Part shown: in pieces, positions 1 to 64,000 of the stretch | How positions within the stretch are numbered: position 1 is the first letter of the stretch | Layout of the letters: the number at the start of each line of letters is the position of its first letter | IMG/VR virus record: IMGVR_UViG_3300021426_000077 | Span: 36,428 to 100,427 of that record | DNA: 64,000 nt | Direction: 5' to 3' (one strand) | Source: a virus | Taxonomy: Duplodnaviria > Caudoviricetes | Translations under genes and position numbers: made by a program | Notes under the pieces: model-generated | Seen by the model: the letters and a program-made list of their open reading frames with translations, nothing else | The model's database searches: none | Told to the model about the DNA's origin: nothing

Positions 1-1557
1 AGCATTATTAGAAAGACGAGTTTGTCTTTTAATATTTTTTAAAATAGTAGATTCAGTTAGTTGTGAAACTAAATTTATATTTTTATCATTTTCTTCTTGG
101 TCTGTTAAAAATATTTTATTACCATTATTATCTATTATACATCAATTATATATATATTCGGGAAATAAATCATACTGTTCATTAAATCCTTTTTCTATAA
201 AAGTGGAATCTCCTATATCTTTTATTTTTATAGATATAGTGGGTAGCCCAGCATCAAAAGAAAATTTAGTTCCTAAATCTGATTCTAATTTTAATAATGG
301 AGTGTTTAACTCATTATATATAGAAAATTCATATTCTAATATAATATCATTATATTGAGCTATGCATTTATAATTATTTTTATATGCTGTATTTTCTTCA
401 ATTGTAGTAGAAAAAATTTCGTTTGTATTAAAATTATTTAATTCTTCTCATCCTATTCCCGCAAGAGTATTACTATTATTTGAAAAAGATTCTTTAAATC
501 AATAAAATTTAGTATTAATATTTGAAGAAAGATCTTCATAAAATTTTCTTAAAAAAGTAGCTTTAAATTGAATAGGATCAGTAGAATTTTCTGTAATAAT
601 AGAATTTGAATTATTATAAGGCTCTATTTTTAAACTGTAATCATTTATTTCTTGTATCTTTTTTAAAGGATATAATTGAATATTTTTAACTAAAATATCC
701 GGACCATTCGGATTACTAGGAGGCCAAATTTGTTCACGATTATAATCTTGAACAAATCCTTCTTGAAAAAATACAATACTATCTAAATAACTCAATGTTT
801 TTGTATTTAATTGAATAATATTATATTGATTGGATCATTGATTAAATAGAAAAGCATTTCCTATCATTTTATCTGAAGTTAAAATAAATTGTTCATATTT
901 ATAACTATTTTCAGAAGTATTTAAATTATCAAAAGCAAAATTAAAAATTAAACCATATTTTGCATTAGATTGTTGTCTTTGTAATAAATCTAAATTAGTT
1001 TGAAATTCTGCTTGAATCATTAAAGCGATTGCTTCATTTTTATATATATCTAAAATATTTTTATTAAAATTAATATCGTTATTATCACTATCTTTTTGAT
1101 AAATATATTGATAATAATGCGCAGTATTTGTATCATTTGAATTATTATTATCATGTCATGAATGTAATCCATATACATTATCTTTAATTGAAGTTAATAA
1201 ATTATGACTTAATTTAGCATAAGAATTAGATTCTGAAATAACAATTTGTTTCTGCATTTCATTCTGAATAGTTTTTGTGGCTCCAATAATAATTTTTTCA
1301 TTTGAAAAATTACCTTGTGGAATTAATACATAGACAGAAGTATTAGGAAGATATACGTCATCTACGCTTTGACAAATTGCATCAAAGGTACCACCGCTAT
1401 AATATACTTGATATACAGGCTTTCCATTTTTTTGTCCAAGATTTTTCTTAACTATTGCTGTAATAGTTTTATCTAATTCTAATTCATTGATGCGCTGCGT
1501 GACAATAATATCGGCAGCTTTTAGTAATGATTCTTGCATTGCTTGCATATTTGCCAT
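1..1557 (-). CDS. tail protein (distal tail/baseplate region), TGA=Trp, truncated at window edge
   Basis: Track fragments 1156-1557, 835-1020 and 499-795 share one frame and are separated only by TGA; the frame stays open to position 1; lies directly downstream of the tape measure. Confidence 0.7.
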
Positions 1558-1687
1558 ACTGCGCTTCCTTTCTGTATAAAAAAAGAGGGAAGAGTTAAAG
1601 CAATATTAACTCTTCCCTTAATATTCGCCTTATATCTCATTCTTTAATAATTAAAAAACAAAATAAAGACTTTACTGTTTTCTACCC

Positions 1688-4600
1688 TTAAATCTTTCTG
1701 TGGGCATATTGATAAGCTGTGTCAGCTAAATTAGTTAAAGCAGTTTCAATCTCGAAAGAATCTTTGACATTCGGGAATTCAGCTTTAATTTCTACTCTTT
1801 GATCAACAGTACCTCCAAAAGCAGAACTCATAAAGTTAGCTTTCATACCACTGGAAGAATAATTTGTTAAAGCACTACCAAGAGTAGAAGTCATTTGTCT
1901 AACAATATCAACCGCGGAAAGGATATTGCGTGTATCCTGAGCATTGAGAACAAGTTCTTTCTGATGAAGAACTGCAAGGCGTCCGTCCTTACCTCATTCA
2001 CCAGTGTATCCGCCAGTGTCAAATAGTTGATCTTCTTTAATTCATCCTAAATCGCCGCCATCTAGAGTTTCTATATGGATATTATATGAGCCATATCCAG
2101 AACCTCTTGAAAAACTTGAAATCCTAATTTTATTTGCTTGTCCAGATAAACTGTTACCGAATCCGCCACCGCCTCAAGAATTTCCATAATATGAACCTTT
2201 ATATCCAGCAATTGAGCCATTTGGGAAAGTTTTTTTCGTAGTTGCAGATTCCATCGTAGACGTTGAAGTAGAAGTCGGTTTTTCTTCTGCAGGTTTAGCA
2301 TCTTCAGGTAATGGAGCCTTTGTTTCATATACTAAATTATCTGTATTAATTTTTTGTAAATCGTTAATAGCTTCTTGAGCTTTACTTAATCAATCAACAG
2401 CTGCGGCTAATTCTTCAGTATATTTTTTAATATTATTCATGCCTTCAGTTAATTTTTCATTTTGATTTTTAAAACTGTCTGTTAAAGAATCCATCGCATT
2501 GTTTAATCCATTTTCGCCAGTAATAGCATTGGCAGCATCTTCTAATGCAGGCCTTAAACCAGTTTCTTCATCAATTAAAGCTTTCTTAACATCTGTAATA
2601 ACACCATCTGGACCAGTTAATTTATTACGAAGTTCTTCTGCTTCCGTTTTTAAAGTATCATTCATAGTAGAAGTTGCATCTTGTATATATGGGAATAATT
2701 TCTTTGCTAAATTATTTCCAAAATCCCATCATGCAATATCTGTATTTTCTATTAAGTTGCCTTGATCATCAAATAATTGTCCAAGCATTTCTTGAGCAGC
2801 TGCTGCAATATCTGCGGTACCATTTTCTACCATGAAGTTTAATACATCTGACATACCTAATTGACTATCTGCTAAATCTTCATTAAGATGCTTCATATAA
2901 TTTAAGAATTTTTCTGTTAATTCTCGACTTTGTTTTATGCGTTCTTCTTCAGTTAGATTCATATTTTTATTTAAATCTGCCCATTGACTAGCATAATCTT
3001 TTAAAGTATTTCCTAATTCTTCTGCTGTTTTTTGCCTTTGTTCTTTTGTAAGTTCATAAGCATCTTGTACTGCTTGCATATACTCTTGACGAGCTTTTGC
3101 AATATCATTTTGATTTGCACGATATACATAACGATAATTACCTTGACTATCTCGACGTAACTGCATTTGGTTTTTATTTTGTTGAGCATCCTCAAGGGCA
3201 ATCTGTTTTTGAAGAATTAGAAGTTTAGAATTAGCTAATTCAACATCATATTCAGACATAGATTCTTGATTCTTTAATAAATCTAATTGTTCTTGCATTT
3301 GTTTGCGGATTTTGTTTTGAGTAGCTAAAGATGAACCTTGAGCATCATTAAGTAAATCATTATATTTGCTACGAAGCTGTTCAATTTCAAATGTCTTTTC
3401 AACTTCATCTCGGTAATTATCAACTATCTTCTTATTTCATTCTCAATTTTGATTAATATGATCTAGATTATCTTCACGGATAGTCGCATTGTACATTTGC
3501 TGAACTGCCGCATCAATAGCATTCTCATAAGCTTCAACGAAAGTCTCCGCAGACTCTTGAGCTATATCGCGCATTTCATCTTGAACATCATTCATACGAT
3601 CTTCAATAGAATTTGCTAATTCTTCGTTTCCAGTATCTAAAGCTTCTTGATATTTTTTTTGTCAATACTTATAAATATTAACATATTGACCTAATTGAGC
3701 TTTTAATGTTTCAGCTTGACGTTTATTAATGTCGCTTAAAGCTTTATAACTTTCGTCTCCATATGATAAAGCATATATATCAGCTAGATTTTCGAGCTCT
3801 TCTGCAAGACGTTCATATTTTTCAAGTTGACGATCTTGCTTATCAGCTATTTCATCAAAACCATCAATAACAGTATCAACAATATCTTCTTGTAAATCCT
3901 GTCAATCTTGACTTAATTCAAGAACTCTTTCATATCCTTCTTGATATGCTTCTGCTAAAGCTTTTTGATTATCTCCAAATGGATTTTCACCAGCTGTTGG
4001 ATCATTTCTATATCATTTTTCAAGTTGCTCTAAATCAGTTGTTGCAAGGCCAAGAAGACCATTCTTTAACCTATCATCTGTTAAGCCTTCTTTTAATCCG
4101 GTAAAATAATTAATTGAAGCTTGAATTGCTTCTTTTTCTGCTATATCATCTGTAGCATCTTGAGCTGCAAGTTTACCATTAATAATTTCTTGATAATATT
4201 TCTCTGCATCTTCTCGTCCAATTTCAAAACTAGTATTTAATTTAAGAAGATCAACAGTTAATTCTCTAAATGGAGAATCACTAGGCATACCAGTTAAGAA
4301 ACCTTGAAATTCTGCTCATTTTTCATTTAAATCTTTAAGATTATCAATAGCTTCCATAGAAGTTTTATAAAGTTCAATATTAATATCTGTAATAGAATCT
4401 TTAAGCTCTTGAATTTTATTCTTAGTAGATTCAATTTCTTTTTGAATATCATTTTGTCTTTGAGCATTCTCAAGGATTGCTGCAGAATAATCATCATATT
4501 TCTTAATAGCTTCATCAATAGTTTTTGTTAGATCTTCATTACCCGCAGCTGCCGCAGCATTATATTGGTCAATTAATTTATTATGTGCTTCATCAATTTT

Positions 4601-7600
4601 TGCAGATATAGTTTCATAATTAGTAATGATACCATTTTCATCATATTCTGGAGCAGGAATATTAAAGTTAATACCACGACCTTTAAGAATATCTTCAGCA
4701 AGTTTGTCCTTAGCTTCCATCGCGGCTTTTACATCTTTTAGCTCGCTATCGGCCGTATCTTGAAGAATTTTTAAACGTTCTTCTTCAAGTTTAATTTCTT
4801 GCTGAATTAAATTAATTTGCTTTTGCTGATTTGCTCGAGCTTTATCACCAATTAATTTATCTTCTTGCTTTTCAATTCCAGAAAGTTGTTCCTTAAGTTT
4901 ATCTAATTGAGAATCAACTTTCTCATAATAGTTCTTTTTATGTTCTTTCTTTTCTTTTGGCTGAATGGTTTTAGCTTTGCCACCGCCACCGCCACCACCT
5001 TTGTTGTGGGCAAGAATTTGATTATGACCAACATAGTAATTGTGGTTATCAGAAACTTCAAAGTTATATACTGTAGTAGTTTGAATCTTAACATTAATAT
5101 TAGAAATTACATGTCAATTTCCATCGGCAAACAATACATAATCTCCAATATTAAGTTCAGAAGCCATGATTCATTCGATATCATGCTTACGTCTAATATA
5201 GAATCTGTGGATACCTGTTACGCTAAGAGTTTCATCTTCAATATATAAATCATAAATTTCTTCTGTAGTATTATGAATCATTGTTTGAAGAACTCTGCTG
5301 TATTCATTCTGATGATTTTCTTCATTATATGAAAGAACAATATCACCAACTTGAATTTTTTCAATTTCTTTAAATGAATTTTGGAGAGAGACTAGAGTGC
5401 CTGCAATAAAACAGCTACCGCCACCTCCGCTAGAACGAGGTGCAGCACTACCAGAGCGTTTTTGACTTCCACTGCCACCGGTTTTACGAGCAGTAGAACG
5501 ATTAATATGAAGATTACCTCCAGAACTGTAACCTCCTGAAGTAGTTTTCATTGAAAGTGCTGTTGTAGTTGAAGTCGCAGTATCTGTCATTGGCACTGGC
5601 TCCATACGAAATCCACCTATATGAAAAGATCCTGTAACAGTATCTAATCCAGTTCCAGCTTCATTTAATTTTACCGGAGCACTAACAGGAACATTTATAC
5701 CACCAGTTTCAACTGGTCTCCAGCCATAAGCTTCTTTTTCATCTTCAGTAATTTCACTTTCTTCTTTAACCTCTGCATCTACACCCATTGAAGATAAATA
5801 TTGTTGAGCTTGATCAGCTGTCATTCCAGCTGCATTAATAATATCTTCAAAAGCAGCTAATAATTCTTCTTCTCCACTTAAAGAAGCGCCTATTTCAATA
5901 TCATCTCAACCATTATCATAAAGGATTGATCGAAGATTTGCTGCAGCTTCATAGGCTTGAGTATCATCCATTCCAGCTTGAATTAAAATATCGGTTTGAG
6001 CTGCTTCTCATAAATCTCAATAAGCATCAATATCGCCATTTATCGCAGCTTCTAATGATTCAAGATTATCAGGATCAACAATAAAAGCATCAGACAAACT
6101 ATCCGTATCTAAATCTAACAAATCTTCATAAGTATTTCTTAATTCTTTAGTTGTTTTAGCTAAATCTTCTGGATTAGCATTTTCAAGATCCTCTAAAACT
6201 TCTTTTCAATCATCTATATTATCAACAGTCCGTTCAACAGCTTTATTATATCTTACTTGAGCCTCTGCTGCTTCTTTAATAATACTAGGAAAGTCCTCTA
6301 TATCATCTGCATATTCTGCTAATTGATCATTATATTCATAAATTGCTTTTGCTGTATCTTGTAATGTTTCATTATCCACATCACTATCTGAAGAAGTAAT
6401 TGTTGAAAGATATTCTTTTGGATCAGTATTTAATCCATTTCCTGTACCTGCTAAAATATCGTCAATAGAAATACCATTTTCTAAGCCTTCTCGAATTTGG
6501 CGCAATAATTCAGCAACTTTAGTATCAACTTCCGGATCAGATCAATCAATTAAACTGACAACAGAAGCTTTTTGTTCTGCAGTTAAGTCATATTGATCAC
6601 TTAAAGTATCAATCATCGCTAAACCACGATCACCTTTTTGAGCTCCTCAACTATTTGTGCCATTTTGAGAAACTTGATATTCTGCCAATGCCATTTGTGC
6701 TTCTGCTGCAGCGTTTAAATTATCTGTCCATTCTGCAGCTTGTTGAGCTAAAGCTATTTGATCTTCTAAGACCAATCCAGAAAAACCATCTATAATTTGT
6801 AAATCAGCGATAATTTCTTCATAAGACTGAGCTTCTCTTAATGCACTATCTTTAGACAAAGCATTCGCTTGTACTGCAGTTTCTACTGTTTGTTTATTAT
6901 AATCATAACTATCTTGATTTTGCTGGATGATTGTATCATAAAGACCAATTCTTCTCTCAAGCTCTGTGTTATTATCTAAAAGATTTTGATAATCTTCTGT
7001 AGATAATGTATTTGCTTCACGCATAAGACGATTTTGATTTTCTAATAATTGATTAGCAGTTTCTTCTCTCATTTCTTTAGCAGTTTGAAGCATTTCTGCT
7101 GGATTATTAGAAGTATATTCTGTATCTCTTTGACTTTGAGCGCCTCTTCCACCACCTCTATGCGTTGTGGTTGTGGTTTCGATGCCTAATCTTTCTCTAT
7201 CTTCTGCACTTAATCTATAAGCATTAGAAAAATCATATTCAGTAGCTTCTGTATTTTGTCCTCGTAAAACTGCATTATAATTTAATTGAGCCGCAGTAGC
7301 TTCTTCAATTTTTTGTCTTAAAGTTTCATAATCATCAGCTGCGGTTACTACAACTTCAAGAGCTTCAGCTTGTTCTTCTAGTGCCTGACGTAACTCATCT
7401 GCGCCTTCTCCAGTTTGCTTTCATGATTCATATAATTTATCAATATTTTTTAACCCATCTTTTAAACTGGCAGTATATTCATCTGAAGCACTTATTTGTT
7501 CTTCTAATAATCTTTGTTGTTCTTGGCTTCATTTTTGATAAGCAAAACTCATAGCTACTATTGCGGCTAACCCAGCTAATGCTGCAAAAGTAGCTAATTG

Positions 7601-10498
7601 TATGGCTGTTGCTTTAGCTGTTTCTGCGGCAGTAACTGCTTTAGCAGCTGCTTCATGCTCTATTTCTGCATCTTTTAACGCTTTTTCAGCCATTTGACTT
7701 TTTTCTAAAGCTTGTGTAACTCCAATCTGCTTTTTTTCTAAAAAGAAAGCAGAAGCACCACTACTTTTTTGAGCATCTGCTAATGCTGCTTGAGCTTTTG
7801 TAAGATTCTCAGAAGCATTCTTTACCCTTTCTTGTGCTTCTTTATATTTCTCCATAGCTTGACTTGCTTTATCTTGTAATTCACCAATTTTTGATATAGA
7901 TGAAAAATCAATACCTTTTAAATTTTGAAAAACAGAAGATAAATTTAAACCAGTTATTCTTTTAAAAGATTCATATAAAGTAGGAAGCGAAAAACTCAAA
8001 TTTGTAACTATCTGAAGTAATTTTTCACCCGTTGTTAAATCTGCATTATTTCAAATAGAAGGTAAATTACTTAAAGATTGCATTGCAAAACTTAACTGAC
8101 CAAGTGCTCCAACAATATTAATAATTTGTTGAACACCATCTTGAGAACTCATTCCCTGTTTAAAAGATTCAGCCAATTTACTTGAATCTATTGCTGCTGT
8201 ATCCGTATTTAATTGATTAAGATTAGCTTGATCTAATTTTTTAAGATCTATTTGACTTAAACGTTCTAACTCTTCTATTAACCTTGCAGTTTTTCCTGTA
8301 AGTGCAGCTGTTTGAGTCCCAGCTTCTTTTTGATTTTTTCCAATCTGTTTTATTGCTGCATTATATTCAGTATATTGCTCTCCACTTAAATATGGTTTTA
8401 ATTTTTCTAATGATTGTTCTAATTGTTGAGTAGACCCAGAAAATATTTGGCCACTTTTTTCAGCATTTCTTAATTGATTTTGATATTCTTGCAAAGCTTT
8501 ATTAAATTCAAGTAAGCCTTCTTTTGCAGGCTCTAATTTAGATTTTAAATTAGCAAAAAGATCTTTCTTTTCTTCTTCAGAAAGTTCTTTTAATTTTTCC
8601 ATTAATTGTGAAACATTTACAATACCTTCAGAAAGAAAAGGCGTAAAATCTTTATCTAATAAACTAGCAATTCCAACACCAGTTGCAGACAAAGCTTGAT
8701 CTAATTTTTCCGCTGCAATTGTAGCAGCATTTCCATTCTGAATTAATTCTTGAAGAATAGTATTTGCTTGATTTAATTGATCTGGACTAAAATTTTGAGC
8801 ATTAACTTGCATATATTTAGCAAAATCTAAAGCATTCTGACTGTATTGATTATCTGGATTAGGATTAACCATTCCTAAATTTGTTAAAGCAGCTTCTGAA
8901 TGTTCTAAATTAGCTATTTTTTGCTGTTGAACTTTTTGATTTAAATTAAAATCATTAATACTTTGAGCAAGATGTTTACTAAATAATTGAGTAAAAGCCG
9001 AAGCTAAGCCAAGAATAACAGTTGATCCTCCACCCACAGATTTAAATAATGTATCAAAAACTTCTGCTAATTTGGTTAAAGTATCAATTAATGGATAAAC
9101 CATATCAGTTGTAAATACATCATTAAATAAACCTTCTAAAGTAGCTTGTAATTTAGCTGTTCTACCTTCTAAAGAATCTAAATATTCTTGATTCATTTGT
9201 TCAAGAGTACCAGAAGCATTTATACCAGTAGCTCCAAGATATTCTTGATACATATCAGAATTATCCATTAAAGCAGTAAAACGATTAACTTGATGTTTAC
9301 CTGCCAGTGTCTGTGCGACAGCTTCTTGAGTGGTATCGTCTAAATCTTGTCAAATTACCATTAAATCTTCCATGATATCGTCCATATTACGGACGTTACC
9401 AAGAGAATCTAATACTTGAACTCCAATATTTTGAAGTGTCGAAGTAACTTTGCCAAGACCAATACCATCTTCATCTTCTTTACCTAATTGCAAATCAGAA
9501 AAACGAGCATATAATGTTTTAAGACCATTACCAATTTGTTCTGGCGCTTCTCGTGTTACAGACTCAATTGTAGCAATTTGCGCAGCAAGTGCTTCGCCAC
9601 TAACACCAACTGCATTGGCCATCGAAGCAGCTCTCTGAGATGCCAACGCAATTTCTTCAACATCAGCCGCGGAAATATTAGCAATTAACGCTCAATTATC
9701 CATTGCTTGACTGAGCGCTTCCATGTCATCTTGTAATCCATATGCATTCATATATGCGGTAATTTGATCAGAAGTCGCCGCAGTATCTTGTTGAGAAGCA
9801 TTTGCAAGTTTAGCAGATAAAGTGGCTAATTGCTGAGACTGATTTAAATCATAGCCTTGCTGAGCAAAAATTAACGAAGCATTAGTCATACCCACGGTAG
9901 TTTGACCTACAGCTTTTGCTGCTTCATTAGCTGCTTTAGCATATTCATTCATGCTATCACGGCTATAATCGGTAACAAGCATGATTTGAGTTAGTGAATC
10001 ATCTAATTCTTTAGCATATTCTACTGAACTATGAATTGCATTCATAAATTGACTAAAGAAACTTGAAATTAACCCTCAACGAAATGTATTTTGAAAAGTA
10101 ACAAACATTTTATCTAATTGAGAACTAGTACGAATAATACCAGTATCTAATTTTCCAAGCTGCCCTATTAAATTATTAAATGCAACTTGTCCTTCTGCTC
10201 CCATTTGACCAAAAGCTGTTTTTAATCCTTGGGCTGTAACACCATTATTTTTAAGTTCTTGATTAAATTTAGCTAAATTTAACATTCCAAGAGAAGGATT
10301 AAAAGCTTCTGTTAAAGCATCTCCTAAACCATGAATTTGATCTCGAGCATCAGAAAAGGTTTTTTCTTCTAATAAACCTTTATTACCCATATTCTGCAAT
10401 TTTAATTCTAAATTTTGTAATTCAGTTTTTAATTGAGTTATACCTTTAGAATCTAATTTAGTAGAAATATTATATTCAATACTATTAGAATATTTCAT
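1688..10498 (-). CDS. tape measure protein (~2,936 aa, TGA=Trp) with internal Hint domain
   Basis: 13 track fragments fall in one frame (8811 nt); TP901-like core (AKELDDSLTQIMLVTD, TREAPEQIGNGLKTLYARF); coiled-coil body; C-terminal FDTGGYTGEW...AVLHQKELVLN motif. Confidence 0.93.
5003..5413 (-). other. Hint (intein-like, BIL-type) domain, 137 aa, inside tape measure
   Basis: CFIAGT...IEKIQVGDIVLS...TGIHRFY...W(TGA)IMASELNIGD...VYNFEVSDNHNYYV...ILAHN then Lys; flanked by Gly-rich linkers. Confidence 0.9.
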
Positions 10499-10639
10499 TA
10501 ATTATTTCACCTTCCTCTCGGAAATGTAATCCTTATATCTCCTTTAGAGATAACAATATCTATTATTAAGTAAAAAACATTGTATAAAGATAATAAAAAA
10601 AGACCCTACAGCACATCGCTATAGGGTCTTTCTTATTAA

Positions 10640-11182
10640 TTATTTTACAAATAAACTATCTAATACTTCTGTAGAATCGACAGGGTTTTCTGCTTTTGGA
10701 GGAACTCTATTCATTCCCCACTCATCTGCGATTCTAAGTGCTTCTTTAATATCTTGATTAGTTGTTAAATTTTGTACTTGTCCTGCCATATTTTGAAGAA
10801 CTTCTGAACTGAAAATTTCAGCCTTATTAAGCACCCCTCCAATAGAAAGAAGATACTTTTCATACGCTTCAAAATACTGTGCGGCAACCTGTCCTACGTA
10901 CTCGACAGTATCTTTGTGATTGGCAATTAATTCATCAATCTGTCCTTGCTTGAGGAACTGATCAAACGCGGTGAGTGGATTTTCCGCAACACGAGATCCC
11001 GCGAGGTCATCTAAATCCTCAACTAAATTAAGAATTTCGTGACAAACTAATGCACGTTCAAATACAAACTGATTAAGAAATCCATTATCCTCCGCGGCTT
11101 CAATACATGAATTAATCATATCGTACATTTCTTGGGAAGTTAAAGGACAATTTTTGACTTGTTCTAAGTTAATCATAATCAA
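10640..11182 (-). CDS. hypothetical protein upstream of tape measure
   Basis: Intact ORF with RBS and an upstream sigma70-like promoter near 11213-11242. Confidence 0.7.
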   Translation of the reverse strand: MIMINLEQVKNCPLTSQEMYDMINSCIEAAEDNGFLNQFVFERALVCHEILNLVEDLDDLAGSRVAENPLTAFDQFLKQGQIDELIANHKDTVEYVGQVAAQYFEAYEKYLLSIGGVLNKAEIFSSEVLQNMAGQVQNLTTNQDIKEALRIADEWGMNRVPPKAENPVDSTEVLDSLFVK

Positions 11183-11246
11183 CTCCTTTTGTCTCTTATA
11201 TATTTACTATTTAAGTATAGCATATTTTTCAATTTTTGTCAAGATT

Positions 11247-12854
11247 TTATCCAGATATATATTGAGATAAATTAGCTAAAGAAATGCTTATAGCAACTTT
11301 AGTATTATAAAATTCATTCATTACTGCTAATTTAGTTTTTTTAGATCTTTCTTCAGCAGCTTCTCTTGGAGTTTTAAAATTATCTGATATGTCAACATAA
11401 GATTGCGCATTAATTAACTGTAAATAATCTCTATCTAATCCATGTCCAGAAATGGTTGCATGTGCTGCTACTCTTTTACTTGTAACAACTTCTAACATAC
11501 TTGATAAAACTTGCTGTATAGTAAAAATTCGACCATTTAAGCTCATATAAAAAGCTTGATCATTAGCTCCATCAAATCCCGCCAATGCAGCTAAAGTTGC
11601 TCTGTAAGGAATAGTTTCTTTAAAAGCATTTCATGATCCATACAATAAATCACTTTCTCCAAATGCTGGTAATGTAGCTCCCATATTAATTAAAGTAATT
11701 AATTCACTAGGAGTTAAGTTAGCTTCTCGTGTTAATAATGTTAATAAAGGAGTATTGTCTTGAATGTGAATATTTATCAAATGACCTTCATTATTGAAAG
11801 AAATTTGTTCATAATCTTTTATTGTTATACCTACAATACCCTCTATTGAACTATCGGAAGAACGAATTTGAATATCAGAGACATTTGTTTTATTATTTTT
11901 AACATTGTATATACTTCCAGCTTCTCTTTTATCTAATTTTAATTCATCCATTCTATATTTTTTTAATTCTTCATATCATTCTCCGAATTCACCATCTTTT
12001 GAAAATCTTCTTTCAATATCTATGCCAACGCCAGACGTTTGACTACCAGATAAAGTAGCATTCTGTAAATTTACATGTAAAGAATTTTCTAAAGCAGAAA
12101 AAAAATCTGATTCTCCTTTAACATAAGCTTTTAATATAGCTCATTCAGTAAGCATATCTTTTATATCGCCCATTCAGTCATTAATTTTATCTCCTATGCT
12201 ATTTCAAAAATTCTCATTGTCTTTAACAAAATCAGAATCTAAAAGTCCTCTTAACATATATAGACGTAGTAAACTTTGATTAATACCTTCTTTAGATTCT
12301 GTTCCTAATGGATACCAAAAAATTTTTCCTTTATATGTAGAGCTCATAATTGATTCATAAATACGTTCTTCTTCGGTTTTTCCTCACGATTTTTTTACTC
12401 CAGTAGTATTTCTAGCAATAAATTGATATTTAATCGCTTTATAATAAGCATCTCTTATTGTAGGATTATATTTATCAAATGTATTTAAAACTTCATCAAT
12501 TTTTTCTTTGACCTCTTGAGCATTTTGTCCCATAGATTTTATTTCTGGTACTAATTTCGCTATTGCTTCTCTTGCTCCTGGAAAAGCCATATCAATAGGA
12601 GAAGAATCTAATACAGATGCATTTAACTTTTTTATTAATTCTTCACTATGAAGAATATCGTGTAAATTTTGCATATCTTCGCCTGAAATTTCACTAAAAC
12701 GCATTTCTTGCCTTTTTGTTTGTTGTTTTATGGCATTTTTTAATATATCTGTTTTTGTTTCTGCTATTAATTTTACAAAATTATCTCCTCTTTGTTTAAG
12801 AAAATCTTTTTGTCTAAGAAAAATATAATCATTTACAGCTGTCAAAATTTTCAC
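11247..12854 (-). CDS. hypothetical tail-module protein (TGA=Trp)
   Basis: Three track fragments in one frame joined through TGA codons. Confidence 0.7.
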
Positions 12855-12872
12855 CCCTTAAAATCTCTAATA

Positions 12873-12905
12873 AAAAAGAGGGGCACCCGCAAGGGTACCC
12901 CTCAT
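12873..12905 (-). terminator. rho-independent terminator after the tail-tube frameshift extension
   Basis: GAGGGGTACCC-TTGC-GGGTGCCCCTC followed by a T run on the - strand. Confidence 0.75.
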
Positions 12906-12927
12906 TATGGAGACTATAAGGGTCTCC

Positions 12928-13212
12928 TTACTCTTTAGTTATCTCAGAAGAGTCGTCTTCACTAGGAAGATTTACTGGATCAGTAATCGAGTTATCAAAA
13001 AGAGATATATCTTCAACAACTTCTGGCTCTTTAACAGACGGTTCTACTTCTTCGGTAGATTCTATATTATTTTCAGTAGTCTCTTTATTTAAAGACTCTG
13101 TATTATCAGAAGTGTCTGTATTTTCATCTTCTGGATCATCGGCTACTGAGGTTTCTTCTAAGGTGCCCGCACTAACCTCAGGTTTTAAATTTAATTTAGT
13201 GGGGCTATTTAA
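12928..13212 (-). CDS. predicted -1 frameshift extension of tail tube protein (94 aa, acidic)
   Basis: Start-less open -1 frame begins at the A AAC CCT TAA end of the tail tube gene and ends just before the terminator. Confidence 0.6.
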   Translation of the reverse strand, partial: LNSPTKLNLKPEVSAGTLEETSVADDPEDENTDTSDNTESLNKETTENNIESTEEVEPSVKEPEVVEDISLFDNSITDPVNLPSEDDSSEITKE

Positions 13213-14363
13213 GGGTTTGATGTTTCACCCTCAGCGCCGCCAGTTTCACCTTCAGCACTGTCACTACTTACCGCAGTATCAAAGATGCTGTTGGTATAAG
13301 GATTATCAGCAACCGCGGTGCTAGTTACACCTTCGCCGTAAATATCGGCACCCTGAGTACGATTGGCGTGGCCAAGAATAGTCTTATCCTCGTAATTGTG
13401 TCCACCAGCCTCAGTAGGATCAACGATCTGGAGAGCAGCCATAACCTTCTTAGACTTATTAAACTTAGTATAAGCGGGGAAGGCGTCAATGGTAAAGGTG
13501 AAGGTGGAAGGATCACCAGAGTTAGCCATTGTAAAGGTGAAGTTGGACTGAATCTTACCACGAGGAATGATAAACTGAGCAGGTAGATCCTGACCAGTAA
13601 CTTCATCACGGAAGAGAGTGTCAGCTTCAATGTAGTAATACCCACCAAAACTCTCAGCGTCGATCTGGATCTCTTGAGCACCATCAGTGTGAACTGTGTA
13701 GCAGTCAATACGGACAGTGTTACCACCCTTTACCTGAGAATCAGTATAGTTGGTAGCGTCAACATCAGAAATCTGGAAGTAAACAGAATCAGAAGCTCCA
13801 AGTTGAATCTCGCTATTAGTAACTGTAACAGCAGCACTAAGGGCCTTATCTGTAAAGATTTCCGCAGCCTTAACGGCAGAAAGGAAAGTCTTAGGACCAC
13901 CAGCACTGTCTAAAACAGTAGCATAAATAGGAGCTTCCTTAGAAACAACGATTGTCTCACCATTACGAATATCCGCAGGAAGTTCAACGAAGAACTTGTC
14001 ATTGGCAGTCTCAACAACTAGATCGTAAACTTGGTGAGTGTAGATCTTCTGACCAGCATCGGCACCTTGAGCCTTACGACCCTTAACGATACCAGCACCA
14101 GAAAGCATGGAGAAACTAACGGGAGAAATTAAAGCATCTTCGACAGTGAATGTTACAGTCTTCTCGCCGTCCCAACCGATTAGACGGGGATTACCCTTGC
14201 CGCCCTGAGCGTAAACTGTGGTAGAAGCACCCTCAAGAGAGCTGGTCTTAGCTGTATCTAAGTAGAGAACAGGCTGACCCGCATCAAAGTGCTGATTACC
14301 AATATCTACAGCGGTTAGAGGACGAAAGACAACATCACAGATCTCGCGTACACCCATTCGCAT
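13209..14363 (-). CDS. major tail (tube) protein
   Basis: MGVREICDVVFR...VYAQGGKGNPRLIGWDGEK...FTMANSGDPSTFTFTIDAFP; high-expression codon bias; synteny. Confidence 0.8.
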   Translation of the reverse strand: MRMGVREICDVVFRPLTAVDIGNQHFDAGQPVLYLDTAKTSSLEGASTTVYAQGGKGNPRLIGWDGEKTVTFTVEDALISPVSFSMLSGAGIVKGRKAQGADAGQKIYTHQVYDLVVETANDKFFVELPADIRNGETIVVSKEAPIYATVLDSAGGPKTFLSAVKAAEIFTDKALSAAVTVTNSEIQLGASDSVYFQISDVDATNYTDSQVKGGNTVRIDCYTVHTDGAQEIQIDAESFGGYYYIEADTLFRDEVTGQDLPAQFIIPRGKIQSNFTFTMANSGDPSTFTFTIDAFPAYTKFNKSKKVMAALQIVDPTEAGGHNYEDKTILGHANRTQGADIYGEGVTSTAVADNPYTNSIFDTAVSSDSAEGETGGAEGETSNP

Positions 14364-14494
14364 AAGCGGACCTCCTTTTGTCTAAAAAACGAACAGAAAA
14401 AAATTGTATACAGTCTTTTCCTTTTTTGATATTATTTAGGTTCGCGCTCCTATCTAATATCTCTTATATTCACCCTATCAAGGCTTAGGGAGAA

Positions 14495-15271
14495 TTAATA
14501 TAATGAACGATGCCATTCAAGAGGTTCTTCCATTTTTGAAGTATCCATTAAAGGCATTGTGGATACCCGCATATAGAAGTCAGATTTAACTTTTTCAAAA
14601 TATCTCTTATATACATCATATAATTGAAATGGGGTATAATTAAAAAAGATATTTATATCCATCTGTAATCCAACAGCTAAAGTAGAACATTGATCACAAA
14701 AGATTGAACGAGGACCATCTGATTCAGCCTGCATAGCATGAACCTTTTCTCGTCCTGCTTTAATCTTATCTGCAATTTTCTTTGCCGCATCATTCGCAGG
14801 ATTATAATCTGGTTCTCTTTCATTATCTATATGTGGAAGAAAAGCATCATTTAATACAATTTGAAAATCTTCAAAATTAAAAGGATGAATTCTTCCAACT
14901 ATTTTAGTCGTCTCTTCTTCTTGTTCTATTGAAAAATCTATTGAATTTTCTTCAACAGAAACAATATAATCTGGAAAGATTAAAGTAAAAAGATTTAAAA
15001 TTAAAGTTTTTACTGTTTCATCTTGATTGATCATCATCATTAATAACTGAAAATCTGATATAATCTCTAAATCAAGATTACCCTTTTTTACCATGTCAGT
15101 AAAATATTCCATTTTAGCTAACATTTGAACCGCCGATAAAAAATCATTTTCACCAAATAGCACTATATCTTTTATCTTAGGCTGAGTAATAAATATGTTC
15201 GCACTCTCAATTGGCAATGGTTGCCCAGAGAGAATTAAACCTAATTTTGTTTTATCTCCTTGTATACTCAT
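14495..15271 (-). CDS. tail-module protein (possible assembly chaperone)
   Basis: Intact ORF in tail module. Confidence 0.55.
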   Translation of the reverse strand: MSIQGDKTKLGLILSGQPLPIESANIFITQPKIKDIVLFGENDFLSAVQMLAKMEYFTDMVKKGNLDLEIISDFQLLMMMINQDETVKTLILNLFTLIFPDYIVSVEENSIDFSIEQEEETTKIVGRIHPFNFEDFQIVLNDAFLPHIDNEREPDYNPANDAAKKIADKIKAGREKVHAMQAESDGPRSIFCDQCSTLAVGLQMDINIFFNYTPFQLYDVYKRYFEKVKSDFYMRVSTMPLMDTSKMEEPLEWHRSLY

Positions 15272-15286
15272 AAAACAACACACCTA

Positions 15287-15907
15287 TTAATAAGAACCAT
15301 TTAAGTCCTGATGTGAAGGTAGTGTAGGATCAAGATTTACGCTATCATCTGCATTAGAATGAGTTGCAATATACCTTAAAACAATTCCTCCTAAATATTC
15401 GTTCATTACAATTTCGCTAGCACCCATAAATTGTAAAGTACCAATACCAGAAAGTTTAGTGCCATTTAAAATACCATCAATATATCCCGCAATTTGATAA
15501 GGACGAAGTTTATAATCATCTAATTCCCAATAGTCTAAATGACAAATAATAGAAAAAGTAATTGTACAATCACGATATTGTGGATTACTTGTAGGAATAA
15601 AATCATCAAATTCTAAAAGAATATATGCTTTAACCTCTTCATGCTCACCAAATTCAAGTTTAGGAACATTTTTAAGATACTGCTTATCTTTTAAATCTTG
15701 AAGATTCATACCATCAATAATTTCTTGATATTGTATCTGAGTATCATCAAGACAATCCGCAGTATTAAGCACTAAAAGTCGTTTTAATTTATCAGAATAT
15801 GGGCGACTTTCAATAAAAAGTCGCCGCCAAATCGTTTCTTGATCTGTTTCGCAGGAGAGAAAAGTAGATTTAAAATTATTAGCTAACAATACCGATGCTT
15901 TTTTCAT
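15287..15907 (-). CDS. neck/tail completion-like protein
   Basis: Start MKKAS with RBS; position between head closure and tail tube genes. Confidence 0.55.
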   Translation of the reverse strand: MKKASVLLANNFKSTFLSCETDQETIWRRLFIESRPYSDKLKRLLVLNTADCLDDTQIQYQEIIDGMNLQDLKDKQYLKNVPKLEFGEHEEVKAYILLEFDDFIPTSNPQYRDCTITFSIICHLDYWELDDYKLRPYQIAGYIDGILNGTKLSGIGTLQFMGASEIVMNEYLGGIVLRYIATHSNADDSVNLDPTLPSHQDLNGSY

Positions 15908-17027
15908 TCTTATCTCCTGTAAATGATCCAATAGTAACAGGTAAAGTATAAGTTTCATTATCTTCAGTAACACACGTTAAAGTAAACTTACCTTTGCGAC
16001 CAGTTAATACTTCAAGTTCGCACTTAGTACCATCTTGAGAATTAATACGAACTAAAGAAGAGTCTACACTAAATGTACCATTAGCTTCATAAGTATAAAT
16101 ACCATATGGAGCAACTGTATCTGGTCCATTAATATATCCTCTTTGTCAATCTATTGTTACTTCTAAACTATACTCACCATAGTTAATAGTGTAAGTACCT
16201 ATTGCGCCATCATGAATTCTAACTTTACACATATTTCCATCATTCATAACATCTACGATTTCTACTCTTGGGTTGCCAGTAACAAACCAAGAGAAAGAAC
16301 TTTGTAAATAAGATTTTGGAATATAATATCCGATAGTAGTATCTTGCGGGACTAGTGTTTCACCAACGATAACAGATTCAATATCGTCAGCTTTCTTAAT
16401 TTCCGGAAGTTCTGCAATTGGATTGTCATAATATTCTTGAACTTCTATTTCAAGAATGCCTGGGACAGAAATACTATCTGTAACTTGGACTTCTCAAATA
16501 TGTCCATCAACTTTAATATGTGTAAAACGTTCAAAAAATTCACGAGTTTGTTTATTTAATTTTATAAAAATAGTACCAGAAAGATTTAATTCATTAATAT
16601 TAATTCCACGTTTTTGAAATCAACGAATATCTGTCTCTGTCGGACCTTGAAAATAAATTCAGTATTCTGTATCATCAATTGTAATAGTATATCTACAACG
16701 AATGATTTCTGAACGGAGATATGCTGTTTCTGTTAAAATTGGAAGATATACCATCCAATGGGTACAATCATCTAATATTTCAAAAACATCCCCAGCTTCA
16801 AGACCTGCATCATATTCAACAGATAGAATTTTTTTGTCATAATCTGGTTTTAAATTATTTAAATTTATAAGTGCGGGCCAAGCTTCACAAAGAGGAGTTT
16901 TAATTAATCTACTATTATAATCGTTTTTTAATGCGGCCCGCAGACTATTTAATTTTTGTTGATTAATTCGACCTAATGCATTTCCTCCTTGATATTGAAG
17001 TCGCGCACTAAGAGTCTTTAATGACAT
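15879..17027 (-). CDS. head closure/neck-like protein with beta-rich (Ig-like?) C-terminus (TGA=Trp)
   Basis: Frame reads through several TGA to TAA at 15879; track shows only the first 122 aa. Confidence 0.65.
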
Positions 17028-17274
17028 GGTCGTCTCCTACTTCTTCTCTTGACTGTTGCGCTTCAGCACCCTCTGAAAAAGCTAAAATTGCTCCAATTGA
17101 TAATATTAGAATATGAAAAACTAACATTGTGTGATTAGCTGTTGTTATTCCTCATAAAGGACTGAATCCTTTTACAACAATCGCGCTAAGAGGGCAAACA
17201 ATAAGTCCTATCCACTTTAAAGTGTTATATAGTCTATTATTAACTTGAGAATTAATAATATTTATTTCCTCCAA
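17008..17274 (-). CDS. holin, Dp-1-like (TGA=Trp at codon 41)
   Basis: MEEINIINSQVNNRLYNTLKWIGLIVCPLSAIVVKGFSPLW*GITT...VFHILILSIGAILAFS; two hydrophobic segments; YxxLKWI...WG pattern of Dp-1-type holins; TTG start after AGAAAGGGG; absent from the ORF track. Confidence 0.7.
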
Positions 17275-17302
17275 AATTTGCCCCCCTTTCTAAAATTTTT
17301 AT

Positions 17303-17614
17303 CTAGCTAAAATAAGTCCTTATCTTATCTATTAATCCGCAGCATTCAAAAATTGTTCTGCGGTAAAGCATAAAATCTGCTTCATCACTCATTTCAATTA
17401 AACCTTGTAATTTACATACTAGAGCAACTAAATATTCTAAATTAGAAAATAATCCTTGCATTCCCAAAAGCTCAAGGATAATAGTTTCTAATGGTTTACT
17501 TCACTCTTGATGTTCTTCCCGCATAGGTAGAAGTTTAAAAATTTGTGACTGTAATCTTATTAGATTATTATCAATTGCTCTGTTGTCTATATCAATATCA
17601 TACACGCTAATCAT
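17303..17614 (-). CDS. hypothetical head-module protein (TGA=Trp)
   Basis: MISVYD...LLPMREEHQEW*SKPLETIILEL...TYFS; start overlaps the upstream stop. Confidence 0.65.
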
Positions 17615-18101
17615 AATACTGTGTATCAGATGTATCCATGATTCTAGCAAAAGTAGAACCGTATCCTCCACCTTCTCGCTTTTTACGGCGATTGTATAAT
17701 CTCTGTAAATGGAAGCCTTTTGTTTCATATTCCTTTTTTAGAGCCACAAGCTGTTTAATATGACTTGCTTGTGAAGTAAATTTAAAATCACTTCCACTAT
17801 ACTTTTGACGAACAAGATCAATATTAGCTAATTGATAACCTAACCATTCGCTAATCATATATTGACGAATAATCATCATTTCTTCTTGAGTTAAAGTAAC
17901 AGTAAAAGTTTTAGATTCTAAATCTAAATCAAAAAGACTCTTTTTAGGAAACTCAAAATGCGGAATAGCGGCCATTAGAATTTCTTCTAATAAAGCTTCT
18001 GTATCTTCTTTTGTCATTTCCATAAACATATCATCTGTAATCCCCGCAAGGAAGAAATCATACATTTCTTCAAAAGAAGTAAAGGAAGAAGTATCTGACA
18101 T
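17607..18101 (-). CDS. head-tail adaptor-like protein
   Basis: Synteny; YSGSDFKFTSQASH motif. Confidence 0.55.
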   Translation of the reverse strand: MSDTSSFTSFEEMYDFFLAGITDDMFMEMTKEDTEALLEEILMAAIPHFEFPKKSLFDLDLESKTFTVTLTQEEMMIIRQYMISEWLGYQLANIDLVRQKYSGSDFKFTSQASHIKQLVALKKEYETKGFHLQRLYNRRKKREGGGYGSTFARIMDTSDTQYYD

Positions 18102-18117
18102 TTTGGCCTCCTTCCTA

Positions 18118-18675
18118 TTAACTTTGAGTTACACGACGTCCTGTTCTATTAGCCTTAGTTGCGCTAACGCGACGGTGAGAAGGAGCTTCATTTTCAGTTC
18201 TTACATTCTCTGTCGCTTCCGCAAATTCAATTTGCTTGTTTATATCAATACCTGTCATTTGAGAAATTACTCGTCTGCGATTAGTATCAGGAATTTTCCA
18301 AATAACAGCGTAATCAATTATCATCTCACGGATTCCTTCTGGAGCAAAATCTAAAGCATCTTGTAAAGACTCAATTAATGCATCATTATCTAGAAGAAGA
18401 TGCTTAATATCTTTTAACTCCCAATCATATTCAATTTGATCTTTGGGAATATTAAATTCTGCTCTTAAATCGTTATTTTTTACACAAAGATATTCGTGAA
18501 GAAGCGTTTCTCCACCACTAGTGTAATGTAGTCCACGAAGTTCTCCCGCACTAATCTTTCTCTCTTGGAAGGGTTCAAAAACTACTCGACGATTTTGATC
18601 TGGAATTGTATAAACCACTTTATGGTTTACCATATTACGTACTGGAACTAGTACATGATCTTGTAAATTACTCAT
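18118..18675 (-). CDS. hypothetical head-module protein
   Basis: ORF with AAGGAG RBS before MSNLQ. Confidence 0.65.
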   Translation of the reverse strand: MSNLQDHVLVPVRNMVNHKVVYTIPDQNRRVVFEPFQERKISAGELRGLHYTSGGETLLHEYLCVKNNDLRAEFNIPKDQIEYDWELKDIKHLLLDNDALIESLQDALDFAPEGIREMIIDYAVIWKIPDTNRRRVISQMTGIDINKQIEFAEATENVRTENEAPSHRRVSATKANRTGRRVTQS

Positions 18676-18750
18676 TTTATCTCCTTTTATCTCTATAATA
18701 TACAAATAAAGGAGGAAGCATCTAATTTAATGCTTCCTCCTTATTAATGT

Positions 18751-19398
18751 TTAAACTTTACAAGTTTCAATTTTTCTAATTAGATGACCACATCCAACTC
18801 GTGTATCAACATAACAAGGAATATTGTTTTTACGAAGTTGTTCACAGAAAAATAAATCTTCTGATAATACTCCTTTATGAGAATTATTATAATTTACTCA
18901 ATCAAATCAAGGATAACTAATTTTATTAAAAATAGAGGTTTTAATGAGAATACACCCCATTCCTCCACCGTGAATTTTTACTAAATATTTATTATCATTA
19001 TGGAGTTTTATTAATTCTTCTTTAGTATATGCACTTTCTTTAGAATAATTAAAATATAATTTATTATACTCATCTTTAAGTTTATATACACAAGTTTTAT
19101 TTAAAGTTTGATCATCTAAATGCCTACGCACATAAAAGCCACTTACAACGTCAACATTATGAGAAAGAAGATTGAGAAGAGCATCTTTTGGAGGAGTTAC
19201 ATCATTGTCAATCATGAATACATAATCATAATTACCATCTAATGTTAATTGCGCAATTTTATTACGTGCAGTTGCACAATCATATCCTCGCACAAAGTTA
19301 AAAGAGCATTCATTATCACCCTTATCTAAATCTCAAATAGATTTAAAAGTATCTGGTGTAATATTTTCAAAAGTTGGAACCGCAATTAAAATTTTCAT
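18751..19398 (-). CDS. glycosyltransferase family 2-like (TGA=Trp)
   Basis: MKILIAVPT...ARNKIA...VFMIDND...GMGCILIK...PW*FDW*...SEDLFFC...VDTRVGCGHL. Confidence 0.85.
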
Positions 19399-19399
19399 T

Positions 19400-20131
19400 T
19401 TATTGCGCTCTCTTTGAATGTTCTTCTAAAACTGTTTCTCAATCCATCTCTTTATATTTTTTTATATATTCACGTCGTGGGACTTTGATTGAATTTTGTC
19501 ACTCTCTATATCCTGCAAAATGCACAATTGCAGGTGAATCAGTATAGCCAGTAACTTTAGTTTCATTATAACAAACAGGAATCTCAGAAACATGATCAGC
19601 AAAATAATTTACCGCATCTTGATCTACATAAGGTACTTTTTTATTATTTAAAAAATCAATTAATTTTTCATCTTTTTTAAATTTACGCATCTTATCTAAA
19701 TCAAATAATGCGACTCCAGCATTATAATACAATGGACCGTAGGGTTTGTAAGTGGACAATGTTTCTTCCACCATTGCGACTCAATCATCTTTTCTTAAAA
19801 AATCTCAAATAGGATTAATATCTCTTACACAAATAGTATCTACATCAAGTTGAAGTATTCTACTAACTTCTGGTAATAATTGAGTATAACAAACTCTAAT
19901 CATAGCCATATAAGTGAATTGTGTTCTCATATTTGGACCGTCTTTAGGAAAAAACTTTTGCCCACTTACATTATGACATTGAATTATATCTGGAAGTTCA
20001 TGCGGAAAATTATTATCTTCAATGAAAAAATGAACTGTATCTACTGAGCTATTCGCAATAAGTGATTTAGCTGCAGTTTCCATTGAATCATATAAGTTTC
20101 TTGTACCTGTATATGCCGCATGCTTTTCCAT
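19400..20131 (-). CDS. glycosyltransferase family 8-like (TGA=Trp)
   Basis: RILQLDVDT, YYNAGVALFDL, VDQDAVN, IVHFAG motifs across two track fragments in one frame. Confidence 0.88.
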
Positions 20132-20154
20132 TTAAATTAATTTATCTTATTAGA

Positions 20155-21252
20155 TTACTCGCCAGATTCGCCTTCAGCGCCAGATTCACCCTCGGGCTCG
20201 TCAACAGGAAGATTATGTAAACGAGAAGCCTTCTTAAGATCGGTGTTGCGATAGCTGAAGATAAAGTTGGTGAAGAAAGTAGCTACGCCAAACTTCTTGT
20301 AAGCCTGGAAGTCGGTGCTCCAATCATCGTTATCTTCAACAGTACGAACCGCAGTTTGACCCTCAAAGACAATCTTAACAGGCTTGTTGTCTTGACCAAC
20401 GGGGAAGATATAAGCCTGAGCAGGATCGATTACCTTCTCAGTATTAGTTTCATCAACCATGGACTGAGGAAGAATAATTACATTGTGACCCTTGTAGTTG
20501 CCAAGCCAACCTTCGGCCCAGAGACGATTCTTCATATCATCAGAAACCCAATTGGTCTGGGGAAGCATCTTAGCAGCAAACTCAAAGGTACAGTAAATAG
20601 AAGCCTTGCCATAGCTATCAGCAATAGCAAGTAGCTCGTCCATAGTGGCCTCGTCAAAGCCCGCAACCTCAGCGCGCTGAACCGCAGGTAGAGAAGCAAC
20701 TACAGCTGCAAGAGCCTTAGCAATCTCGCGATAAATAAATTCGTCCATGCCTTCCATGACAAGACTGGTTAACTCAGAGAACTGAATGCGGCCATCAAGC
20801 ATTTCCTCGAAGCCAATACGAGCCGCGCCACCGATAGCGCTAGTCTCAACAGTCATGGACTTACCATCAAGCATGAAGACCTCATAACGGCCGGCAAGAC
20901 CGACACGAGTAACGAAAGTCTTAGCGCGCTTACGAGCAGACTCAGTGATGCGAGTACGGAAGACCGCCTTATCGCCCTGAGCTACATTGCGAATCTCTGC
21001 GAATTGGGCATATTGAGCCTCAACACGAGCAGGAAGAACCTCGTCAATAGTCTGCTCAATTAGACGGAAAATAAGATTCTTGTTCTCACGGTAATCACTA
21101 TAAGAACCAGCTAGTTTACGGAACTCGGTTGCAAGAGCCTCATTAACCTGATCGAGAGTGTAGCTCTCGTCATTGAAGGAATAGGCTGTAGGAGCAGAAG
21201 GATCTGCCTTAAGAGCAATACGAGCTAAAGATAATAGATCTTTGTATTCCAT
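20155..21252 (-). CDS. major capsid protein
   Basis: Position after scaffold and decoration genes; strong codon bias; ~365 aa; no in-frame TGA. Confidence 0.85.
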   Translation of the reverse strand: MEYKDLLSLARIALKADPSAPTAYSFNDESYTLDQVNEALATEFRKLAGSYSDYRENKNLIFRLIEQTIDEVLPARVEAQYAQFAEIRNVAQGDKAVFRTRITESARKRAKTFVTRVGLAGRYEVFMLDGKSMTVETSAIGGAARIGFEEMLDGRIQFSELTSLVMEGMDEFIYREIAKALAAVVASLPAVQRAEVAGFDEATMDELLAIADSYGKASIYCTFEFAAKMLPQTNWVSDDMKNRLWAEGWLGNYKGHNVIILPQSMVDETNTEKVIDPAQAYIFPVGQDNKPVKIVFEGQTAVRTVEDNDDWSTDFQAYKKFGVATFFTNFIFSYRNTDLKKASRLHNLPVDEPEGESGAEGESGE

Positions 21253-21269
21253 TCTACATCCTCCCTTCA

Positions 21270-21764
21270 TTAAGCCTTAATGCACTGAAGCTTGACCGCA
21301 GGTTGACCATCGGGTAAAGTATACTCTTTAACAACCTTGAAAACAAGATCGCCAGAATTACCCGCAGTAAGAATACCATCATTACCAGGAACAACGGTAT
21401 CGTTAACCTTTAGGCTAGTGCCATCAGCAAACATGTTAGTAGTAAAAATATCACCAGCTACAAGGCCAAAGACGCGAGGATAAATCTTGCCATCATAAGA
21501 ATCCTCAACCTTTTGAGCCCAATCCTTGTGCATCTGATGACGCTCATCATAGAGCTTTTCCTCGTTGTAGACGAGCATCCAAGCGCCGTCGCCTGTAAAG
21601 TTAACCTCGCCAGCAGCGTAGTCATACTTTACAAACATGCCATTCTCAAGAATGGTAATATTTTCAGCAGCAGGGAGCTGTGCATAAACACGACCGTCAC
21701 GAGGAGCAGAAAGATGGTTAGGCTCAACCTGGCCGTAACCCTCTCGTTTAAATGTAATAGCCAT
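21270..21764 (-). CDS. capsid decoration/minor head protein
   Basis: Between scaffold and capsid; GYGQVEPNHLS...LENG...GDIFTTN...TLPDGQPAVK. Confidence 0.65.
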   Translation of the reverse strand: MAITFKREGYGQVEPNHLSAPRDGRVYAQLPAAENITILENGMFVKYDYAAGEVNFTGDGAWMLVYNEEKLYDERHQMHKDWAQKVEDSYDGKIYPRVFGLVAGDIFTTNMFADGTSLKVNDTVVPGNDGILTAGNSGDLVFKVVKEYTLPDGQPAVKLQCIKA

Positions 21765-21784
21765 ATTACATTCCTCCTTTTACT

Positions 21785-23119
21785 TTAAAGATTTTTAGTT
21801 TGACGAAGTGCTTCAAGGAAAGCAGGAACGCTCTCAGATGCTTCTTCGTCGAGAGAGAAAGTCATAGCAGGAGCTGTCTCGGATTCAGATTCAACTTCTT
21901 CTTGACCATCAATCATGTCAAAGTTAACATTTTTCTCAACATAAATAACAGCTAGTTTAGCCTTAATTTCATCAAGACTATACTCGCTCTTATGAGCGAT
22001 AACGTCAGCCTTATCCTCGTCAGAAAGCATATGATAAGAAGCAATTAATTTATCCTTCTTTTCATTTTCAATATTTAGCTTAAAATCACGAAGTTCAGCA
22101 ATCTCTGCGCGAAGAGATTCATTTTCGCTAACTAAAGCCGCATATTCTTCTTCTGTACGGGTAAACTGAGTCTGCTCTTCTTCAGTCTCGGCCTTGTCTT
22201 CGACTTCTTCTTGAGCAAACTCTTTAGAATTAGCTTGATCATCAGCTGTTTCTTCGACCGTTGTATCAACAGCCGCAATATCATCTACAGATTCCTCTAC
22301 AAAATCCGCAGCAGGCTCTTCTTTAGGCTCTTCCTCAAGAGCATGCTCAAGCTCTGCTTCTTCTGTAGTCTCTTCTGTTAGATCAACATTTTCGTCAGAC
22401 ATGTTCAACCCTCCTTTACTATTGAGCGCTGTTTGTAAATCGTTCATCATCGTAAATAAGGTTTGCTGGAACTCCACGCCTTGAGTAAAGTTCTTACTTA
22501 CCTCTGGAGATGTAACCGAAGCGCCTTCATAACAAGGTTCAACATCATCCCCAAGAATGCACAACTTACTAAAAGTTGCGTCATTAATAATGAAGAAATC
22601 TACACCAAGATTATTATCAGTTGCCCAATGACCTTCTAGAGTTTGATCATCTAGTTCCATTGATTGCGGCTGACCTTCGCGAAGTACCTTGGTAAGTTCT
22701 TCAAATTGACCAACTCATAAATAACCAGTTGTCATTAAATAAGTGCGTTCAACTTGATTACCAAATTCATCTGTATCAATGAAATTTTGGAATCAAACTT
22801 CTGCATCAGGTGAAACGAAACCATAAGGAATAGTTTTGCAAGAGAATGTTAATTCACCATCCTCGATATGCATTATATGCCCATGATCGCCAAAATCTTC
22901 TTTATCTTTATTAAACGCCGCTACGATAGGTGTGCCACGTAAAGTTTTAGCCATACCTTCCGCAGTCTCACGATTAATATAAGACCCATTGCGATTATGT
23001 CCCAGATAAAAAACTTTAATCTCGCACTTAGACATTAAAGGGTTAATATCAAGGGGTTGTAAATTAATAAACTCAGGACCTTGAATCATATCTACCTCAG
23101 ATTTATTTTTTAATGCCAT
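21785..23119 (-). CDS. prohead protease/scaffold (TGA=Trp)
   Basis: NRNGSYI...QSMEL...LCILGDDVEPCYEGAS protease-like motifs followed by an acidic coiled coil; two fragments in one frame. Confidence 0.8.
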
Positions 23120-23134
23120 TTTCCCCCCTTTCTA

Positions 23135-24694
23135 TTAACCCTCAGATTCTTCATTTGCGATTGTTTTGTCTGATTTTTCATCTGGTGAAAGCTCTGGGCG
23201 TCCACCTTGCTCGTCCGCAGATGCGTTTCCATCATTATCGCCACCAGACTGTTGAGTTTTGCTAATGGTAGAAGACATCTGAGGAGGAGTAAATATCTCA
23301 ACAAGCTCCATAATTTGATTCTCAAATATGGCAGTAGCAAGTACTGTACTTGGAGATTGTCCAAGAGCAACTTGTGGTAAAAGTTTAGAGAAGCCAATTT
23401 GAGTTTGCTCTTTATAAAGCTTGGAAAGATCTTTGTAATTATAAATTGTTGTGGGTAACATTTGTACCCTATATAAAAGACGCTTTGGATTCTTGTTAAA
23501 CATCTTTAACAAAGACTCCGCATAATCTTGGAATTGTAGAACTAAATCAAACATTGTAGCTTCATCATTTGCAATTGACTTTTCAAGCGCTAAATTACCA
23601 CTTGTATTAAATTGCATTTGACTAACGCCAGCTTCATTATAGACTGTTCTTTCCACTTTCTCGAGCTGGTCGGCCGCAGACTCATTACTGTGATCAGATA
23701 AGTCTTCAACTTTAACATCTGCAAAAGTAGTAAGAACATTAATACCAATTGCTTTGCCTAACATTTCAACTGCATTCTTATGAAGTTCTCGAGCTTCATC
23801 TACGTCAAATATTAAGTCACCATTTTTATCAATTGGCATCTCTTGGATGATTAATCTAAGAAGTTGTTGTTCCATCTTTTGTTTATCTAAATCTTGAGCA
23901 TCTTCAAGATCCATTAATTTTGGAACAATAGAAATAAATAATGGAATATCTGAATTGTTTAAATTAAATTTAACAGTACATTCTGGATCTAGAGTAAACC
24001 AGCCTTTTCCACTACCAACGTAATCTTCATCCATTTTTCCATGCTTATATTTAATATAAGCTTGTTGGAATTCTTTGGGGAACATTTTTAAAACTTTAAT
24101 GCGATAGTCTACATCTTTAAATTGTTCATCAAAGAATTTAACATTAAATTCTATAATATAATGCCCATTTAATTTATATCTTGAACGACAATAATCAATA
24201 GGAAGTTCTTGTAGGTAGGCCGCATCTTTTTGTTCAATTTTATATCCATAATAACAGCCGTTCCGGAGTACCTTAAGTGCAATTTCCCCAAAGGTGCTCT
24301 TTAAACGACAATTATCTAAGAATGTATTAGTCTTTAGTCAACCTTCAATAACTTTATCATCTTTAATTTTATCATCATATCTGATAGGAGTAATTATCCA
24401 ATCATACCGATATAGATAAGCCATATAACGACAAAGGCGAGAGTAAATACCACTTTTAACAAAGAAATAATTGGAAATGGAACGGAGTTCTTTTGTTTCA
24501 TTATTCTCCAAAGCCCTCATTATATCATGTTTTTTAATTCTGTGATGATGATTACGATCAACAAATTCAGATGCTTTAATTACAACATCATCTCGATAAA
24601 TTTGCCCGTTAATTCTCATTTTATTAAATTCATGCGGAGACCGTGTTGAGTTATTTTCTGAGGCAATTAAACGGAAATCTTTTGTATCACTCAA
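23135..24694 (-). CDS. portal protein (TGA=Trp)
   Basis: ~519 aa after readthrough of TGA at 24338; between terminase and protease. Confidence 0.8.
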
Positions 24695-24706
24695 TATTCG
24701 ACCCCC

Positions 24707-25063
24707 TTAATAACCAGCTGCTTTCATAATATAATCATATGATAATTTGGCTTCATCATAATAAGGAATACAAATTAGTTTTATATTATGAGCTAAACAA
24801 TATTTACGTTTTTGCATATCATTATATTTTTGCCGTCCTACACCTTTTTTCCCACCAAATTTATCTACTGCTGTGTAGTGTTGTTTACCCTGAGCTTCTA
24901 TTAAAAATTCAAGCTCACCATCCTCCGTAAAAACGGCAAAATCAAATCTTAGATGCCTGCCACTAGAAGCAACTAAATCATCAAACTCATATTCTTCTTC
25001 AAAGGGAATATCATAATCAGTTAAAATATTATGAATTTTAACTTCCATAGTAGAACTCATCAT
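24707..25063 (-). CDS. PD-(D/E)xK/Vsr-like endonuclease (DUF559/DUF2726-like)
   Basis: LRFDF...LIEAQGKQHY...NDMQKRKYC...IKLICIPY. Confidence 0.75.
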   Translation of the reverse strand: MMSSTMEVKIHNILTDYDIPFEEEYEFDDLVASSGRHLRFDFAVFTEDGELEFLIEAQGKQHYTAVDKFGGKKGVGRQKYNDMQKRKYCLAHNIKLICIPYYDEAKLSYDYIMKAAGY

Positions 25064-25144
25064 AATATACCCCTTACGTCAAAATATTTATTCAATTAAA
25101 TATGAATCTCTACAATATGTAATTTTCTAATTTTGCCCCAAAAT

Positions 25145-26893
25145 TTAATTATAAAACATAAAGTCTTTAATATTTCTTCTTTTAATTTTCTTTGAACGAT
25201 CTTCTTGTAATTTACAATAATATAAACCATAAATTAGAGCAGAAAACTTATCTTTTTTAATCTTTTTTGAATTCTGTTTTAAAATAATATTTGCACCTTC
25301 ATTATCTGTAATTAAATTAGCCATTTGTTCTTTTAAAATAGAAGTTTGAACAAATGGCATCAGATAATCTGCACGTTGAGATTGAGACATTTTCTTACCT
25401 TGAGCTTGTGACATTAATTTATTCTTCGCGGTAGTCTCGTCAATTAGAAATAACACGCGGCCCGCATTAATCTCTGACTGAGTATAAGAATACATTTCTG
25501 AGTTAAGACCAACATTAGCTTTCATTATATACATAGCTTCATATATTGTATTTTCAGTTTTCATATTTTTGTAATGATTATCTTCATCATTCATAACGCC
25601 CCAATTATAGAGCGTTTCTCCCGTGTCTGGATCTACAGTATCCATTGTCAACATATCAACAAGACCTGCGCCTAAACCGTTACCGTCGATAACCGCAACT
25701 TTACAGTGATATTGCTGGAATAAACGCTTTAATTTAAGAGCTTGCATACCAAAATGCTCTTCCTCAAAACTGTAAATATTAACAACTCGTTTGCGGGGAA
25801 TATCGCCAGAACTAGGAGTGACCTTAATAATAACTGCTTCTGTAGAACAACCAAATCTACCAACGTCAACACCAATTACATAATAACCATCTTTAGATGT
25901 TTTGCTAGAATATTTTCATTCCGGAAGATTAATACGGCGATTGCGATCAAATCTTTCTGAATTAAAGAAGGCAGACTCTACATCGCCTGACCAATGAGAT
26001 TCATACTCACGTTCAAAAGAATCCTCATTAAAAGTACCATCTTCGCGTAAATCCCGCACGAAATTCTTACTAAGAAGACCTTCCATTACAGGAACTCTCC
26101 AAGAGCCACCTAAAATCATAGCTTCTTTTGGACGCGCTACAGACATGCAAAGTAACTGAATAAGTTTCTCATAGCTAAATGTGCCTTTATAGCCTGCTGA
26201 AGTTACAAAAATTTGTGATTTATTTAATTGCTCTTTTGGATCAGTCTGACCTTGAATCATACGGTCAACATTAAGTGTAGGAAGTAAAACTTCATTAAGA
26301 AGATCTTGATCTAAGCTTACACATTCCTCCGCAAGTAAACTTTGAAAACGACGTCCACGAGTCTTTTCACTTTGAGCAACATTTTCTAGAGAACTGCCAT
26401 TTTTAAAAGTATAAATAACAGTATCTTTTGTGCGGGATGTTCGAGCACGTGTACCTCTAGTATCTCATATAATTTCTCGTTCCATTGCTGGAATAAGTTT
26501 ACAAATTTCGTCTACTTTTCCGCCAAGAATTTCTGCAGATTGTCCTTTACCGCCCGCAACAGTAGCTATTTTAGCACCAGGATAAAGAACACATCGCAAC
26601 ATTAATGCCATAATAGAAATAAAAGACTTGGATCAAGCACGAACGAAAGTCGCATAGACATATTTATGTCTAAAAATAATTCGTAAAAACATTCTTTGAT
26701 AAAAATAAAATTTAAAATTATATGGATTTCCAAGAGATAGATAGTAATCAACTAATTTATCTGGATAAAGACGTCAATAAGCAATTAATTTTTGATATTC
26801 TGATAAATTATTATGTACATGTAATTTAATTGTTTCATCATCTAAATCTATATCTTTTTTATTAGATGTTTTTAATATATCTCTAAGAGCCAT
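25145..26893 (-). CDS. terL: terminase large subunit (TGA=Trp)
   Basis: Walker A-like RAW*SKSF, RGRRFQSLLAEEC, VTSAG motif, nuclease GVDVGR / IDGNGLG / KDKFSAL; all in one frame. Confidence 0.92.
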
Positions 26894-28134
26894 TAAATAT
26901 CACCTGCTAAGAATCTTTCAAGAGCTTCGGCTTCAGCTTCAACTTCATTATCAATGAAATTACCCCAATCTTCAGCTTCTTCATCTGTGAGTGTTTCTGC
27001 CTCAGCCTCTTCCGCAGACGTTACAAGGCCCGCATTTAAATCAATTTCTGAATTTTCAGCTTTCTCAAGCTTCTCAATATAAGATTCAATTAGATCGCCA
27101 AGACCTAATTCTTCACTTACAAGAGCATAATTATAAGCTTTAAGGTCTTTAATAGTAAAGTCTATTTTATCTTGCGGATACTGGTCTGGATCAAATTGTG
27201 GTAAATTAGGAATTATACCTCCATCTTGTTCACAAAGACGTACTAATTCTCCAATAGAAGAGAGAACTTGCTGTCTATCTTCTTTATTTTGAGCTTCAGT
27301 AAACTTACCGCCTTTGCGGAGTTGGTCAAACACGCCCGCGAGATTCTTATATCCTGTTAAATCTCCAACATCTAAACATTCATCCATTTTAAGAGATGTT
27401 TTGCACATCTTTTTTAAAACTTCTTCTCGGTCTGTATTTAATTCGTACTCTTGGGCATATTTATTATACATTGTTTCCATTTTAATTCATTGTTCTGGAG
27501 TATAAACAGTACCTCATTTTAGCATTAAATAATTTATATCTTCTTCTGTGAGTTGATCTGTCCAATAAGTAGCTGAGATTTGATATTGCGGCGTCTGCTC
27601 TTGCGGTGTAGAGGGCTCAGCCGCATCTTCCATTTCTACAAATTGAATATTTTCAGAATAAGGTACATCTTTAGCATTAGTACGAGTTAGAGTATCATAT
27701 TGACCTTGAGAAATTTCTCCAGCTTGAAGTTTTTCTAATAGCTGTTTCTCATAGTCCTCATCATTTGTAGATTCTTCGTTTTTATCTTCTGCAGGATCGG
27801 GCTGTTTTAAGTGGTCGGAATCCGCAAATGTGTAATCCGCATATTGAACCATATTCATTGTGCGTAAGTAAGTACCTATTACAGATTTGGGTCCAAATTT
27901 AGCTGGATCTTTTAAATAGCGTTCATTTGTAATTTGAATTCACTTTTTTTCAAAATATGGAACATCAAACATTTCTAATATTCAAAGAAAAGTTTCAGGC
28001 TTGCGATTATCTATATATTGTGTTAAACAATCTTTACATAGATCGCATCGTTCACCTGTTTTCATTTTAAAGAAGTCAGTCTCTTTTAATGAGCGCCCGC
28101 ATTTACTGCAAGTTTTTTTACCTACAGTTGGCAT
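26893..28134 (-). CDS. Zn-finger protein upstream of terminase (possible small terminase; TGA=Trp)
   Basis: CSKC...CKDC N-terminus; track fragments in one frame; stop overlaps terL start. Confidence 0.7.
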
Positions 28135-28146
28135 ACTTCCTCCTTT

Positions 28147-29223
28147 CTATTTATTTTTAGCGCGGCTTGCGTTTTTGCAATCTTTACATTGAGAATACCA
28201 GCCATCTTTGCTCGAATTCTTCGCATAGAATAGCGGGTGTCCTAATTTCACTCGGCCGCATTTACTACATTTTTTTCAATATCCTTTTTCTTGATAAGTA
28301 TAATATCAAATAACATAATCTTTCGCATATTGTTCTGAAATTAATTTAGGAATTCTTTTGCGCCATGTAGTTGAATAATATTGTTCGCTATGTCATTCTC
28401 CAAATTGATCATATAGCTTCTCTTGGATTTGTTCATTAGTAAGACCATCTATCTTATAGATTAAAAGTCACCATAGAACAGGATATTTATATTCAAGAGC
28501 TTTAGCTGCGGTATTTTCTAAGTCAATTAAATGTCAGTGCATATCAGAATGAAGATCTTCTCAACATTCTTGTTTTAAAATCTGGTAGTATTGAAGAAGG
28601 AAAGATATATGCTCTGAATTGAGAAGAGATAGGGGCATATCAGAATGCGGCATTTGCTCTTCATCAAAATAAATTTTTTCTGGGATGGGGATATTAGCTA
28701 ATGTTCTTATCTGAGATGCAGATTTAATTCTACCAATTTGGTTAAATGACCCTTTAATTAAATAAGCTTGTTTTCAAGTATCAATGATAGCTTGATTTAA
28801 TTGCTTGCGTTTGTATTTAGATGCAGTAGTAAGTTGATTTTTTAAAGAGACAATTACATCCATACATTCTTTAAGACCTGGGATAGTATCTATATCTTCT
28901 TCTGTAATAGGGTCTTTAGGGTCTAGAATTTGGCCTTTATCTACTCGGATAAGATTATAAATACCATCTTCGCCATTTTCTAGCTTATCAACTAAACCTT
29001 CATAGGATACTTGCCTCTTATCAATTGTAAACTCTCTATTGGGGGTTAATATAGGATATTTTTCTACTCGTTCTTTTTTAGTTTGGTTGCGGTCGTGTGT
29101 AAATAATATGTAATCTGCTAGTATTTTTAAAGTTTTACTATCATTAAGAGGATGATTTCCTAGAAGATCTTTTACGTAAGCTACTCTTTCTTCTGGAGTA
29201 GTAAGTGAGTAATCTAATTCCAA
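28147..29223 (-). CDS. HTH plus C-terminal Zn-finger protein, candidate late transcription regulator (TGA=Trp)
   Basis: KIDGLTNEQIQEKL...HSEQYYSTTWRKRIPK HTH-like segment; CSKC...CKDC; at least 7 in-frame TGA. Confidence 0.65.
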
Positions 29224-29397
29224 TGGAAAACCTCCTTTAGTAAAAATTTTTTACCTTTGTTAAAAGTATAACATATATCTAAGAGGTTGTCAAGGGGAAT
29301 TCCTGAAAAGATTAAAATTTTTTTGATAAAATAAATAATTTATATCGACAAAATAAATTTATTTTGGTAAAATATAATTAAAGAGAAAGGAGGAAAT

Positions 29398-29565
29398 ATG
29401 GGACGAAGAATGTTAACTAAAGGCCTTAAAAGTACACTTGGTGGAAAGAAAGGATCAGCAAAGAAAAAATTGATTAGTGAACTTAGTGGTGTAGGAATTA
29501 ATGATTCTAAACTAAATAAAGGAACTAGTAGACAACGAAGAATTAAAGATACTCTAGATTGGTAG
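29398..29565 (+). CDS. small basic hypothetical protein
   Basis: AAAGGAGG RBS, MGRRMLTKG... Confidence 0.5.
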   Translation: MGRRMLTKGLKSTLGGKKGSAKKKLISELSGVGINDSKLNKGTSRQRRIKDTLDW

Positions 29566-29571
29566 AATAAG

Positions 29572-29769
29572 ATGATTTGGGCGATTTTTAGTTCTGATAA
29601 GCGATATATTATTGATTTTTTCAAGGGAAATTCTGATGATTGTTGGAAATATGTGCAGAAGCATAGCTATAATTGTGGGATGATTGGATCTATAAATGAA
29701 GATGTTGTAGACCTATGGAATGATGGATGGGAATATCTTGATGGAATGTGGATAGCTCCGAAATCATAA
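29572..29769 (+). CDS. hypothetical protein
   Basis: ORF track; follows the previous gene. Confidence 0.5.
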   Translation: MIWAIFSSDKRYIIDFFKGNSDDCWKYVQKHSYNCGMIGSINEDVVDLWNDGWEYLDGMWIAPKS

Positions 29770-30041
29770 TTGAAAATTGCTCTTGACATTTTTTTGGACG
29801 TGGCAAATCTATATCCTACCTCGCAGGTAGGAAATAACCCACAACCATGCGCCCAGTCGCAGCGTTTTAAATCCAGGTCAAGCATGGAGGTAATTGCTTA
29901 AATAATTTATTCAACTAATGAGCAATGTCGAACTGTGCCCCCGTCTTTGAGAAATGTGATGATTTTGTGAAAGTACTATGCAAGCCGGTCAAAGAGTGCT
30001 ACTCTTTAACTAAAGAGAGGACCAGAGAGAAAGGCAAGACA

Positions 30042-30242
30042 ATGACAACCATTAAGACAAATAAGGCCTATGAAACAAAGGCTTACGAGGGTTTCGCTAC
30101 CTATTTCCCTGCAGGCGACACCGCTACTATCACCGCAGAGTACACTACTAAGTGGGGTAAGATGTATGACGTAACCACCGCACACAATGGCAAGTATAAC
30201 GTATCCGAAACGGTTCTGAATCAGATTTTGAATCTGAACTAA
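30042..30242 (+). CDS. early hypothetical protein
   Basis: GAAAGG RBS, MTTIKTN..., downstream terminator. Confidence 0.6.
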   Translation: MTTIKTNKAYETKAYEGFATYFPAGDTATITAEYTTKWGKMYDVTTAHNGKYNVSETVLNQILNLN

Positions 30243-30439
30243 AAAGGGAATTTCATTCCCTTTTTTTAAATTGGCAGAGTTAGAATGCGGTAACTTTTTC
30301 CAGGAGATAAAAGGTTAAATAATTAAATGTTTGATGAGCGGGATCCAAGAGAGTAAGAAGATCTCACAGAGTAAGGACGTGCGGCCGCTGCTCTTGTCAC
30401 GCTCGCCTAGCTGTCCGAGCGGCTGGCGTGGCTGGCTCG

Positions 30440-30540
30440 CTGTGCGTGCTATGTGTGTAGTGTTGTGCATGTGTGCTATGTGTGTTGTGTTGTATCATGC
30501 ACATGTGTATCATGTGTGTATGTATGTGCAAATGCACAAC
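30440..30540. repeat. TG/CA-rich low-complexity tract
   Basis: atgtgtgtagtgttgtgcatgtgtgctatgtgtgttgtgttgtatcatgc... Confidence 0.8.
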
Positions 30541-30729
30541 CGTGGTTGGCCGAAAATTTTAGCACTACACGCAGAGCAATGCAAGCGACAATCGCAAGAT
30601 TCTTAGAAAATTTCTGTATGTGTAGGAAATGTGGAGAGTCTACAATTTTGTCATTCTCACGTGCGGCCGGCCTAAATAAGCGTATTATATTAATCAAGGA
30701 AAGGCACACCAACCCGAAAGGACAAGACC

Positions 30730-31005
30730 ATGACCGCCTACGCCAACCTCCGCAACGTCCTCGCTACCATGTACGCTGCTAACTACTTCGCTGATGATGC
30801 CGATGTTTCTAACGACCTTATTGATGCCTACACCAACGCACAGTTCGACCTCGAGGACCACCTCTTCGACACCTGCCGCACCTCTGCAGACTTTGACCAC
30901 GTGCATGAGCGTTTCGATAAGATGGTAGAGCGCGCAGCTCGTACCGCTTCTAAGGGCGATGCAAACTTTATCGCCGCTGTGATGGACGACATTCATCAGT
31001 GGTAG
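30730..31005 (+). CDS. early hypothetical protein
   Basis: GAAAGGA RBS, GC3-rich codons, terminator 31007-31035. Confidence 0.7.
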   Translation: MTAYANLRNVLATMYAANYFADDADVSNDLIDAYTNAQFDLEDHLFDTCRTSADFDHVHERFDKMVERAARTASKGDANFIAAVMDDIHQW

Positions 31006-31521
31006 AAAGAAAGAGCCAAACGGCTCTTTTTTTCTTTGTTTAAAAAGTTAGCCTAAACTAACATTCTAAAGCCTTTTGCGGTTTGGCTTATTTAAATAAG
31101 CCTTTTGACTTATAAAGCCTTAGAATAGCTTAGAATGGCCCAGACGGCGTATTTTTTTAGTTAGGTGCCTTATTATCGCATGTAATTATGTAGTATTTAT
31201 GAACCCTTAAAAAGGCTCTGAGAGTTTGACATTTGCATTAAAGTATGGTATAATTAAAATGAATGTCCAGTATGGCCGAAAAAGTTAGCCTAGGTTAACT
31301 GTAGAAAAATCGAACACCAGTTCGCGTGTATGGCCGAAAATTTTAGCACAGTGCGCGGCAAAAGTCAAGAACTATTTTGTGTCTCCACAAAATCTACACA
31401 ATTCATCCAGGTTTCCTAAAATGTGGAGATTATGTGTAGATTATTTCACAACTCTTTACTCCAGGCTGTTGACCTGCGAAAATAATAATTGACCAAAGGC
31501 CACGACCACTTGGAGCACACC

Positions 31522-31980
31522 ATGAACGACCTCACACTCCACACCAACTTTTGCGACAACTACACGCGCGCGGCATTTACCCATGATTATATTTTTGCTT
31601 TCACGCTTGACCACATGTTTTACGCGGTCAAGATGGACAATGTAGACGCTCGAACGCTTGTTCTGTTTACCACGCTTGACCGCGCCGCAAAGTCTAAGGG
31701 CGGTGCCGTGTCCCTGCGTTTCCGTCCCACGAACGCTATAAAGCGCGCTATCGTGGAAATGGGCAATGTAGTCTATAAGTGCACCGCCGCTAGTTTCGCT
31801 GCCCTTTGCGAAAGCAACAAATACAATAAGGGCGAGAACGCAGAAAAGCTCGTTACCGAAAAGGTTTTTGGTGAAACGTGGCATAAGGATAGCGTACCGT
31901 TTACCGATGGCGCAGACGTGAGCCATTATCAGGTCAAGTTTCAGGGCGCTACGTTCTGCAAAGAAACGCAGCTCTTCTAA
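31522..31980 (+). CDS. early hypothetical protein (possible nuclease fold)
   Basis: NKGENAEKL...DSVPFTDGADV...YQVKFQGATF. Confidence 0.6.
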   Translation: MNDLTLHTNFCDNYTRAAFTHDYIFAFTLDHMFYAVKMDNVDARTLVLFTTLDRAAKSKGGAVSLRFRPTNAIKRAIVEMGNVVYKCTAASFAALCESNKYNKGENAEKLVTEKVFGETWHKDSVPFTDGADVSHYQVKFQGATFCKETQLF

Positions 31981-32081
31981 TAAGGGCAAATGTGGAGAGT
32001 TTGTGGAGAACTTGCACAAACCCTTCATATCTGTTATATTGGTATCGTGGAAGAGTGGCCGCATAAGAGAAAGGCGCTATA

Positions 32082-32351
32082 ATGGGAAAGAAGAAGAAGA
32101 AGATTACGCCCGTTGAAGAGAGAGCAGTACAAGCAAAGGCTAATGCCGAGAAACTTGCTGATGTGTTTCGTGCCCTTGGTCTTACTGTAGAAACCTATGA
32201 GTATAACCCTACTTGGCAAGTCAACGCAAAAGAAAAGCCTGAAGTTATTTCTGTAGTAGAACTTCCAGAATTGCTTGACAGTGACGGAGAACTTCTTTCA
32301 TTTTGCTTTTCTCATGACACAGGACGCATTATCAAAAATAGCATCTTCTAG
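32082..32351 (+). CDS. early hypothetical protein
   Basis: RBS and promoter upstream. Confidence 0.6.
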   Translation: MGKKKKKITPVEERAVQAKANAEKLADVFRALGLTVETYEYNPTWQVNAKEKPEVISVVELPELLDSDGELLSFCFSHDTGRIIKNSIF

Positions 32352-32568
32352 CGTCAAGGAGTTATGGAGTTCTCCACAAAAACTCCACATCTTGTGCCGG
32401 CGGATCTCCCGAACAAATGTTCGACTCCAGGCAAATGTGTAGGAAATATGGAGACAAAATTCTCGTTGACAGAACCACTAAAGGAGCGTATTATATTAAT
32501 TGTCAGAGGGAGAGCAAAAGGCAATCCCCAAAACCGAGACGAGGAACGTCTCAGAAAGCAGGTGCCAA

Positions 32569-32904
32569 ATGGCAGAGAAGATGACCCGCAAGCAGGCTCT
32601 CGAGTTCGCAATCTCCAACCTCGAGAACGAGGAAGTCACTGAGGTTCTTGGCAAGATGCTTGAGTCTATCAGCAAGCCGCGTGCCAAGCAGATTAGCAAG
32701 GCTCGCACGATGAACGAGAACACCGCTCATGCACTGTGGGAGGTTTCGCCCGAGACTCTTACCACGAAGGCCGCTACTGAGATGGGTATCCCCGAGATTA
32801 TGACCACTCAGAAGGCTTCAGCAGTCCTTCGCGTGGGTGTGGAGCTTGGCCTTTTCGAGAAGGTCACCGAGGGTAAGAAGGTCACCTATCGCAAGATTGG
32901 GTAG
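32569..32904 (+). CDS. small wHTH-like DNA-binding protein, paralog 1
   Basis: TRKQALEFAI...KPRAKQ...TTQKASAVLR...GKKVTY shared with 37831 and 40145. Confidence 0.7.
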   Translation: MAEKMTRKQALEFAISNLENEEVTEVLGKMLESISKPRAKQISKARTMNENTAHALWEVSPETLTTKAATEMGIPEIMTTQKASAVLRVGVELGLFEKVTEGKKVTYRKIG

Positions 32905-33578
32905 CCATGCGACCCGAGCAAGTCGTTAAAAGGCTCACCCTTGCGAGGGTAAAAATCCTGCCAACCTTTGGGGTAACAGGTAGGCGCTAGTTGGCTTCGG
33001 TCGCTAGCGCCTTTTCTTTTAGCTAAAAATAGAACACCAGTTCGATGTAGATCGCCGGCCGCATTTATGGAGATTTTATGAATTTGAAAATAAGGCTTGT
33101 ATCCTAGATCGAAAAATGCTAAAATGAAAATGCTATTTATCTTCTCTTGGAAATAAAAATCATTTGTGAAGAAAATGTGAATTGAAATTTAGACTTGATT
33201 CCTAAAACTAACAAGAGTATATTATTAATTGAAGAGAGGAACCAAGAGAAAGGAGAAAATTATGGTTCTTGGGTTCGGCTCGGGAGGCGTTCCGCTTCTA
33301 TAATTTGCGGCAGTAGCGAGCCGCATTAAAAATTAGTCGCTACCTTGCAAATGAGAATTCTAGATGCCCTCATTTGCAAGCGAGATTAAAAAACAAAAAT
33401 TAAGACTGTTTCCTCGCCCACGTACTGCCTAGCGCTGCGTGGGCGAGATTGTTTTTTGAAATTTAAAATCGAACTAGTGTTCTGTTTCCTGCGGCCGGTC
33501 GCATTTGTGAAGAAATTGTGAACTGTCCAAAAGTATGATATAATAAGTATAACGAAGTCCAAGAGAAAGAAGAAAACA

Positions 33579-33764
33579 ATGACCATTTACACAAATCTCC
33601 TTCCTATTCTTGATGAATGCAACGACCGCATTCCTACAAAAGAAGGTCGCTACATCATTGTTAAAACTCGCAATGACATGGTCTATCTTATGAACATCGA
33701 CAATGGTGCGCAAGGCGCAATTGCTAAAGATTACTTCGAGAAAGAGTTTGAGCCTTGCGAGTAA
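33579..33764 (+). CDS. early hypothetical protein
   Basis: Cassette promoter plus RBS. Confidence 0.55.
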   Translation: MTIYTNLLPILDECNDRIPTKEGRYIIVKTRNDMVYLMNIDNGAQGAIAKDYFEKEFEPCE

Positions 33765-34566
33765 GATTTTTAATTATTTGGTTAATCAGTTAACCTGCGA
33801 AATCTGCTAAAGTTAGTCTAGGCTAACTCTTTGTGCCGGCTACGCTTATGAAGAAATTGTGAATTGAAAATTATGCTTGACACCGATGCCACACTATGGA
33901 ATAATAATAGTTGAAGCGGATGGGGCACAAAAGCACCAAGTGCGCCGCAAAAGAGTGGTAATCGCTCCACTAAAAAAATTGCGAGGACTGACCCACCTTA
34001 CGGGTCTTTTTTCTTTTTTAAAAAATTTTTGTGACAAAAAAATTTTTTTATGATATAATATAATTATCAAAAGAGAGAAAGGAAAATTATGATTGAGATT
34101 ATGACAAACGTCTACATTGCTTTTAGTTGGTTTTGTCTCATTGTTTTTGGTACTTATGTTCTTTGTTGGCTCGATGAGCACAATTACTGGATGCCACCTA
34201 TCTATGTCGGTTGGGGTGCTATCCTGTTCATTCTTACTCTTATTGTTAACTTCATTAGTTAGGAGAAGACATGACTGTTACAGAACTTATCTTCAAGCTT
34301 CAGCAGGCTTACTTTAAGTATGGAGATGTACCCGTTTATCTTCATTTAGATGAAGAACCCGAGTGCACTGACGTTATTTATCTAGCTGAGGGAGAAGAAG
34401 AAGGCCTACACAATGAAGCGCATTTATGTCTAATGAATTAACCGAACACTAGTTCGGTTTTTTGTGCCGGCCTAGGTTATGAAGATTTTGTGAAGATGGT
34501 TGACAATTCGCTAAGAATAAATTATTATTTAATTGTCGCGTAAAATCAGCAAAAAAAGGAGTAACT

Positions 34567-34791
34567 ATGTTTGACCCCATTTGGTATTGTACTTATGAAA
34601 CTCAAGATGGGTGCTACTATTTTGCAAACAAAGATATTAAAATACTTTGTTCTGCTCTTGAAAAATTTTTTACAGAATTAAATTTGACTTGGGAACGAAA
34701 AGAAGTGCTGAATGCAAATAAAGAACTTTGCAGTATTCTTTATCGTCCTAATGATGATGATGATGGATGGGTTAGCATTCAACTACGATAA
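34567..34791 (+). CDS. early hypothetical protein
   Basis: TTGACA promoter plus AAGGAG RBS. Confidence 0.55.
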   Translation: MFDPIWYCTYETQDGCYYFANKDIKILCSALEKFFTELNLTWERKEVLNANKELCSILYRPNDDDDGWVSIQLR

Positions 34792-34929
34792 AACTAAAGA
34801 GTTTAGCATTTCTCTACAAAAAATGCACAACTTTAGCCGGCGGTAAATTGTGAAGATTTTGTGAAGAAACTTGCATTTTTAAAATGAATATTCTAAAATA
34901 GTAACCGTCAACCAAGAGAAAGGATAATC

Positions 34930-35775
34930 ATGCAGGCTGTTTACTTTGATATGGATGGTACTATTGCTGACCTCTATGGCGTTGACGGTTGGCTTGAATC
35001 TCTTCACAATGAAGATGTTACCCCTTATGAAGTTGCAAAGCCTCTCTGCAAAGAAATGATGATTCTTAAAAGCATCTTGACTACTCTTCGCAGCTTTGGT
35101 ATCACTGTTGGCGTGATTAGCTGGAGCGCTATGGATGGCTCTAAGTCTTACAATAGTAAGGTGCGACAGGCTAAAAAGGAATGGCTCAATAAGTACTTTG
35201 GAAACGTGTTTAATGAGATTCATGTTGTCAAGTATGGCACTAACAAGAGCCGCATTGCAAAGATTAAAGACAGCATTCTTTTTGATGATAACGCAGACGT
35301 GCGGGCAACGTGGCACGGCAACGCCTATGACGAAAAGAATATTGTCAATGTTCTTTGCGGGATTATCGCGCAACTGAAAAGTAAAGGCATGAAGAAGAAG
35401 AACTATGAAGAAGATTCTTCTGTGCCCTCTGCAAATGGTCACTATGCTTACATTGACAAGATTTGTCTTGCAGATTTGTCTATTATGACAAAGGTAGGCA
35501 AAGCTAGCAACCTTAGAAGCAGGCGTAATCAGCAAGCATCCTATCACTATGCTGACATGGCTAAAACTAGTAATGTAGAGATTAAATATTACTTTGTGTG
35601 CAAAAGCAATGAAGATGCTTTAGCTATGGAGAACGTTCTGCGTGGCGCTATGATGATGGTTTGCCCTTACAAGTTTAAACTAAATGATAGACTTCTTTAT
35701 TGGGATGATGAAATAGTTGAAAAAATTATTAATCATCCTGACGTAAAACGCTGGGCAAAAATTCTTTGTATTTAA
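34930..35775 (+). CDS. HAD-family hydrolase fused to a T5orf172/GIY-YIG-like C-terminal domain
   Basis: YFDMDGTIAD, ILFDDN HAD motifs; C-terminal YAY...KVGKASNLRSR...AMENVLR. Confidence 0.75.
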   Translation: MQAVYFDMDGTIADLYGVDGWLESLHNEDVTPYEVAKPLCKEMMILKSILTTLRSFGITVGVISWSAMDGSKSYNSKVRQAKKEWLNKYFGNVFNEIHVVKYGTNKSRIAKIKDSILFDDNADVRATWHGNAYDEKNIVNVLCGIIAQLKSKGMKKKNYEEDSSVPSANGHYAYIDKICLADLSIMTKVGKASNLRSRRNQQASYHYADMAKTSNVEIKYYFVCKSNEDALAMENVLRGAMMMVCPYKFKLNDRLLYWDDEIVEKIINHPDVKRWAKILCI

Positions 35776-36164
35776 AAGTCAAGTGAGAAAGGAGACTCCA
35801 CAAAGTCTCCACATCTCACGCCGGACGCAATTGTAGAGATTTTATGGAGACACTTGCGTTTTAATCAATTAAAAATTATAATATAATTGTCAAGAGGGGA
35901 CGAGGAAAGGAGTCATCTTCTAGTACTACAAAGGCAAAAGCAGAGGTTTAGGCGTGCGAATGTGAGTAGCCACAAGAAAAGAAACGCCTACCCCGTGGTC
36001 GTCCTAGGCAAGACCACGGGGTTTTATTTTAGGCTTTAAACCGAACTGTTGTTCGATTAGATCGGCCGGCGCGAATTGTGGAGACTTTGTGAATTTAAAT
36101 TTTCTCGAACAAAAATAAAATTATTTGGTATAATTTTATTGGTCCAGAAAGAAAGGAGCATGGC

Positions 36165-36386
36165 ATGGCAAAAATAAATACAAAACGAATGAGCGCAGAG
36201 CAAATTTGTTGCTATCATGCAATAGATAATTGGATGCGCTGTCCTTCTGTTGCAACTTTTAAAAAGTTGTATCGTGATGGCTTTCGTTATCGCTATCCTT
36301 TCAATCCTATTTATAGAACATGGCGTATCTTTTGTAACACTATTTTTGGCAGGTATGCACAAATTCTAGAACAGGGTTACATTTAA
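36165..36386 (+). CDS. early hypothetical protein
   Basis: GAAAGGAG RBS. Confidence 0.55.
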   Translation: MAKINTKRMSAEQICCYHAIDNWMRCPSVATFKKLYRDGFRYRYPFNPIYRTWRIFCNTIFGRYAQILEQGYI

Positions 36387-36523
36387 AAATCAAGTAGTTT
36401 GAGAGTATCTACACAAAAACTCCACGTTCTTAGCCGGCCACAATTGTGAAGATTCTGTGAAGGTATTCACATTCTTTCTATTCTGTGTTAAACTATGTTT
36501 GTCCAGGAGAGAAAGGAAAAAAT

Positions 36524-36743
36524 CATGAATTGGAATCGCACTGTTTATCTCGTTCTCGCTCTCACCATCCTTGGTCAAATTATCGTGCGGGGTAGCTACA
36601 TTTGGGGACAAAGCGCATGGCTTATCGCTAACAGCCTGACTCTTATTCGAGATTTTGCGCTTGACCGTCCCGCTGCTGACAAGGTAAAAAACTCTTGTAT
36701 GCTTGCTATCACTGTCGGTCTAATCGTTCTCTATTTCCTTTAA
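36524..36743 (+). CDS. small membrane protein
   Basis: Hydrophobic segments; RBS before MNWNR. Confidence 0.55.
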
Positions 36744-36811
36744 AAAAGTTCTTGACTTTGTAAATGGAATCCTCTACAATGGAATCATCCAAGAAAGAGA
36801 AAGGAACTGCA

Positions 36812-37027
36812 ATGACTCTTGACAACCTCATTTCCAAGCTTCAAGACGTGCGTGCGGCAAATGGTAATGTTAACATTCAACTGCTTGAGCTGTATGGTAC
36901 TAAGCAGCGCAAGGGAAAGAAAAACTCTATCTTCACCAACGACATTCATCTGTCGTATGCTGAAGATGAAGATGAGCCGATTGAGCAGGCTCCGCAGGTC
37001 AAGTCTAACCCTATTGGATTTTGCTAG
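36812..37027 (+). CDS. early hypothetical protein
   Basis: GAAAGGA RBS before MTLDNL. Confidence 0.55.
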   Translation: MTLDNLISKLQDVRAANGNVNIQLLELYGTKQRKGKKNSIFTNDIHLSYAEDEDEPIEQAPQVKSNPIGFC

Positions 37028-37260
37028 AAAGGTGGTTTCTTTATGCGGGACTACATCGCAGCCTTTGCCATTCTTGTAAATCTTCCTTTGTCTCTTGTTC
37101 TGTTTGTAATTCCAATTCTTGCGATCATTTTTGGCTAACCGAACACTTGTTCGGTTGGCCTGGATCGCCGGCGCCTTTTGTGGAGATTTTGTGAAGACGT
37201 TGACAAATTCCCTGGAGTAGATAATAATATAATTGTCCTCCAAGAGAAAGGAAAAAGAAA

Positions 37261-37464
37261 ATGACTCCCATTCGTGAAAAGTTCAATTTCTACTTTGTTG
37301 GTGAGACTATCGAGGACGAAATTTTCTATCATGAGCCTGACCGTCCTATGTCTCAGCTCCACGCCGAGCTTATCGCGAAAAAGTTCCTGCAGGAATTGGG
37401 TGGCGGGCATCTTGACGCATTCAATTCTGACACAGACGAGTTTGTCTTTGATGTAGAAATCTAG
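37261..37464 (+). CDS. early hypothetical protein (similar to 47684-47866)
   Basis: KKFLQELGGGHLDAF vs QELLETLDGGSFDIY. Confidence 0.55.
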   Translation: MTPIREKFNFYFVGETIEDEIFYHEPDRPMSQLHAELIAKKFLQELGGGHLDAFNSDTDEFVFDVEI

Positions 37465-37830
37465 CGTAGACCGAACTAACGTTCGGTCGAACGCGCCGGC
37501 TTCAAATGTGGAGATTTTGTGAATTTGAAAATGATCATTGCAATGTGATTCCTTTATGTGTTATAATAGAAATGCTAGCCGCTTGCGGCCGAAAAATTTT
37601 ACCACACCGCGCATAAAAAGTCCAGAGGAATCCAGGGTTGTCGGTGAACGGTAGAAAAAGAGCGGCGAACGGTTTTCCCGCAACCTAGATGATCAAATGT
37701 GAAGGAATTGTGAAGGGGCAAGTTTTCTCTTTACAGGTTAGGGGAACAAGCGTATAGTAATAGTCAAGGAAGGGGAACGGAAAAGCCGAACCCCACAACC
37801 GCGGGGACGCCCCGCAGAAAGAAGGTAGTC

Positions 37831-38181
37831 ATGTCTGAGACCACCATCACCCGCAAGGCCGCTCTTGAGTTCGCCATCGCCAACCTTGACAATGCTGAGG
37901 TCTGCGCTGTGCTTCAGAAGATGCTTGACAGCATTTCCAAGCCCCGCAAGGCCACTGAGAGCAAGGCGCGCAAGGTCAATGAGAACCTTGCTAACAAGGT
38001 CGCTGAGCTGATTGCGGATAACCACGCTACGGCTATCACTACCAAGGACGTTGTGGCGCTTGGCATCCCTGAGATTGCTACGACGCAGAAGGCGGCTGCT
38101 GTGCTGCGTGTCGCTTGTGAGCTGGGTAGGTTTGAGAAGGTCGTGGACGGTAAGAAGGTCGGTTACCGCAAGCTGCACTAG
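37831..38181 (+). CDS. small wHTH-like DNA-binding protein, paralog 2
   Basis: Similarity to 32569 and 40145. Confidence 0.7.
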   Translation: MSETTITRKAALEFAIANLDNAEVCAVLQKMLDSISKPRKATESKARKVNENLANKVAELIADNHATAITTKDVVALGIPEIATTQKAAAVLRVACELGRFEKVVDGKKVGYRKLH

Positions 38182-38427
38182 TCCCAAGGGTGAGCGGGGC
38201 ACCCTAAAAACCCCGCATTTTTCTTTTGCTCAAGAGTTAGCCAAGGTTAACTTTTTCCTGGATCTGCCAAAAGTTAGCCTAATCTAACTTTCTGTGCCGG
38301 CGCGAATTGTGAAGAAAATGTGAAGGAAACTTTTTCCAAAAAACTATTGACCCCAGGAGCTAACAAGAGTATATTATTAGTTGTCGGGCGGGCAAGGGGT
38401 CTGCCCTCGGGGCCTTGGAGGTCTATC

Positions 38428-39120
38428 ATGCGTAAGGTTTTTGCTATTCTTGACATTGAAACCATCACGGACGCGCGTCTCGCGTTTGACGTGGCTTGGA
38501 TTGTCTGCGATTCTCACGGTGCGGTTCTTGAGCGTTACAATGCGCTCGTCTCTGAGATTGCAAACGCGCCTTTTGGTTCAACTCTGATTGCCCGCGATAG
38601 CTTCATGCGTAACAAGTCTGATTTCTATCGTGACGCGCTAGTATTTCACTCTGTCCCCGTCAAGTCATTCGCTGAGATTGCGGCAGACTTCGCGGCGATT
38701 TCTGAGCGCTACAATGCTACTACTGTTATGTGTGCCTACAATGCCCGATTTGATTACTCTGTGCTGAATGATAACGCTAACATGTATTATGGTGAGAACT
38801 TCTTTAGCGCAGACGTTGAGGTTGTGGACATTATGACCATGGCACTCGCTACCATTTGCGATACTAATAAGTATGTGCGTTGGTGCATGGTTAACGGTTG
38901 CATGACTGATAAGGGCAACGTAAAGACTAACGCTGAAACCGTGTATGCTTATCTTATGCAGGATAAGGACTACACGGAAGCGCATCACGCGCTGCAGGAT
39001 TGCGAAATTGAATCTGAGATTTATTTTAAGGCGCGTAAGCGTAAGCAGAAGCACCACAAGCAATTTGCATGGCCTGTTTTTGGTTGCGAGGAATGGCACA
39101 AGGTACAAAATCGTAAGTAA
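38428..39120 (+). CDS. DEDDh 3'-5' exonuclease
   Basis: ILDIET, AYNARFD, HHALQDCEIE motifs. Confidence 0.88.
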   Translation: MRKVFAILDIETITDARLAFDVAWIVCDSHGAVLERYNALVSEIANAPFGSTLIARDSFMRNKSDFYRDALVFHSVPVKSFAEIAADFAAISERYNATTVMCAYNARFDYSVLNDNANMYYGENFFSADVEVVDIMTMALATICDTNKYVRWCMVNGCMTDKGNVKTNAETVYAYLMQDKDYTEAHHALQDCEIESEIYFKARKRKQKHHKQFAWPVFGCEEWHKVQNRK

Positions 39121-39426
39121 GGGTAAGGGCGCGCAAGCGCCCTAACCTTTGCCGCAAATGTTAACCTGGGGTAACTTTCCCTGGATCGCGCCGGCCAAGG
39201 TTATGTTTTTTCAAAAATTTTGAGATTGAGTATTGACTGCAGGACTCCAAAGCATTATCCTTTTAAGGGAGGGAGGGAGGGATAGACCTAAATAGTTAAA
39301 TGATTTATGTTCCAGGTCTTCAAAAAAAAACTATTGACTCTCATGCTCAAAGTAGTATCATTAATAGTGAGCAAGGGGACATTGAGAATCGAATAAAGTC
39401 AATCCACTAACTGGAAGGAGTTTAAA

Positions 39427-39651
39427 ATGTGCGACTTTTGCAAGCCTATGACCGTCGAAGAGTGGAAGGAGTTCAAGGAGTGGAAGGACTGCAATCCCTA
39501 CCGTGGGGATGAGCAGGTTGAGTATGAGGGCATCTGGTATGCTCTGAAGCACCGTAAGTTCTTTATTGGTGCAAAATTTGATGGTGGGTACCTCTCTGAT
39601 GAGGTTGAACTCAAATTCAAGTTTTGTCCTATGTGCGGGCGCCCTCTGTAA
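39427..39651 (+). CDS. small Zn-ribbon protein
   Basis: MCDFC...FCPMCGRPL. Confidence 0.7.
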   Translation: MCDFCKPMTVEEWKEFKEWKDCNPYRGDEQVEYEGIWYALKHRKFFIGAKFDGGYLSDEVELKFKFCPMCGRPL

Positions 39652-40144
39652 AGAGGGCGTTTTTCTTTGTGTAAAAAGTTAGCAAAGGTAAATTTTTTGC
39701 GCCGGCTAAAACCTCTGATAAAGTATCTTATGTAAAGTAGATTCTCACGCATTCCCGCAGGTAAAAAGCTTGTATCAGCCGCAAACTCTGATAAAGTATC
39801 TTATGTAAAGTAACCAATTGTTAGTCCGGCCATCGCAGATGGCCGAAAATTTTACCAGGCCTGCAATCAAAAAACAAGACTTGACTCGGCGAACGGTAGG
39901 AAAACAGCGGTAAACGGCACCCAAAACTTGATCGACCGCTCATCCCCAAAAACCTACCGTTCGCCGACCTTTTCTAGCTATTCAGACCCTACAAGCGTAA
40001 TATTATTGGTGGGGAGAGGAAGCGTCCCCGCGAACCTTGAAACTAGAATTTTCTCAAGACCTAAAAAAGGTCTAAAATCTGCCAATTAGCTAGGCACAGG
40101 GTCTAGCTAGAAATAACCCCTACGGGGGAGAAAGGTGGGACACT

Positions 40145-40498
40145 ATGACCACCAAGCAGAACAGCATTACCCGCGCCGATGCCCTCGCTTTTGCTATCGA
40201 GCGTTGCGAGGATAACCCCGAGGTTGTGGAGGTGCTGACCAAGATGCACGCGAGCATTACCAAGCCGCGCGCCAAGCAGGTTTCTAAGGCTCGAGTTGGT
40301 AACGAGCACCTTGCAACCCTCGTCCGTGACGCAGTTAGCGCTCACGGCGATGGTATGGGTACCAAGGACATTGTCAACCTCGGCATTCCCGAGATTACCA
40401 CCACGCAGAAAGCTGCGGCCGTTTGCCGTGTTGCGTGCGAGCTCGGTTATCTGCACAAGAACGTGGACGGTAAGTCGGTTACGTATTCCCTCGCGTAG
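40145..40498 (+). CDS. small wHTH-like DNA-binding protein, paralog 3
   Basis: Similarity to 32569 and 37831. Confidence 0.7.
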   Translation: MTTKQNSITRADALAFAIERCEDNPEVVEVLTKMHASITKPRAKQVSKARVGNEHLATLVRDAVSAHGDGMGTKDIVNLGIPEITTTQKAAAVCRVACELGYLHKNVDGKSVTYSLA

Positions 40499-41251
40499 CC
40501 GCGCGACCTAGGCAAGTCGCTAAACTGCCTAACTAACTTATTCCCGCGCCCTAGGTTGACTAAATGAGAATGAGAGGTCCCTAGGGCGCGGATTGTTTTC
40601 AATTAAAAGTTAACCAGGGTAAACTCTTCGGACGATCGTGGCCTGGAGCGAACAAGTGTTCTAGTTGGCCGGCATGATCGAACAAATGTTCGATTTGCCA
40701 TCGATCGTTCTAAAACTACCGTTCACCGACCCGCAAAGAATTTTGATTTTGACTATTGCATTCTGCCCTCGTAATAGTATCATGGAATTGTACTCAAGGC
40801 GGCGACCAAATAGGCCTAACCGAACCAGGTAGGGTACCTAATGCGCATTATGCGGGGAGGACAAAACAGGTGTACTACCAACACCCCTACCTAAATTACA
40901 GAACAAACGTTCTATCGAACTGGTGTTCGATTTTCAAAAACCGAACTGGTGTTCTATAACGTACTCCAAATCGAACTGGTGTTCCATGTTCGGTCCTGCC
41001 GAGCCGTGCGCACGCATACGGCTTTTTCCCGTGAATTCGCGACTCGCATACGCCCATACGCAAAATTCCTAGAATTTTCCTAAAACCAGCATACGCAAAA
41101 TATAGCATACGGCGCATCTGTAGATTTTCACTTGACAGAACCGCATTTTTATGGTATAATTAAAGTGACGGCCTTTTTTTGCCCCGCACTTTCCTAAAAA
41201 AAGACCCGCACGCCAATCGGCATACGGGCCTTCATGCTAAAATCGCTATAC

Positions 41252-41620
41252 TTAAGCGCGCTTCTGGACGAGAGTTACCTCATACGTTTTACCATCGATT
41301 TCGAAGTGGAGCTGACGCTCAGCATTAGTAATCTCCACTCCATTCTCCGCAATTGCCCCAAGAGAAGAAGCAATAGTATCAATGATCATCCTCTTGGTAT
41401 CATTAGGCTTGCGGGTTCTTGCTCGGGATGACTTGGCCTTCGTGGTTTCTTCAACCTCAGTCTGATCCTTGTATCCCTGCTCTCCCAGGTAGCGCGCAAT
41501 AGCGACCGCATTACTAATCTTTTCTCGGCGAGCCTGCCTAAAGACGTCAGCCGGAATAACGACAGTCTGCGGGGTTCCGTTCTTGTCAGTGAAAGAATAT
41601 TTGACGTCTCCAGGATTCAT
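41252..41620 (-). CDS. hypothetical protein
   Basis: RKPNDTKRMII...ITNAERQLHF...VTLVQKR; RBS present. Confidence 0.65.
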   Translation of the reverse strand: MNPGDVKYSFTDKNGTPQTVVIPADVFRQARREKISNAVAIARYLGEQGYKDQTEVEETTKAKSSRARTRKPNDTKRMIIDTIASSLGAIAENGVEITNAERQLHFEIDGKTYEVTLVQKRA

Positions 41621-41715
41621 GCGGCTCTCCTTAATAGCACATGGGGTGGACCAAGCCCGCCACCCCTCGGGCGTTAACTAGCTATTTACTGTGGCGTTTA
41701 ACAGGCCGCCGCAGC

Positions 41716-42067
41716 CTAGGCGATCTCGAAGGTAGCGGGATCGCTCTTCTTCTCGCCGTCGTGACGGATAACGCGACCCTCACGGCCAAGGTAACGGAGG
41801 GCGGCGCTCATCTTCTGAGCAGAGCAACCAAACTCCGCAGCCATGTCCTTGTTGGTGACAGGCTCATCGTGGTTAGCGAGGGCGTTGTAGACGTTCTCAC
41901 GGAACTCGACAACCTCTGCGTTCACCTTAGGCTTGCGGGGACGAGCAGCGTTCTTCTCGATCTGCGCGATCTTCTTCTCGCAGAAGGCAACGATCTCGGG
42001 GTCGTCAGCCATGTACTCAGCGATGCGGGCGTAGAGGTCCTTCTGGGTGGTCTTGGTCTCGGTCATG
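41716..42067 (-). CDS. wHTH DNA-binding protein (distant member of the same family)
   Basis: VTNKDMAAEFGCSAQKMSAALRYL. Confidence 0.7.
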
Positions 42068-42379
42068 GTAGTTCTCCTTTTCTGCCTTGCGGCTGTCCTT
42101 TGGTCAGCCCCTTTGGCTGACTCTTTGTTTATTGAGGAGGTCATCCTCTCAGGGTTTGGACTTTTTCCTCTCCCTTTTTTCTAATTATATTATATCATGT
42201 TTTTATGTCTGCTGTCAAGTACTTTCTTTTGGTTTAGTTCACTTTATTTTCACGTCTCGTTCATGATTTCCTCCTTCTCCCTCTCTCTTTATATATATTA
42301 TAGCATAAAAGTAGGGCAGCTGACAAGTTTTTTCTTTTGTTTTAGCCATATTTTTTATATATTTTATGCTTTTTTATAT

Positions 42380-42560
42380 AAAAATGAGATCGAAAATGAA
42401 AATTTTATGCAAGAAACGTTTGAAAATGAAAATTGAAAACGAAAATTCAAAATGAAAATTCATTTTTGAAAATGAAAACCAAAATTTTATTCAAAAATTC
42501 TTTTGATTTTCAAAATTTTTTAACAAAATATGCAGAATTTTTAGTTGAAATTTTGATTTT
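42380..42560. repeat. A-tract repeats (GAAAAT)n
   Basis: gaaaatgaaaattgaaaacgaaaattcaaaatgaaaattc... Confidence 0.75.
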
Positions 42561-42737
42561 ATACGCTTTTTCCAAGAGAAGAGATAGAAATGCGGCCACT
42601 TGCAAATGAAAATTGTAATTAACAATGCTTAAACATACGCGGGGAATCCAGTGATTTTCGGTCGAAATACCTGAGCTCAGGAGAGGTGAGTGGCTTAGAG
42701 GTTGTGCGCCACAGCTCCGCTGTCATATGTAGCCATT

Positions 42738-42926
42738 CTATGCTTTTTCTACTGGATTTTTAATAGTTTTCCGTTTTCTGTTTCTAATAGCATATAGATA
42801 TGCTTGAATTGCTCGTCTAGCCATTCCAGATAACGATTCTCCACGCTCTTCTGCAAGAACTTGTAATTCTTGCTTTTCCATTGGAGAAATTAAAATCGAA
42901 ATTTGTTCTTTAGGTATTTTACTCAT
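42738..42926 (-). CDS. ribbon-helix-helix (CopG-like) protein
   Basis: QISILISPMEKQELQVLAEERGESLSGMARRAIQAYL. Confidence 0.7.
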   Translation of the reverse strand: MSKIPKEQISILISPMEKQELQVLAEERGESLSGMARRAIQAYLYAIRNRKRKTIKNPVEKA

Positions 42927-43734
42927 TATATACCTCTTTATACGCATCTTGATATTCTTTTTCATACGCTTCTAAAAGTAAACCACGATCTAATCCAGAC
43001 TTTACTTTATCAGCTAGTATTTTCACATTATTTTTAACAGGCGCCGCAAGTTCATTTAATACTTCTTCGTTAATTTCTCTACCTTGTTCAAGAACAGAAG
43101 TAATATATTCACTATCAGCTCTGATCTGTGTTTTACTATATTGCTTTACCCAATATAACTCATGATAATAACCTTTATGTCCAGGTCTTTGATAAGATTT
43201 AGATATTTTAATTAATCCTACATCTTCCAATACAGCTAATGCTCTTTGAATTAACAAAATATTCTTTTCTTGCTTAGTATACCCTAATGCTAAAGCAATT
43301 TCTGTTTTTGAAAAAAAATAATTTTCATTTTTACCATATGTTTCTTTTATATATAAATGTTTAATATATTTACTCATTAAATAACAATACACTTTAAAAG
43401 GTAATTCAGTTAAATAATCTAAACAAAATTTTACATTATCAGCAGTTAAACCAACAAAAGGTTTATCTACTGCATTAAATACATAAAACTCATCTGTTTC
43501 AGTAATTAATCCAAGATCTATATAAGTTTTAATTAACACATTACACTTATAATAAGTTTTATGTAATATGCTCTTAATAGAATCTCTTAATTCTTTCTTA
43601 TCTATATAATGATATGTATTTCCATTCTCTTCTATAATATATCCTTTATTAAAAGAGGCTAAATATAATTGAGGATCATATTGTTTATTTTTCATATGTT
43701 CATTTGAAACACTTATAAGTAAATCATTTTTCAC
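42919..43734 (-). CDS. HTH replication-initiator-like protein
   Basis: FKVYCYL...FSKTEIALALGY...LEDVGLIK wHTH; adjacent to iterons. Confidence 0.5.
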   Translation of the reverse strand: MKNDLLISVSNEHMKNKQYDPQLYLASFNKGYIIEENGNTYHYIDKKELRDSIKSILHKTYYKCNVLIKTYIDLGLITETDEFYVFNAVDKPFVGLTADNVKFCLDYLTELPFKVYCYLMSKYIKHLYIKETYGKNENYFFSKTEIALALGYTKQEKNILLIQRALAVLEDVGLIKISKSYQRPGHKGYYHELYWVKQYSKTQIRADSEYITSVLEQGREINEEVLNELAAPVKNNVKILADKVKSGLDRGLLLEAYEKEYQDAYKEVYNE

Positions 43735-43798
43735 AACTATCCTCCTTTCTATAAATAAAAATTCTTATCTATATATCTATTATCTATATCTATTAGGC

Positions 43799-44046
43799 GT
43801 ATTACTTTTTTAAAAAAATAAGCTTATCTAGTATTACTTTTTTAAAAATCTAGTATTACTTTTTTAAAAATCTAGTATTACTTTTTTAAAAATTATTAGA
43901 TATAAAAAATATCTGGTATTACTTTTTTAAAATTCTTGATAGACCTTTTTAATATAGATAGACATTTTTTAACTATAGATAGACATTTTTTTAATATAGA
44001 TAGACATTTTTTAATCTACAATATTCTTGATAGACTTTTTTTAATT
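43799..44046. repeat. two iteron arrays, putative replication origin
   Basis: 22-bp CTAGTATTACTTTTTTAAAAAT x3 perfect tandem (43828-43893) plus 2 variants; GATAGAC(A)TTTTTTAA x5 (43938-44046). Confidence 0.8.
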
Positions 44047-44151
44047 CTTCTTTTTCTTTTTGTTTCCTTACTATTTCGCACAAACAATCATCACATTTAA
44101 TTTTAAGTCCACAAATCTGTTTATAACTACATATAGAATTAATTTCAGCCA

Positions 44152-44538
44152 TTAAACAACACCTACAAATTCACAATCAAAACCATTAGCATTAAACATA
44201 TAATAATTAATTGAAGGATCAGGTTGATAAAGATATCCCGCATCAATTAACTTTTTTATTGATAAATAATATTGATTGTGTTTCATTCCAAAAGTTCTTT
44301 CTACTGCAATCTGACTTAAATTTAAACCACATTCATCACCAATGCTACAACTAATAAGATATACATATAATTTAAATGGTCCTGCATCCAATATTTGTGC
44401 AGCTCTTTGCAAAACATCTCTTTTAAAATAAAAATAGTTTTCACTATAATCTTCAATATTTTTAAAAATAACTCGTTTCTGATTTGGATACCTTACTTGT
44501 TCATCATAAAAATGATTTGGTAACTTATTACGTGGCAT
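44152..44538 (-). CDS. wHTH replication-type protein
   Basis: FKLYVYL...LSQIAVERTFGM...YYLSIKKLIDAGYL. Confidence 0.55.
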   Translation of the reverse strand: MPRNKLPNHFYDEQVRYPNQKRVIFKNIEDYSENYFYFKRDVLQRAAQILDAGPFKLYVYLISCSIGDECGLNLSQIAVERTFGMKHNQYYLSIKKLIDAGYLYQPDPSINYYMFNANGFDCEFVGVV

Positions 44539-45564
44539 AAATATAAATCCCCTCATTCAATTTTTTAATGATAATTAATTCATCCACAACTAAAACACTT
44601 ATATTGATATTGAATAGGATATGTTGTAAGTACCATCTTTGTATTCCTATACAATGGCTCTTCGCAGTTAGGACACATGATTTCAGTACCAACTCAATCA
44701 GCAGGCATAAACATACCTACTTTATTATCTCTATTCACAAAATCTTCCCATTTAATCACTGCGGCCACCCGTCCTTTTCATATGACATAATACGCCACGA
44801 ATCGTAGATAGATCCTCGTACTACTATACGGCTCCTAATTTTCTACAATTCGTAGCTGTTTTTGTAACAAAAATTAACAAAAATCTATACCAAATCTAGT
44901 ATTAAATTTTAAATTCCTATACAAGATTTAGTATGATTTTTGTTAAAAAAATGACACTCACAAAAATCTAATTTTTGTTCTACCAATCTTCTCCAATATA
45001 GCCAGTGTGCGGCCGTCCGTGATCATCATTGTCTCCGTCTAAAAAGAAAAAGGCAATTAAAACCACGATTAAAACAAATGCAATACTAGACATTTAATCT
45101 TTGCACCCCATTCTATATACAGTTCAAAAGTAAGAAAAATAGTAACATAATGATATATTAAATTAAGAATAAAAGAAAATCTTTCTTCGTCCACATCAAA
45201 AATCCAAGATATTTTATCTAATCCATCACAAAAAGCATAACCAACTAACAGAGATATTAAGTAACATACTAAAAAATCTAAATTAAACATGTTGATCTTT
45301 TCTATAAGTATCTGATATATAATACACATTATCTAAATCTTTATCAATTATTATTTGAGTATTAAAATCACTGAGTGTATGCGATAACCTATCGTTTTCT
45401 TCAAAAAAATAACCATATAAAATTCATACATATACACAAACCGAAAATAAAAAAGGTAAAAAAACTAACAAAAGAAATAATAGTAATAACATGCGGCCGT
45501 TGCCTTTCTCATATGACAATATCTAGCAGCTCATGCAATTGACAATCACAGTCGCCGCATTAAA

Positions 45565-46395
45565 TTATTCAAGCTCTCCACAATTAACCTCTGAATAAAA
45601 TTCTTGCATATCATCTAGTCTAAGCATACCTAGACAATTGCGGCCAGTATCAATACAAATTTTCTTAGTATTGTTTGGCATAGTTAAAGTAATTATTCTA
45701 TTGTTATCACTTTTAATTTTAACATTATCATAATGTGAATCCATTTTTGCAATATCTATAATATTATCATGCCAATATTTAGTAGGAGTATGTCCAAATA
45801 TTACATTATAAGGAAGATCTTCTATACCATATATCCAACATTCACGCACCCATAGTAGAGTCTGACTAAAAACTTCCCCATAATCTGGAATGTCAATCTG
45901 TTTATAGATACCATTAAAATAAGCATCATCATCAGACATATGCCCACCTATACTAAGTCCCGCATGCACCATCATATAACGATTTTCTCCAAGAGTAACA
46001 TCAAAATAAAAAGGAAGTCTCGTAAGCCAAGGAATCAGCACATCATATCTCCATTGCGGAGTCGTTAGATCATACAGCGCTTGCATGGTTTCTCCTCCGC
46101 CATTCCAGCTCCAAGCATCATTCCATTCCCAAGCTTGATCTTCCTCTATTGTAAAAGCATTAATATCTCTTCTAAGAACACTAAGCATCATATCTTCGTG
46201 ATTACCCATTAAAAAATGAATATTGCGGGGTGCTTCCTCAATAGCCCAAATAATAGCCTCAGCAGATTGCGGGCCCCTGTCTATAACATCGCCAAGAACA
46301 AACAGCTCATCACCGTCGCCAAAGCTGACCTGCCGCAGCAAATCAGATACTCTGTTTAAGTATCCATGAATATCGCTCATAACATAAGTAGCCAT
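45565..46395 (-). CDS. calcineurin-like metallophosphoesterase (Ser/Thr phosphatase type)
   Basis: SDIHG, LGDVIDRG, GNHE, VHAG, FGHTP, IDTG. Confidence 0.92.
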   Translation of the reverse strand: MATYVMSDIHGYLNRVSDLLRQVSFGDGDELFVLGDVIDRGPQSAEAIIWAIEEAPRNIHFLMGNHEDMMLSVLRRDINAFTIEEDQAWEWNDAWSWNGGGETMQALYDLTTPQWRYDVLIPWLTRLPFYFDVTLGENRYMMVHAGLSIGGHMSDDDAYFNGIYKQIDIPDYGEVFSQTLLWVRECWIYGIEDLPYNVIFGHTPTKYWHDNIIDIAKMDSHYDNVKIKSDNNRIITLTMPNNTKKICIDTGRNCLGMLRLDDMQEFYSEVNCGELE

Positions 46396-46412
46396 TTCTC
46401 TCCTCTTAGTTT

Positions 46413-46742
46413 TTAATAATCAGTTAATATACGCACTATTTCTGGACGTATATTATTCATCTCAAAAACATGATCGTCATCTGCATACGTATAATAATGC
46501 TCAAAAAATCTAAGAGCATCTTTCTTACTCTTGGCAAAAACAATAGCTACATCATCATTAAAAGAATGATCAACCATTTGGTTTGCTCTAGCATACACAA
46601 ATAGTTTATATTTATTAGTAAAGAGTTTATGCCTGCGGCCCTTGATCTGACGACGGTACTCATCTATATCATGTTCATATAGCCAGCCAGTTCCAGGATA
46701 AAGCGCAGCTCAATCTGGTAATTGAAAATGCTTTTTAGTCAT
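46413..46742 (-). CDS. hypothetical protein (one in-frame TGA)
   Basis: MTKKHFQLPDW*AALY... with AAAGGAG RBS. Confidence 0.5.
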
Positions 46743-46815
46743 TCTTTTCTCCTTTAAATAGAAGAAGTGTACCTCAAAAAATTGAGGTACACTTTTAACA
46801 ATCTTTTAGATTAAA

Positions 46816-47184
46816 CTATTTCTCAACAAACCAGCGGAGCCAATTTGCATCCAGCTCATACCGATACTCATGCGGAGCTACGAGCTTATCATACGCAAAA
46901 TTCTTCTCAACCGCAGGTTTAGTAGGAGGACGATTAATAGTAAACCACTCCTTACCATCATATTCATGACGGCTGAACCAGCATCCATCCTTCATTACAA
47001 TAATGAGGTCATATGGAATAAGAGCCATTCCGTACCCATTATCATAATCAGTATCCTCTGCTACCGAGAAAAACCAGTTAATGTTAACTCGAAACTCGTA
47101 ATTTCCGATCCAATCAATATCGGTACGATCATACCCATAATGATTAAGCAACTCCATAACTTCGTCGCCCAGATTAATCATCAT
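46816..47184 (-). CDS. hypothetical phage protein
   Basis: DYDNGYG...WFSRHEYDGKEWF. Confidence 0.65.
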   Translation of the reverse strand: MMINLGDEVMELLNHYGYDRTDIDWIGNYEFRVNINWFFSVAEDTDYDNGYGMALIPYDLIIVMKDGCWFSRHEYDGKEWFTINRPPTKPAVEKNFAYDKLVAPHEYRYELDANWLRWFVEK

Positions 47185-47674
47185 ATTCTTTATCCTCTCT
47201 CTTGAGATCATCTACGTTTCCATCCTTATAATGGAATCTGCCAATCTTCTTGAAATATTCATCTGCTCTATCTTCGCCAAGATTCTGAGCATAATCTTGA
47301 TAAATAGCTCTGCGGACTCTGCTCTCCCACTCAAGGTACTCTTTCTCTCCAAGCTCTTCCCGCAGCCACTCCTCACCCTCTTCTCCAAGATCAATATTGC
47401 CGAGTCGATAGGACATAAGAAGATGAGTAATGATATAGCTGCGGATCCAGCCAAACTCTTCGTTAACGTAGTCCTGCATAGTTTCAATTGCGTTATCCTT
47501 AAGGAGAGGGATTCTATCTTCTCGTTCATTTGCCATGTAAAGAATATCACGCTGATGATCAAAAAGATTCCAAGACACTCGCCGCATAGTCTCTTCTACA
47601 AAAGTATTAAGAAGATAGTCGTCCTCAGCGTAGGGACGAGTAAAGACGTGATCGTAAACTTCATGAACCTTCAT
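47174..47674 (-). CDS. hypothetical protein
   Basis: ORF track; RBS. Confidence 0.6.
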   Translation of the reverse strand: MKVHEVYDHVFTRPYAEDDYLLNTFVEETMRRVSWNLFDHQRDILYMANEREDRIPLLKDNAIETMQDYVNEEFGWIRSYIITHLLMSYRLGNIDLGEEGEEWLREELGEKEYLEWESRVRRAIYQDYAQNLGEDRADEYFKKIGRFHYKDGNVDDLKREDKEYDD

Positions 47675-48412
47675 TTTATCTCCTTAATATTCCACAGTGT
47701 CAAGATATACATCTTCACCGTCAGTAATTATGTAAATATCGAAACTTCCACCATCAAGTGTCTCAAGAAGCTCTTGACATTCTCTCTTTACATCTTTCAA
47801 ACAATTACTTGCGGGCGCGAATTCGTAATACTCACCATCGCAGCTTTCTCCCATAACATAGAACATTGTTACTCCTTCACCACCTTAAGGGGCAGAATAG
47901 TATAGTAATTACACCAAGTCTCCGCAGCTTCCGCATACTTCTCTGCGGCTTCTCGAGTACTAAAAACATGCTCACAAGCGAGAACAGGAGAATATGACTC
48001 ATCATCTAGAGAAATCTCGTCTGCGATGATCGCGTAAACCACGTCGTAAGTCATTGTTAGCTCCTCTTACATCTCTTGGGATCGAGAAACGGTACCCCAC
48101 CACGAATTACCTCGCCAGACAAAGATCTGCTCAATTTCCGGATGCCTGCGGAGCATCTCAAAGCAGATCCTCTCAAGCTGATACCAAGAACGCTGCGAAT
48201 AATTAGGACGAGTAACAGCGCCATCTTCCCAGCGAATGCTCAGTTCCCAATCGAAAATTTCAGAATCATCATGGCTCTTGGAACGATCAGAACGATAGAC
48301 ACGAAACTCTGCCATATTACCCATCCTTTCTTCTTTTTCTTTAATTATATTATAACATAAAAAATGGGCACCTGTCAATACTTTTCTTCAATATCAACAG
48401 GTGCCCACTCGG

Positions 48413-49609
48413 TTACTTAGCCTTGAAATTCCAAACAGGGTACATATGAGCTATAATATCTGCATTAGGATGAATTGCCTGGATGATCGCCTCCGCATCC
48501 TTATATGCCATAGGAGCCTCATCGAGAGTCTCCTCGACTACAGAAGAAGAAGCAATACCATCCATTGCATTCTGAAAATCCTTAAGAGTCAACTGATTGC
48601 GGGCCTGCCCTCGCGACATGACACGACCAGCACCATGCGGCAATGAGCAGTTCCAATCCTCATTTCCAAGAGAACGAACAATGAGAATTCCATCGCGCAT
48701 ATTCAGAGGGATAAGACCAATCTGACCCTTATATCCCTCAATAGCGCCCTTGCGGATAATGTGATGATCAACATCTACATAGTTATGAATACAAGTAATC
48801 TTCTGCGGATCAAATGCCCATCCCATATACTTAGCAACCTCACGATAGATTGCCATATGAGAGCGATAAGAAAACTCGTTGCAAATCTTCATATCATGGA
48901 GATAGTGCTCCATATCTTCACCCTCAAGATAGCAAAGATCATCCGCAGGCTCAGCCGCAATTATCTCACGGCAAAGCTCAATCCATCCCTGGATACGATC
49001 AACACGATTAATTGCGCGAAGCGCTGCAATTCCCATCTTCTGATGAAGTCGATGCTGTTCTATACGCTCATTGCGACGATCGATTGCAATCTGCTGATAA
49101 TACTCAGCAATCTGCTTTCCAAGGTTGCGGGATCCGCAATGAATTACAAACCAATACTGATTATACTCAGAATTATAATCAAGCTCGAGATAGTGATTTC
49201 CACCACCAAGAGTTCCCATAGACTTGCGGAGACGATCATGATTCTGCAGGTAGTCCCAGCAGTAAAGATCCTCATATGGAAAATCTACAGAAAGCTCATG
49301 CTCAACAGAACGAACATCAAAGCCAGTCGGGATATACTCTCGACAAACCTGATCCAGATACTCGCAATCAATATTATCAGAGTTAACAAGAAAAGCAGAC
49401 ACACGGCAAGCAATATCTACGCCTACGGTGCCAGGAACAATCTTATCCTTAAACTCAATGGTCGAGCCAACAACCGCACCCTTCCCCGCATGAGCATCAG
49501 GCATGATGCGAATCTTAGAATCTCGATACGCAGGAGAATTAGCAAATGCGTCAATCTGCTCAATGGTAACAAGGTCATTACCAACCATAAAGTTCTTAAG
49601 ATCAGCCAT
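48413..49609 (-). CDS. rtcB: RtcB RNA ligase
   Basis: IMPDAHAGKG, VGVDIAC, GTLGGGNHYLE, HCGSRNLG, HNY, RKGA, SLPHGAGR, LDEAPMAYK. Confidence 0.96.
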   Translation of the reverse strand: MADLKNFMVGNDLVTIEQIDAFANSPAYRDSKIRIMPDAHAGKGAVVGSTIEFKDKIVPGTVGVDIACRVSAFLVNSDNIDCEYLDQVCREYIPTGFDVRSVEHELSVDFPYEDLYCWDYLQNHDRLRKSMGTLGGGNHYLELDYNSEYNQYWFVIHCGSRNLGKQIAEYYQQIAIDRRNERIEQHRLHQKMGIAALRAINRVDRIQGWIELCREIIAAEPADDLCYLEGEDMEHYLHDMKICNEFSYRSHMAIYREVAKYMGWAFDPQKITCIHNYVDVDHHIIRKGAIEGYKGQIGLIPLNMRDGILIVRSLGNEDWNCSLPHGAGRVMSRGQARNQLTLKDFQNAMDGIASSSVVEETLDEAPMAYKDAEAIIQAIHPNADIIAHMYPVWNFKAK

Positions 49610-50209
49610 AATTCTCCCTCTTTTCTCATTTTCTTTAATTATATTATAACATAAAAAAAGAGCTTCTGTCAATAATTATCTTACCGACAAAAGCTCTACA
49701 ATTTAAAGATCAAGTTTATGAATAATATCTTCGTAAGTAAAATGATTATCAATCATATCTTTAATGTGAGGAATTTTACCTTGACTGTAGTAATCATTAT
49801 ACTTATCCCAAACCTTTGTAGTATCATTGAGACTATATCGTCCAGGGATTGGAACTGCATACCCCGCAGAGCCGTCACTTTCGGGAAAAAGCTGATAAAG
49901 CTGACGATTTTGCTTAATTGCATACTTCATTTTCATTTATTTTCCTTCCTATATGTGACGTTTAATTAGCTTCTGGTAGAAGATTACTTGGACTTCCATC
50001 ATACTGACTAATTGTAAATCCTTGCGGAAAACGCAACTTAATAATTACTTCAGTATTTGCCGATGCAGGAAATTGACATATATCTTCATCTTCCCTATAG
50101 ATTTCAATTTCAGATATTGCGCCAGAGTAAGCCTGATAAGTTTCATCTGAACCATCTGAAAAAGCTACTGCAACAATTGCATCTCTTACTCTCTTAAATT
50201 TCTTCATAC

Positions 50210-50773
50210 TTATCTCCATTGGCGACAATATTCATAAAGAACAATTCCACTTGCTACACTTACATTAAGAGATCGTACTGATCCAATATTTTTAATATAA
50301 ATCATACTATCACATAGATCAATATCAGATTTAGAAAGTCCTGCATTTTCTTCTCCAAAGACGAACGCACTCTTTTTTGGAAATGAAACATCCATTATAT
50401 TAATTGGATTGTATTCCATAATATTATCAACTGCATACACTATATATCCAAGAGAATGAAGATGATTAATTACTTCTTCAATAGTATCTGCATGATATAC
50501 GTTTTCAAAATGATTTGTTCCTACACAAGCTCGACTATCATATTTGCGGCGCCCGCAAATGTAAATTTCCTTACCTAGAAAAGCATTATTGCTTCTAATT
50601 GAACAAGCAATATTAATATTATAAGAAATATTTTGAAAAACCATAACAGCATCGTTACGATTTTCTTGAAGATCAGCTCTAATATCTGCGGTCTGCCATT
50701 GATGATAATAATCAATTACATTAGAACGATTAGACTGAATTGTGTCATTAGCATAACGATACTTTTCTATCAT
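50210..50773 (-). CDS. SPOUT (TrmH/SpoU-family) RNA 2'-O-methyltransferase
   Basis: NIACSIRSNNAF, FVFGEENAGLS, GSVRSLNVSVASGIVLYE. Confidence 0.9.
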   Translation of the reverse strand: MIEKYRYANDTIQSNRSNVIDYYHQWQTADIRADLQENRNDAVMVFQNISYNINIACSIRSNNAFLGKEIYICGRRKYDSRACVGTNHFENVYHADTIEEVINHLHSLGYIVYAVDNIMEYNPINIMDVSFPKKSAFVFGEENAGLSKSDIDLCDSMIYIKNIGSVRSLNVSVASGIVLYEYCRQWR

Positions 50774-52577
50774 TAATATTCCTTATCTATATTTAGTAGT
50801 TGGAATTAAATCAGTGGCGATACTAATATATTTATTGCCTTCTTTTTCTGAATGATGAACAAACTGATACCCGCAATGTTCGACTGTATCCAGAAAATCT
50901 ATAAATTGACCGTAAAAATCTATTTTTGTTTCTCGATTCCAATTTTCTGGCGGATAAGTCTGAATTCGTTGAAACCAATTATAGCGTTTAATTAGATAAT
51001 CTTTATCTACATAACGATCAATTTCTTCTTTATACGCCGCATCTATACGATTAGCAATCATATAAAGATATTTGTAAGGAGGACAACTTTTACTTTCTTC
51101 ATTCCTAATAAAATGATCTGCCCATTCCCGTAGCTCTTTTGTAATAATCATATGTGTACTCTTTCAATTTCCAGTGGTCACAAAAATTATCAAAACAAGT
51201 TGGTCTTCCAGTTCTCTCACAAGGAAACCAATAAAGATCTTTGCCTTTATCGTATTGAATGTGTCTTAATTGAAAGAAATGACAATTCTTACATGTTTTT
51301 TCCATCATTATAAATTTTTCTTGTTTTATGATTTAGTTTTTCTTCAATTTTGTCTAATCTTTTAGACAAACGTCTTATATTGTACCAAAGGTTATATACC
51401 TCATGGTTTTCTAGCTTTCTAACTCTGTGAGCTAATTCTCAGAAATCTCTATCGGTTATCATATGACACCTTCTCAAAATTACTTATAAAAAGCATAAAC
51501 TTCATTATTTCTTGTATCTGATATATAGTTGCTCTTCCAATAATTTCCCATTTTCCTTCAACATAAAAAATTGTAAGATCCTTATTAAAGCAATGGAAAG
51601 AAAAAGAATCAAATTCAAGAAACTCTAGAGAGCTACAATTCTTTGCAAACCAACTATAAATTTCTGAAAACTGAAAATCTGCCCAATCATTCAGAATAGC
51701 TTCTGAAAATTCATAATCATTCAGCATATCAAAAAATTTCATTATTTCAATAGGAGAAATGTTAGTTTCCATCTTTTTCCATTTCTTTCTTAATGTTGCG
51801 GATTTTGCGGGAAAGCTTACGAAGGACGCCATTGCCTTCACTGTTTTTACCATTTGCCATTAGTCGGTCATATCGGCTCTGAGTTGCCGCAAGTTCACTC
51901 TGTAGATTTTTAGAATTCATACTCATACTCCTCTTCAAACCAGAAATTCGTATAAAAATAATACATAGGGTCAGAACCAATCCATACATACTTACTCATA
52001 GGAACTCCTTTCCCTTTTTTTCTTTAATTATATTATACCATAAAATATAGTCATGTGTCAACTACTATTTACTACTTATTCGGCACATATTTTGAAAAAA
52101 AGTCAATCTTTTCTCTAAAGAAAGGAAGGCCAGAACGTTCTGCTTCATATTCAGTAAATCTGTCTTGAAGAAATACATTATCTATCTTGCCGCAAATTGG
52201 ACAATACGAACCCCGCACATAATGTACAGAATCACTATAATATCCATAAATAGTAAGGATACAATCAGTATAAAGATGCTTATGATCACTTTTCTTTATC
52301 TTTTTCTTAGACTTTTTCTTTCCTCGGATAGGTTCCTCGGGAAGTTCTGTGTATTTATATTTAAGTTTTTCTTCTTTCCATTCAGACGGCATTGTTAACT
52401 CCTTCTCTTGGAAATTATTGATTTTCTTTTTCTATTATATATTATAACATAAAATTTAATTTTTGTCTATATAAAAAAAGAGCCTTAGATAAAATAAATT
52501 TATCTAAGGCTTTTAATTTTTTTAAAATATATAGAATATTTTTTTATTTAATTTTATAGAATTAATTATTATTTATT

Positions 52578-53189
52578 TTACATTAAACAAGGAACAATTA
52601 CAGTATAATTATTTGCTGGCAAAATAAAATATCAGCGTCCTTCTTCTGTTTCAGCTTTTCCTACTCTAGATTGATAATCATAAATTAGAGAAGAATAATT
52701 TTTTTCAAGAAAATCTTCTTTAGAAGGATAAATGTTAATACCTAAATACGGCGAATATGTATTAAGTTTATGTGGACTTTCTGGTATATAACATATGATA
52801 CTACCTGGTTTAGCTTTGCCAATAAAATAAATACTAGAATCATTCATTAAATTTTTAGTCATTTCAATTGTGTTATCATTTTCATCTTTAAATTCACCGT
52901 ATATAGAGTCTGAATATTCAACTCCACCACCACCATACATATCTATTGTAACTGCGAATTCAACTAGTTCTTCTTGAGAATCGTTATTATCATTGTTATT
53001 ATTATTAATAGGATTATCTATATACATAACTCATTGATTATTGTTATTACAGATATATGTATCTCCTGTATCAGCCACGAGAGCAGTAGAAGCAGGTTCT
53101 GCTGGTAATTTTTTTAAATCTGCTATATTATCTACAAAAAACTCATGAGTTCCTAATACAGCATTGGCACTTAAGACTTTATAAGCCAT
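52578..53189 (-). CDS. constant-N/variable-C putative virion protein 1 (TGA=Trp)
   Basis: MAYKVLS...THEFFVDNIADLKKLPAEPASTALVADTGDTYICNN..W*VMYIDNPI. Confidence 0.75.
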
Positions 53190-53232
53190 AATATCACTTC
53201 TCCTTTATATATTAATTATATATTAAGAATAA

Positions 53233-53955
53233 TTAAGAAACGTCCACACGGAACTTGAACGCGAGGTGCAGTTGTTCGGCACCAGCCCTCCGCAAGAATG
53301 GAACCTTGTAGAAATATCCACTAGCGTTTTGTTCAATGGGATATGAACCGTCAAGGTCCCCCATTCCCTCGATGACGAACGTCCCGGTGCCCGTCGTTTT
53401 GTCATAGCTTGTCGGAAGCTCGATGACCTCGGAGACTTCCTCGTCCGCGTCATCGTTCTCGAATACGTTGAGAAGGAACGCTTTCTCGATAAAACTTAAG
53501 GTATTTGTACGGGGAAACACGGCGAAGGCATGTGGACAAGGGCACAAACCGGTATTGGTTGCGGATACACACGTGAAATAGTTACCGTTCCTGGCATCTT
53601 CGAGAGAAATGGAAAGTGCTCTAACCTTGCCGATCATGTTCTCCCTCAGAATATCGCCCTTTGCTGGATCGGCGTTCACGTAACAAAGCGGCGCATTGAC
53701 CCAGTAATCGCTCTTCTGAATAACAAAGCCGTCACCAGCATCCGTATCACTACTGCTGTCTGAAGTATTTTCAATAGGATTGTCAATATATATAACTCAC
53801 TTACCTGCATTATTACAAATATAAGTGTCTCCAGTAGCAGCAACTAGCGCTGTTGATGCAGGTTCTTGCGGCAGTTCTTGTAAATTTTCAACATTATCTA
53901 CAAGAAATTCGTGAGTATTTAATGCAACATTAGCACTTAAAGTTTTGTAAGCCAT
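53233..53955 (-). CDS. constant-N/variable-C putative virion protein 2 (TGA=Trp), GC-rich C-terminus
   Basis: Same N-module; TGA at 53797-53799; in frame with track ORF 53233-53679. Confidence 0.75.
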
Positions 53956-54074
53956 ATTATTTCTCCTTTATATATATTAATTATTTATTAAAAATAAAAT
54001 AGGTTTACGACGGACTTCTTTATCGCGTCGTAGAGCCAGTTGGGGAGAGGGTAGACTTTGGTCATGGTGCCTCC

Positions 54075-55046
54075 TTAGTTGGAGTACTTGATGTAGATTT
54101 CGGGGAAGGTGCCATCGCCCTCGTAGGGCGCTGGGATGTTCGCCAGATTGAGCGCGAGGAACTTGTTCCCCCCGAAGCCCGTCCGTACCTCGTAGGAGGT
54201 GTAGGCTGTCTGCTCGATGATGTAGCCACTCTGCTCGTCCAGTCCCGTGATGGTGCGGAGGTAGACGGCCTGCACGGTCTTGGTTGCGCCGAGCGGGATG
54301 TTCAGCGACGTGCCCTCGACAGCCATGTTGAGCGCGGCCATGTTGAACGTAGCGATGATATTGTCGGGAAGCGTCATTTGCCCTGCTGGTGGATAGTCCC
54401 CAGCATAAATTCTGTCGACGGGCACAGCGTCGCCGCCCATGTAGTCGCTCGGCTCGTCGGTGCCCATGTCGATGTTGACATAGTTGCCGAAGCTCGCACC
54501 CCCGCCGCCAGAGCCTTCCACTTCCACCTTGACGGTGTGGGTGCCTGCGATCTGGGTAGCGATGTAGTTCTCGTTGGTGCTATTGCTGGAAATGGAGAAT
54601 GGAATCGTGGAGAAGTCGACTCTGCCGTCGACAGTTGGAGCGCCGTAGTAGTTAGCGCCCTCTTCATCATCATGTCTCTTCTGGCATGTGTACGTCGTGC
54701 CGTCGAACGTCACGTAGATGGTGTCGGCGTCGATGTACTGCGAGTAGGCAAGCTCTGCCTGCGCGACTGGAAACTCGCCCTGCTGCGCTGTCGTAACCGT
54801 CTCCTCGAACAGCACGGTCTTGAAGTTATTGTCTGTATTATCGCCATTATCTGGCGTATTTCCAATAGGATTATCTATATACATAATTCATTGTTTATTG
54901 TTATTACAAATATATGTATCACCCGTGTTAGCTACCAGGGCAGTTGATGCGGGTTCTTTAGGTAAAATTTCTAAATCTGCAATATCATCAACAAAAAATT
55001 TATGTGTATTGTGAATTGGGTCTGTTTCTAAAATTTTATAAATCAT
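54075..55046 (-). CDS. constant-N/variable-C putative virion protein 3 (TGA=Trp), GC-rich C-terminus
   Basis: Same N-module; TGA at 54888-54890; in frame with track ORF 54075-54884. Confidence 0.75.
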
Positions 55047-55171
55047 ATAATTTTCCTTTCTGTTGGGGAAAAATAATTTTACTATATAAATTAAAAATTA
55101 AGTTTAAATTTTAATAAAAAAAGACCCTTATACGAAATGTATAAGGGTCAATATAAACAGAGTATCTTCTG

Positions 55172-55242
55172 AGGCCATATTCAGAATCGAACTGAAGACA
55201 GGGCATTACAAGTGCCTTATTATACCATTTAACTATACGGCC
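55172..55242 (-). tRNA. tRNA-Thr(TGT)
   Basis: Cloverleaf; GGCA-CTTGTAA-TGCC; TTCGATT T-loop. Confidence 0.8.
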
Positions 55243-55263
55243 GCAGAAGATACTCGATATACT

Positions 55264-55340
55264 TGGAGATAACGAGAATCGAACTCGTGTCCAGGCATTT
55301 TCACTTTGGCTTTCAATGCCTGTCGAACCCATCTATCCCC
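55264..55340 (-). ncRNA. mini-tmRNA (tRNA-like domain only)
   Basis: GGGGATA...TTCGAC AGGCATT-loop-AATGCCT GGAC ACGAGTTCGATTCTCGT TATCTCC A; G3:U70 pair. Confidence 0.75.
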
Positions 55341-55575
55341 ATTGGAGCGGGCCACGTTTCAGTACCATCTTACTAGTCGTATTCTAATCCTTTATAAAAT
55401 CATGTCTAGAATTAATTTTATAAATTAAGGTACACCCGCATATAAAAATGACAGGCCCAACCCTATCTGGCAGAGGATTACCCCTGGAGTTTCCCAGCTT
55501 TCACAGGTGACTAAAGTCATATATGCGACCAGGTGGAGAGCCCATTATACCTGCGGGCTCGCTGTTATTGTCATA

Positions 55576-55649
55576 TGGCTGGGACTGAGAGAATCGAACT
55601 CCCATTAGCGGAACCAAAATCCGCGGTCTTGCCGTTAGACGAAGTCCCA
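55576..55649 (-). tRNA. tRNA-Gln(TTG)
   Basis: GCGGA-TTTTGGT-TCCGC; encoded CCA. Confidence 0.92.
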
Positions 55650-55652
55650 ATT

Positions 55653-56156
55653 TTATTGATCAGAATTAATAGGTAGATCTGTACAGAAGAATACGCCAGA
55701 ATGCTTACCTTCAAACACATCTCGAGCGAGATCTTCGTAAAGAGTTGATTCAAAACCATGATAGTCATTTAGATTATCATTATAATATTGAACAACCTCA
55801 TTACGAAAAAGCATATAAGAAACAGGATTAGAGAAAATACTAGGAGTATCAATCATCCTTGACATAATAGGATTATTATGAAAAGCTGCTTCAAATAAAT
55901 CGGCATTAGTATTACCATTATTAGCAGGAACAACCTTAATTGAAAGTGTAACATTTCCAAAATTTTTAGTAGAAGGAAGAAGTTGACCTAATGCATCTGC
56001 TTTGGTTACACCTTCTACATAAAGTGTTAGAATTAGTTCGTCTTCATCAAACTTAATAGTAATATTTGGATCTGGATTAAATAGAGCTTCAATTTTATGA
56101 ACATAAGAGGTCCAAGGTGAAGCAAGTCCTACCGAAGAATTGATTGATTTAGACAT
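55653..56156 (-). CDS. hypothetical phage protein
   Basis: VVQYYNDNLNDYHG...LYEDLARDVF...VFFCTD. Confidence 0.7.
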   Translation of the reverse strand: MSKSINSSVGLASPWTSYVHKIEALFNPDPNITIKFDEDELILTLYVEGVTKADALGQLLPSTKNFGNVTLSIKVVPANNGNTNADLFEAAFHNNPIMSRMIDTPSIFSNPVSYMLFRNEVVQYYNDNLNDYHGFESTLYEDLARDVFEGKHSGVFFCTDLPINSDQ

Positions 56157-56181
56157 ATTCCATACCTCTTTCTATTTTAAA

Positions 56182-56255
56182 TGGAGCGGATAGCGGATCC
56201 CGAGACCGCATCTGGAGCTTGGAAGGCTCTTATTCTGCCTTTGAACTATACCCGC
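56182..56255 (-). tRNA. tRNA-Gly(TCC), atypical T-loop
   Basis: GAGC-CTTCCAA-GCTC; GCGGGTA/TATCCGC-TCCA. Confidence 0.85.
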
Positions 56256-56264
56256 ATATGCATA

Positions 56265-56341
56265 TGGCGCCCTTTGCGAGAATCGAACTCACAACTTTTG
56301 GCTTAGGAGGCCAACGCTCTGTCCTATTGAGCTAAAAGGGC
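56265..56341 (-). tRNA. tRNA-Arg(CCT)
   Basis: TTGGC-CTCCTAA-GCCAA; CCA end. Confidence 0.93.
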
Positions 56342-56377
56342 AAATATAGAAATTCTACATATTGTAGAAGTAATATG

Positions 56378-56453
56378 TGGTACATCCTGTGAGACTCGAA
56401 CTCACGCTCTTTCGATTAAGAGTCGATTGCTTTACCATCTAAGCTAAGGATGT
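56378..56453 (-). tRNA. tRNA-Lys(CTT)
   Basis: TCGA-CTCTTAA-TCGA; CCA end. Confidence 0.92.
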
Positions 56454-56454
56454 A

Positions 56455-56532
56455 TGGCTCCTCAAGTAGGATTTGAACCTACGACACGCGGATTAACAGT
56501 CCGTTGCGCTAACCAGGCTGCGCTATTGAGGA
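56455..56532 (-). tRNA. tRNA-Asn(GTT)
   Basis: CGGA-CTGTTAA-TCCG; CCA end. Confidence 0.93.
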
Positions 56533-56542
56533 ATTTATATAG

Positions 56543-56672
56543 TCGCGGATATATTTAAAACAGTATAATATCGTGCTCTACCTTTGAGCTAAGTAAACAT
56601 TTGTTTACTATTGGATTCGAACCAATAACATCGCCTTTAATCAGAGGAAGTAACTGTTTTACCATCACGCAA
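56543..56672 (-). ncRNA. YrlA-like RNA with circularly permuted tRNA domain
   Basis: T-arm, then loop-closed acceptor AGTAAAC-AAAT-GTTTACT, then D-arm, inside a TGAT..TACTTC terminal stem. Confidence 0.7.
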
Positions 56673-56675
56673 TAA

Positions 56676-57005
56676 TTAACTTATATATTTATTACCATCT
56701 CGTTTTCAAGTTATTTTAGGAGTTAGATTTATAGGTTCTTTTTGATAATCTTCTCTTCATAGCTTATTACTTAAATCTTTAAGAGCTTTTTTAGTTTCTG
56801 GCCCAAGAGGAAAACCATCTAAATCTTCCCATAATTTCTCAATATCTCGATCTTTAGAATGAAAATATCTATCTATGATTCCCGCATAATCATCATACAT
56901 AATTTCTAGAATTCCAATAGGAACCCAAATATTTTGATCTGCGGCTTCCATATCTTCAATTTCATGGATGATCATTATAAAATTATTCTTAGAAAATTTA
57001 GCCAA
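56676..57005 (-). CDS. hypothetical protein (TGA=Trp)
   Basis: Reads through two TGA to TAA at 56676. Confidence 0.55.
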
Positions 57006-57055
57006 ATCTACCTCCTTAAAAAAAAATAAGCCAAAGTAGATTTGGCTATTCTATT

Positions 57056-57718
57056 TTAATCTGTAGCATATTTTCATTCATACCCGTATGCAGTATGACG
57101 CTGATTTTGATTTTTACAAACTCTACCAATGCAAATACTAATATTATTAAGCTGACCTGTTGAGATTTTTTGATCATAAACCCATTGAGCAGCTTCTCTT
57201 TGAGAATTAAAACTTTTTATTATTTGCCCGTTTTTTAAAGCAATAACCTTTTTAGAATTTCTTTTATGAGCATTAATTTGTGTATTTTTAATACCAGAAT
57301 TTAATAATACTCTATGAACAGTATCAGAATCACATTCAAAAACATTACAAATTTCTTTAATTAATTTTCCTTGAGAAAACAAATCAATCATTTTTTGATA
57401 ATCTTCTAAAGAATAAGTCATTCTTCCATCTCCGCCTGGAGTGGCATTATACCCTTTAGAATAACTCCCATAATAATTTATTCAATAAATTTCTCTATCT
57501 GAAAGAATTGAAATATCGCATTCTTCAATTAATTCTATATAAAAATGTTCTGAACCATATTTATTAATTGCTCGATACAAAGGTCTATGTTCATAATCTC
57601 GTCTAGGAGCATCTTTAAGATGTTCTTTAAAACGATCTTCTATCGTAGGTAATAAAGTTTTACCAATATAAACCTTATCATTAATATCATTTTTTATGAT
57701 ATAAATTTTTCCAATCAT
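57056..57718 (-). CDS. GIY-YIG homing endonuclease with NUMOD1-like domain (TGA=Trp)
   Basis: GKIYIIKN...VYIGKT...RFKEH...REIYW*I...GYNATPGGDG...TAYGYEW*KY. Confidence 0.9.
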
Positions 57719-57819
57719 AAAATTTACCTGCCAATCTTTAATATTTTTCTTTATTTTAAATAAAAATTGGCAGGTTTTTATAATAAAAACTTGCCCAATT
57801 TTGGCAAGTTTGCCAAATT

Positions 57820-57911
57820 CACGCCCTGAAGGATTCGAACCCTCACCCGAGGTTTTGGAGGCCTCTACCCAGGTTTTGAAGACCTGTGTGCTACCATTAC
57901 ACTAAGGACGT
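57820..57911 (-). tRNA. tRNA-Trp with UCA (opal-reading) anticodon arm plus a second CCA anticodon arm
   Basis: ACGTCCT TA GTGT AATGGTA GCAC A CAGGT-CTTCAAA-ACCTG GGTA GAGGC-CTCCAAA-ACCTC GGGT GAGGG-TTCGAAT-CCTTC AGGGCGT G. Confidence 0.85.
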
Positions 57912-57914
57912 ATA

Positions 57915-57990
57915 TGGTCGCGAGATGCTGGTGTTGCTCCAGCTTTCTCCGGCTTATGAGACCGGATCAGATACTGACCTGCCATCCGCA
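57915..57990 (-). tRNA. tRNA-Met(CAT), atypical
   Basis: CCGGT-CTCATAA-GCCGG; T-loop AGCAACA; CCA end. Confidence 0.7.
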
Positions 57991-57993
57991 ATA

Positions 57994-58069
57994 TGGTAGC
58001 GTGTACCAGATTTGAACTGGTGATCACTGGCTTGAAAGGCCAGGGTCCTTACCGCTAGACGAACACGCC
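57994..58069 (-). tRNA. tRNA-Glu(TTC)
   Basis: CTGGC-CTTTCAA-GCCAG; CCA end. Confidence 0.92.
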
Positions 58070-58077
58070 ATATAATT

Positions 58078-58482
58078 TAATGTGGAAATTTTGTGTATTC
58101 TAAAATTATGCGACCCCGTAAAAAAATATCGCATATATATATTATAAAATAAGGGAGAGGTACACGAATCTAACATGTAAGAGGAGGAACTCTAGAAAGG
58201 AGAACAACAGATCCGCTTTATTATTCTTTCTTTAAGACTTAGGAAGTAAGAACACACCCATCACACATTATTAAAATCAAAAGGAGCGTGCGGAAATACT
58301 TAATTTAGTTTTTGCTATACCAAGCAATAAAAAGGCGGTATTAATATTTTTCATGAATATTTGAAGTAACTAAATTACAATCACGCACTTTAAATTTTAG
58401 AGGAAATTTTAGAAAACGTAGATTTTGCATTATCACCAACATAATATTATGATTTTGAAGTAACGTTTTCTCTATCACTCTA
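58078..58482 (-). ncRNA. three tandem TGAT/TACTTC-motif RNAs (58398-58482, 58288-58388, 58078-58270)
   Basis: Same covarying terminal stems as 56543-56672; preceded by a TTGACA/TATAAT promoter at 58487-58516. Confidence 0.7.
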
Positions 58483-58521
58483 TTTATATTATAACAAAAT
58501 ATTTCTATTTTGTCAAATATT

Positions 58522-58607
58522 TGGTACGGGTAGTGGGACTCGGACCCACAAGAGCTGTGCTCGGCAGATTTTAAGTCTGCTGCGTTTGCCAATTTCGCCA
58601 TACCCGC
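58522..58607 (-). tRNA. tRNA-Leu(TAA)
   Basis: GCAGA-CTTAAAA-TCTGC; long variable arm; CCA end. Confidence 0.92.
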
Positions 58608-58609
58608 AT

Positions 58610-58683
58610 TGGTTGCCGTGGATGGTTACGCTCCATCTTCTCCCGATTATAAGTCAGGTGCCCTGCTATTGTGCTACACGGCA
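58610..58683 (-). tRNA. tRNA-Ile(TAT), atypical T-loop
   Basis: CCTGA-CTTATAA-TCGGG; CCA end. Confidence 0.78.
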
Positions 58684-58689
58684 TTAAAA

Positions 58690-59791
58690 AACTGCGGCGG
58701 AGCGAGTCACCGCAGTAGAATTCTGTGTTTTCGGGTACACAGCAACCGCCCTTCCTCGGGGATAAGGTAGTGCTCTAAGTCACAATCATGGGCATCACAC
58801 CCTTCTTGTCAAGTGGTTTAATTTAATAAAATTAAAGCTTTAGACAATCAATTGCTACCAACTCCTTTTCAAAGAATTAAGCACCTATACCTATGACCTT
58901 AGAGAATTAGTTTAAATCCAGGTTCACCACGTGGAGGTTTCTCTATGAACCCATACGCTTTCTTTTGGTATCCTCATGCGGGATCACCTAGGGCAAGAAA
59001 GCTTAACTAGCCCTGACCTTGGGGATTTCCGGACTCCCGCAAGGAACCTTTATTCAGGTTTATTTTCCATCGCCCTGTTACGATGCGGTCATTTTTTTTT
59101 AAAGACGAGAAAGCCCCGTGTAAGAAAACTCGTCTATACGTTGCATCACCAATATCCTTTCTGGCACCATACCCGCTCTCGGGTAGGGGCGGACTCGAAC
59201 CACCAATGTATAGCAACGAGACACTACTGAGATCACGGATAAGGCGTAGCGTCCACACTCCTTAGCGACTCCATTTTTTTATTTTTAGTCCTTTGTCGCG
59301 CTCGGACTGACTTTGGTTTTACTTCCCACGTCAAAAGAAGGAGCTTTGGTCAGAAGCTCATAAAAACGACCTGCTAGCTAACATCATGCACCTGTTTTAG
59401 CTTAAAGGTTCTGCGCGGTAAGCATGATTTCCGCAGACGCCATCTGATTCCCTCAGTGAGTATAGATAAAATGCCCCACCAGCAATGTCGTCTTTCTTTT
59501 TTAGCTTAAAGTCTGAGGAAACAGGTTAATACTCAGACTTAGAAGTGATTTTAAAGACCTACGCTTCTCACGGTCTCAAAGGTGATATTATAGACCTACG
59601 CCTTCAACGGTCTTAATTGGCTTAGCAACTTTCTGTGCTGGTCCAGTCGTATCGTTCTATCCAGCCGCCGTTTCCGAAGGTAGCTACTCCTTCATCTGGA
59701 ACTGCTTATATGGGGACACGGATTTGTACCCCATACCTATATCGTAGGTGTTGCGTCTCTCAGAGAATTTCCGCGGTTACTCTGAGTCCCC
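58690..59791 (-). ncRNA. candidate large or multiple structured ncRNA(s)
   Basis: No credible ORF; elevated GC; many hairpins including a GTTCGAGT T-arm; strong promoter at 59828-59857. Confidence 0.55.
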
Positions 59792-60419
59792 TATTGCCAA
59801 TTTATTCTTTTTTCATTTTCTATATATATTATAACATATTTTATTGTCTCTTGTCAAGAACTTTTTTCTAGCTTTGATTATCTGTGTTTAGAAGATAATC
59901 ACCACCTTTCCTTGACTTTCTTTAATTATATTATAACATATTTTTTATTCTATTGTCAATCTTTATTTTTTGGATCAGATTGCCCTTCTTGTGAGACGAA
60001 AAGAAGATACCTGCGGCGCTTGATCCCCGCTCACTTTACTAGAATATTTATCGTCTACTAGTCTAGACTAGATGCCTTTCACATCAGATATTTCCTAAGA
60101 AGTCTCTCAACTTCTTTAATTATATTATAACATAAAATTATAACATATGTCAAATATAATTTTTTGTCTAATTGAAAATATAATATTTATCTAAGGTTTC
60201 TGGCGCTAGCATTGTGCCAATTTTTTCTATAGTATCTTTATTCATTACAAATAGATCATCTGTAAACATAGCAGATAAATCTTTAATCCATCTTTTTTCA
60301 TTAAAAGTACAATTTGGATGTCTTAAATTTTGCTTAAAACAATAATCAAATATATATTGTTGTTTTGCTATATTAAGAAGATTATCTACATCTTGAACAC
60401 TTAAATTACTCATAATAAA

Positions 60420-60866
60420 TTAAGCGATGACATGCTTAAAAAGTGGAGCAAGATCGTCTCCCCATACACTCTTAAAAGAATTAATTTTATCTAGAAGCTC
60501 TGAATAACGCTTATCTGAAAAATTAACCTTATAATCATCATCATTAGTTGCAGAGGTACAATAAACATCTTCTTTCTCGTATTTCTTTAGCCTATTCTCA
60601 AGATCAGTATTGCGAGCAGTTAGATTCTGAACTTGAGTAGTTAGATCATCAATCTTCTTAGTCATAACAGTAAGATCATCTTCTTGATCAGCTTCTGCAA
60701 AAGCCTCTTCAAGTTGATCTGCAATATCTTCTAGAACATCAGATAGATCTTGTCCAGTAGAATAAGCTCCAATATCTTTACCATCACTATCTTTATAAAG
60801 AAGCTCGAGCTCAATCTTTCCATTTTCATCACTTGAAAAAGTTGAATTAATACTTGCACTATACAT
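60420..60866 (-). CDS. coiled-coil hypothetical protein
   Basis: ORF track. Confidence 0.65.
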   Translation of the reverse strand: MYSASINSTFSSDENGKIELELLYKDSDGKDIGAYSTGQDLSDVLEDIADQLEEAFAEADQEDDLTVMTKKIDDLTTQVQNLTARNTDLENRLKKYEKEDVYCTSATNDDDYKVNFSDKRYSELLDKINSFKSVWGDDLAPLFKHVIA

Positions 60867-60872
60867 TTTAAC

Positions 60873-61694
60873 CTACTTTCTTTTCTGAGCCGCAAATTCA
60901 TTCTCTTTCTTATAAAGAATTTGCGCAATTTCTAAAAATTGAACACATTTTTTACATACGGATCCTTCTGCACATTTATACCCGCAATTCATCCTATATG
61001 CAATAAAATAAGGTAATAGATATTGATTTGGAATAAATATTTCTAGTAAAGGATATAGATAATTTAAACTATCTCTCCATTCCTTTTTTTCAAACCAAAT
61101 TCTATAAAGAGTATTTAAACGAGCTTTAGATGTATTTTCTGAAAATTCAAAAATATCAACATATTTAGCTAATTCCTCAATTACCTCTGGAACAAAATAA
61201 GGTGCTTTAGGATCATTATTTGCATTTTCTTTAAAAGAATTAACCCTATCCAAGAGAAGACGTAATTGAACATTATTTGTATGACAAATATTATGGACTT
61301 TCTCTAATTGATAACATAAATCATCTGCAATATATACATCTGATACGCCCATCTCAATTAAAGCTTCTAATTCACGAAAGTTAGTTGCGGCAAAATTAAA
61401 AGGAAAATAAAAACTAATATTTAAATTCTTTAAAATTTGTATATTTTCTAAGTATGGCTTTATCACAATATGAATATTAGGATTAATATCTTTTGCTCGT
61501 TTTAGTTCTTTTAAATCAAAGATATAATCATTTAAATCTTCATCAATTATAATATTAAATCTTTCAGTATTATGTTCTTGAAGAAAAATCAATAAAGAAT
61601 CAAATTTATCTTTTCTTGTATTTTGAAAAAAGATATTATATTCCCATGTATCTTGTTTGCGGGTATCAAATGCTCAAGGTAAAGCAATTTTCAT
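60873..61694 (-). CDS. hypothetical protein (one early in-frame TGA)
   Basis: ATG overlapping the upstream TAA; MKIALPW*AFD...; Cys-rich C-terminus. Confidence 0.6.
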
Positions 61695-63493
61695 TAATTA
61701 GAGCCTCCTTTCAAATATTCTAGTAGAGACATTCTCTCACCAAGATCGTCAATTTTCTGTCGAATTTGCTCAGTTCTTTGATCATGAGCATGATTACCAT
61801 TATATTGGAAAATCATTATGTCTCCAACTCTTGAATAATGATAACTATAAAAATCTGGAGTATAACGCCTTAAATTAAGAAAATTAACTCCACCCATTTT
61901 TTCAGATACTCTTTTAATTATAACTTTAGAACCGTATTCCTTTTTTAACTGCGTTATATAATTTAATACATCTTGATCTGAACTATCCCAACTATTAGGA
62001 TAATTATTCTTAATTTCTTCTGCTCTTTTCCATGACAATCCAGTTGTAAAAACAATGGTCTTAGAATAATCTTTAGGAACAATATCTTCTCGTGAAAGAG
62101 CTCGATTAAATTTTGGAAAATAAATCTGATTTGAACAACATTCATCACTACAGAATTTTCCAAAATTGGTACGGTATTTTATATGATAACTAGTAATACC
62201 ACATTCACAACATTGTCTATCATATCGACAATCACCGCATATTAAATCGGAACCAACATCCGCATAATCATAGATATTTTCTCGGCCTGCAATGGGTTTC
62301 CCGCAACAAATGCATGTAGGAGGTCCAGAAAGACAAAGTTTAATACTTTTAGGAACATAATTTCTATAGCAATAATAATATGGAACATGACTTTCTATAA
62401 TATCATTATACATACAATTAGTATATACAAAGATACAATGATGATTCTTTTTCTTGTCATACTCCAAATTAAAAAAATCTCTCATATAAAAATTTCCATC
62501 TAGATTTTTCATATCTTTGTACTCTTGGATTCCAAATTGATAATCCCAATTTAGATTCTTTTTTACAAGCTCTTTTAGAATATCTAGAATTTTAAAAATT
62601 AGATCTTCATTATGATATGGGTATGCCTTTCCACTTAAAAGAATATTTTTATGAACGTAGAAGAGACTTCTCCAGCTTTTATTTGGAATATTATATACTT
62701 CATTTTCATTAATATTTAGTTTAAATGATTGCGGCCCTTCTAGGTACGCGACAATAGCTAGATTACTATTCATCATTTCTAGAGTGCCACTACGATAACA
62801 TCCATTATGACTCCATGACATACAACTTGACCAATTACAAGTATTATCGCTCATAGACATAAAATCAATAGGATGAATGCTAAGAACTAGTTTAGTTTGA
62901 ATTTCGTTTCCAATACTAAGACAATTTACAGCATTGCGCCATTCGTCAAAAGATGCCATATCTGGATAATGAGTAAGATGAAGCATTCTTTGAATTGTTC
63001 TAATGGTTTTCATGCCATTTTTTATGCTACCTTTAAAACTAGTAAAAGTAAATTCACCTGGCTCAGAAATTGTTTCAATATATCCTAAAGAAACATTTTC
63101 ATAATTAAACAATTTACTTAAGTTATAGAGTTCATACTTTGTATAATTTTGATTTGCCCAATAATTCATTACAGAAGAAATAAAACTATTATTCGTTCTT
63201 AGATTTAATGTTTTTGTATCATTTTTAGCAATATTTAGTGCTCTTTCTCCCCACAAAACATACTCATGATAAATTGTAGAAAGTTGCTTACGCATTACAG
63301 AAATATTCTTAGGAATAGAAATTTGCCTTTCTACTCTTAGTTTATTTCCGAGGGCTTTAAATAGCGTTGTTTTATTCTTATTCCAAACAGAAAGCACCTG
63401 CGGCAGAGGGGCACTACGAGTTGCCCCATAAATCTCTAAATAGTATTGAATTGTTTTAATATCTTCATCTGTTAGAGCATCATATGGACGCAT
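61694..63493 (-). CDS. large hypothetical phage protein with Cys motifs
   Basis: LSIHPIDFMSMSDN..WSSCM...GCYRSGT; CxxC clusters. Confidence 0.7.
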   Translation of the reverse strand: MRPYDALTDEDIKTIQYYLEIYGATRSAPLPQVLSVWNKNKTTLFKALGNKLRVERQISIPKNISVMRKQLSTIYHEYVLWGERALNIAKNDTKTLNLRTNNSFISSVMNYWANQNYTKYELYNLSKLFNYENVSLGYIETISEPGEFTFTSFKGSIKNGMKTIRTIQRMLHLTHYPDMASFDEWRNAVNCLSIGNEIQTKLVLSIHPIDFMSMSDNTCNWSSCMSWSHNGCYRSGTLEMMNSNLAIVAYLEGPQSFKLNINENEVYNIPNKSWRSLFYVHKNILLSGKAYPYHNEDLIFKILDILKELVKKNLNWDYQFGIQEYKDMKNLDGNFYMRDFFNLEYDKKKNHHCIFVYTNCMYNDIIESHVPYYYCYRNYVPKSIKLCLSGPPTCICCGKPIAGRENIYDYADVGSDLICGDCRYDRQCCECGITSYHIKYRTNFGKFCSDECCSNQIYFPKFNRALSREDIVPKDYSKTIVFTTGLSWKRAEEIKNNYPNSWDSSDQDVLNYITQLKKEYGSKVIIKRVSEKMGGVNFLNLRRYTPDFYSYHYSRVGDIMIFQYNGNHAHDQRTEQIRQKIDDLGERMSLLEYLKGGSN

Positions 63494-64000
63494 ATCTCAA
63501 CCCCTTTAATAAACATTTAGTTCATCAATCATATCTTTACAAGACTGCGGCAAATATTCATATTTAATTCCCCAATCATCAAGTGCCATAGTCACCGCAT
63601 CAATTGGGACTTCATCATGTCCATATCGAAAGCTAAGTTCGTCAACAATAGACCTAACTTTAATTTCAATATCAGACATATACCAAGAAGCAAAAGCCGC
63701 GCCAGTTTGAATAGGATTAAAAAACATTTTTCTTCCTTTCTTTCTCTTTATATATATTATATCATATTTTATAGTCTAGTGTCAAATAAAATTATTTTAA
63801 TAAAATAAAAACCCCAAGTTAAAAGCTTGGGGTTTAGACAGAAAGGAAAAAGTATCTTAAATATTAACAATAACTGAAATTGTTAATATAAGAGAACAGA
63901 TCAATACCGCTTTCCAATAGACCAATAAATTTAAAGACTTGATCATTTAGAGCGGTAATATAATGGATATTATCAGTAGACCCTAGAATCTGCGTGTGAT

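Follow-up and report, generated by a model that had tools for sequence, protein, structure and literature searches.

What does the TGA codon mean in the late genes of this phage? Its source is a tailed phage of the ruminant gut, represented in IMG/VR by a contig of 100,427 bp (CheckV completeness, 72%), and the window analyzed here is the terminal 64 kb of that contig. Under translation table 11, the late region is split into many short open reading frames (ORFs), all on the same strand. A first-pass annotation of the window proposed that TGA is recoded to Trp across the morphogenesis, packaging, and lysis genes. Our results agree with this proposal: the frames fuse, TGA exchanges with TGG, and the phage carries a tRNA(UCA).

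Reading frames of the late operon

When TGA was read as a sense codon, the late ORFs merged into long, non-overlapping genes on the minus strand, and over the whole contig the ORF cover from stop to stop rose from 0.60 to 0.90. Thus, coding density is indeed higher under code 4 than under code 11; however, ORF cover alone does not discriminate between codes, because in DNA this rich in AT a control with TAA as sense also reached 0.89, with 333 spurious frames opened. The discriminating evidence is that the genes read with TGA as sense have full-length matches to phage families, as shown by the portal gene (phrog_2739, 3.3e-89), the large terminase subunit (TerL), the tape measure gene with its PhageMin_Tail and Hint domains, and the GT8 glycosyltransferase. 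The tape measure gene (1688..10498, minus strand; PhageMin_Tail, 2.8e-23) is a frame of 2,936 codons with 25 TGA, 4 TGG, and a TAA stop. Its Hint domain, which resembles those of bacterial inteins, lies at residues ~1693-1829 and contains 2 TGA codons (PT-HINT, 2.8e-20; PDB 2lwy, 3.7e-20). By our own rough estimate, TAA and TAG are expected to make up ~5-6% of codons in DNA of 33% GC, and thus a frame of this length without either is not due to chance. This gene had been described as 13 fragments of one frame; the single frame stands, but the 25 TGA codons cut it into 26 pieces, 8 of which have at least 100 aa.

That the in-frame TGA codons are real stops, left by a decayed or defective phage or by an assembly artefact, is hardly conceivable. 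This explanation has the raw table-11 reading on its side and nothing more, whereas open frames reach 2,936 codons, and their conservation extends through the TGA sites in eight relatives from other samples. Furthermore, 29 of 34 strain variants change the third position of a codon in the frames that read through TGA, and near-identical sequence was found in runs from 9 studies. Contigs from RNA libraries kept TGA at 10 in-frame sites.

The recoded block is a single minus-strand late operon. Its right end at 29223 coincides with that of the block 1-29223 proposed earlier; however, the left limit does not hold, since the operon continues for ~36.4 kb beyond the left edge of the window, and the block is not uniform, with 8 late genes free of TGA and ~6 genes outside that contain it. 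The whole operon comprises 39 genes and 20,419 codons, including 263 TGA (at most 56 in one gene) and 58 TGG, so that TGG is used as well, as had been noted. Within the window lie 19 late genes with 9,879 codons, 70 TGA, and 32 TGG. About four-fifths of the Trp codons of the virion, packaging, and lysis genes are TGA. All 39 late genes end in TAA (31 genes) or TAG (8 genes) and none in TGA, which extends the same observation made earlier on fewer genes. We found no convincing gene with TGA as terminator; of the ORFs outside the operon, 8 have a TGA stop under table 11, and these are gene fragments or doubtful ORFs.

The following genes of the operon are all on the minus strand. The first two are at 28147-29223 (7 TGA) and 26893-28134 (4 TGA; phrog_3314); the former, a candidate sigma factor by the label of its PHROG match (phrog_5767, 2.4e-36), has no match in PDB or Pfam. 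The TerL gene (25145..26893; 582 codons) has 4 TGA and 3 TGG, and 5-7 TGA in relatives. Between the terminase and the portal gene (23135-24694; 1 TGA) is an HNH homing-endonuclease-like gene without any Trp codon (24707..25063; phrog_9084, 2.2e-25). A head gene with 2 TGA (21785-23119; phrog_3313) had been called a protease, a name that we could not retain, as its matches are only to PHROGs lacking a function label. The putative major capsid gene (20155-21270; phrog_4088), whose homologues carry the annotation major capsid protein in Kirov and Thrax, two phages of Bacillus, has 4 TGG and no TGA, and the gene adjacent to it downstream (21270-21764) has 2 TGG and no TGA. A pair of glycosyltransferase genes (PHROG matches phrog_1574 and phrog_12406) contains no TGG; the GT8 member (19400-20131; Glyco_transf_8, 1.1e-17) has 4 TGA and the other (18751-19398) has 3. 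Late genes of 382 codons (15879..17027) and 535 codons (11247..12854) have 4 TGA with 3 TGG and 6 TGA with 1 TGG, respectively, and the counts of the former are identical in the relatives L045 and L049. A late virion gene (14495-15283) and a gene for a virion structural protein (13209-14363; phrog_2729) have no TGA. At the left edge, the window includes the N-terminal 519 of the 1,414 codons of a tail-module gene (1..1557; contig 33740-37984), which has 10 TGA, 5 of them inside the window, and no match in Pfam or PHROG. The holin-like gene (contig 1734-2150) contains 1 TGA, as had been suggested for the holin, and adjoins a gene for a CHAP-domain lysin at the end of the operon.

The residue inserted at TGA

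Four independent lines of sequence evidence support the reading of in-frame TGA as Trp in the late genes: exchange between TGA and TGG, a deficit of Trp, TGA at conserved Trp columns, and a Trp-type tRNA(UCA). We compared codons with those of eight IMG/VR relatives (46-99% amino-acid identity), which are themselves mutually related, so that the counts are not independent events. Opposite TGA of the phage, the relatives have TGA 103 times, TGG 18 times, and anything else 8 times, and TGG of the phage stands opposite TGA of the relatives 45 times. Inside alignments, Trp encoded by TGG amounts to 0.31-0.57% of the late proteins versus 0.56-0.92% in relatives with the standard code. Since Tyr and Phe are at parity with the standard-code homologues even when TGA is not counted, Trp is the residue that TGA would fill. 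In homologues, 17 of 117 TGA columns contain Trp (background, 0.7%), and in the GT8 gene, TGA stands opposite a Trp residue of LgtC twice in the alignment with PDB 1g9r; alignment of the TGA columns thus gave the residue that had been predicted. The motif tryptophans pointed out previously are likewise encoded by TGA, namely W87 in the Hint motif (DIEWIMASEL), W79 in the GIY-YIG motif (REIYWI), and W215 in the NUMOD1-type motif (GYEWKY).

The tRNA(UCA), found with ARAGORN and Rfam, is 92 nt long (57820..57911, minus strand) and is of Trp type, with A1-U72 and G73; the CCA end is not encoded. Its anticodon (57877-57879) reads UGA, and a second hairpin (57849-57865) has the loop of the Trp anticodon arm, with CCA at 57856-57858. 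In this tRNA family, with 25 distinct sequences, all five helices show covariation and the second arm, which keeps the native CCA loop, is conserved. Opal-suppressor derivatives of tRNA-Trp made in the laboratory also have a Trp-type body with the anticodon changed to read UGA; unlike these, the natural phage tRNA retains an extra hairpin with an unchanged CCA anticodon loop. The gene is one of 10 in a tRNA array (55171..58683, minus strand) within the early/middle module.

Other residues, that is, selenocysteine, serine, glycine (code 25), tyrosine, or another aromatic residue, are very improbable. ARAGORN labels the tRNA 'SeC', and the long extra arm and G73 resemble those of tRNA-Ser. However, tRNA-Sec has an 8-bp acceptor stem and a 6-bp D stem, and selenocysteine insertion involves SelB and a small number of UGA sites, every one with its SECIS element. 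The phage tRNA has a 7-bp acceptor stem, a 7/5 acceptor/T arrangement, and a 4-bp D stem, and with 263 sites that exchange with TGG, a SECIS element at every TGA is impossible; selenocysteine was thus rejected. In the relatives, TGA is never exchanged with TGY, TCN, AGY, or GGN, and rarely with TAT. Ser and Gly are rare in the TGA columns, and with Gly in 3 of 117 columns and no exchange with GGN, code 25 was also rejected. Over distant homologues, the BLOSUM sums of Tyr (57) and Trp (56) do not separate the two residues; however, the exchange with TGG at close range and the parity of Tyr and Phe argue against an aromatic residue other than Trp.

Gene classes, decoding machinery, and the host

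The TGA:TGG ratio is 263:58 in the late operon versus 52:111 in all ORFs outside it, spurious ones included (Fisher p = 2e-27). In the TGA-bearing late genes, TGA makes up 0.85 of the Trp codons, equal to the shares of AAA (0.86), GAA (0.88), and CAA (0.87) in their pairs. The early/middle module (42919..63493, minus strand) has conserved genes with TGG only and ~6 genes with 1-2 TGA each. When the six TGA-bearing genes are set aside, 17 conserved early/middle genes have 56 TGG and no TGA, with ~0.5 A-ending codons in the other A/G pairs. Examples, all on the minus strand, are the genes for a phosphoesterase (45565-46395), RtcB (48413-49672), and a SpoU methylase (50210-50773), and a gene for 599 aa (61694-63493) with a TGG:TGA ratio of 10:0. 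A GIY-YIG gene (57056-57718, minus strand) contains TGA. With ~6 early/middle genes containing TGA and 8 late genes lacking it, the split between early and late genes is not clean. A module of small, mostly plus-strand genes of higher GC (29340..42900) diverges from the late operon. The relatives L044 and L045 share this conserved module, and its best-conserved frames have no TGA. Across relatives, the drift is toward all-TGA in TerL and in both genes that open the operon, whereas the Trp codons of the capsid gene and of the gene next to it downstream remain TGG (L044, L045, L047, and L049).

We consider it probable, at about 0.87, that one phage genome uses two codes, namely the standard code in the early genes and TGA as Trp in the late operon, with its own tRNA(UCA). 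The conserved early genes, the capsid gene, and its neighbour spell Trp only as TGG and could thus be translated by the unmodified host machinery. In most of the late operon, comprising the tail, tape measure, fibre, glycosyltransferase, terminase, portal, holin, and lysin genes, TGA is an ordinary Trp codon, which would be decoded by the Trp-type tRNA(UCA), whose gene lies within the standard-coded tRNA array. Since the phage has no TrpRS gene, this tRNA is presumably charged by TrpRS of the host, and RF2 of the host would be outcompeted or disabled. Full-length late proteins would then be made only after the tRNA(UCA) is present.

Neither a release factor (PF00472) nor TrpRS (PF00579) is encoded on the contig, so that their absence, first reported for the window, extends to the rest of the contig. 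Both are also absent from three relatives that are complete or nearly so and encode a tRNA of the same type (G001, G003, and G004; 91-100% complete; TerL 35-54% identical). A known RF2 inhibitor was not found in the phage, and contexts favourable to RF2 are not avoided at the base 3' of TGA. A gene that changes the code could be in the missing part of the contig.

The phage is related to large siphoviruses of Firmicutes and to the TAG-recoded phAss-1 group, and the hosts of its relatives are Enterococcus, Bacillus, and Geobacillus. The nearest bacterial matches of the lysin are from Collinsella and Olsenella (36-43%), a weak hint of the host. Because of the CHAP lysin, the relatives among Firmicute phages, and the conserved early genes with TGG only, we infer from sequence that the host is a walled bacterium with the standard code. 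A host that itself uses code 4, such as a Mollicute, had been named as what would remove the regulatory interpretation; the phage would then share the code of its host, with the tRNA as a supplement. Consistent with such a host, TGA is no less freely used in the late genes than other A-ending codons, there is no context adaptation around TGA, and neither RF1 nor TrpRS nor a known RF2 inhibitor could be found in the phage. However, we consider it unlikely, as the AT-rich conserved early genes have TGG only (56:0 over the set), the capsid gene has TGG in all relatives compared, the CHAP domain implies peptidoglycan in the host, and the relatives infect walled Firmicutes. The bacteria known to read UGA as Trp are either Mollicutes, which lack a wall, or endosymbionts of insects (PMC8629427). 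By our rough tally, ~45% of the genes contain TGA (31 of 39 late genes and ~10 others), compared with 26-71% in phages of standard-code hosts and 90% where the host shares the code (Borges et al., 10.1101/2021.08.26.457843).

Timing, codon capture, and known recoded phages

The pattern of gene classes is consistent with recoding as a device for the timing of late genes. A possible, though more doubtful, explanation is codon capture without a timing function: once a UGA-reading tRNA-Trp was present and AT pressure had removed the TGA stops, drift from TGG to TGA would occur wherever the speed of translation matters little, and early and very highly expressed genes would retain TGG only since suppression is slower or leakier than normal decoding. 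The TGA share of 0.85, equal to the A-ending fraction that mutation yields in the Lys, Glu, and Gln pairs, the free interchange of TGA and TGG among relatives, and the distinct overall codon use of the TGA-free genes (GC 0.40, with a bias to G-ending codons) speak for codon capture. So does the graded recoding among relatives with the same tRNA, which is light in G003, moderate in G001, and heavy in the present phage. Loss of TGA stops under low GC is also the precursor to recoding in the study by Borges et al. However, drift alone would give TGA at about half of the 56 Trp codons of the conserved early genes, where none was found, which shows that selection has acted according to gene class. 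Moreover, the genes that open the late operon rank with the most strongly recoded ones in every relative (7-9 TGA). Selection by gene class is also predicted by a timing device, and the two readings are not exclusive.

Borges et al. described TGA-recoded (code 4) gut phages, including the Agate lineage of ~127 kb. The likeness to the Agate clade, which rests on size, habitat, and pattern, comprises an animal gut source, more than 100 kb, low GC, TGA scarcely or never used as a stop, a tRNA(UCA), TGA concentrated in structural and lysis genes with other modules in the standard code, and predicted Firmicute hosts with the standard code; the timing hypothesis was proposed there. Jade phages of the same study also read TGA as Trp in lysis and late genes with a phage-encoded tRNA(UCA), but carry an operon of TrpRS and RF1, whereas the present contig and the three relatives have no genes of the TrpRS family or with an RF-1 domain. 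In phAss-1 (proposed Phassvirus; OQ749652, PMC10607447), a relative with identities of 37.5% (portal), 42.6% (TerL), and 48.8% (capsid), late genes of a gut phage are likewise recoded with its own suppressor tRNAs, one of them with an extra arm; however, TAG is read as Gln (code 15) by tRNA(CUA) there, and TGA as Trp by tRNA(UCA) here. Code 4 of Mycoplasmatales and Entomoplasmatales and their phages shares UGA as Trp, tRNA-Trp(UCA), low GC, and the loss of TGA stops (PMC8629427). However, that code is genome-wide and cellular, in cells without RF2 and a wall, whereas TGA is confined to one gene class in the present phage, and a CHAP lysin is unneeded for a wall-less host; thus, assignment to the phages of Mycoplasma and Spiroplasma was rejected.

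The phage is a further example of the recoding already described for certain gut phages by Borges et al. The TGA share that equals the share of A-ending codons, the conservation of TGG in the capsid gene, and the two-arm tRNA go beyond the findings in the text of that study.

TGA as a tryptophan codon in the late operon

The first-pass annotation proposed that TGA is read as tryptophan across the virion, packaging and lysis genes at window positions 1-29223, a block that under genetic code table 11 appears as many short minus-strand ORFs and that, with TGA as a sense codon, resolves into fused frames. The window is the final 64,000 bases of a linear IMG/VR record of 100,427 bp with a CheckV completeness of 72%, whose GC content, measured over 2 kb at a time, varies between 26% and 51%. 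A gene list built greedily across this contig places the fused frames in a single minus-strand operon, which runs from window position 29223 down to contig position 733 and thus extends 36.4 kb past the left edge of the window. The 39 genes of this late operon comprise 20,419 codons, of which 263 are in-frame TGA and 58 are TGG; the genes end in TAA (31) or TAG (8), none of them in TGA. Inside the window lie 19 of the genes, with 70 TGA and 32 TGG. Near-identical sequence was found in public runs of nine studies, chiefly gut metagenomes of sheep, goats and other animals.

The comparison of coding density that the annotation had suggested gave a stop-to-stop ORF cover of the contig rising from 0.60 to 0.90 with TGA as sense. 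However, TAA as sense gave 0.89, via spurious frames in AT-rich DNA, and thus ORF cover proves little by itself and we rejected it as a test of the code. The end-to-end alignment of the fused frames with phage families (portal, terminase, tape measure, GT8 and virion proteins) is the stronger evidence; for example, the portal frame matches phrog_2739 (3e-89), and the tape measure frame matches PhageMin_Tail and a Hint domain. The recoding observed in the block is confirmed. At 2,936 codons, the tape measure gene forms a single frame, which its 25 TGA would cut into 26 pieces rather than the thirteen fragments counted previously, and the label of protease was not reproduced. The largest number of TGA codons in any gene of the contig, 56 (with 5 TGG), belongs to a fibre-like protein of 1,892 codons with Listeria-Bacteroides repeats (L125:7429-13107, minus strand, left of the window). 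Annotation under table 11 breaks two thirds of the phage into fragments; table 4 recovers the terminase, portal and lysis genes and the 2,936-aa tape measure protein, along with fibre proteins 1,892 and 2,022 aa long.

Two further features of the operon were observed. The Hint domain within the tape measure protein (4994-5431, minus strand) is bacterial-intein-like (PDB 2lwy, 3.7e-20) and has no endonuclease domain. The first gene of the operon is a putative sigma factor by a PHROG label, its single support; no sequence match was found for it in Pfam, NCBIfam or PDB.

We put the probability that TGA encodes tryptophan at about 97%. The tryptophan-bearing motifs noted at TGA codons are present (EWIMASEL in the Hint domain, REIYWI and GYEWKY in the GIY-YIG protein). 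Against a distant set made up of the standard-code Enterococcus phage H1, Geobacillus E3 and Alicyclobacillus KKP_3916 and the TAG-recoded phAss-1, tryptophan occupied 17 of 117 TGA columns, compared with a background of 0.7%, and phenylalanine and tyrosine came next. A BLOSUM sum over the TGA columns of these four relatives did not separate tryptophan (56) from tyrosine (57), a tie that is settled by amino-acid composition and by codon exchange with close relatives. In the aligned stretches, the tryptophan coded by TGG is about half of the tryptophan content of the homologues and the addition of TGA fills the gap, whereas tyrosine and phenylalanine contents already equal those of the homologues without counting TGA. 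In the decisive comparison, with eight IMG/VR relatives (protein identity 46-99%), the codon opposite a TGA of this phage was TGA in 103 cases, TGG in 18 and something else in 8, and TGA stood opposite its TGG 45 times; since these relatives are mutually related, the counts are not independent events. The two codons thus exchange as synonyms. TGG is absent from the GT8 gene, and of its four TGA codons two are aligned to tryptophans of Neisseria LgtC (PDB 1g9r), in the motifs PLWD and DNW. The assignment made from the sequence alone is therefore supported by the exchange, the composition, the enriched columns with the GT8 comparison, and the tRNA(UCA) described below. Furthermore, when the frames are read through TGA, 29 of 34 strain variants from other samples lie at the third position of a codon. 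Editing of the transcript is not indicated, because ten in-frame TGA codons are unaltered in RNA-library contigs covering parts of the late operon; these contigs, in which DNA carry-over is possible, say nothing of expression level or timing and were used solely for this purpose.

Distribution of TGA among gene classes

In the TGA-bearing late genes, the share of TGA (0.85) equals those of AAA, GAA and CAA (0.86-0.88). In 17 conserved early and middle genes there are 56 TGG and no TGA, though about half of their lysine, glutamate and glutamine codons end in A. Most late genes thus treat TGA as a neutral synonym, and elsewhere the codon is excluded. When all ORFs outside the late operon are counted, spurious ones included, there are 52 TGA and 111 TGG, a ratio different from that of the late genes (Fisher p = 2e-27).

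The boundary between the classes is not strict. Eight late genes lack TGA, including the putative major capsid gene and the gene downstream of it, and in the four close relatives all tryptophan codons of these two genes are TGG; in the same relatives, the genes at the head of the operon (its first two and that for the terminase) shift towards all-TGA. The distant homologues of the capsid candidate are annotated by their depositors as major capsid protein, and its single-sequence fold (pLDDT 37) was unusable. About six early or middle genes have one or two TGA, such as the GIY-YIG endonuclease gene beside the tRNA(UCA) gene. Past the lysis genes, at the contig start, a plus-strand ORF of 165 codons (L124:86-583) has four TGA and no TGG, and thus the use of TGA reaches beyond the minus-strand operon; from its N-terminal motif we take this ORF to resemble a RuvC-type resolvase. 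The recoding may serve timing, or it may be tolerated drift.

A plus-strand module of 13.6 kb with small genes (29340-42900) lies between two minus-strand blocks and is kept in two close relatives (L044 and L045). Its GC content is 0.43-0.51, compared with about 0.30 for the rest of the genome, and its best-conserved frames have no TGA. Two free-standing homing-endonuclease genes were also observed: an HNH gene (24707-25063, minus strand) between the terminase and portal genes, and the GIY-YIG gene (57056-57718, minus strand), which has two TGA and whose start lies some 100 bp downstream of the tRNA(UCA) gene.

A suppressor tRNA with two anticodon hairpins

Ten tRNA genes were found at 55.2-58.7 kb of the window, one of which (57820-57911, minus strand; 92 nt) has the anticodon UCA. 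ARAGORN labels this tRNA as selenocysteine, against which stand several features of bacterial tRNA-Trp: an acceptor stem of 7 bp, a D stem of 4 bp, A1-U72 and the discriminator G73. It has two tandem hairpins: the loop of the first, CUUCAAA, reads UGA, and that of the second, CUCCAAA, is the normal tryptophan anticodon loop.

The layout is shared by 25 distinct tRNAs retrieved from IMG/VR by pattern scans, mostly in contigs of 80-178 kb. When these are aligned, each of the five helices shows covariation, with 98.8% of the cells paired and both sides changing in 19 of the 26 pairs; in the stem of the extra arm, four of the five pairs covary. The U-C-C-A of the extra-arm loop is invariant in all 25, 13 of which were found with a pattern that did not require it; this unbiased pattern also matched 12 ordinary tRNA(UCA) of 71-72 nt. 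No relevant paper came from a literature search on tRNAs carrying two anticodon arms, and in a blastn search of GenBank phages the long tRNA of phAss-1 matched itself alone.

Amber suppressors with a related body in related phages carry an extra hairpin with a glutamine anticodon loop (CUG or UUG) and, in one case, a tryptophan loop. Many IMG/VR tRNA(CUA) of 87-94 nt (in L079, L084, L088, L097, L098, L106 and others) have a short extra hairpin with the glutamine loop CUCUGAA, CUUUGAA or UUCUGAG; they follow the same design principle as the two-arm tRNA(UCA). On a 146,105-bp IMG/VR contig, one tRNA(CUA) (L123:7800-7891, plus strand) has a Trp-type body and the extra-arm loop GUCCAAA. Should identity be set by the extra arm, TAG is predicted to encode tryptophan in that phage.

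One possible explanation is that the entire code switch hangs on this one RNA gene. The extra arm holds an intact tryptophan anticodon loop (U-CCA-A), so that the host TrpRS, which reads the anticodon, would still charge the tRNA, and the working anticodon of the charged tRNA would then read the stop codon UGA; no phage synthetase would be needed. We offer this scheme tentatively, as somewhat short of an even chance. That the extra arm may preserve recognition by the host aminoacyl-tRNA synthetase is suggested by the covarying stem and invariant loop, by the amber suppressors with glutamine loops, by the lack of TrpRS in relatives, and by a plain tRNA-Trp(CCA) encoded beside the two-arm tRNA(UCA) in two complete relatives (G001 and G003). 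Because of this plain tRNA, the spare CCA loop is not needed for the reading of UGG. Phages with this tRNA thus span a gradient of recoding, which is light in G003 (L133-L139, 135,791 bp, with direct terminal repeats) and moderate in G001 (L140-L145, 112,801 bp).

Within the span of the tRNA array, a 78-nt RNA (55263-55340, minus strand) matches the Rfam tmRNA model with 56.8 bits (threshold 47) through the tRNA-like ends of the model only; no tag reading frame was found in it, and ARAGORN makes no call there. In the early module, two genes near the tRNA array (48413-50773, minus strand) encode the RNA ligase RtcB and a 2'-O-methyltransferase of the SpoU family; the best matches of the latter, TrmH and RlmB, are weak and do not place it clearly in a subfamily. 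A phosphoesterase is also encoded in the module. A link of RtcB to termination was rejected, as the match to the release-factor-H-coupled RtcB model is weak (71 bits, cut-off 272).

Release factor, host and known recoded phages

The first-pass annotation reported no release factor or TrpRS gene in the window, and this holds beyond it: no gene with an RF-1 domain and no class-Ib synthetase gene was found on the contig or in five records with the same tRNA type, whose TerL is 35-54% identical to that of this phage and three of which are 91-100% complete. The base after TGA does not differ from that after all codons (p = 0.75) and differs weakly from that after TGG (p = 0.07), and thus gives no sign of context tuning of TGA against RF2.

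A host that itself uses code 4, which would make the recoding a matter of the host rather than of the phage, is unlikely. The known bacteria with UGA as tryptophan are wall-less Mollicutes and insect endosymbionts (PMC8629427), whereas the late operon of this phage includes, at its distal end, genes for a CHAP-domain lysin and a holin-like protein, which implies a host with peptidoglycan. Its protein relatives infect Enterococcus, Bacillus, Geobacillus, Lactococcus and Clostridia. The bacterial matches of the lysin (Collinsella and Olsenella, 36-43%) are too weak for naming a host, and no sequence match to it was found in PDB; three C-terminal repeats of the lysin presumably resemble wall-binding repeats. 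The host probably uses the standard code.

The recoding of TGA is an already known pattern in gut phages. Borges et al. (bioRxiv 10.1101/2021.08.26.457843) described it in animal-gut phages, including the TGA-recoded Agate lineage of about 127 kb, with recoded structural and lysis genes, replication genes in the standard code, rare TGA stops, a phage-encoded tRNA(UCA), and standard-code Firmicutes as predicted hosts. The pattern in this phage matches that of these TGA-recoded phages. In just two Jade genomes the same authors found genes for RF1 and TrpRS, whereas our contig has neither; phAss-1 (PMC10607447) is a real relative, but it recodes TAG rather than TGA. The additions made here are that the share of TGA is quantitatively equal to those of other A-ending codons, that TGG is conserved in the capsid gene, that release factor and TrpRS genes are absent from complete relatives, and that a further, heavily recoded phage carries the two-arm tRNA. 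The phage is a clean, heavily recoded example of two codes in one infection. The neutrality of TGA, its exclusion from the early and capsid genes and the lack of a release factor or synthetase gene bear on how host RF2 is overridden within minutes, and the two-arm tRNA is the part that we single out for testing.

Follow-up and report, generated by a model that had tools for sequence, protein, structure and literature searches.

Type-A bacterial intein-like (BIL) domains are said to have been described by Amitai in 2003 and Dassa in 2004, in bacterial surface and secreted proteins. In model phages the proteolytic processing of a tape measure protein (TMP) is known for lambda gpH, giving H*, and T5 pb2; these cleavages occur near the C-terminus and depend on other factors. 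Type-A BIL domains can join their flanks in the absence of a +1 nucleophile, the freed amino end attacking the thioester, while in assays cleavage products outweigh the spliced product (review PMC4031507); another review states that they are incapable of ligation (PMC7765530). In BIL2 of Tetrahymena the thioester is resolved by the lysine amine of the downstream partner, giving a Lys-epsilon isopeptide bond (PMC8616854). Inteins have been reported in the TMPs of actinobacteriophages (bioRxiv 10.1101/2025.01.02.630785). A BIL or PT-HINT domain within a TMP was not found described in literature searches.

The window, that is the whole stretch of 64,000 nt of viral DNA analysed here, contains a gene for a giant TMP (Table 1). 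The reading frame is open solely under genetic code 4, with TGA read as Trp, and the tRNA with anticodon UCA is required for its translation, including both TGA codons within the Hint domain. [quoted passage not shown] The host protein is thus the one named by a first-pass annotation. There are more than 100 full-length homologues; a megablast search of the gene against the phage collection gave no match. A virion structural gene lies upstream, and the gene downstream has no PHROG family match. Judged from sequence, the proteins of this family are divided at a poly-Gly hinge, the N-part being variable and the C-part ~1100 aa long. Residues 501–1695 of the N-part have 14–61% identity, and no more, to most relatives. 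The C-part contains invariant blocks at 2350–2460 and 2829–2931, and is 1084–1131 aa in length in the homologues that carry a Hint domain. Distant relatives lacking the domain also have a G-rich hinge, located ~1000–1100 aa from the C-terminus.

Table 1. Features of the tape measure gene, its Hint domain and the decoding tRNA, in window coordinates.
Feature	Position	Strand	Description or basis
TMP gene	1688..10498	(-)	2936 aa under TGA=Trp, 25 in-frame TGA codons
N-flank ('N-extein'), residues 1-1695	5414..10498	(-)	TMP N-terminal domain and hypervariable coiled-coil region
C-flank ('C-extein'), residues 1833-2936, 1104 aa	1688..5002	(-)	ends in conserved TMP C-terminus
Hint domain, type-A BIL / PT-HINT class, 137 aa, residues 1696-1832	5003..5413	(-)	PF07591, 2LWY
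Cys1696 codon TGT, predicted nucleophile of N-S acyl shift	5411..5413	(-)	codon read; conservation
Block B T1761-G-I-H1764 (TxxH)	5207..5218	(-)	Thr and His conservation
TGA as Trp1776 (Hint position 81)	5171..5173	(-)	Trp in 54/54 copies
TGA as Trp1795 (Hint position 100)	5114..5116	(-)	Trp in 54/54 copies
His1831-Asn1832 (HN), predicted Asn cyclisation site	5003..5008	(-)	Asn codon 5003-5005; ILAHN invariant in 54/54 copies; TIGR01443
Lys1833 codon AAA, +1 residue, non-canonical as nucleophile	5000..5002	(-)	conservation
Upstream hinge half SSGGGGS, -1 residue Ser1695	5414..5434	(-)	sequence read
Downstream hinge half KGGGGGGGK	4976..5002	(-)	sequence read
(GGN)n coding tract, upstream copy of 18-nt direct repeat	5411..5428	.	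repeat search, family D2
(GGN)n coding tract, downstream copy of 18-nt direct repeat	4982..4999	.	repeat search, family D2
tRNA, anticodon UCA, able to read TGA	57819..57912	(-)	ARAGORN

The first-pass annotation had placed a minimal Hint domain between the two halves of this hinge, and both the domain, running from Cys1696 to His-Asn1832, and its glycine-rich flanks were confirmed. The profile search that it had proposed identifies the PT-HINT family PF07591 (E = 7e-22; P0002 scores 78.5 bits and the whole TMP 73.4 bits, with a gathering cut-off of 27.7 bits). The type-A BIL domain of Clostridium thermocellum (PDB 2LWY), which is of similar size (138 aa), matches across its entire length with E = 6e-20 and 35% identity, and both matches are far above chance. 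TIGR01443 (intein_Cterm) scores 20.6 bits against a cut-off of 15.6, and Intein_splicing matches weakly (36.4 bits against 35.8, on a 177-aa piece). The AlphaFold model of the domain has a pLDDT of 92.2 and a pTM of 0.87. Foldseek places it in the HINT fold with 2LWY as the top match (TM = 0.86/0.92, rmsd = 1.3 Å). The second-closest solved structure is BUBL BIL2 of Tetrahymena thermophila (PDB 6Y75/6TMM; TM about 0.85), and mini-inteins and Hedgehog 1AT0 are also among the matches. With type-A BIL domains it shares Cys1, the TxxH motif, a block F of VYNF type and a His-Asn terminus. Like them it lacks both an endonuclease and a Cys, Ser or Thr at +1, and lies in a variable part of the host protein, here beside the hypervariable segment. 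Pfam finds no homing endonuclease, as the earlier annotation had also stated, and a domain of 137 aa is too small to contain one. By these features it is assigned to the type-A BIL class as a minimal Hint domain, with every predicted catalytic motif intact. Unlike the known type-A domains its host is a phage TMP, where it always lies in a poly-Gly hinge, always precedes a lysine and occurs in 0–3 tandem copies, with an activity that is predicted.

Since PT-HINT is the best Pfam family, the domain could be the pre-toxin Hint of a polymorphic toxin, freeing a C-terminal effector into the host cell. However, what follows it is not a toxin domain but the most conserved half of the TMP, which ends in the TMP C-terminal motif, is not polymorphic and has no Pfam toxin match. 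Toxin release is rejected on this account and is considered very improbable. A canonical mini-intein performing four-step class-1 splicing is the least probable reading of all. The resemblance extends to the HINT fold, the weak intein matches, an element inserted in frame into a structural gene of the phage and missing from some alleles, and the precedent of the actinophage TMP inteins. Yet the best matches are BIL domains rather than inteins, and the site that holds the domain is a low-complexity hinge, not a conserved functional site. Moreover, canonical mini-inteins have Cys, Ser or Thr at +1, while every copy here has Lys, so that no branched ester is possible. The earlier view that canonical splicing is unlikely can therefore be put more strongly, class-1 splicing being excluded by the lack of a +1 Cys, Ser or Thr, and the candidate class-1 intein is rejected.

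Among 54 copies of the domain compared (55–100% pairwise identity), none departs from Cys1, TxxH, block F, HN or Lys+1. The histidine of block B is retained even in the distant Hint set A2. The -1 residue is Ser in 42 copies and Gly in 12, while +2 is Gly in 53/54 and +3 is Gly in 52/54. The lysine is found in every TMP-borne copy, also across the loci and the representative library. The two in-frame TGA codons noted previously are both confirmed as Trp. The equivalent of Trp1776 is encoded by TGG in L013 (which uses the standard code) and L019, and that of Trp1795 by TGG in L013 and copy 2 of L010. The dN/dS ratio of the domain is 0.038 at dS = 0.48 (window versus L008), indicating purifying selection. 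This catalytic conservation cannot distinguish a hitch-hiker from an adaptive cleavage device, because it is expected under both.

The same conservation bears on whether the domain is simply retained without processing, as a structural knob or to form a thioester through which the N-part becomes linked to another molecule. Other Hint domains pass the N-flank to nucleophiles outside the C-flank (Hedgehog 1AT0 to cholesterol, and Tetrahymena BIL2 to proteins), and poly-Gly flanks would allow a folded domain to hang from the coiled coil. But all 54 copies keep the His-Asn, which is required solely to release the C-terminal side, and the domain stops at HN, with no region for sterol recognition or for an adaptor role. 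In addition, a TMP bundle would hold three to nine such globular domains, which seems sterically implausible in a tail tube, and the domain is optional. Retention is thus considered unlikely.

Among 120 TMP homologues the Hint domain is present in 51, with one or two copies each; other relatives have up to three. The search for Hint-less orthologues that had been suggested at the outset identified the other 69, whose poly-Gly hinge continues without a break across the site, in many cases as GGGG-K-GGGG. For example, the hinge of P0025 reads SSSGGGGGGKGGGGGGSKAKTIEPKEKK, to be compared with SSGGGGS|KGGGGGGGKAKTIQPKEKK in the window. GGGG-K-GGGG is the sequence that would be expected as the product of excision and rejoining, though the K or R of the Hint-less hinges could be a prior target rather than a scar. 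Code 11, TGA=W and TAG=Q are all found among the carriers, and carriage is independent of genetic code. A tblastn search of isolated phages with the Hint domain found no TMP-borne copy, returning only distant Hints and inteins in other genes, among them those for helicases, RNR, portal and Heliusvirales hypothetical proteins.

The domain is likely to be an active, optional and self-excising type-A BIL cassette, its activity being predicted from the intact motifs. The main reading, that the cassette excises itself from the poly-Gly hinge and the flanks are then rejoined, is given a probability of 0.45. In this scheme the TMP would be translated using the phage's own TGA-reading tRNA and the Hint domain would fold. 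Cys1696, helped by Thr1761 and His1764, would convert the Ser1695–Cys1696 bond into a thioester. Asn1832, helped by His1831, would then cyclise and break the Asn1832–Lys1833 bond, so that the 137-aa globular domain leaves the ruler before the tail tube must close there; we infer rather than compute that a globular domain is unable to remain inside the tube. In the last step, for which the odds are put at slightly under even, the freed amine of Lys1833 (alpha or epsilon) would attack the thioester. The product would be ...GGGGS-KGGGG..., a hinge like the one already present in the encoded sequence of Hint-less relatives. BIL2, the close structural match, uses a downstream lysine amine; it differs in being eukaryotic, in lying between ubiquitin-like domains and in having just 24% identity to the window domain, and a comparable role for Lys1833 is put forward only as a hypothesis.

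The alternative end state is a TMP that remains as two fragments, which is credible if less favoured. The Hint domain would then be a maturation protease that only cleaves, the 1695-aa and 1104-aa fragments acting apart or binding non-covalently, and cleavage itself would be the selected function. These sizes agree with those predicted by the first-pass annotation, which expected cleavage and proposed a built-in maturation. Cleavage is consistent with the absence of a +1 Cys, Ser or Thr and with its predominance in assays of type-A BIL domains, although such domains can also join their flanks (PMC4031507), and the expectation stands only in part. The hinge and a C-part of about 1050–1130 aa are conserved throughout the family, and scission would be more certain with a domain repeated two or three times in tandem. 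TMP processing has precedents in lambda gpH and T5 pb2. As there, the ruler is predicted to be processed post-translationally, unlike them by a catalyst that would be built in and situated mid-protein. Against this, the 69 homologues that encode an uninterrupted TMP at the hinge include close relatives of carriers (P0052 versus P0035/P0036), so a continuous TMP is taken to be the form that works by default, and alleles with and without the Hint domain seem to be interchangeable. The two parts look like one ruler, with a typical TMP N-terminal domain in the N-part and a typical TMP C-terminus in the C-part. The conserved C-terminus is shared with Hint-less relatives, and the earlier suggestion that the 1104-aa segment is ejected separately is unsupported. 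Of the proposed built-in maturation, an intact BIL-type Hint domain within the TMP stands, but it is optional, varies in copy number and is exchanged as a module. Since its presence in the TMP is not fixed, an optional self-removing cassette fits better than a dedicated maturation device.

The invariant Lys+1 hints at rejoining through an amine, and would be left unexplained by plain hydrolysis; it could, however, merely tune Asn cyclisation. Rejoining by the Lys+1 amine is judged somewhat more likely than plain cleavage, and some cleavage by-products would be expected under both. A bolder version, which we regard as doubtful, is that Lys+1 is the ligating nucleophile, its alpha- or epsilon-amine acting upon the Ser1695 thioester once Asn has cyclised, in a lysine-based splice, possibly with an isopeptide branch or between chains of the TMP bundle, in a cassette that spreads without an endonuclease by (GGN)n recombination. 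If true, proteins would be ligated here by a natural chemistry unlike that of any of the three classes of intein.

If the domain is active, the tail ruler of many uncultured gut and rumen phages would be edited post-translationally by its own built-in catalyst, which to our knowledge occurs in no model phage. The system offers a naturally occurring test of whether the chain of a tape measure must be continuous. With its strict Lys+1 and poly-Gly surroundings the domain is a candidate for splicing that dispenses with a Cys, Ser or Thr nucleophile, a chemistry that would serve traceless protein ligation. In phages of three genetic codes the cassette appears to have moved, been duplicated and been lost, all with no homing endonuclease.

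The history of the cassette appears to be one of exchange; the DNA-level comparisons cover IMG/VR and MAG loci. The TMP tree requires at least seven gains or losses of the Hint domain and differs in topology from the Hint tree, and the tandem copies are old (dS about 0.8). Sharp jumps in the identity of the window TMP to its relatives are found at 1695|1696. With P0004 the identity is 18–38% before residue 1696, 91–96% next, and then 75, 68 and 30%, while with P0003 it is 92–95% and drops to 76–80% at the same boundary. From this step the Hint domain is taken to be swapped as a recombination module. It is bracketed by 18-nt direct repeats with 83% identity and a spacing of 429 nt, and the repetitive glycine codons appear to serve as recombination joints. 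The cassette thus appears from these patterns to be gained, lost, duplicated and swapped among TMP alleles by recombination in the flanking (GGN)n DNA. Lateral transfer of the Hint domain alone was considered as the cause of the high similarity to L008 and rejected, because low dS is common to the whole segment 1696–2654. With other partners, such as P0004, the Hint domain alone forms a separate block.

The Hint domain lies in the tape measure protein (TMP), whose gene shares a late structural operon with genes for the terminase, capsid and tail; no sheath gene was seen in the operon around it. The N-terminus of the TMP matches TIGR01760 (111 bits) and PF10145 (83 bits). The domain starts with CFIAGTLV, continues through VTGIHRF and ends with VYNFEVSDNHNYYVGHNQILAHN. 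It is flanked by SSGGGGS upstream and KGGGGGGGK downstream, and both of its Trp codons are TGA. The features that the first-pass annotation described are all present in the window. Relatives, among them the standard-code phage L013, use TGG at both Trp positions, which confirms that TGA is read as Trp in the window. The tRNA with anticodon UCA, labelled tRNA-SeC by ARAGORN, is 94 nt long, compared with 72–86 nt for the other nine tRNAs of its cluster; an insert or a long variable arm could account for the difference.

Coordinates of the TMP, Hint and tRNA features in the window and in related loci
Feature	Locus	Coordinates	Strand	Remarks
TMP gene	window	1688..10498	minus	2936 aa, open only with 25 in-frame TGA = Trp
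Hint domain	window	5003..5413	minus	TMP residues 1696–1832
tRNA, anticodon UCA	window	57819–57912	minus	within tRNA cluster 55171–58683
TMP ORF	L016	1889–16393	plus	TAG=Q jumbo-phage contig, 434 kb, IMG/VR; 4834 aa, 12 in-frame TAG
More distant PT-HINT domain	L018	1132–5853		poly-Gly flanks, +1 Gly
More distant PT-HINT domain	L021	9866–14314		poly-Gly flanks, +1 Gly
More distant PT-HINT domain	L022	5547–9995		poly-Gly flanks, +1 Gly
More distant PT-HINT domain	L023	9482–10792		poly-Gly flanks, +1 Gly
Three Hint-bearing paralogous hypothetical proteins	L001	3351–5069, 5547–6434, 7243–8850		Ruminococcus phage NatCom_3870, PV036417.1

The Hint segment scores 78.5 bits against PT-HINT (PF07591; cut-off 27.7), and only marginally against intein and Hedgehog Hint models. 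The closest solved structure by sequence is the bacterial intein-like (BIL) domain of Clostridium thermocellum (2LWY), matched end to end with E = 6e-20. An AlphaFold model (pLDDT 92; input alignment of 20 sequences) superimposes on 2LWY with TM-scores of 0.86/0.92 and RMSD = 1.3 Å, followed in rank by Tetrahymena BIL2, then mini-inteins and then Hedgehog Hint. The domain has the Cys1, TxxH and terminal His-Asn of type-A BILs, lacks Cys, Ser or Thr at +1 and an endonuclease, and is located in a non-conserved region. By every criterion testable on the sequence it is a type-A BIL and PT-HINT member. The +1 Lys and the low-complexity site rule out a canonical intein. Canonical inteins of actinophages have TMPs among their hosts according to a 2025 preprint (bioRxiv 10.1101/2025.01.02.630785). 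A polymorphic-toxin module is ruled out too, the C-part (residues 1833–2936) being conserved TMP. We found no description of a BIL/PT-HINT domain in a TMP in the literature searched.

A search with the whole TMP revealed a large metagenomic family, mostly of 2700–3150 aa, from which 120 homologues were retrieved. Hint is present in 51, four of which carry two tandem copies with KGGKS-like linkers. Across 54 full copies (mutual identity 55–100%) Cys1, Phe2, Thr6, Thr66, His69 and both Trp are invariant, as are VYNFEV, NHNYYV, ILAHN and the +1 Lys; +2 and +3 are nearly always Gly, and −1 is Ser or Gly. Hint is among the few densely invariant blocks in an alignment of 12 diverse TMPs, with a dN/dS of 0.038 at a dS of 0.48 against L008, the nearest relative with DNA. 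Purifying selection acts on an intact set of catalytic residues. The invariance of His-Asn argues against a Hint that is retained without processing, and the tail tube would probably not have room for several folded Hints in each TMP bundle; such retention seems unlikely.

In the other 69 of the 120 homologues the Hint site is occupied by an uninterrupted G-rich tract, in many cases with K or R at its centre, for example SSSGGGGGGKGGGGGGSKAKTIEPKEKK in homologue P0025. Removal of residues 1696–1832 from the window's TMP leaves SSGGGGS-KGGGGGGGKAKTIQPKEKK, essentially the hinge of the Hint-less homologues. The C-part of Hint-bearing homologues is 1084–1131 aa long, and many distant Hint-less relatives (30–37% identity) have a G-rich hinge ~1000–1100 aa from the C-terminus. 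The conserved hinge site and C-part length therefore indicate a two-part build conserved in the TMP family, with Hint always in the joint.

From the chemistry of the BIL family, Hint would be expected to excise itself. A thioester would form between Ser1695 and Cys1696, and cyclisation of Asn1832 would release Lys1833, leaving the domain self-excised. We tentatively favour (rough probability 0.45) excision followed by rejoining of the TMP flanks, because Hint-less relatives show an unbroken ruler as the normal working state, because Hint-bearing and Hint-less alleles look interchangeable, and because hydrolysis gives no reason for the invariant +1 Lys. According to one review, attack of the freed amine on the thioester allows type-A BILs to ligate their flanks, with cleavage products dominating (PMC4031507); according to a second they cannot ligate (PMC7765530). 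In Tetrahymena BIL2 a lysine side chain resolves the thioester (PMC8616854). Cleavage only, the model of the first-pass annotation, is a serious rival to rejoining and a real if lesser possibility. Conservation of the catalytic residues does not discriminate between these models, because any insertion into an essential protein has to stay able to leave.

The TMP is strongly mosaic, and its identity to relatives jumps at residue 1695|1696. Against homologue P0004 it is 18–38% upstream, 91–96% in Hint, and 75, 68 and 30% downstream; across 1695|1696 it passes from 28–40% to 100% for P0005, and from 92–95% to 76–80% for P0003. Tandem copies are not sisters in the Hint tree, where copy 2 of P0034 clusters with the only copy in P0024, and copy 1 of P0029 with P0038. 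In the window an 18-nt (GGN)n direct repeat lies on both sides of Hint. From the identity steps at the junctions, the incongruent Hint tree and the bracketing repeat we infer that Hint is gained, lost, duplicated and exchanged via recombination in glycine-codon tracts, without a homing endonuclease. Elsewhere, residues 501–1695 and 1913–2032 comprise adjacent blocks of 100–400 aa with different nearest relatives (14–30% versus 90–99%), and further sharp breakpoints lie near residues 1912 and 2650.

On an unrooted tree of 115 TMPs (Hint columns excluded) Hint presence needs at least 7 changes, gains and losses taken together, compared with a shuffled mean of 36. Hint-bearing TMPs occur in phages of standard code (L013, 3261 aa; L017, at least 4410 aa), of TGA=W (the window, L008–L012, L019 and L033) and of TAG=Q (L014, 4304 aa with two copies; L032, 4374 aa; and L016, with three tandem Hints linked by KGSTD and KGGD). 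All have Lys at +1. A TMP-motif scan of bacterial and archaeal assemblies gave ~30 homologues of giant TMP type; most lie in MAG bins from rumen, rabbit and gut, and Hint is present in just two of the ~30. Loci L029–L058 are giant-TMP contigs of 100–150 kb from rumen, rabbit, buffalo and human gut, binned as Bacilli, Erysipelotrichaceae, Lachnospiraceae, Clostridia and others. They are probably mis-binned phage contigs, so that their bins give no reliable host.

Comparison of the 137-aa domain with 1.84 billion representative proteins gave 3491 matches at E ≤1e-10, of which the best 150 were inspected. These include 11 further giant TMP homologues with one to three Hint copies each (P0122–P0124, P0127, P0131, P0133, P0134, P0137, P0138, P0141 and P0145). 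Lys follows each hinge copy; P0133 has a second copy outside the hinge, with Ile at +1. When every copy in the best 150 of the 3491 matching proteins is counted, +1 is Lys in 80/201 and Arg in 17/201. Four proteins of 600–1350 aa (P0139, P0176, P0184 and P0189) are tandem arrays with linkers of 0–2 residues (HN|KG|CF, HN|K|CF or HN|CF), such that in some +1 is Cys1 of the next copy; four to seven copies were located in them, with up to eight matched stretches in the phmmer table. The more distant domains of L018, L021, L022 and L023 lie in the N-terminal portion of tip-attachment proteins resembling lambda gpJ, and ahead of a Gp38-like adhesin region, and thus Hints in glycine tracts recur in phage tail proteins beyond TMPs. 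The Hints of L001, a Heliusvirales gut phage, are ~32% identical to that of the window and have Ser or Ala at +1; none of the three proteins is a TMP.

Follow-up and report, generated by a model that had tools for sequence, protein, structure and literature searches.

A described system close to this one is that of GIL01, a temperate tectivirus of Bacillus thuringiensis whose 15-kb prophage is a linear plasmid and whose switch depends on LexA. Its LexA boxes are few and are found either inside P3 or on the downstream side of the P1 start, and the switch uses the corepressor gp7 together with gp6, a homologue of the LexA N-terminal domain (PMC4551915, PMC6182141). The phage under study resembles GIL01 in being a probable Bacillota phage with GAAC-type LexA boxes and adjoining small-regulator genes. 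It differs in having 15 boxes rather than a few, mostly upstream of promoters, and in belonging to a lineage of about 100-140 kb that has been characterized as virulent (bioRxiv 10.1101/2021.08.26.457843). It is a large, uncultured, TGA-recoded gut phage, apparently virulent.

A direct LexA control of the GIL01 type had been proposed for the early genes in the preliminary description, and the analogy with GIL01 fails in its components. The boxes lie mostly outside the promoter cores, and tblastn with the GIL01 proteins found no homologue of gp7, gp6 or gp1 in the record (best E 0.28-0.41). For gp7 (ORF7) the best E was 0.41, a small protein of a kind that diverges fast, so that an analogue is possible; for gp6 it was 0.36. 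The LexA domain PF01726 had no match in the record at E up to 1, and Phage_integrase had none in the 100 kb searched, the record being 72% complete; GIL01 itself does not integrate.

A second point of comparison is found in the T4-type phages, in which cassettes made of a promoter and a stem-loop flank small early genes. The likeness resides in repeated, promoter-associated modules among many small early genes of unknown function. In the present phage, however, the palindrome is invariant in sequence, does not show pairing covariation and matches the site of a host repressor.

The GAAC boxes and their conservation

The window, by which we mean the whole 64-kb stretch of DNA that was analysed, contains 15 exact copies of GAAC-N4-GTTC, against 0.60 expected from 100 dinucleotide shuffles (largest count 3, none reaching 15). 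When all 4-mer halves and gaps of 0 to 8 are ranked, this is the top palindrome, with 15 copies against 0.05 expected from local shuffles, and other gaps are at background (0 versus 1 for both GAAC-N3-GTTC and GAAC-N5-GTTC). The longer form CGAAC-N4-GTTCG accounts for 8 of the 15, and imperfect boxes are not enriched (5 versus 4.0 expected). All 15 fall within a 13.2-kb island, and there is none in the remaining 87,227 bases of the 100-kb record; a scan of the whole record with the LexA matrix described below, at its lowest reference score, also matched solely within 31312-40973. The initial reading of at least 14 boxes in 31311..40985, with six copies clustered at 40649-40985, thus holds, with 15 exact sites at 31312-40984 and six of them at 40650-40984, and the comparison with the rest of the record that it called for goes the same way. 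One of the 15, at 31652, is located within an ORF. The positions are collected in Table 1.

Table 1. Boxes, promoter-associated repeats and regulator genes, by position in the window
Feature	Position	Strand	Context
15 tandem TGTGRAGA-N3-TGTGRA repeats ("duplex")	30619..38324	+	each just upstream of a -35 hexamer
GCCGG[CA] hexamers, mostly GCCGGC	30666..41555		16 forward-strand matches in the island (28000-42300), 3 elsewhere in the record
GAAC box CGAACACCAGTTCG	31312..31323		leader of ORF 31522-31980; ~50 nt downstream of the start expected from consensus promoter 31226-31254
GAAC box	31652..31663		inside ORF 31510-31980; kept in relatives through synonymous changes
GAAC box	32411..32422		13 bp before duplex 32436; promoter 32466; GCCGGC upstream of the box here
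Winged-helix paralogue 1, 111 aa	32569..32904	+	
GAAC box	33032..33043		~24 nt past terminator 32990-33018; GCCGGC 10 bp on; duplex 33066 at 22 bp
GAAC box	33471..33482		past terminator 33426-33457; duplex 33506 at 23 bp; promoter 33516
GAAC box	34444..34455		3 nt past stop of ORF 34271-34441; duplex 34478 at 22 bp; promoter 34500
GAAC box	36043..36054		past terminator ~35990-36033; duplex 36077 at 22 bp
GAAC box	37141..37152		3 nt past stop of ORF 37043-37138; duplex 37179 at 26 bp; promoter 37200
GAAC box	37473..37484		9 nt past stop of ORF 37261-37464; 8-bp palindrome; duplex 37507 at 22 bp; promoter 37538
Winged-helix paralogue 2, 116 aa	37831..38181	+	
Winged-helix paralogue 3, 117 aa	40145..40498	+	
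GAAC box pair (starts 40650, 40680)	40650..40691		30 bp apart, GCCGGC between; past terminator of ORF 40145-40498
Four-GAAC-box array (starts 40901, 40917, 40943, 40973)	40901..40984		start-to-start 16, 26 and 30 bp; kept in relatives
Leftward operon adjoining the box array	41252..42144	-	paralogue 4 (41716-42066/42144) and a 122-aa protein (41252-41620)

The half-sites are strongly conserved in related phages. Over 46 box-by-relative pairs, changes affect 12 of the 368 aligned core cells, 39 of 184 spacer cells and 290 of 1564 cells in the outer flanks, so the core differs from the outer flanks (P = 2e-16) and the spacer does not (P = 0.37). Orthologous boxes hold GAAC and GTTC while the spacer drifts, as at 37141, where it reads ACTT, AGGC or AAGT. 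The cassette sequence between the motifs is not conserved, and conservation is therefore site-wise and not repeat-wise. The box at 31652, kept through synonymous changes, may thus be incidental to coding. The number of boxes ranges from 7 to 15 among the relatives. The GAAC boxes are functional sites whose half-sites are under selection, neither chance occurrences nor hairpins.

Early-promoter cassettes and the position of the boxes

All 15 forward copies of TGTGRAGA-N3-TGTGRA in the whole record belong to the island, where they form the promoter-proximal module of a cassette. Its usual order is the stop codon or terminator of the preceding gene, the GAAC box, GCCGGC, the TGTGRAG tandem (the duplex), the -35 and the -10, with typical gaps of about 10 bp between the box and GCCGGC and of about 6 bp between GCCGGC and the duplex. 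Seven boxes share a common register: they trail the preceding stop or terminator by 3-60 nt, precede the TGTGRAG tandem and a sigma-A promoter by 13-26 bp (mostly 22-23) and end some 33-54 bp before the -35 hexamer. Of the 41 boxes with a duplex within 120 bp, 22 have a gap of 22-23 bp to it and another 7 a gap of 12-13 bp, two classes that differ by one helical turn. Outside this register there remain the box some 50 nt past a start, the box within an ORF and the six array boxes, for which the next promoter-like site is 58-148 bp away (for the pair at 40650..40691, the site at 40749, 58 bp on). The array at 40901..40984 sits at the right end of the plus-strand island, where transcription converges. 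Most of the 15 boxes neither overlap nor abut a core promoter, and the first impression, of boxes that follow terminators and do not cover promoters, holds for most of them.

In a structural explanation, the boxes would be transcript-ending RNA or DNA hairpins, or repeats serving cassette recombination, as in T4-type phages. Three boxes directly past stops (34444, 37141 and 37473) do have perfect 8-bp stems; at 34444 the lengthened arms are followed by a T run and look terminator-like, while the palindrome at 37141 lacks one. One flank position also shows a marginal excess of pairing (43 versus 36.4 expected, P = 0.047). At the other three flank positions of the 76 unique sites, however, complementarity is at or near expectation (39 versus 38.6, 35 versus 34.1 and 20 versus 24.5), the stems are invariant rather than co-varying, and most boxes have arms of just 4-5 bp and a separate terminator upstream. 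We regard the structural explanation as very improbable. Its specific form, a stem-loop kept by pairing, is contradicted by the invariant core and the lack of any overall excess of flank pairing.

Likeness to LexA operators and the candidate readers

In order to compare the boxes with real LexA sites, 68 boxes that precede lexA in Clostridia-class genomes (31 of 33) were used to build a reference matrix; a box with no more than one core mismatch occurs in 31 of 33 lexA upstream regions. The LexA_DNA_bind domain is present in 108 of the 151 genomes sampled from this class, to which one MAG holding a phage-family contig belongs. Four Bacillota MAGs and one Nanosyncoccus MAG include contigs of the phage family, and such bins point weakly to the host. 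Among the structural proteins there is a likeness to those of Enterococcus, Lactococcus, Bacillus and Clostridium phages.

With this matrix, the scores of the 15 phage sites (14.1-21.8 bits) fall inside the 9.5-22.5 bits spanned by the reference boxes. The likeness to the Gram-positive LexA operator (Cheo or SOS box), as collected ahead of both lexA and recA in Clostridia-class genomes, consists of the eight core bases with the exact 4-bp gap, of C over A before GAAC with A two bases out, and of a spacing of about 29-30 bp within arrays of two to four boxes. The flanks contribute 3.11 bits in the phage and 2.09 in the reference, and the base before GAAC is C in 71 and A in 29 of 102 pooled half-sites of the phage family, as compared with C in 76 and A in 43 of 136 in the reference. 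The lexA promoters mostly have three boxes, spaced by 27-35 or 38-41 bp; the phage arrays are spaced by 29-30, 26 and 15-16 bp. The identification as an SOS box is thereby supported beyond the eight core bases, since flanks, matrix scores and the 29-30 bp array spacing agree with the lexA boxes.

The centre and the placement differ. The phage spacer is richer in G/C, with ACCA/TGGT and ACTA/TAGT the commonest, whereas the host preference, which is not a defining one, is for A/T: the centre contributes -1.73 bits in the phage and +2.28 in the reference, and G or C occupies the two central spacer positions in 11 of 15 phage boxes, the corresponding figures being 5 of 24 for recA boxes and some 9% in the pooled counts of the lexA boxes. 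About half of the collected reference boxes have one core mismatch, as judged from column counts, while the phage set is without imperfect copies. Compared with host LexA sites, the specificity profile of the phage boxes is therefore tighter over the core and more relaxed at the centre. The phage sites also lie mostly well upstream of the -35, past terminators, and not over promoter cores; LexA does not usually repress from such a place. On balance, this sequence comparison points, with moderate confidence, to a LexA-type operator set that is probably read by host LexA.

A phage protein may read the boxes instead, in which case they would be the phage's own timing operators, for instance for shutting off or insulating early cassettes, and the likeness to SOS boxes would be coincidence or mimicry. 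The best candidate would be the fourth of the winged-helix paralogues, or else another of the four that the record encodes (3-5 in relatives). The predicted model of paralogue 2 (mean pLDDT 84) shows a generic winged helix at residues 43-116, which matches known structures with a best Z of 8.3 (rmsd 1.9 over 67 residues) and others at Z 7-8, including Fur, PerR, IclR and MarR-type regulators. The operon of paralogue 4 and the 122-aa protein lies 270 bp from the box array and is driven by a consensus promoter at 42218-42189, and both operon and arrangement are kept in all five relatives that span the region. RNA-library contigs, weak evidence in themselves, cover the paralogue genes, most deeply the leftward operon. 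A second palindrome class, AGTTA-N8-TAACT, is also conserved; no host factor is known to us for it, and with the tandem repeats it shows that the phage lineage possesses operators of its own. Together with the four paralogues, this second class makes a phage-encoded reader a serious rival. A core this strict, combined with a spacer that drifts freely and with imperfect boxes near background, would suit a reader other than LexA.

Box-rich relatives (G004, G007 and G008) have strong orthologues of paralogue 4, while box-poor G002 has a 17-bit match and G009 none; this co-occurrence is, however, confounded with overall relatedness, G002 and G009 being also the most distant relatives. Moreover, of the 2304 combinations of half-site and gap open to an independent operator, about one would give GAAC with the 4-bp spacing, and such an operator would have no reason to show the C/A flank preference or the 29-30 bp spacing of real LexA promoters. 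The paralogue families have no detectable kinship with LexA (hhalign probabilities 0.5% and 2.9%), and shared descent of the specificity is therefore unsupported. Dispersed carpets of GAAC-N4-GTTC are also present in 9 of 80 fetched IMG/VR loci, including seven contigs that have no detectable protein in common with the phage, and the paralogue family is present in just 1 of the 80, which again speaks against a phage reader. The IMG/VR support is modest, as control palindromes also form arrays (64 and 27 array stretches in viral contigs versus at least 121 for GAAC, one control carpeting 4 contigs). All in all, we consider a phage-encoded reader possible but rather unlikely.

The preliminary description had also raised a LexA sponge, in which replicating phage genomes would titrate the repressor and turn on the SOS genes without DNA damage. 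The density of the boxes is in its favor: exact boxes number 15 per phage genome, within 10 kb, against 6-26 in whole MAGs of 0.8-2.2 Mb, part of which are on co-binned phage-family contigs, so that a few dozen copies of the phage genome would outnumber the host sites. Every phage core is perfect, and weaker sites are at about the expected number. Titration is indifferent to position, yet the seven register boxes keep their 13-26 bp distance to the promoter elements and the array spacings, for which a sponge has no need, are fixed across relatives. Selection of a sponge for affinity should have favored the A/T-rich spacer of host boxes, which the phage boxes lack, and the number of boxes varies among relatives. 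A pure sponge, which leaves the fixed register unexplained, thus appears improbable.

A possible wiring of the early region to the SOS response

The boxes are best explained as operators of a dimeric DNA-binding protein whose specificity is that of Bacillota LexA, and host LexA is their likeliest reader, at roughly an even chance. Since fifteen perfect LexA-type words are set beside early promoters, the phage probably reads or disturbs the damage alarm of its host. What we infer is that LexA binds, which host is involved and whether the effect is positive or negative.

The boxes would be built into a modular early-promoter cassette, with an array of four to six boxes at the junction between the early region and the genes transcribed in the opposite direction. 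As long as the cell is undamaged, LexA would sit on the boxes, most of which are too far upstream to block RNA polymerase directly. It could rather influence, from the same face of the helix, anything that uses the proximal repeat, and could separate the cassettes as a roadblock or insulator; at 31312, and in the arrays of some relatives, within or just downstream of a promoter, it may act as an ordinary operator-bound repressor. Loss of LexA, by SOS cleavage or by dilution over the replicating phage genomes, would then alter early transcription.

In its most extended and more tentative form, this proposal has the whole early programme of an apparently virulent TGA-recoded gut phage wired to the host SOS repressor, through at least 15 LexA operators in helical register with a promoter-proximal element and arrays that mark the boundary of the early region. 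If this is true, LexA would be both a sensor and an insulator or regulator of the early cassettes, and its loss through damage or titration would re-time the infection. The similar carpets of unrelated phages would then point to a general strategy of lytic phages, and not just to a prophage switch. Against a LexA reading, two more distant relatives do not have the carpet, with 1 box in 86 kb in G002 and 1 in 105 kb in the L017 contig, and in the latter CCGAAG-N2-CTTCGG occupies the corresponding place.

The box set and the early promoters

The full IMG/VR virus record, of which the window is a part, counts 100,427 bases with a completeness estimate of 72%. Its early island (bases 29,000-42,300) is transcribed from the + strand and has a G+C content of 43-51%, whereas the late regions of this phage on both sides of it have about 30%; its G+C-richest parts are the winged-helix genes. 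The island carries many small genes whose function is unassigned, each with a sigma-A-type promoter and usually with its own terminator, and Pfam and PHROGs searches with about 20 early proteins returned nothing informative.

The GAAC-N4-GTTC palindrome is found 15 times, always within 31312-40984, where shuffles give 0.60 on average and none of the 100 reached 15. No copy lies in the remaining 87,227 bases, and alternative gap lengths stay at background. Thus, the enrichment test proposed in the preliminary description bears out its claim of at least 14 boxes in the early region, and the cluster of six that it placed near 40649-40985 is present (six boxes at 40650-40984). When every 4-mer palindrome with a gap of 0-8 is counted, GAAC-N4-GTTC comes out on top (15 seen against 0.05 in local shuffles), and the longer form CGAAC-N4-GTTCG makes up 8 of the 15 sites. 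Sites that depart from the core at one base are no commoner than chance predicts (5 seen against 4.0 expected), so the set is all-or-none. A restriction-site reading was set aside, because the motif is overrepresented and not avoided, and so was an explanation by tRNAs or Rfam families, the tRNAs lying at 55-59 kb and no RNA family matching in 29-42 kb.

Seven boxes of the window stand in one register with the promoter elements. The order is the stop or terminator of the preceding gene, the box, about 10 bp, GCCGGC, about 6 bp, a TGTGRAGA-N3-TGTGRA tandem repeat and the -35/-10 hexamers, with GCCGG[CA] in a fixed place between box and repeat; the boxes thereby define a compact promoter architecture. 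Over nine sources, the repeat lies within 120 bp of 41 of 84 boxes, at a gap of 22-23 bp in 22 of the 41 and of 12-13 bp in 7, two classes that are one helical turn apart. All 15 forward copies of the repeat in the record fall in the island (the other strand reads TTCACA-N5-TTCACA), and their position would suit an activator or an alpha-subunit contact.

Boxes and neighbouring elements of the early island (window coordinates)
Feature	Position	Strand	Remark
Box 31312	31312		about 50 nt downstream of the start of the 12-of-12 consensus promoter 31226-31254
Box 31652	31652		inside ORF
Box pair	40650-40691		flanks GCCGGC
Four-box array	40901-40984		+ strand transcription meets leftward genes
TGTGRAGA-N3-TGTGRA tandem direct repeats	30619-38324, 15 sites	+	immediately upstream of -35 hexamers
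GCCGG[CA] hexamers, mostly GCCGGC	30666-41555		16 forward-strand copies in island, 3 in rest of 100-kb record
AGTTA-N8-TAACT palindromes (GTTAGCC..GGCTAAC type)	31046-31062, 31283-31299, 33811-33827, 38235-38251, 38272-38288, 39160-39175, 39678-39692, 40609-40623
CATACG[CG] repeats, five	41015-41112		beside the array, in region 40985-41230
12-of-12 consensus promoter	41132-41160	+	aims into 3' end of leftward operon; convergent with promoter 42218-42189
Leader elements, repeated and non-coding	37587-37680, 39841-39966, 40716-40728		in long leaders of winged-helix genes
Leader elements, further copies	30548-30563, 31332-31347

The region 40985-41230 could be a switch or an origin-like region. 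The leader elements consist of GGCCGAAAATTTTA(G/C)C words and of inverted CGG(C/T)GAACGGTAG / CTACCGTTC(G/A)CCG arms about 55 nt apart, and they have no Rfam match. In one metatranscriptome run (9% of sampled words), none of the 7 contig pieces spans a box, a cover too sparse to call the boxes untranscribed. The deepest contig of the run corresponds exactly to the leftward operon (41256-42119), with a word depth of 25 against 3-5 for the other pieces; this is a view from contigs only, and DNA carry-over is possible.

Conservation and likeness to LexA boxes

Boxes are found at corresponding places in the related contigs G001 (8), G003 (14) and G004 (7), and further related loci carry 7 (L011), 14 (L012), 5 (L013), 6 (L015) and 8 (L016). 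Ten related loci were projected on the window, so that the 14 boxes outside ORFs could be compared in 46 pairings of box and relative. Core bases differ in 12 of 368 cells (3.3%), the 4-bp spacer in 39 of 184 (21.2%) and the outer 20 bp on each side in 290 of 1564 (18.5%). The core thus differs from the outer bases with P = 2e-16 and the spacer does not (P = 0.37), values to be read knowing that the cells are not independent and that L014 and L016 overlap on one contig, so that a few pairs are counted twice. Constrained half-sites around a free spacer are, judging from these alignments, the pattern expected of a dimeric protein site.

If the boxes were hairpins, their flanks should pair more often than by chance. 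In the 76 unique sites, the four flanking positions were paired 39, 43, 35 and 20 times against 38.6, 36.4, 34.1 and 24.5 expected, and only the second position is marginal (P = 0.047). The hairpin reading was set aside on this lack of covariation, and it is very improbable that the boxes are purely structural elements. The boxes at 34444, 37141 and 37473 have 8-bp stems directly after stop codons and one of the three scans as a terminator, so a subset may do double duty.

For a reference set we turned to lexA upstream regions of Clostridia-class genomes, 31 of 33 of which carry a box with at most one core mismatch (73 boxes, 68 unique). On the matrix built from these boxes, the phage sites score 14.1-21.8 bits, and the reference boxes 9.5-22.5 with a median of 18.9. 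The scan of the whole record at the lowest reference score, the other check that the preliminary description had proposed, gives 16 matches, all in 31312-40973. The flank preference is the same in both sets, with C over A preceding GAAC and an A two bases out, and this part of the score reaches 3.11 bits in the phage against 2.09 in the reference. Three boxes are present in 18 of the 33 lexA promoters, spaced by 27-35 or 38-41 bp, and the spacings of the phage arrays (29-30, 26 and 15-16 bp) agree with them.

The spacer does not follow the reference. The lexA boxes favour ATAT, and the 24 recA boxes, from 21 of 30 regions, favour AAAT and ATTC, with a central G/C in 5 of 24. In the phage, G/C occupies the two central positions in 11 of 15 boxes, and an ACCA/TGGT spacer is found in 21 of 51 sites of the window and four related loci. 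G/C-rich centres are present among real sites, with a distribution that differs from that of the phage, and about half of the reference boxes carry one core mismatch, a class that is at chance level in the phage. Spacers carry little information even in real LexA sites, the tolerance being judged from the lexA and recA sets collected here. The boxes had been described as the SOS box of Firmicutes and Actinobacteria; this stands for the core, the flanks and the array spacing and fails for the spacer.

Candidate readers of the boxes

It is probable that LexA binds the boxes. This reading is favoured despite the odd spacer, because an independent operator would match GAAC and the 4-bp gap in only about 1/2304 combinations and nothing would make it adopt the flanking bases or the box spacing of LexA promoters. 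That a phage-encoded protein reads the boxes is less probable, and it is a possibility that deserves weighing, given the four paralogues (about 115 aa each) in the record and the 3-5 in its relatives. The structural model of one of them (pLDDT 84) has a winged helix at its C-terminal end that gives generic matches: the top one has a Z of 8.3 and an rmsd of 1.9 over 67 residues, and others with Z 7-8 include Fur, PerR, IclR and MarR-type regulators and Z-alpha domains. Foldseek against the PDB gave no match at E <= 0.001, and LexA is not among the 50 VIA-align matches listed, which excludes nothing. In favour of a phage reader, the leftward operon (the fourth paralogue and a 122-aa protein) lies 270 bp from the array, an arrangement kept in 5 of the 5 relatives that span the region. 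Against it, no kinship between the paralogue families and LexA is seen (hhalign probabilities 0.5% and 2.9%). If a winged-helix protein were the reader, the phage would have a factor of SOS-box specificity, which could affect the regulon of the host.

The lineage has operators beyond the GAAC boxes, as these spacers hold another conserved palindrome, AGTTA-N8-TAACT, frequently placed directly before a GAAC box; this too speaks for a phage reader. We are not aware of a host factor that would read it. Among palindromes it ranks first in the related loci L010 (9-10 copies) and L011 (15-16), where it is more numerous than the GAAC boxes. The distant relatives G002, in which the paralogues are weak only, and the contig of L017 are devoid of the GAAC-box set. 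At the position of the boxes, L017 carries CCGAAG-N2-CTTCGG in 5-6 copies against 0.1 expected (7700-8500), with the same outer CCGAA/TTCGG, the inner base pair swapped and a gap that is 2 bp shorter.

There is an even chance overall that LexA binds the boxes and has a local regulatory or insulating role. The distance of the boxes from the promoter cores argues against simple occlusion. In three relatives an array box directly follows a TTGACA hexamer. The preliminary description had also raised a LexA sponge, and titration as the main purpose of the boxes is unlikely, since their fixed, helically phased register speaks for local action.

Other phages and the host

The same description had proposed a control like that of GIL01, a Bacillus thuringiensis tectivirus with a LexA-dependent switch. 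The comparison breaks down at the level of components: neither a LexA domain nor homologues of GIL01 gp7, gp6 and gp1 were found in the record (best E 0.41, 0.36 and 0.28). The likeness is limited to that of a Bacillota phage with LexA boxes, and the defining parts of GIL01, as given in its descriptions (PMC4551915, PMC6182141), were not found here.

Elsewhere in the window, structural genes code for proteins similar to those of large Enterococcus, Lactococcus, Bacillus and Clostridium phages, and megablast found no near-identical cultured phage. Cultured distant relatives have few boxes in 134-166 kb (3 in Enterococcus phage EF1, 3 in VRE9_4 and 1 in Bacillus phage PJN02) and no carpet. IMG/VR has at least 121 stretches with three boxes inside about 100 bp, against 64 and 27 for two control palindromes. 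Among 80 fetched loci, one carries the paralogue family, none a LexA homologue (tblastn), and 9 show six or more boxes spread over three or more distinct places, 7 of them on contigs with no detectable protein in common with this phage. Such carpets were seen in 0 of 27 loci for one control and in 12 of 64, from 4 contigs, for the other; as arbitrary palindromes can also form carpets, this gives modest, not decisive, support to a common host reader. The control GTTC-N4-GAAC reaches 46-52 copies per 12 kb in one 179-kb contig (L303-L304, L335, L357-L358) and 21-37 copies per locus in three more, a repeat system of its own. Searches of a limited literature collection for LexA boxes in virulent phages or phage LexA titration found no description of such a carpet.

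Of the 5 MAGs into which contigs of this phage family were binned, 4 have a LexA_DNA_bind domain, and in the class to which one of these MAGs belongs the domain was found in 108 of 151 sampled genomes. Because one of the bins is a Nanosyncoccus MAG, the binning is an unreliable pointer to the host. From the boxes one would predict that the host of this uncultured gut phage lineage, in which a stop codon is recoded, is of Bacillota type and has a LexA of matching specificity. No integrase was found in the record. In temperate phages, LexA boxes are familiar as switches for induction; if LexA reads this set, lytic phages too would read, or drain, the host damage signal, the phage being large and its lineage described as virulent. 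Agate phages, of about 127 kb, are described as virulent gut phages, with no host named (bioRxiv 10.1101/2021.08.26.457843).

Outside the island, ten tRNA genes are clustered at 55171-58683. A short Rfam tmRNA match lies at 55263-55340, and one of the ten tRNAs, with a UCA anticodon (57819-57912, called SeC by ARAGORN), is consistent with TGA recoding.

Follow-up and report, generated by a model that had tools for sequence, protein, structure and literature searches.

Closest Described Systems

The internal proteins of phage T4 share a capsid-targeting sequence and are encoded in the hyperplastic IP locus. The capsid-targeting tag, about 10 residues long, is removed by cleavage in the prohead. 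Multi-RBP phages, as outlined by Latka et al. (2019, PMC6872550), encode receptor-binding proteins that vary in their C-terminal parts and have an N-terminal anchor or docking peptide in common. XepA and YomS are described as two-domain, beta-rich lytic-cassette proteins of Bacillus prophages, and in PBSX the gene for XepA immediately precedes that of the holin (PMC6834076). The Agate lineage is presented as a group of ~127-kb TGA-recoded (code 4) gut phages (Borges et al., bioRxiv 10.1101/2021.08.26.457843).

The window analysed here is the whole stretch of 64,000 nucleotides at positions 36,428 to 100,427 of the IMG/VR virus record IMGVR_UViG_3300021426_000077 (Duplodnaviria; Caudoviricetes). 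It contains three tandem genes (g1, g2, and g3), and this locus follows a familiar modular logic. As in the multi-RBP phages of that outline, tandem genes combine a short constant N-terminal piece with swapped C-domains, and there is exchange between unrelated phages. Unlike the systems outlined there, the N-domain of the trio falls outside the Pfam and PHROG families, the proteins lack a depolymerase beta-helix, and the genes lie outside the tail module. Attachment of the proteins to the virion is putative. The T4 internal proteins also have a constant N-terminal tag, a variable cargo, and a locus that changes between close relatives. However, the constant part of the trio is predicted to be a folded 57-aa domain (pLDDT ~90-97), whereas the T4 tag is short and cleavable. 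The phage resembles the Agate phages, as far as the cited description goes, in the in-frame TGAs of its structural and lysis genes, a phage suppressor tRNA, and an animal-gut source; its relatives are found on contigs of 124-132 kb, which is similar to the Agate genome size. The code does not differ in any respect from the one described for Agate.

Gene Layout and the Shared N-Terminal Domain

All three genes are on the minus strand. With TGA read as a residue, g1 (55046-54075) encodes 323 aa, g2 (53955-53233) encodes 240 aa, and g3 (53189-52578) encodes 203 aa. They share an N-terminal domain (N-module) of 57-62 aa, followed by a polar linker and dissimilar C-terminal parts; this confirms the arrangement described in the original prediction, which was made from the sequence alone. 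In g1, the linker is followed by a beta-sandwich domain A (residues ~75-177), a GSGGGG linker, and a domain B (~185-323). The C-terminal part of g2 is GC-rich (~53233-53750); that of g3 is AT-rich and native-looking.

Pairwise comparison of the N-modules (residues 1-62) gave 61-73% identity for the proteins and 66-74% for the DNA. The identity at third codon positions is only 52-58%, so that the three N-modules did not arise by recent copying; they are old paralogs on which purifying selection acts. It follows that the TGA at codon 53 was inherited by all three genes, and does not represent three separate events.

No alignable similarity was found between the C-terminal parts of g1, g2, and g3, which agrees with the earlier view that these parts are unrelated. 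That view has to be qualified by a C-terminal motif, [FYIWLV]x[IVLM]P, which occurs in the last 35 residues of 14 of the 22 C-terminal classes of the N-module family. The control values were lower (1000 shuffles: mean 2.25, maximum 8; internal 35-aa windows: 7/78), but the motif was defined post hoc, from the same data on which it was scored.

The trio is located at 89-91.5 kb of the genome and the tail genes at ~2-46 kb, so that the trio is outside the tail module, at a distance of ~52 kb. Its neighbours are tRNA genes, homing endonucleases, and small genes. A promoter-like site, TTTAAA-16-TATAGT (55081..55108, minus strand), lies 35 nt upstream of the g1 start and was assigned by consensus match only. 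Two terminator-like hairpins with T runs were identified on the minus strand: one (55123..55149) is upstream of the three-gene unit, after tRNA-Thr, and the other (52481..52511) is downstream of g3.

Related metagenome contigs (L006-L011) carry one to three such genes each. The C-terminal parts differ behind the same N-domain, both in the window and on these contigs, as was expected of a constant anchor with a variable payload; this is the outcome of the proposed comparison of payloads in related phages. Among the distant relatives of the N-domain, many stand alone and consist of 56-62 aa, and one relative carries BspA-type LRRs. Searches of Pfam (E<=1) and PHROGs (E<=0.1) with the three proteins found no family. 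A tblastn search of GenBank phages with g3 and two distant relatives found no match, the IMG/VR scan with the N-module alignment found no relative, and the representative bacterial genomes contained no prophage copy of the N-module. The PDB sequence profile search gave nothing usable, with no match to any solved structure. A fibre-like N-terminus in the phage's own tail region reached an hhalign probability of 0.5% against the N-module and was rejected as a relative. The N-module profile also matched the beta-propeller proteins P0030, P0041, and P0078, in which a blade-like motif is repeated; this was taken as a motif-level resemblance. On the best explanation, g1-g3 encode old paralogs from a phage protein family not described before, each with a predicted folded beta-rich N-domain of ~57 aa, a low-complexity linker, and exchangeable beta-rich C-domains.

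TGA Is Read as Tryptophan

The window is from a TGA=Trp (code 4) phage; all four features of such a code that were examined were found. Under code 4, separate fragments join into a tape measure of 2936 aa with 25 in-frame TGAs. The portal, terminase, and sigma-factor ORFs have PHROG family matches only when TGA is read through. TGA is just as frequent in the tail module, which lies upstream of the window; one 1892-aa ORF there, for example, has 56 TGAs. The stop codons of 23 ORFs were checked, and were TAA in 21 cases, TAG in two, and TGA in none. A phage tRNA with the anticodon UCA is encoded at 57819-57912 on the minus strand (ARAGORN; Rfam tRNA score 57.5 bits). Its anticodon loop is CUUCAAA and its discriminator base is G; on our own reading this tRNA is Trp-like, and it decodes the TGA codons.

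The TGA at exactly codon 53 was confirmed in g1 (54890-54888), g2 (53799-53797), and g3 (53033-53031), all on the minus strand, and is read as Trp in each. In the 19-sequence family alignment A6, residue 53 is Trp in at least 90% at the protein level, and Tyr replaces it in two relatives. Among 13 N-module copies from six related contigs, codon 53 is TGA in 12 and TAT in one, and in none is it TGG. The g3 gene has a second TGA at codon 186 (52634-52632, minus strand); both TGAs are retained in the g3 ortholog of L011, where the 18-residue tail after the second one is identical. The spelling of Trp also differs between the payloads: the GC-rich ones contain no TGA and six TGG, the AT-rich ones six TGA and two TGG.

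The original prediction had proposed that UGA readthrough determines how much anchor is made bare and how much with a payload, with codon 53 as a leaky stop and a 52-aa anchor as the shorter product. The TGA does stand at the same codon in 3/3 genes and in 12/13 related copies, where it is never TGG, and host release factor 2 could in principle compete at it. However, the N-module copies share descent, and the TGA counts at codon 53 are hence not independent. At a GC3 of 0.15, TGA is no more than the spelling to be expected for Trp, and position 53 is a conserved Trp or Tyr (W53 is near-invariant). Throughout the genome TGA works as a sense codon, 25 times in a single essential gene, and the phage encodes tRNA(UCA); programmed readthrough would go with TGA serving as a stop elsewhere in the genome, which was not found in the ORFs checked. 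A 52-residue product is also predicted not to make a complete foldable unit, as the last predicted beta-strand of the N-domain comprises residues 53-56 and lies inside the domain in both models. The readthrough reading is not supported; it is very improbable and close to refuted. It is almost certain that the codon-53 TGA is an ordinary Trp codon, decoded phage-wide by the phage's own tRNA(UCA), and that the products are full-length.

The case in which payloads are made only from their own internal starts was looked at in the alignment and not borne out. For translation from an internal ATG, codon 55 of g2 is ATA, and there is no Shine-Dalgarno-like run before codon 55. The 'MYIDNPI...' proteins in the databases were rejected as genuine internal starts; they are code-11 truncations.

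Origin of the C-Terminal Parts

The GC3 of the N-modules is 0.15-0.16 in all three genes. After the N-module, it is 0.77 in g1, 0.56 in g2, and 0.12 in g3, which bears out the reported abrupt turn to high GC in two genes.

In g1, the foreign GC-rich block (54009..54814, minus strand) has 79% DNA identity (655/828 nt) to positions 6445-7259 of L004. The latter is a standard-code temperate phage of ~60% GC. The block contains domains A and B, the stop codon, an RBS, and the first 19 codons of the donor holin gene. The holin-gene scar remains as a 25-codon remnant ORF (53988..54065, minus strand), with 17 initial residues that agree with the Dp-1-type holin of L004, and it fixes the direction of transfer, from the donor to this phage. 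It joins AT-rich DNA at ~54009; the same junction occurs in L007. The scar and its AT junction recur after another payload on a related contig. In L004, the donor-like gene is flanked by tail-fibre genes and by the holin gene, which follows it directly; its neighbours encode a tail protein, a 717-aa Flg_new-repeat protein, the Dp-1 holin, and a CHAP/PG_binding endolysin. The IMG/VR scan with g1 gave two GC-rich loci only, L004 and L005, and no prophage copy of the payload was found in representative bacterial genomes. Other phages carry the g1 payload domains after N-termini of at least four other kinds, and domain A is also paired with other C-terminal domains.

The g2 payload (GC3 0.56) spells Trp as TGG only. 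The search with this payload identified two close relatives only and no donor, and the IMG/VR scan with g2 found no relative.

An artefact of assembly would give a similar picture, as the record is a metagenome assembly and the composition changes abruptly within ORFs; the GC-rich segments would then be chimeric joins and not real fusions. Against this, both junctions are crossed by open reading frames. Contigs of a second sample (run X3, records 15 and 13) span the g1 5' junction (54252-55100) and the g2 junction (53447-54012), respectively, the same fusions occur on the independent contigs L006, L007, and L009, and another study's runs hold the g1 N-module/domain A junction at ~92% identity. 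A chimera is hardly credible.

These comparisons suggest that the C-terminal parts have been replaced by recombination at the linkers. For g1, it is very likely that the payload came from a GC-rich standard-code temperate phage, and that the transfer brought along the first 19 holin codons; for g2, we infer a similar replacement. The capture from a GC-rich donor claimed in the original prediction is therefore strongly supported for g1, where the search for donors of the C-domains led to L004, and supported only indirectly, by its GC3 and its TGG-only Trp, for g2, for which that search found none. Since the same scar and junction occur behind another payload, the scar may provide the 3' homology arm when further payloads are exchanged, and either domain A or the linker the 5' arm; this idea rests on two loci only.

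Predicted Folds and Possible Function

The modelling proposed earlier was successful in part. The N-domain could be modelled well, whereas the models of domain B and the g2 payload had pLDDT < 50 and gave no usable fold. Foldseek found no match in the PDB at E<=0.001, and its best matches in BFVD are uncharacterised siphovirus proteins. All of the structural matches have Z < 8, which by the tool's own scale may be a mere common arrangement: the best matches of the predicted domain A are phi812/K gp144 (Z 5.8 and 5.5) and T7 gp17 (83-85 residues, Z 5.5-5.7, rmsd 3.2-3.5); among the matches listed for the N-domain, many are N-proximal domains of tailspikes (Z 3.3-4.0, rmsd 1.5-2.7, identity up to 27%) and trimerisation domains of collagen XV/XVIII (Z 4.8-5.5). 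The phi812/K gp144 and T7 gp17 proteins are phage receptor-binding tips.

The best guess, with about an even chance of being right, is that the trio encodes fibres or adhesins that an N-terminal anchor holds on the surface of the virion, at the tail or the head. The N-domain would be a constant docking piece, perhaps an oligomerising one; the C-terminal domains would be variable binding modules, which might give the phage a small and changeable set of surface specificities. Several observations favour a virion role. The donor gene in L004 is at the tail-to-lysis position, and domain A and the N-domain match receptor-binding tips and tailspike parts, respectively, all at Z < 8. BspA-type LRRs, which were found in one relative, are typical of surface adhesion proteins. 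The trio genes carry TGA, which is common in the late genes of this phage; TGA is present in non-structural genes too, such as the GIY-YIG endonuclease, so that it is no proof of late expression. Other observations speak against it: the trio is outside the tail module, among tRNAs, homing endonucleases, and small genes; the stand-alone N-domain relatives fit a small autonomous binding protein of any kind; and there is no Pfam, PHROG, or PDB sequence match.

It is less likely, at somewhat under one chance in three, that the proteins are not virion parts and act in the infected cell or at lysis. They might be accessories of the lysis cassette, like XepA; alternatively, they might serve in host takeover or counter-defence, with the N-domain binding one common partner and the C-domains varying in an arms race. 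The donor gene in L004, like XepA and YomS, encodes a two-domain beta-rich protein, and its place directly upstream of the holin is the one described for XepA (PMC6834076). The region of tRNAs and small genes outside the structural module, insulated by terminator-like hairpins, and the existence of stand-alone relatives of 56-62 aa would also fit. However, the PDB profile search gave no sequence match to any solved structure, including XepA/YomS, and XepA and YomS are not among the fold matches listed, which may be due to the poor model of domain B. The best fold matches are the receptor-binding tips and tailspike parts, and the relative with the BspA-type LRRs also argues for display on the virion.

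A more elaborate form of virion display was considered, in which the locus is a cassette acceptor. The N-domain would dock on the virion; the sole TGA of g1 and of g2 would gate the captured payloads until tRNA-Trp(UCA) is made, as a portable late-expression gate; the holin scar and the linker would be fixed recombination arms; and the gene before the holin would be repeatedly sampled from co-infecting GC-rich temperate phages. This scheme is unlikely. The simpler explanation as a whole, which combines TGA as Trp, payload capture, and virion display, is rather likely.

Implications

The locus joins standard-code DNA of ~60% GC in frame to a gene of a TGA-recoded virulent phage of ~30% GC. The g1 gene is a clean, dated-looking domain capture across a composition gap and a genetic-code gap. 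The spelling of Trp as TGG or TGA, together with GC3, provides a simple internal marker of foreign modules, and an intermediate GC3 of a payload may reflect the extent of drift toward the phage's own composition. A false lead is also removed: a TGA shared by paralogs in a recoded phage is not a regulatory stop. Should the proteins prove to sit on the virion, display work could use the N-domain as a new small anchor, and rumen and gut phages would have in this locus a natural toolbox for host range.

Three tandem genes with a common N-module

The original prediction described three tandem genes with a common N-module, TGA at codon 53, a polar linker, and dissimilar C-terminal parts. All of these are present, on the minus strand. 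The genes g1 (55046-54075), g2 (53955-53233), and g3 (53189-52578) encode 323, 240, and 203 aa, respectively, when TGA is read as a residue. Under the standard code, each is broken into two ORFs, the first of 52 codons; g3 additionally carries a TGA at codon 186. Residues 1-62 share 61-73% protein identity among the three, and are followed by an Asn/Asp/Ser/Thr/Gly-rich stretch, beyond which the remainders do not align to one another. The DNA identity of the N-modules is 66-74%, whereas that at third codon positions is only 52-58%, which argues that they are old paralogs with similarity maintained by protein-level selection. The common TGA was inherited a single time and does not represent three coincidences. 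The trio is bracketed by terminator-like hairpins (55149-55123 and 52511-52481), and a promoter-like site lies at 55108-55081, all on the minus strand.

TGA as a sense codon

The window makes up the final 64 kb of a virus record that is 100,427 bp long. Under code 4 (TGA read as Trp), the tape measure fragments join into a protein of 2936 aa with 25 TGAs; other fragments join into portal, terminase, and sigma-factor ORFs that match PHROG families. Upstream of the window, the tail module is equally TGA-bearing, with 56 TGAs in one 1892-aa ORF, for example. None of the 23 ORFs checked ends in TGA. A tRNA with the anticodon UCA (57819-57912, minus strand) appears Trp-like from its own sequence (loop CUUCAAA, discriminator G). 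Together, the code-4 fusions, the TGA-bearing tail module, the lack of TGA-ended ORFs, and the tRNA(UCA) show that the phage uses TGA as a sense codon throughout. TGA recoding itself is already known from phages of the gut, among them the ~127-kb Agate lineage (Borges et al., bioRxiv 10.1101/2021.08.26.457843).

In the 19-sequence N-module family alignment, at least 90% of the members have Trp at position 53, and two close relatives have Tyr there. Six related metagenome contigs contain another 13 copies of the N-module, with codon 53 being TGA in 12 and TAT in one; TGG was not found. The ortholog of g3 on one of these contigs (L011) retains the second TGA, and the 18-residue tail after it is identical; therefore, translation goes on past that TGA. 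The N-domain is confident in both structure models (pLDDT about 90 and 92-97), with residues 53-56 as its last strand; stopping at residue 52 would leave the domain incomplete. The proposal that UGA readthrough sets the ratio of bare anchor to anchor plus payload is thus unsupported. Internal restart of the payloads is not a consistent option either: codon 55 of g2 is ATA, not ATG, and no Shine-Dalgarno-like run was seen ahead of it.

The g1 payload and its donor

All three N-modules have a GC content at third codon positions (GC3) of 0.15-0.16; for the remainder of the gene, the value is 0.77 in g1, 0.56 in g2, and 0.12 in g3. The g1 payload consists of domain A (~75-177) and domain B (~185-323), with GSGGGG between them. 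In homologs from the protein search, both domains stand behind two other N-termini (P0010, P0011), domain B alone behind a third (P0014, P0015), and an A-like domain behind a fourth (P0019). Domain A also occurs with three other C-terminal domains, after the same N-module family as in g1-g3; these proteins start with MYIDNPI because they were called under code 11 (the standard code). The domains are thus freely shuffled.

The capture of a payload from a GC-rich donor was borne out for g1. The donor-like L004 is a 55-kb IMG/VR contig with ~60% GC, standard code, and an integrase. Its gene order is a tail protein, a 717-aa Flg_new-repeat protein, a small ORF, the g1 homolog, a Dp-1-type holin, and a CHAP/PG_binding endolysin. 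Window 54814-54009 matches L004 6445-7259 at 655 of 828 positions, most tightly, by eye, in the domain B half. Beyond the g1 stop, the match takes in the ribosome-binding site and then the L004 holin gene as far as its codon 19; the window retains a remnant holin ORF of 25 codons (54065-53988, minus strand), which runs into AT-rich DNA. Since the holin is intact in the GC-rich phage and cut off in the window, the direction of transfer is fixed, from the former to the window phage. The related contig L007 has the same holin scar and exactly the same AT-rich junction, with a different C-terminal domain ahead. These two loci suggest that the scar might have been used as a homology arm in later payload swaps. 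The window phage's own endolysin (L012 733-2150, upstream of the window) and the L004 endolysin both belong to PHROG 21825 and have similar N-terminal parts, which hints at related hosts.

An assembly chimera was rejected. In a second sample, contigs span both the g1 5' junction (54252-55100) and the junction in g2 (53447-54012); the g1 N-module/domain A junction is present at about 92% identity in runs from a different study, in a locus arranged otherwise; and the independent contigs L006, L007, and L009 show the same kinds of fusion. The locus is rearranged in X5 and X6, which are gut runs belonging to another study: 352 other letters connect the g3 3' end and flank with domain A of g1, and an insertion of 655 letters lies at 54962/54981 in the N-module region. 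The stretches of the window involved are 52519-52674 and 54486-54962.

The N-module family

Of 1.84 billion cluster representatives searched with the N-module profile, 62 matched at E<=0.001, and 21 of these reached E<=1e-10. None of the 62 has a Pfam family for the N-domain, and no PHROG model was found for it. Among the recoded-phage papers listed, no title or abstract start describes the family; by this weak check, it appears to be new. One relative contains BspA-type leucine-rich repeats, and many distant relatives are stand-alone proteins of 56-62 aa, ending three residues past the Trp. The expected constant N-module with variable payload recurs on the six related contigs, which carry one to three tandem N-module genes each with differing payloads; these contigs are short (1.3-2.8 kb), with genes often cut at the ends. 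L009 is syntenic with the downstream genes of the window, but its third slot holds a different payload.

A [FYIWLV]x[IVLM]P motif and then a final strand occur in the last 35 residues of 14 of the 22 C-terminal classes (shuffles: mean 2.25, maximum 8; internal windows: 7 of 78), the motif having been picked post hoc from the same data. A fourth ORF on L008 has this motif and no N-module. The motif may reflect a terminal hairpin shared by the payloads, or else a common fold that has diverged very far. Three repeat proteins (P0030, P0041, P0078) match the N-module core LDNNPAsvAIVAdGGnLYQLHNtGkIW in 3 to 7 tandem copies, and one is fused to a matrixin peptidase; a single repeat copy and the N-domain may have a common origin.

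Possible functions

The T4 internal-protein locus is similar in kind to the g1-g3 architecture. The architecture also resembles the well-known modular design of phage host-recognition proteins, in which the N-terminal anchor stays constant (Latka et al. 2019, PMC6872550). The chances are about even that the products are fibres or adhesins that are anchored N-terminally and displayed on the virion. The donor gene in L004 lies between tail-fibre genes and the holin, and the leucine-rich-repeat relative also favours display. The best fold matches of domain A are receptor-binding tips, with phi812/K gp144 (Z 5.8 and 5.5) and T7 gp17 (Z 5.5-5.7, 83-85 residues, rmsd 3.2-3.5). The N-domain fold lists are rich in tailspike N-proximal domains (Z 3.3-4.0, rmsd 1.5-2.7, at most 27% identity) and in collagen XV/XVIII trimerisation domains (Z 4.8-5.5). 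However, every fold match has Z < 8, and fold support covers the N-domain and domain A, not domain B or the g2 payload. The trio is also ~52 kb from the tail module, among tRNA and small genes, and the stand-alone N-domains count against display as well. An intracellular or lysis-associated role is possible, if somewhat doubtful; one such role would be XepA-like, as the PBSX XepA gene is directly upstream of the holin (PMC6834076).

Other features of the genome

Window 29600-42900 is about 13 kb with GC 0.40-0.58, and stops are dense in every one of its six frames, whether it is read in code 11, in code 4, or with TAG as sense. Its 12 longest ORFs gave no convincing Pfam match. A GCCGGC-N6-TTGTGAAGAnnTTGTGAA motif recurs in it at least 11 times, alongside ACCGAAC...GTTCGGT hairpins and RBS-like sites that are also repeated. 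The stretch looks like an early region with many short plus-strand transcription units. In the 94-nt tRNA(UCA), a second hairpin replaces the variable arm and resembles a Trp anticodon arm copy with CCA (GAGGCCUCCAAAACCUC). The phage also encodes an RtcB tRNA ligase (48413-49672). Adjoining the tRNA genes, 55263-55340 (minus strand) matches the Rfam tmRNA model (56.8 bits over 78 nt), with no ARAGORN call there. The tape measure gene (1688-10498, minus strand) has a Hint/intein-like insert (CFIAGT...HN in translation). The tail module (L012 9967-13150 and 3816-13988) has its own modular paralog sets, with ...RVEAW C-termini in three proteins and MAGQ...FYGTC starts in two.

Payload composition and evolution

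The payload search found no donor for the g2 payload, and only two close relatives, both behind this N-module. A relative of the g2 payload with 63% protein identity has a GC3 of only 0.34, and the related loci have payload GC3 values between 0.06 and 0.67. Trp is spelled only TGG in GC-rich payloads (0 TGA, 6 TGG), and mostly TGA in AT-rich payloads (6 TGA, 2 TGG). Both GC3 and Trp spelling fit the import of payloads from standard-code donors, possibly with later drift to the phage's own composition. New here is the unusually good documentation of a transfer across both code and composition, which the holin scar provides.

Follow-up and report, generated by a model that had tools for sequence, protein, structure and literature searches.

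A tRNA-like-domain-only mini-tmRNA without a tag reading frame in the tRNA array of a TGA-recoded gut phage

The tRNA-like domain (TLD) of a tmRNA, without pseudoknots or tag reading frame, is encoded at 55264-55340 on the minus strand of the window, the 64 kb of phage DNA analysed here. This 77-nt mini-tmRNA is a conserved, covarying RNA gene in a phage tRNA array and is under selection. By analogy with a similar mycobacteriophage RNA, we consider it most likely that, as an RNA chargeable with alanine, it competes with host tmRNA for SmpB and stalled ribosomes and that tagging is thereby reduced; we put the probability of this reading at about 0.55. The class of TLD-only tmRNAs and the idea of an SmpB decoy are already in the literature, and this gene is a genuine further example rather than a new kind of RNA.

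The window forms the final 64 kb of an IMG/VR virus record of 100,427 bp that is estimated to be 72% complete. The phage nature of this virus record is seen in its tRNA array, its GIY-YIG endonuclease and the giant ORFs that appear when TGA is read as sense. The fraction of the record in ORFs of at least 100 aa is 0.60 under table 11 and 0.90 with TGA as a sense codon, with frames of up to 2937 aa, and the phage clearly reads TGA as sense. The mini-tmRNA and ten tRNAs lie on one strand, with the mini-tmRNA placed between tRNA-Gln and tRNA-Thr (Table 1).

An earlier note on this DNA, made from the sequence alone, had listed the hallmarks of a tmRNA TLD. All of them are present on the minus strand, including the 7-bp acceptor with G3:U70, the discriminator A73, the stemless D-loop, helix 2a and the T-arm. 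The D-loop GAUGGGUUCGAC is what we take, from published structures, to be the SmpB-binding elbow. The gene has the standard order, with a complete TLD, a short-looped helix 2 and no CDS. The Rfam tmRNA model RF00023 matched the 77-nt RNA at 56.8 bits (gathering score 47, E ~1e-19), in line with the assignment made in that note. The alignment spans the full model (positions 1-374), and the 296 positions of the pseudoknots and tag region are reduced to 6 nt. Pseudoknots PK1-PK4 are absent, as had been claimed, with the corresponding model positions deleted. The strands of helix 2 are only 15 nt apart, and there is neither a resume codon nor a tag reading frame ending in a stop. The missing ~300 nt comprise PK1-PK4, resume codon and tag frame, so the mRNA half of trans-translation is impossible for this RNA. 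A covariance model built from 33 mini-tmRNA copies (R1) scored it at 73.5 bits, and its folding beat 200 of 200 shuffles (z = -3.5). ARAGORN, run on the window, made no tmRNA call at this position, which is expected because the program requires a tag peptide. Neither ARAGORN nor Rfam RF00005 called the 77-nt RNA as a tRNA, while ten neighbours are called. Reading of the 3' end revealed no encoded CCA after A73.

Table 1. Features of the mini-tmRNA gene and its immediate neighbourhood (window coordinates).
Feature	Position	Strand	Description	Basis
Mini-tmRNA gene (TLD-only tmRNA)	55264..55340	(-)	77 nt; G1 = 55340, discriminator A73 = 55264	
Acceptor, 5' strand GGGGAUA	55334..55340	(-)	partner UAUCUCC at 55265-55271; includes G3:U70	read directly
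Stemless D-loop GAUGGGUUCGAC	55322..55333	(-)	12 nt; 3' end UUCGAC	alignment to tmRNA consensus
Helix 2 with cap, whole	55293..55321	(-)	7 bp: AGGCAUU 55315-55321 / AAUGCCU 55293-55299	
Helix 2 capping loop	55300-55314	(-)	15 nt; stands in place of pseudoknots and tag frame	
GGAC linker	55289-55292	(-)		consensus alignment
T-arm ACGAG/UUCGAUU/CUCGU	55272-55288	(-)	5-bp stem, loop UUCGAUU	consensus alignment
Spacer	55341-55575		235 nt; between tRNA-Gln and mini-tmRNA	
tRNA-Gln(UUG)	55576..55649	(-)	upstream array neighbour	ARAGORN and Rfam tRNA
tRNA-Thr(UGU)	55171..55242	(-)	21 nt downstream of mini-tmRNA; last array gene; CCA not encoded	ARAGORN and Rfam tRNA
Intrinsic-terminator-like hairpin	55123..55149	(-)	11-bp stem, 7-T run	consensus scan

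Close relatives of this copy came from pattern scans and not from blastn, in which the sole match of the 77 nt to 50,697 phage records was that of the T-arm to a tRNA-Ser. Four loci share the acceptor, T-arm and loop: a 125-kb IMG/VR contig (L128), two contigs of one rumen Bacillota MAG (L134 and L142) and a Bacillales MAG (L138). Each of the four copies lies in a tRNA array whose order is partly that of this phage. L128 and L142 carry in the array a tRNA(UCA) with the same ARAGORN label as the one in this phage and look TGA-recoded; no tRNA(UCA) was seen within the examined stretch of L134 and L138. CCA is encoded in all four, unlike in this copy. Nearly all variation within the five-member clade falls in helix 2, where both bases are changed in three pairs and one base in two, and the loop core AAAGCCAAAGUGAAA is invariant. 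Identity to L128 is 91.5% in the gene and 84-85% in the tRNAs, and the flanks are unalignable; the mini-tmRNA is the best conserved element that the two share. The compact form is kept in four relatives with compensatory changes, which refutes a recent deletion private to this phage. An att remnant is excluded by the presence and pairing of both TLD halves. Both cases had been named in the earlier note as telling against its reading.

The wider family was collected by running a degenerate compact-TLD pattern over all of IMG/VR, then splitting it by the fifth base, and by adding a sub-family pattern. The combined scans gave 206 contigs. A perfect 7-bp acceptor and 5-bp T-arm were found in 202 of these, although the pattern fixed neither. 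The compact form, which it had been proposed to look for in relatives, is thus shared by the four close relatives, and IMG/VR has at least 202 well-formed copies. These represent 136 distinct sequences with lengths of 71-89 nt. All 136 have U70 and A73, both of which had been left free in the pattern, and CCA is encoded in 53. Applied to 185,579 prokaryote species, with one genome for each, the same pattern matched 28 times. Of these matches, 14 were genuine, mostly on MAG contigs, and the other 14 were chance matches with unpaired stems, which serve as an internal control. With 202 copies in IMG/VR versus 14 in 185,579 species genomes, the mini-tmRNA is phage-specific.

A structural alignment of 91 distinct copies was 98.3% paired, in a fit to the model that favours pairing; pairing of the acceptor and T-arm was also counted independently by script. 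Fifteen of the 19 pairs were changed on both sides, and neither 500 shuffles nor any slid register approached the observed pairing (0/500). G3:U70 is kept in 91 of 91 members. The T-arm is 100% paired over the 91 members, with compensatory changes in four of its five pairs. In the D-loop, GG and UUCGAC are invariant, the latter having been part of the search pattern. A search for a conserved protein neighbour in 90 loci found no universal partner, the best cluster being head proteins at 10 of the 90 loci. In about ten lineages of unrelated phages (L004, L079, L118 and about seven more) the mini-tmRNA lies between the prohead protease and major capsid genes. In this group it is on the coding strand, in the interval from Peptidase_S78 to Phage_capsid and downstream of the portal gene, a position that places these copies inside the late structural operon and not in a tRNA array.

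Within the present locus, the strong terminator-like hairpin downstream of tRNA-Thr presumably ends the transcription unit of the tRNAs and mini-tmRNA. Eight array tRNAs encode CCA; tRNA-Thr, tRNA(UCA) and the mini-tmRNA do not. The spacer upstream of the mini-tmRNA was considered as a coding piece or second RNA and rejected. It folds no better than shuffles (z = -1.0), it is unconserved in L128 and it had no Rfam match at E up to 1; lacking both significant structure and conservation, it does not hide a coding piece. The promoter-like site 55408-55381 matches the consensus at 10 of 12 positions and an RNA contig passes through it, so no separate promoter is claimed there.

The earlier note had also pointed to a separate coding piece or an smpB gene as things to look for in the genome. 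Searches of the 100-kb record, which is ~72% complete, found neither: there was no smpB (PF01668), no second tmRNA, no permuted or two-piece tmRNA (RF04321) and no separate coding piece. Model R1 found no second mini-tmRNA in the record, and no RF-1/ArfB domain (PF00472) was found there. The mitochondrial tmRNA model RF02544 matched nothing in the record, and nothing in the control genomes either, so this search is not validated. Since the record has no smpB, all protein partners of the mini-tmRNA must be supplied by the host.

For transcript evidence, we mapped contigs from three metatranscriptome runs and a goat-gut DNA run. The stretch is present in its probable source run, an animal gut metagenome, and in the goat-gut run. 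RNA-library contigs from two studies cover the whole gene, at 55240-55572 (depth 3.2) and 55242-55451 (depth 6.2). These contigs bear on expression, whose absence had been named as a refutation, but they cannot resolve the mature 77-nt RNA, where it ends or how much of it there is, and DNA may be present in such libraries. Both contigs end at the 5' end of tRNA-Thr (55242), a weak hint of RNase P processing there. The coding stretch at 51600-55200 is mostly without RNA-library contig cover, and lack of cover proves nothing. A relative in the goat gut has lost 55345-55448, 104 nt starting 4 nt beyond the 5' end of the gene, but keeps the gene itself. The deepest RNA-library contigs of the 9 kb examined fall on an ORF-free region upstream of the tRNA array, at 59127-59797 (58978-59798 in one run). 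In three metatranscriptome runs from two studies, these contigs are 602-825 nt long and reach depths of 33-92. On the minus strand, the region is closely preceded by three sigma-70-like promoters with perfect 12/12 matches (60153-60124, 59959-59930 and 59857-59828), and Rfam gave no family match to the region at E up to 0.1.

The surroundings hold further RNA-related elements. The tRNA(UCA) at 57819-57912 (-) is unusually long (92-94 nt), has a second stem-loop and no encoded CCA, and carries the ARAGORN label 'SeC'; it is likely the UGA-decoding tRNA of a TGA-recoded phage. In the goat-gut relative (run X3), 850 nt of 57064-57915 are swapped for 124 other letters. The replaced stretch contains the GIY-YIG endonuclease gene (57056-57718) and tRNA(UCA), so this endonuclease/suppressor-tRNA unit is strain-variable, as expected of a mobile cassette. 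Between tRNA(UCA) and tRNA-Glu, a Tymovirus tRNA-like 3' element model gave a sub-threshold match at 57915-57985 (-) (32.3 bits, gathering 40), which may mark a further tRNA-like RNA of the array. A sub-threshold match to YrlA (Y RNA-like) lies at 56539-56673 (-) (34.9 bits, gathering 69, E 4e-5) and aligns to L128 at 74%. Genes nearby, translated with TGA as W, encode RtcB (7e-59), a SpoU methylase, a metallophosphoesterase and the GIY-YIG endonuclease. The first three lie 6-10 kb away, and the observation also covers 48413-49672 (-). Together with the YrlA-like match they look like a phage RNA-repair island.

A TLD-only tmRNA was known before. Hudson et al. 2014 list 'Mycobacterium phage DS6A (TLD only)' (PMC4131195). 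According to the summaries in PMC4131195 and PMC11915505, which cite Mao et al. 2009 (RNA Biol 6:355), the endogenous tmRNA of E. coli is strongly inhibited by a DS6A-like molecule that consists of the TLD only, perhaps because SmpB is titrated, and chargeability was not required for this effect. The 2025 tmRNA database, by its own account in PMC11915505, holds nine 'standard, no CDS' sequences and repeats the DS6A case. The novelty implied in the earlier note is thus lost, the DS6A RNA having been known since 2009, and its suggestion of an SmpB decoy fits these accounts of a similar molecule (PMC4131195, PMC11915505).

Model R1 located the DS6A RNA (locus L122) at JN698994 28478-28557 (+) with 63.6 bits. 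This RNA is unannotated in the GenBank record, and neither Rfam at the gathering score, applied to the whole DS6A genome, nor a first regular expression returned it. R1 recovers both the window RNA and the DS6A RNA at E <=1e-12, with nothing else above the E = 0.1 level in 125 kb, and both RNAs fit the 91-member structural alignment. Since the architecture is the same, the window RNA belongs to the DS6A class. Both are phage-encoded RNAs of ~77-80 nt with a full TLD, G3:U70, A73, a stemless D-loop, a short looped helix 2 and a T-arm, without tag frame or pseudoknots, and both phages carry an RtcB-type ligase. A small CCG-N4-CGG hairpin lies in the loop of the DS6A RNA and of most family members, whereas the present clade has the invariant single-stranded AAAGCCAAAGUGAAA. 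The DS6A gene is solitary and lies between gp33 and a DNA polymerase III gene of a standard-code actinophage, whereas the present copy belongs to the tRNA array of a TGA-recoded gut phage. The DS6A RNA is below the Rfam gathering score and the present RNA above it.

The bacterial one-piece tmRNA (RF00023) has the same TLD, with the alanine identity pair in the acceptor, UUCGAC in the D-loop, helix 2a, GGAC and the T-arm, but has ~300 nt more, comprising PK1-PK4, the resume codon and the tag frame. The mitochondrial tmRNA of jakobids and oomycetes was reportedly described by Jacob et al. 2004 and Hafez et al. 2013. By the account in PMC11915505, CDS-less tmRNA is the only tmRNA of jakobid and oomycete mitochondria and some plastids, co-occurs with SmpB and is thought still to help with incomplete mRNAs. 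Like the present RNA, these organellar forms (RF02544 in mitochondria; ~65 bp in Mallomonadaceae plastids, PMC11915505) are a TLD without tag frame, with a presumed SmpB-dependent, non-tagging role. They are, however, the only tmRNA of their cell and usually circularly permuted, whereas the mini-tmRNA has the standard order and belongs to a virus, in whose host a full tmRNA is to be expected. With tRNA-Ala the mini-tmRNA shares G3:U70, A73, the 7-bp acceptor and the T-arm, so the same synthetase is expected to act on it, but it lacks the D stem and anticodon arm that tRNA-Ala has.

The mini-tmRNA keeps the parts that, from established knowledge of tmRNA, contact AlaRS, EF-Tu and SmpB. We propose that it would be co-transcribed with the tRNAs and excised by host RNase P and 3' processing enzymes, that the host CCA-adding enzyme would supply CCA, and that host AlaRS would charge it with alanine through G3:U70 and A73. 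The elbow of D-loop and T-loop, together with helix 2, would bind host SmpB, and in excess during infection the mini-tmRNA would compete with full-length host tmRNA for SmpB. The competition would probably extend to EF-Tu and to stalled ribosomes with an empty A site. As a result, the ssrA degradation tag would be added to fewer nascent proteins, among them those of the phage. A chain transferred to the mini-tmRNA could not gain a tag, since there is no resume codon. That U70 and A73 never vary among 136 distinct copies argues for the importance of alanine charging, which would be needless for a pure sponge. Since inhibition by the DS6A-like molecule is independent of chargeability, a pure SmpB sponge leaves the conserved alanine identity unexplained; this invariance suggests an additional or different step on the ribosome.

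Such a step is central to the main rival of the competitor reading, which we regard as possible, if on the unlikely side: productive rescue without tagging. Alanyl-mini-tmRNA with SmpB and EF-Tu would enter the stalled ribosome and take over the nascent chain, which a host factor, either peptidyl-tRNA hydrolase after drop-off or an ArfB-like hydrolase, would release with one additional alanine and no degron, so that ribosomes are freed and phage proteins spared. The constancy of U70 and A73 (136/136) and of G3:U70 (91/91) is what would be expected if charging and peptidyl transfer matter, and CDS-less tmRNA is by the account in PMC11915505 the sole form, with SmpB, in jakobid and oomycete mitochondria and some plastids. 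However, the phage record has no release factor or ArfB-like protein (PF00472 negative), so release would rely on the host, and the sole experimental statement, as given in PMC4131195, is of inhibition and not replacement of tmRNA function. The competitor and rescue readings are not mutually exclusive. A target outside translation, with the RNA serving as a decoy for host nucleases or defence factors such as RNase R or as part of the RNA-repair island, seems quite improbable. It can draw on the RtcB and SpoU methylase genes and the weak YrlA-like hit near the array, on the RtcB-like ligase of DS6A and on a staphylococcal phage anti-CRISPR that is reported to employ tRNA and tmRNA fragments binding RNase R (PMC11662646). 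But RtcB is 6 kb away, no protein gene is a regular neighbour (best cluster 10/90 loci, head proteins), and the conserved part is exactly the AlaRS/SmpB/EF-Tu interface of tmRNA. Frequent integration of phages into ssrA, whose 3' end they carry, and the lack of an encoded CCA in this copy could point to a dead remnant, either a recently collapsed ssrA copy or an att fragment. This reading is close to refuted: the 5' and 3' halves are both there and perfectly paired; the form is shared by five clade members, in which helix 2 varies by compensatory changes and the loop is invariant; identity to L128 is 91.5% despite unalignable flanks; covariation in the family is strong; and the goat-gut relative kept the gene despite the 104-nt loss 4 nt beyond its 5' end.

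The earlier note had tied the RNA to reassigned UGA codons, proposing that it protects proteins whose ribosomes pause there. The phage is clearly TGA-recoded, its mini-tmRNA shares the array with a UCA-anticodon tRNA, and the same pairing occurs in L128 and L142. Against this, the first 120 carrier contigs mostly have ORF coverage of 0.85-1.0 under the standard code, at GC contents of 0.31-0.71, and just 23 of these 120 have a same-strand tRNA within 500 nt of the mini-tmRNA. DS6A is a standard-code mycobacteriophage, and the examined stretch of L134 and L138 has no tRNA(UCA). Since most carriers look standard-code, the mini-tmRNA needs no recoding as its raison d'être and is a general phage device. 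The proposed link to UGA is not borne out, and we hold a recoding-specific helper to be improbable; a special use at UGA in this lineage would be at most co-option, which is possible but unsupported. A broader and rather doubtful scheme would have mini-tmRNAs act as alanine-charged agents that turn tag-and-destroy into tag-free rescue, by peptidyl transfer to the Ala-TLD and hydrolytic release. They would have been recruited in the TGA-recoded lineage for stalls at UGA under competition between suppressor tRNA and RF2. In that case the loop AAAGCCAAAGUGAAA would make a specific contact, SmpB and the decoding centre being two candidate partners.

To the known class this analysis adds the compensatory changes within the clade, the invariant loop AAAGCCAAAGUGAAA, the RNA-library evidence and a test against the recoding idea. 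IMG/VR contains at least 202 well-formed copies, compared with nine 'standard, no CDS' sequences in the 2025 tmRNA database as described in PMC11915505. Since ARAGORN misses such genes and the Rfam cut-off also misses that of DS6A, phage annotations under-report mini-tmRNAs. Mini-tmRNAs are common in phages, and the copy in this window is an ordinary one. Collectively, the compensatory changes, the relatives and the presence in RNA libraries make it a well-documented phage RNA, which would be aimed at the ribosome-rescue and protein-tagging system of the host.
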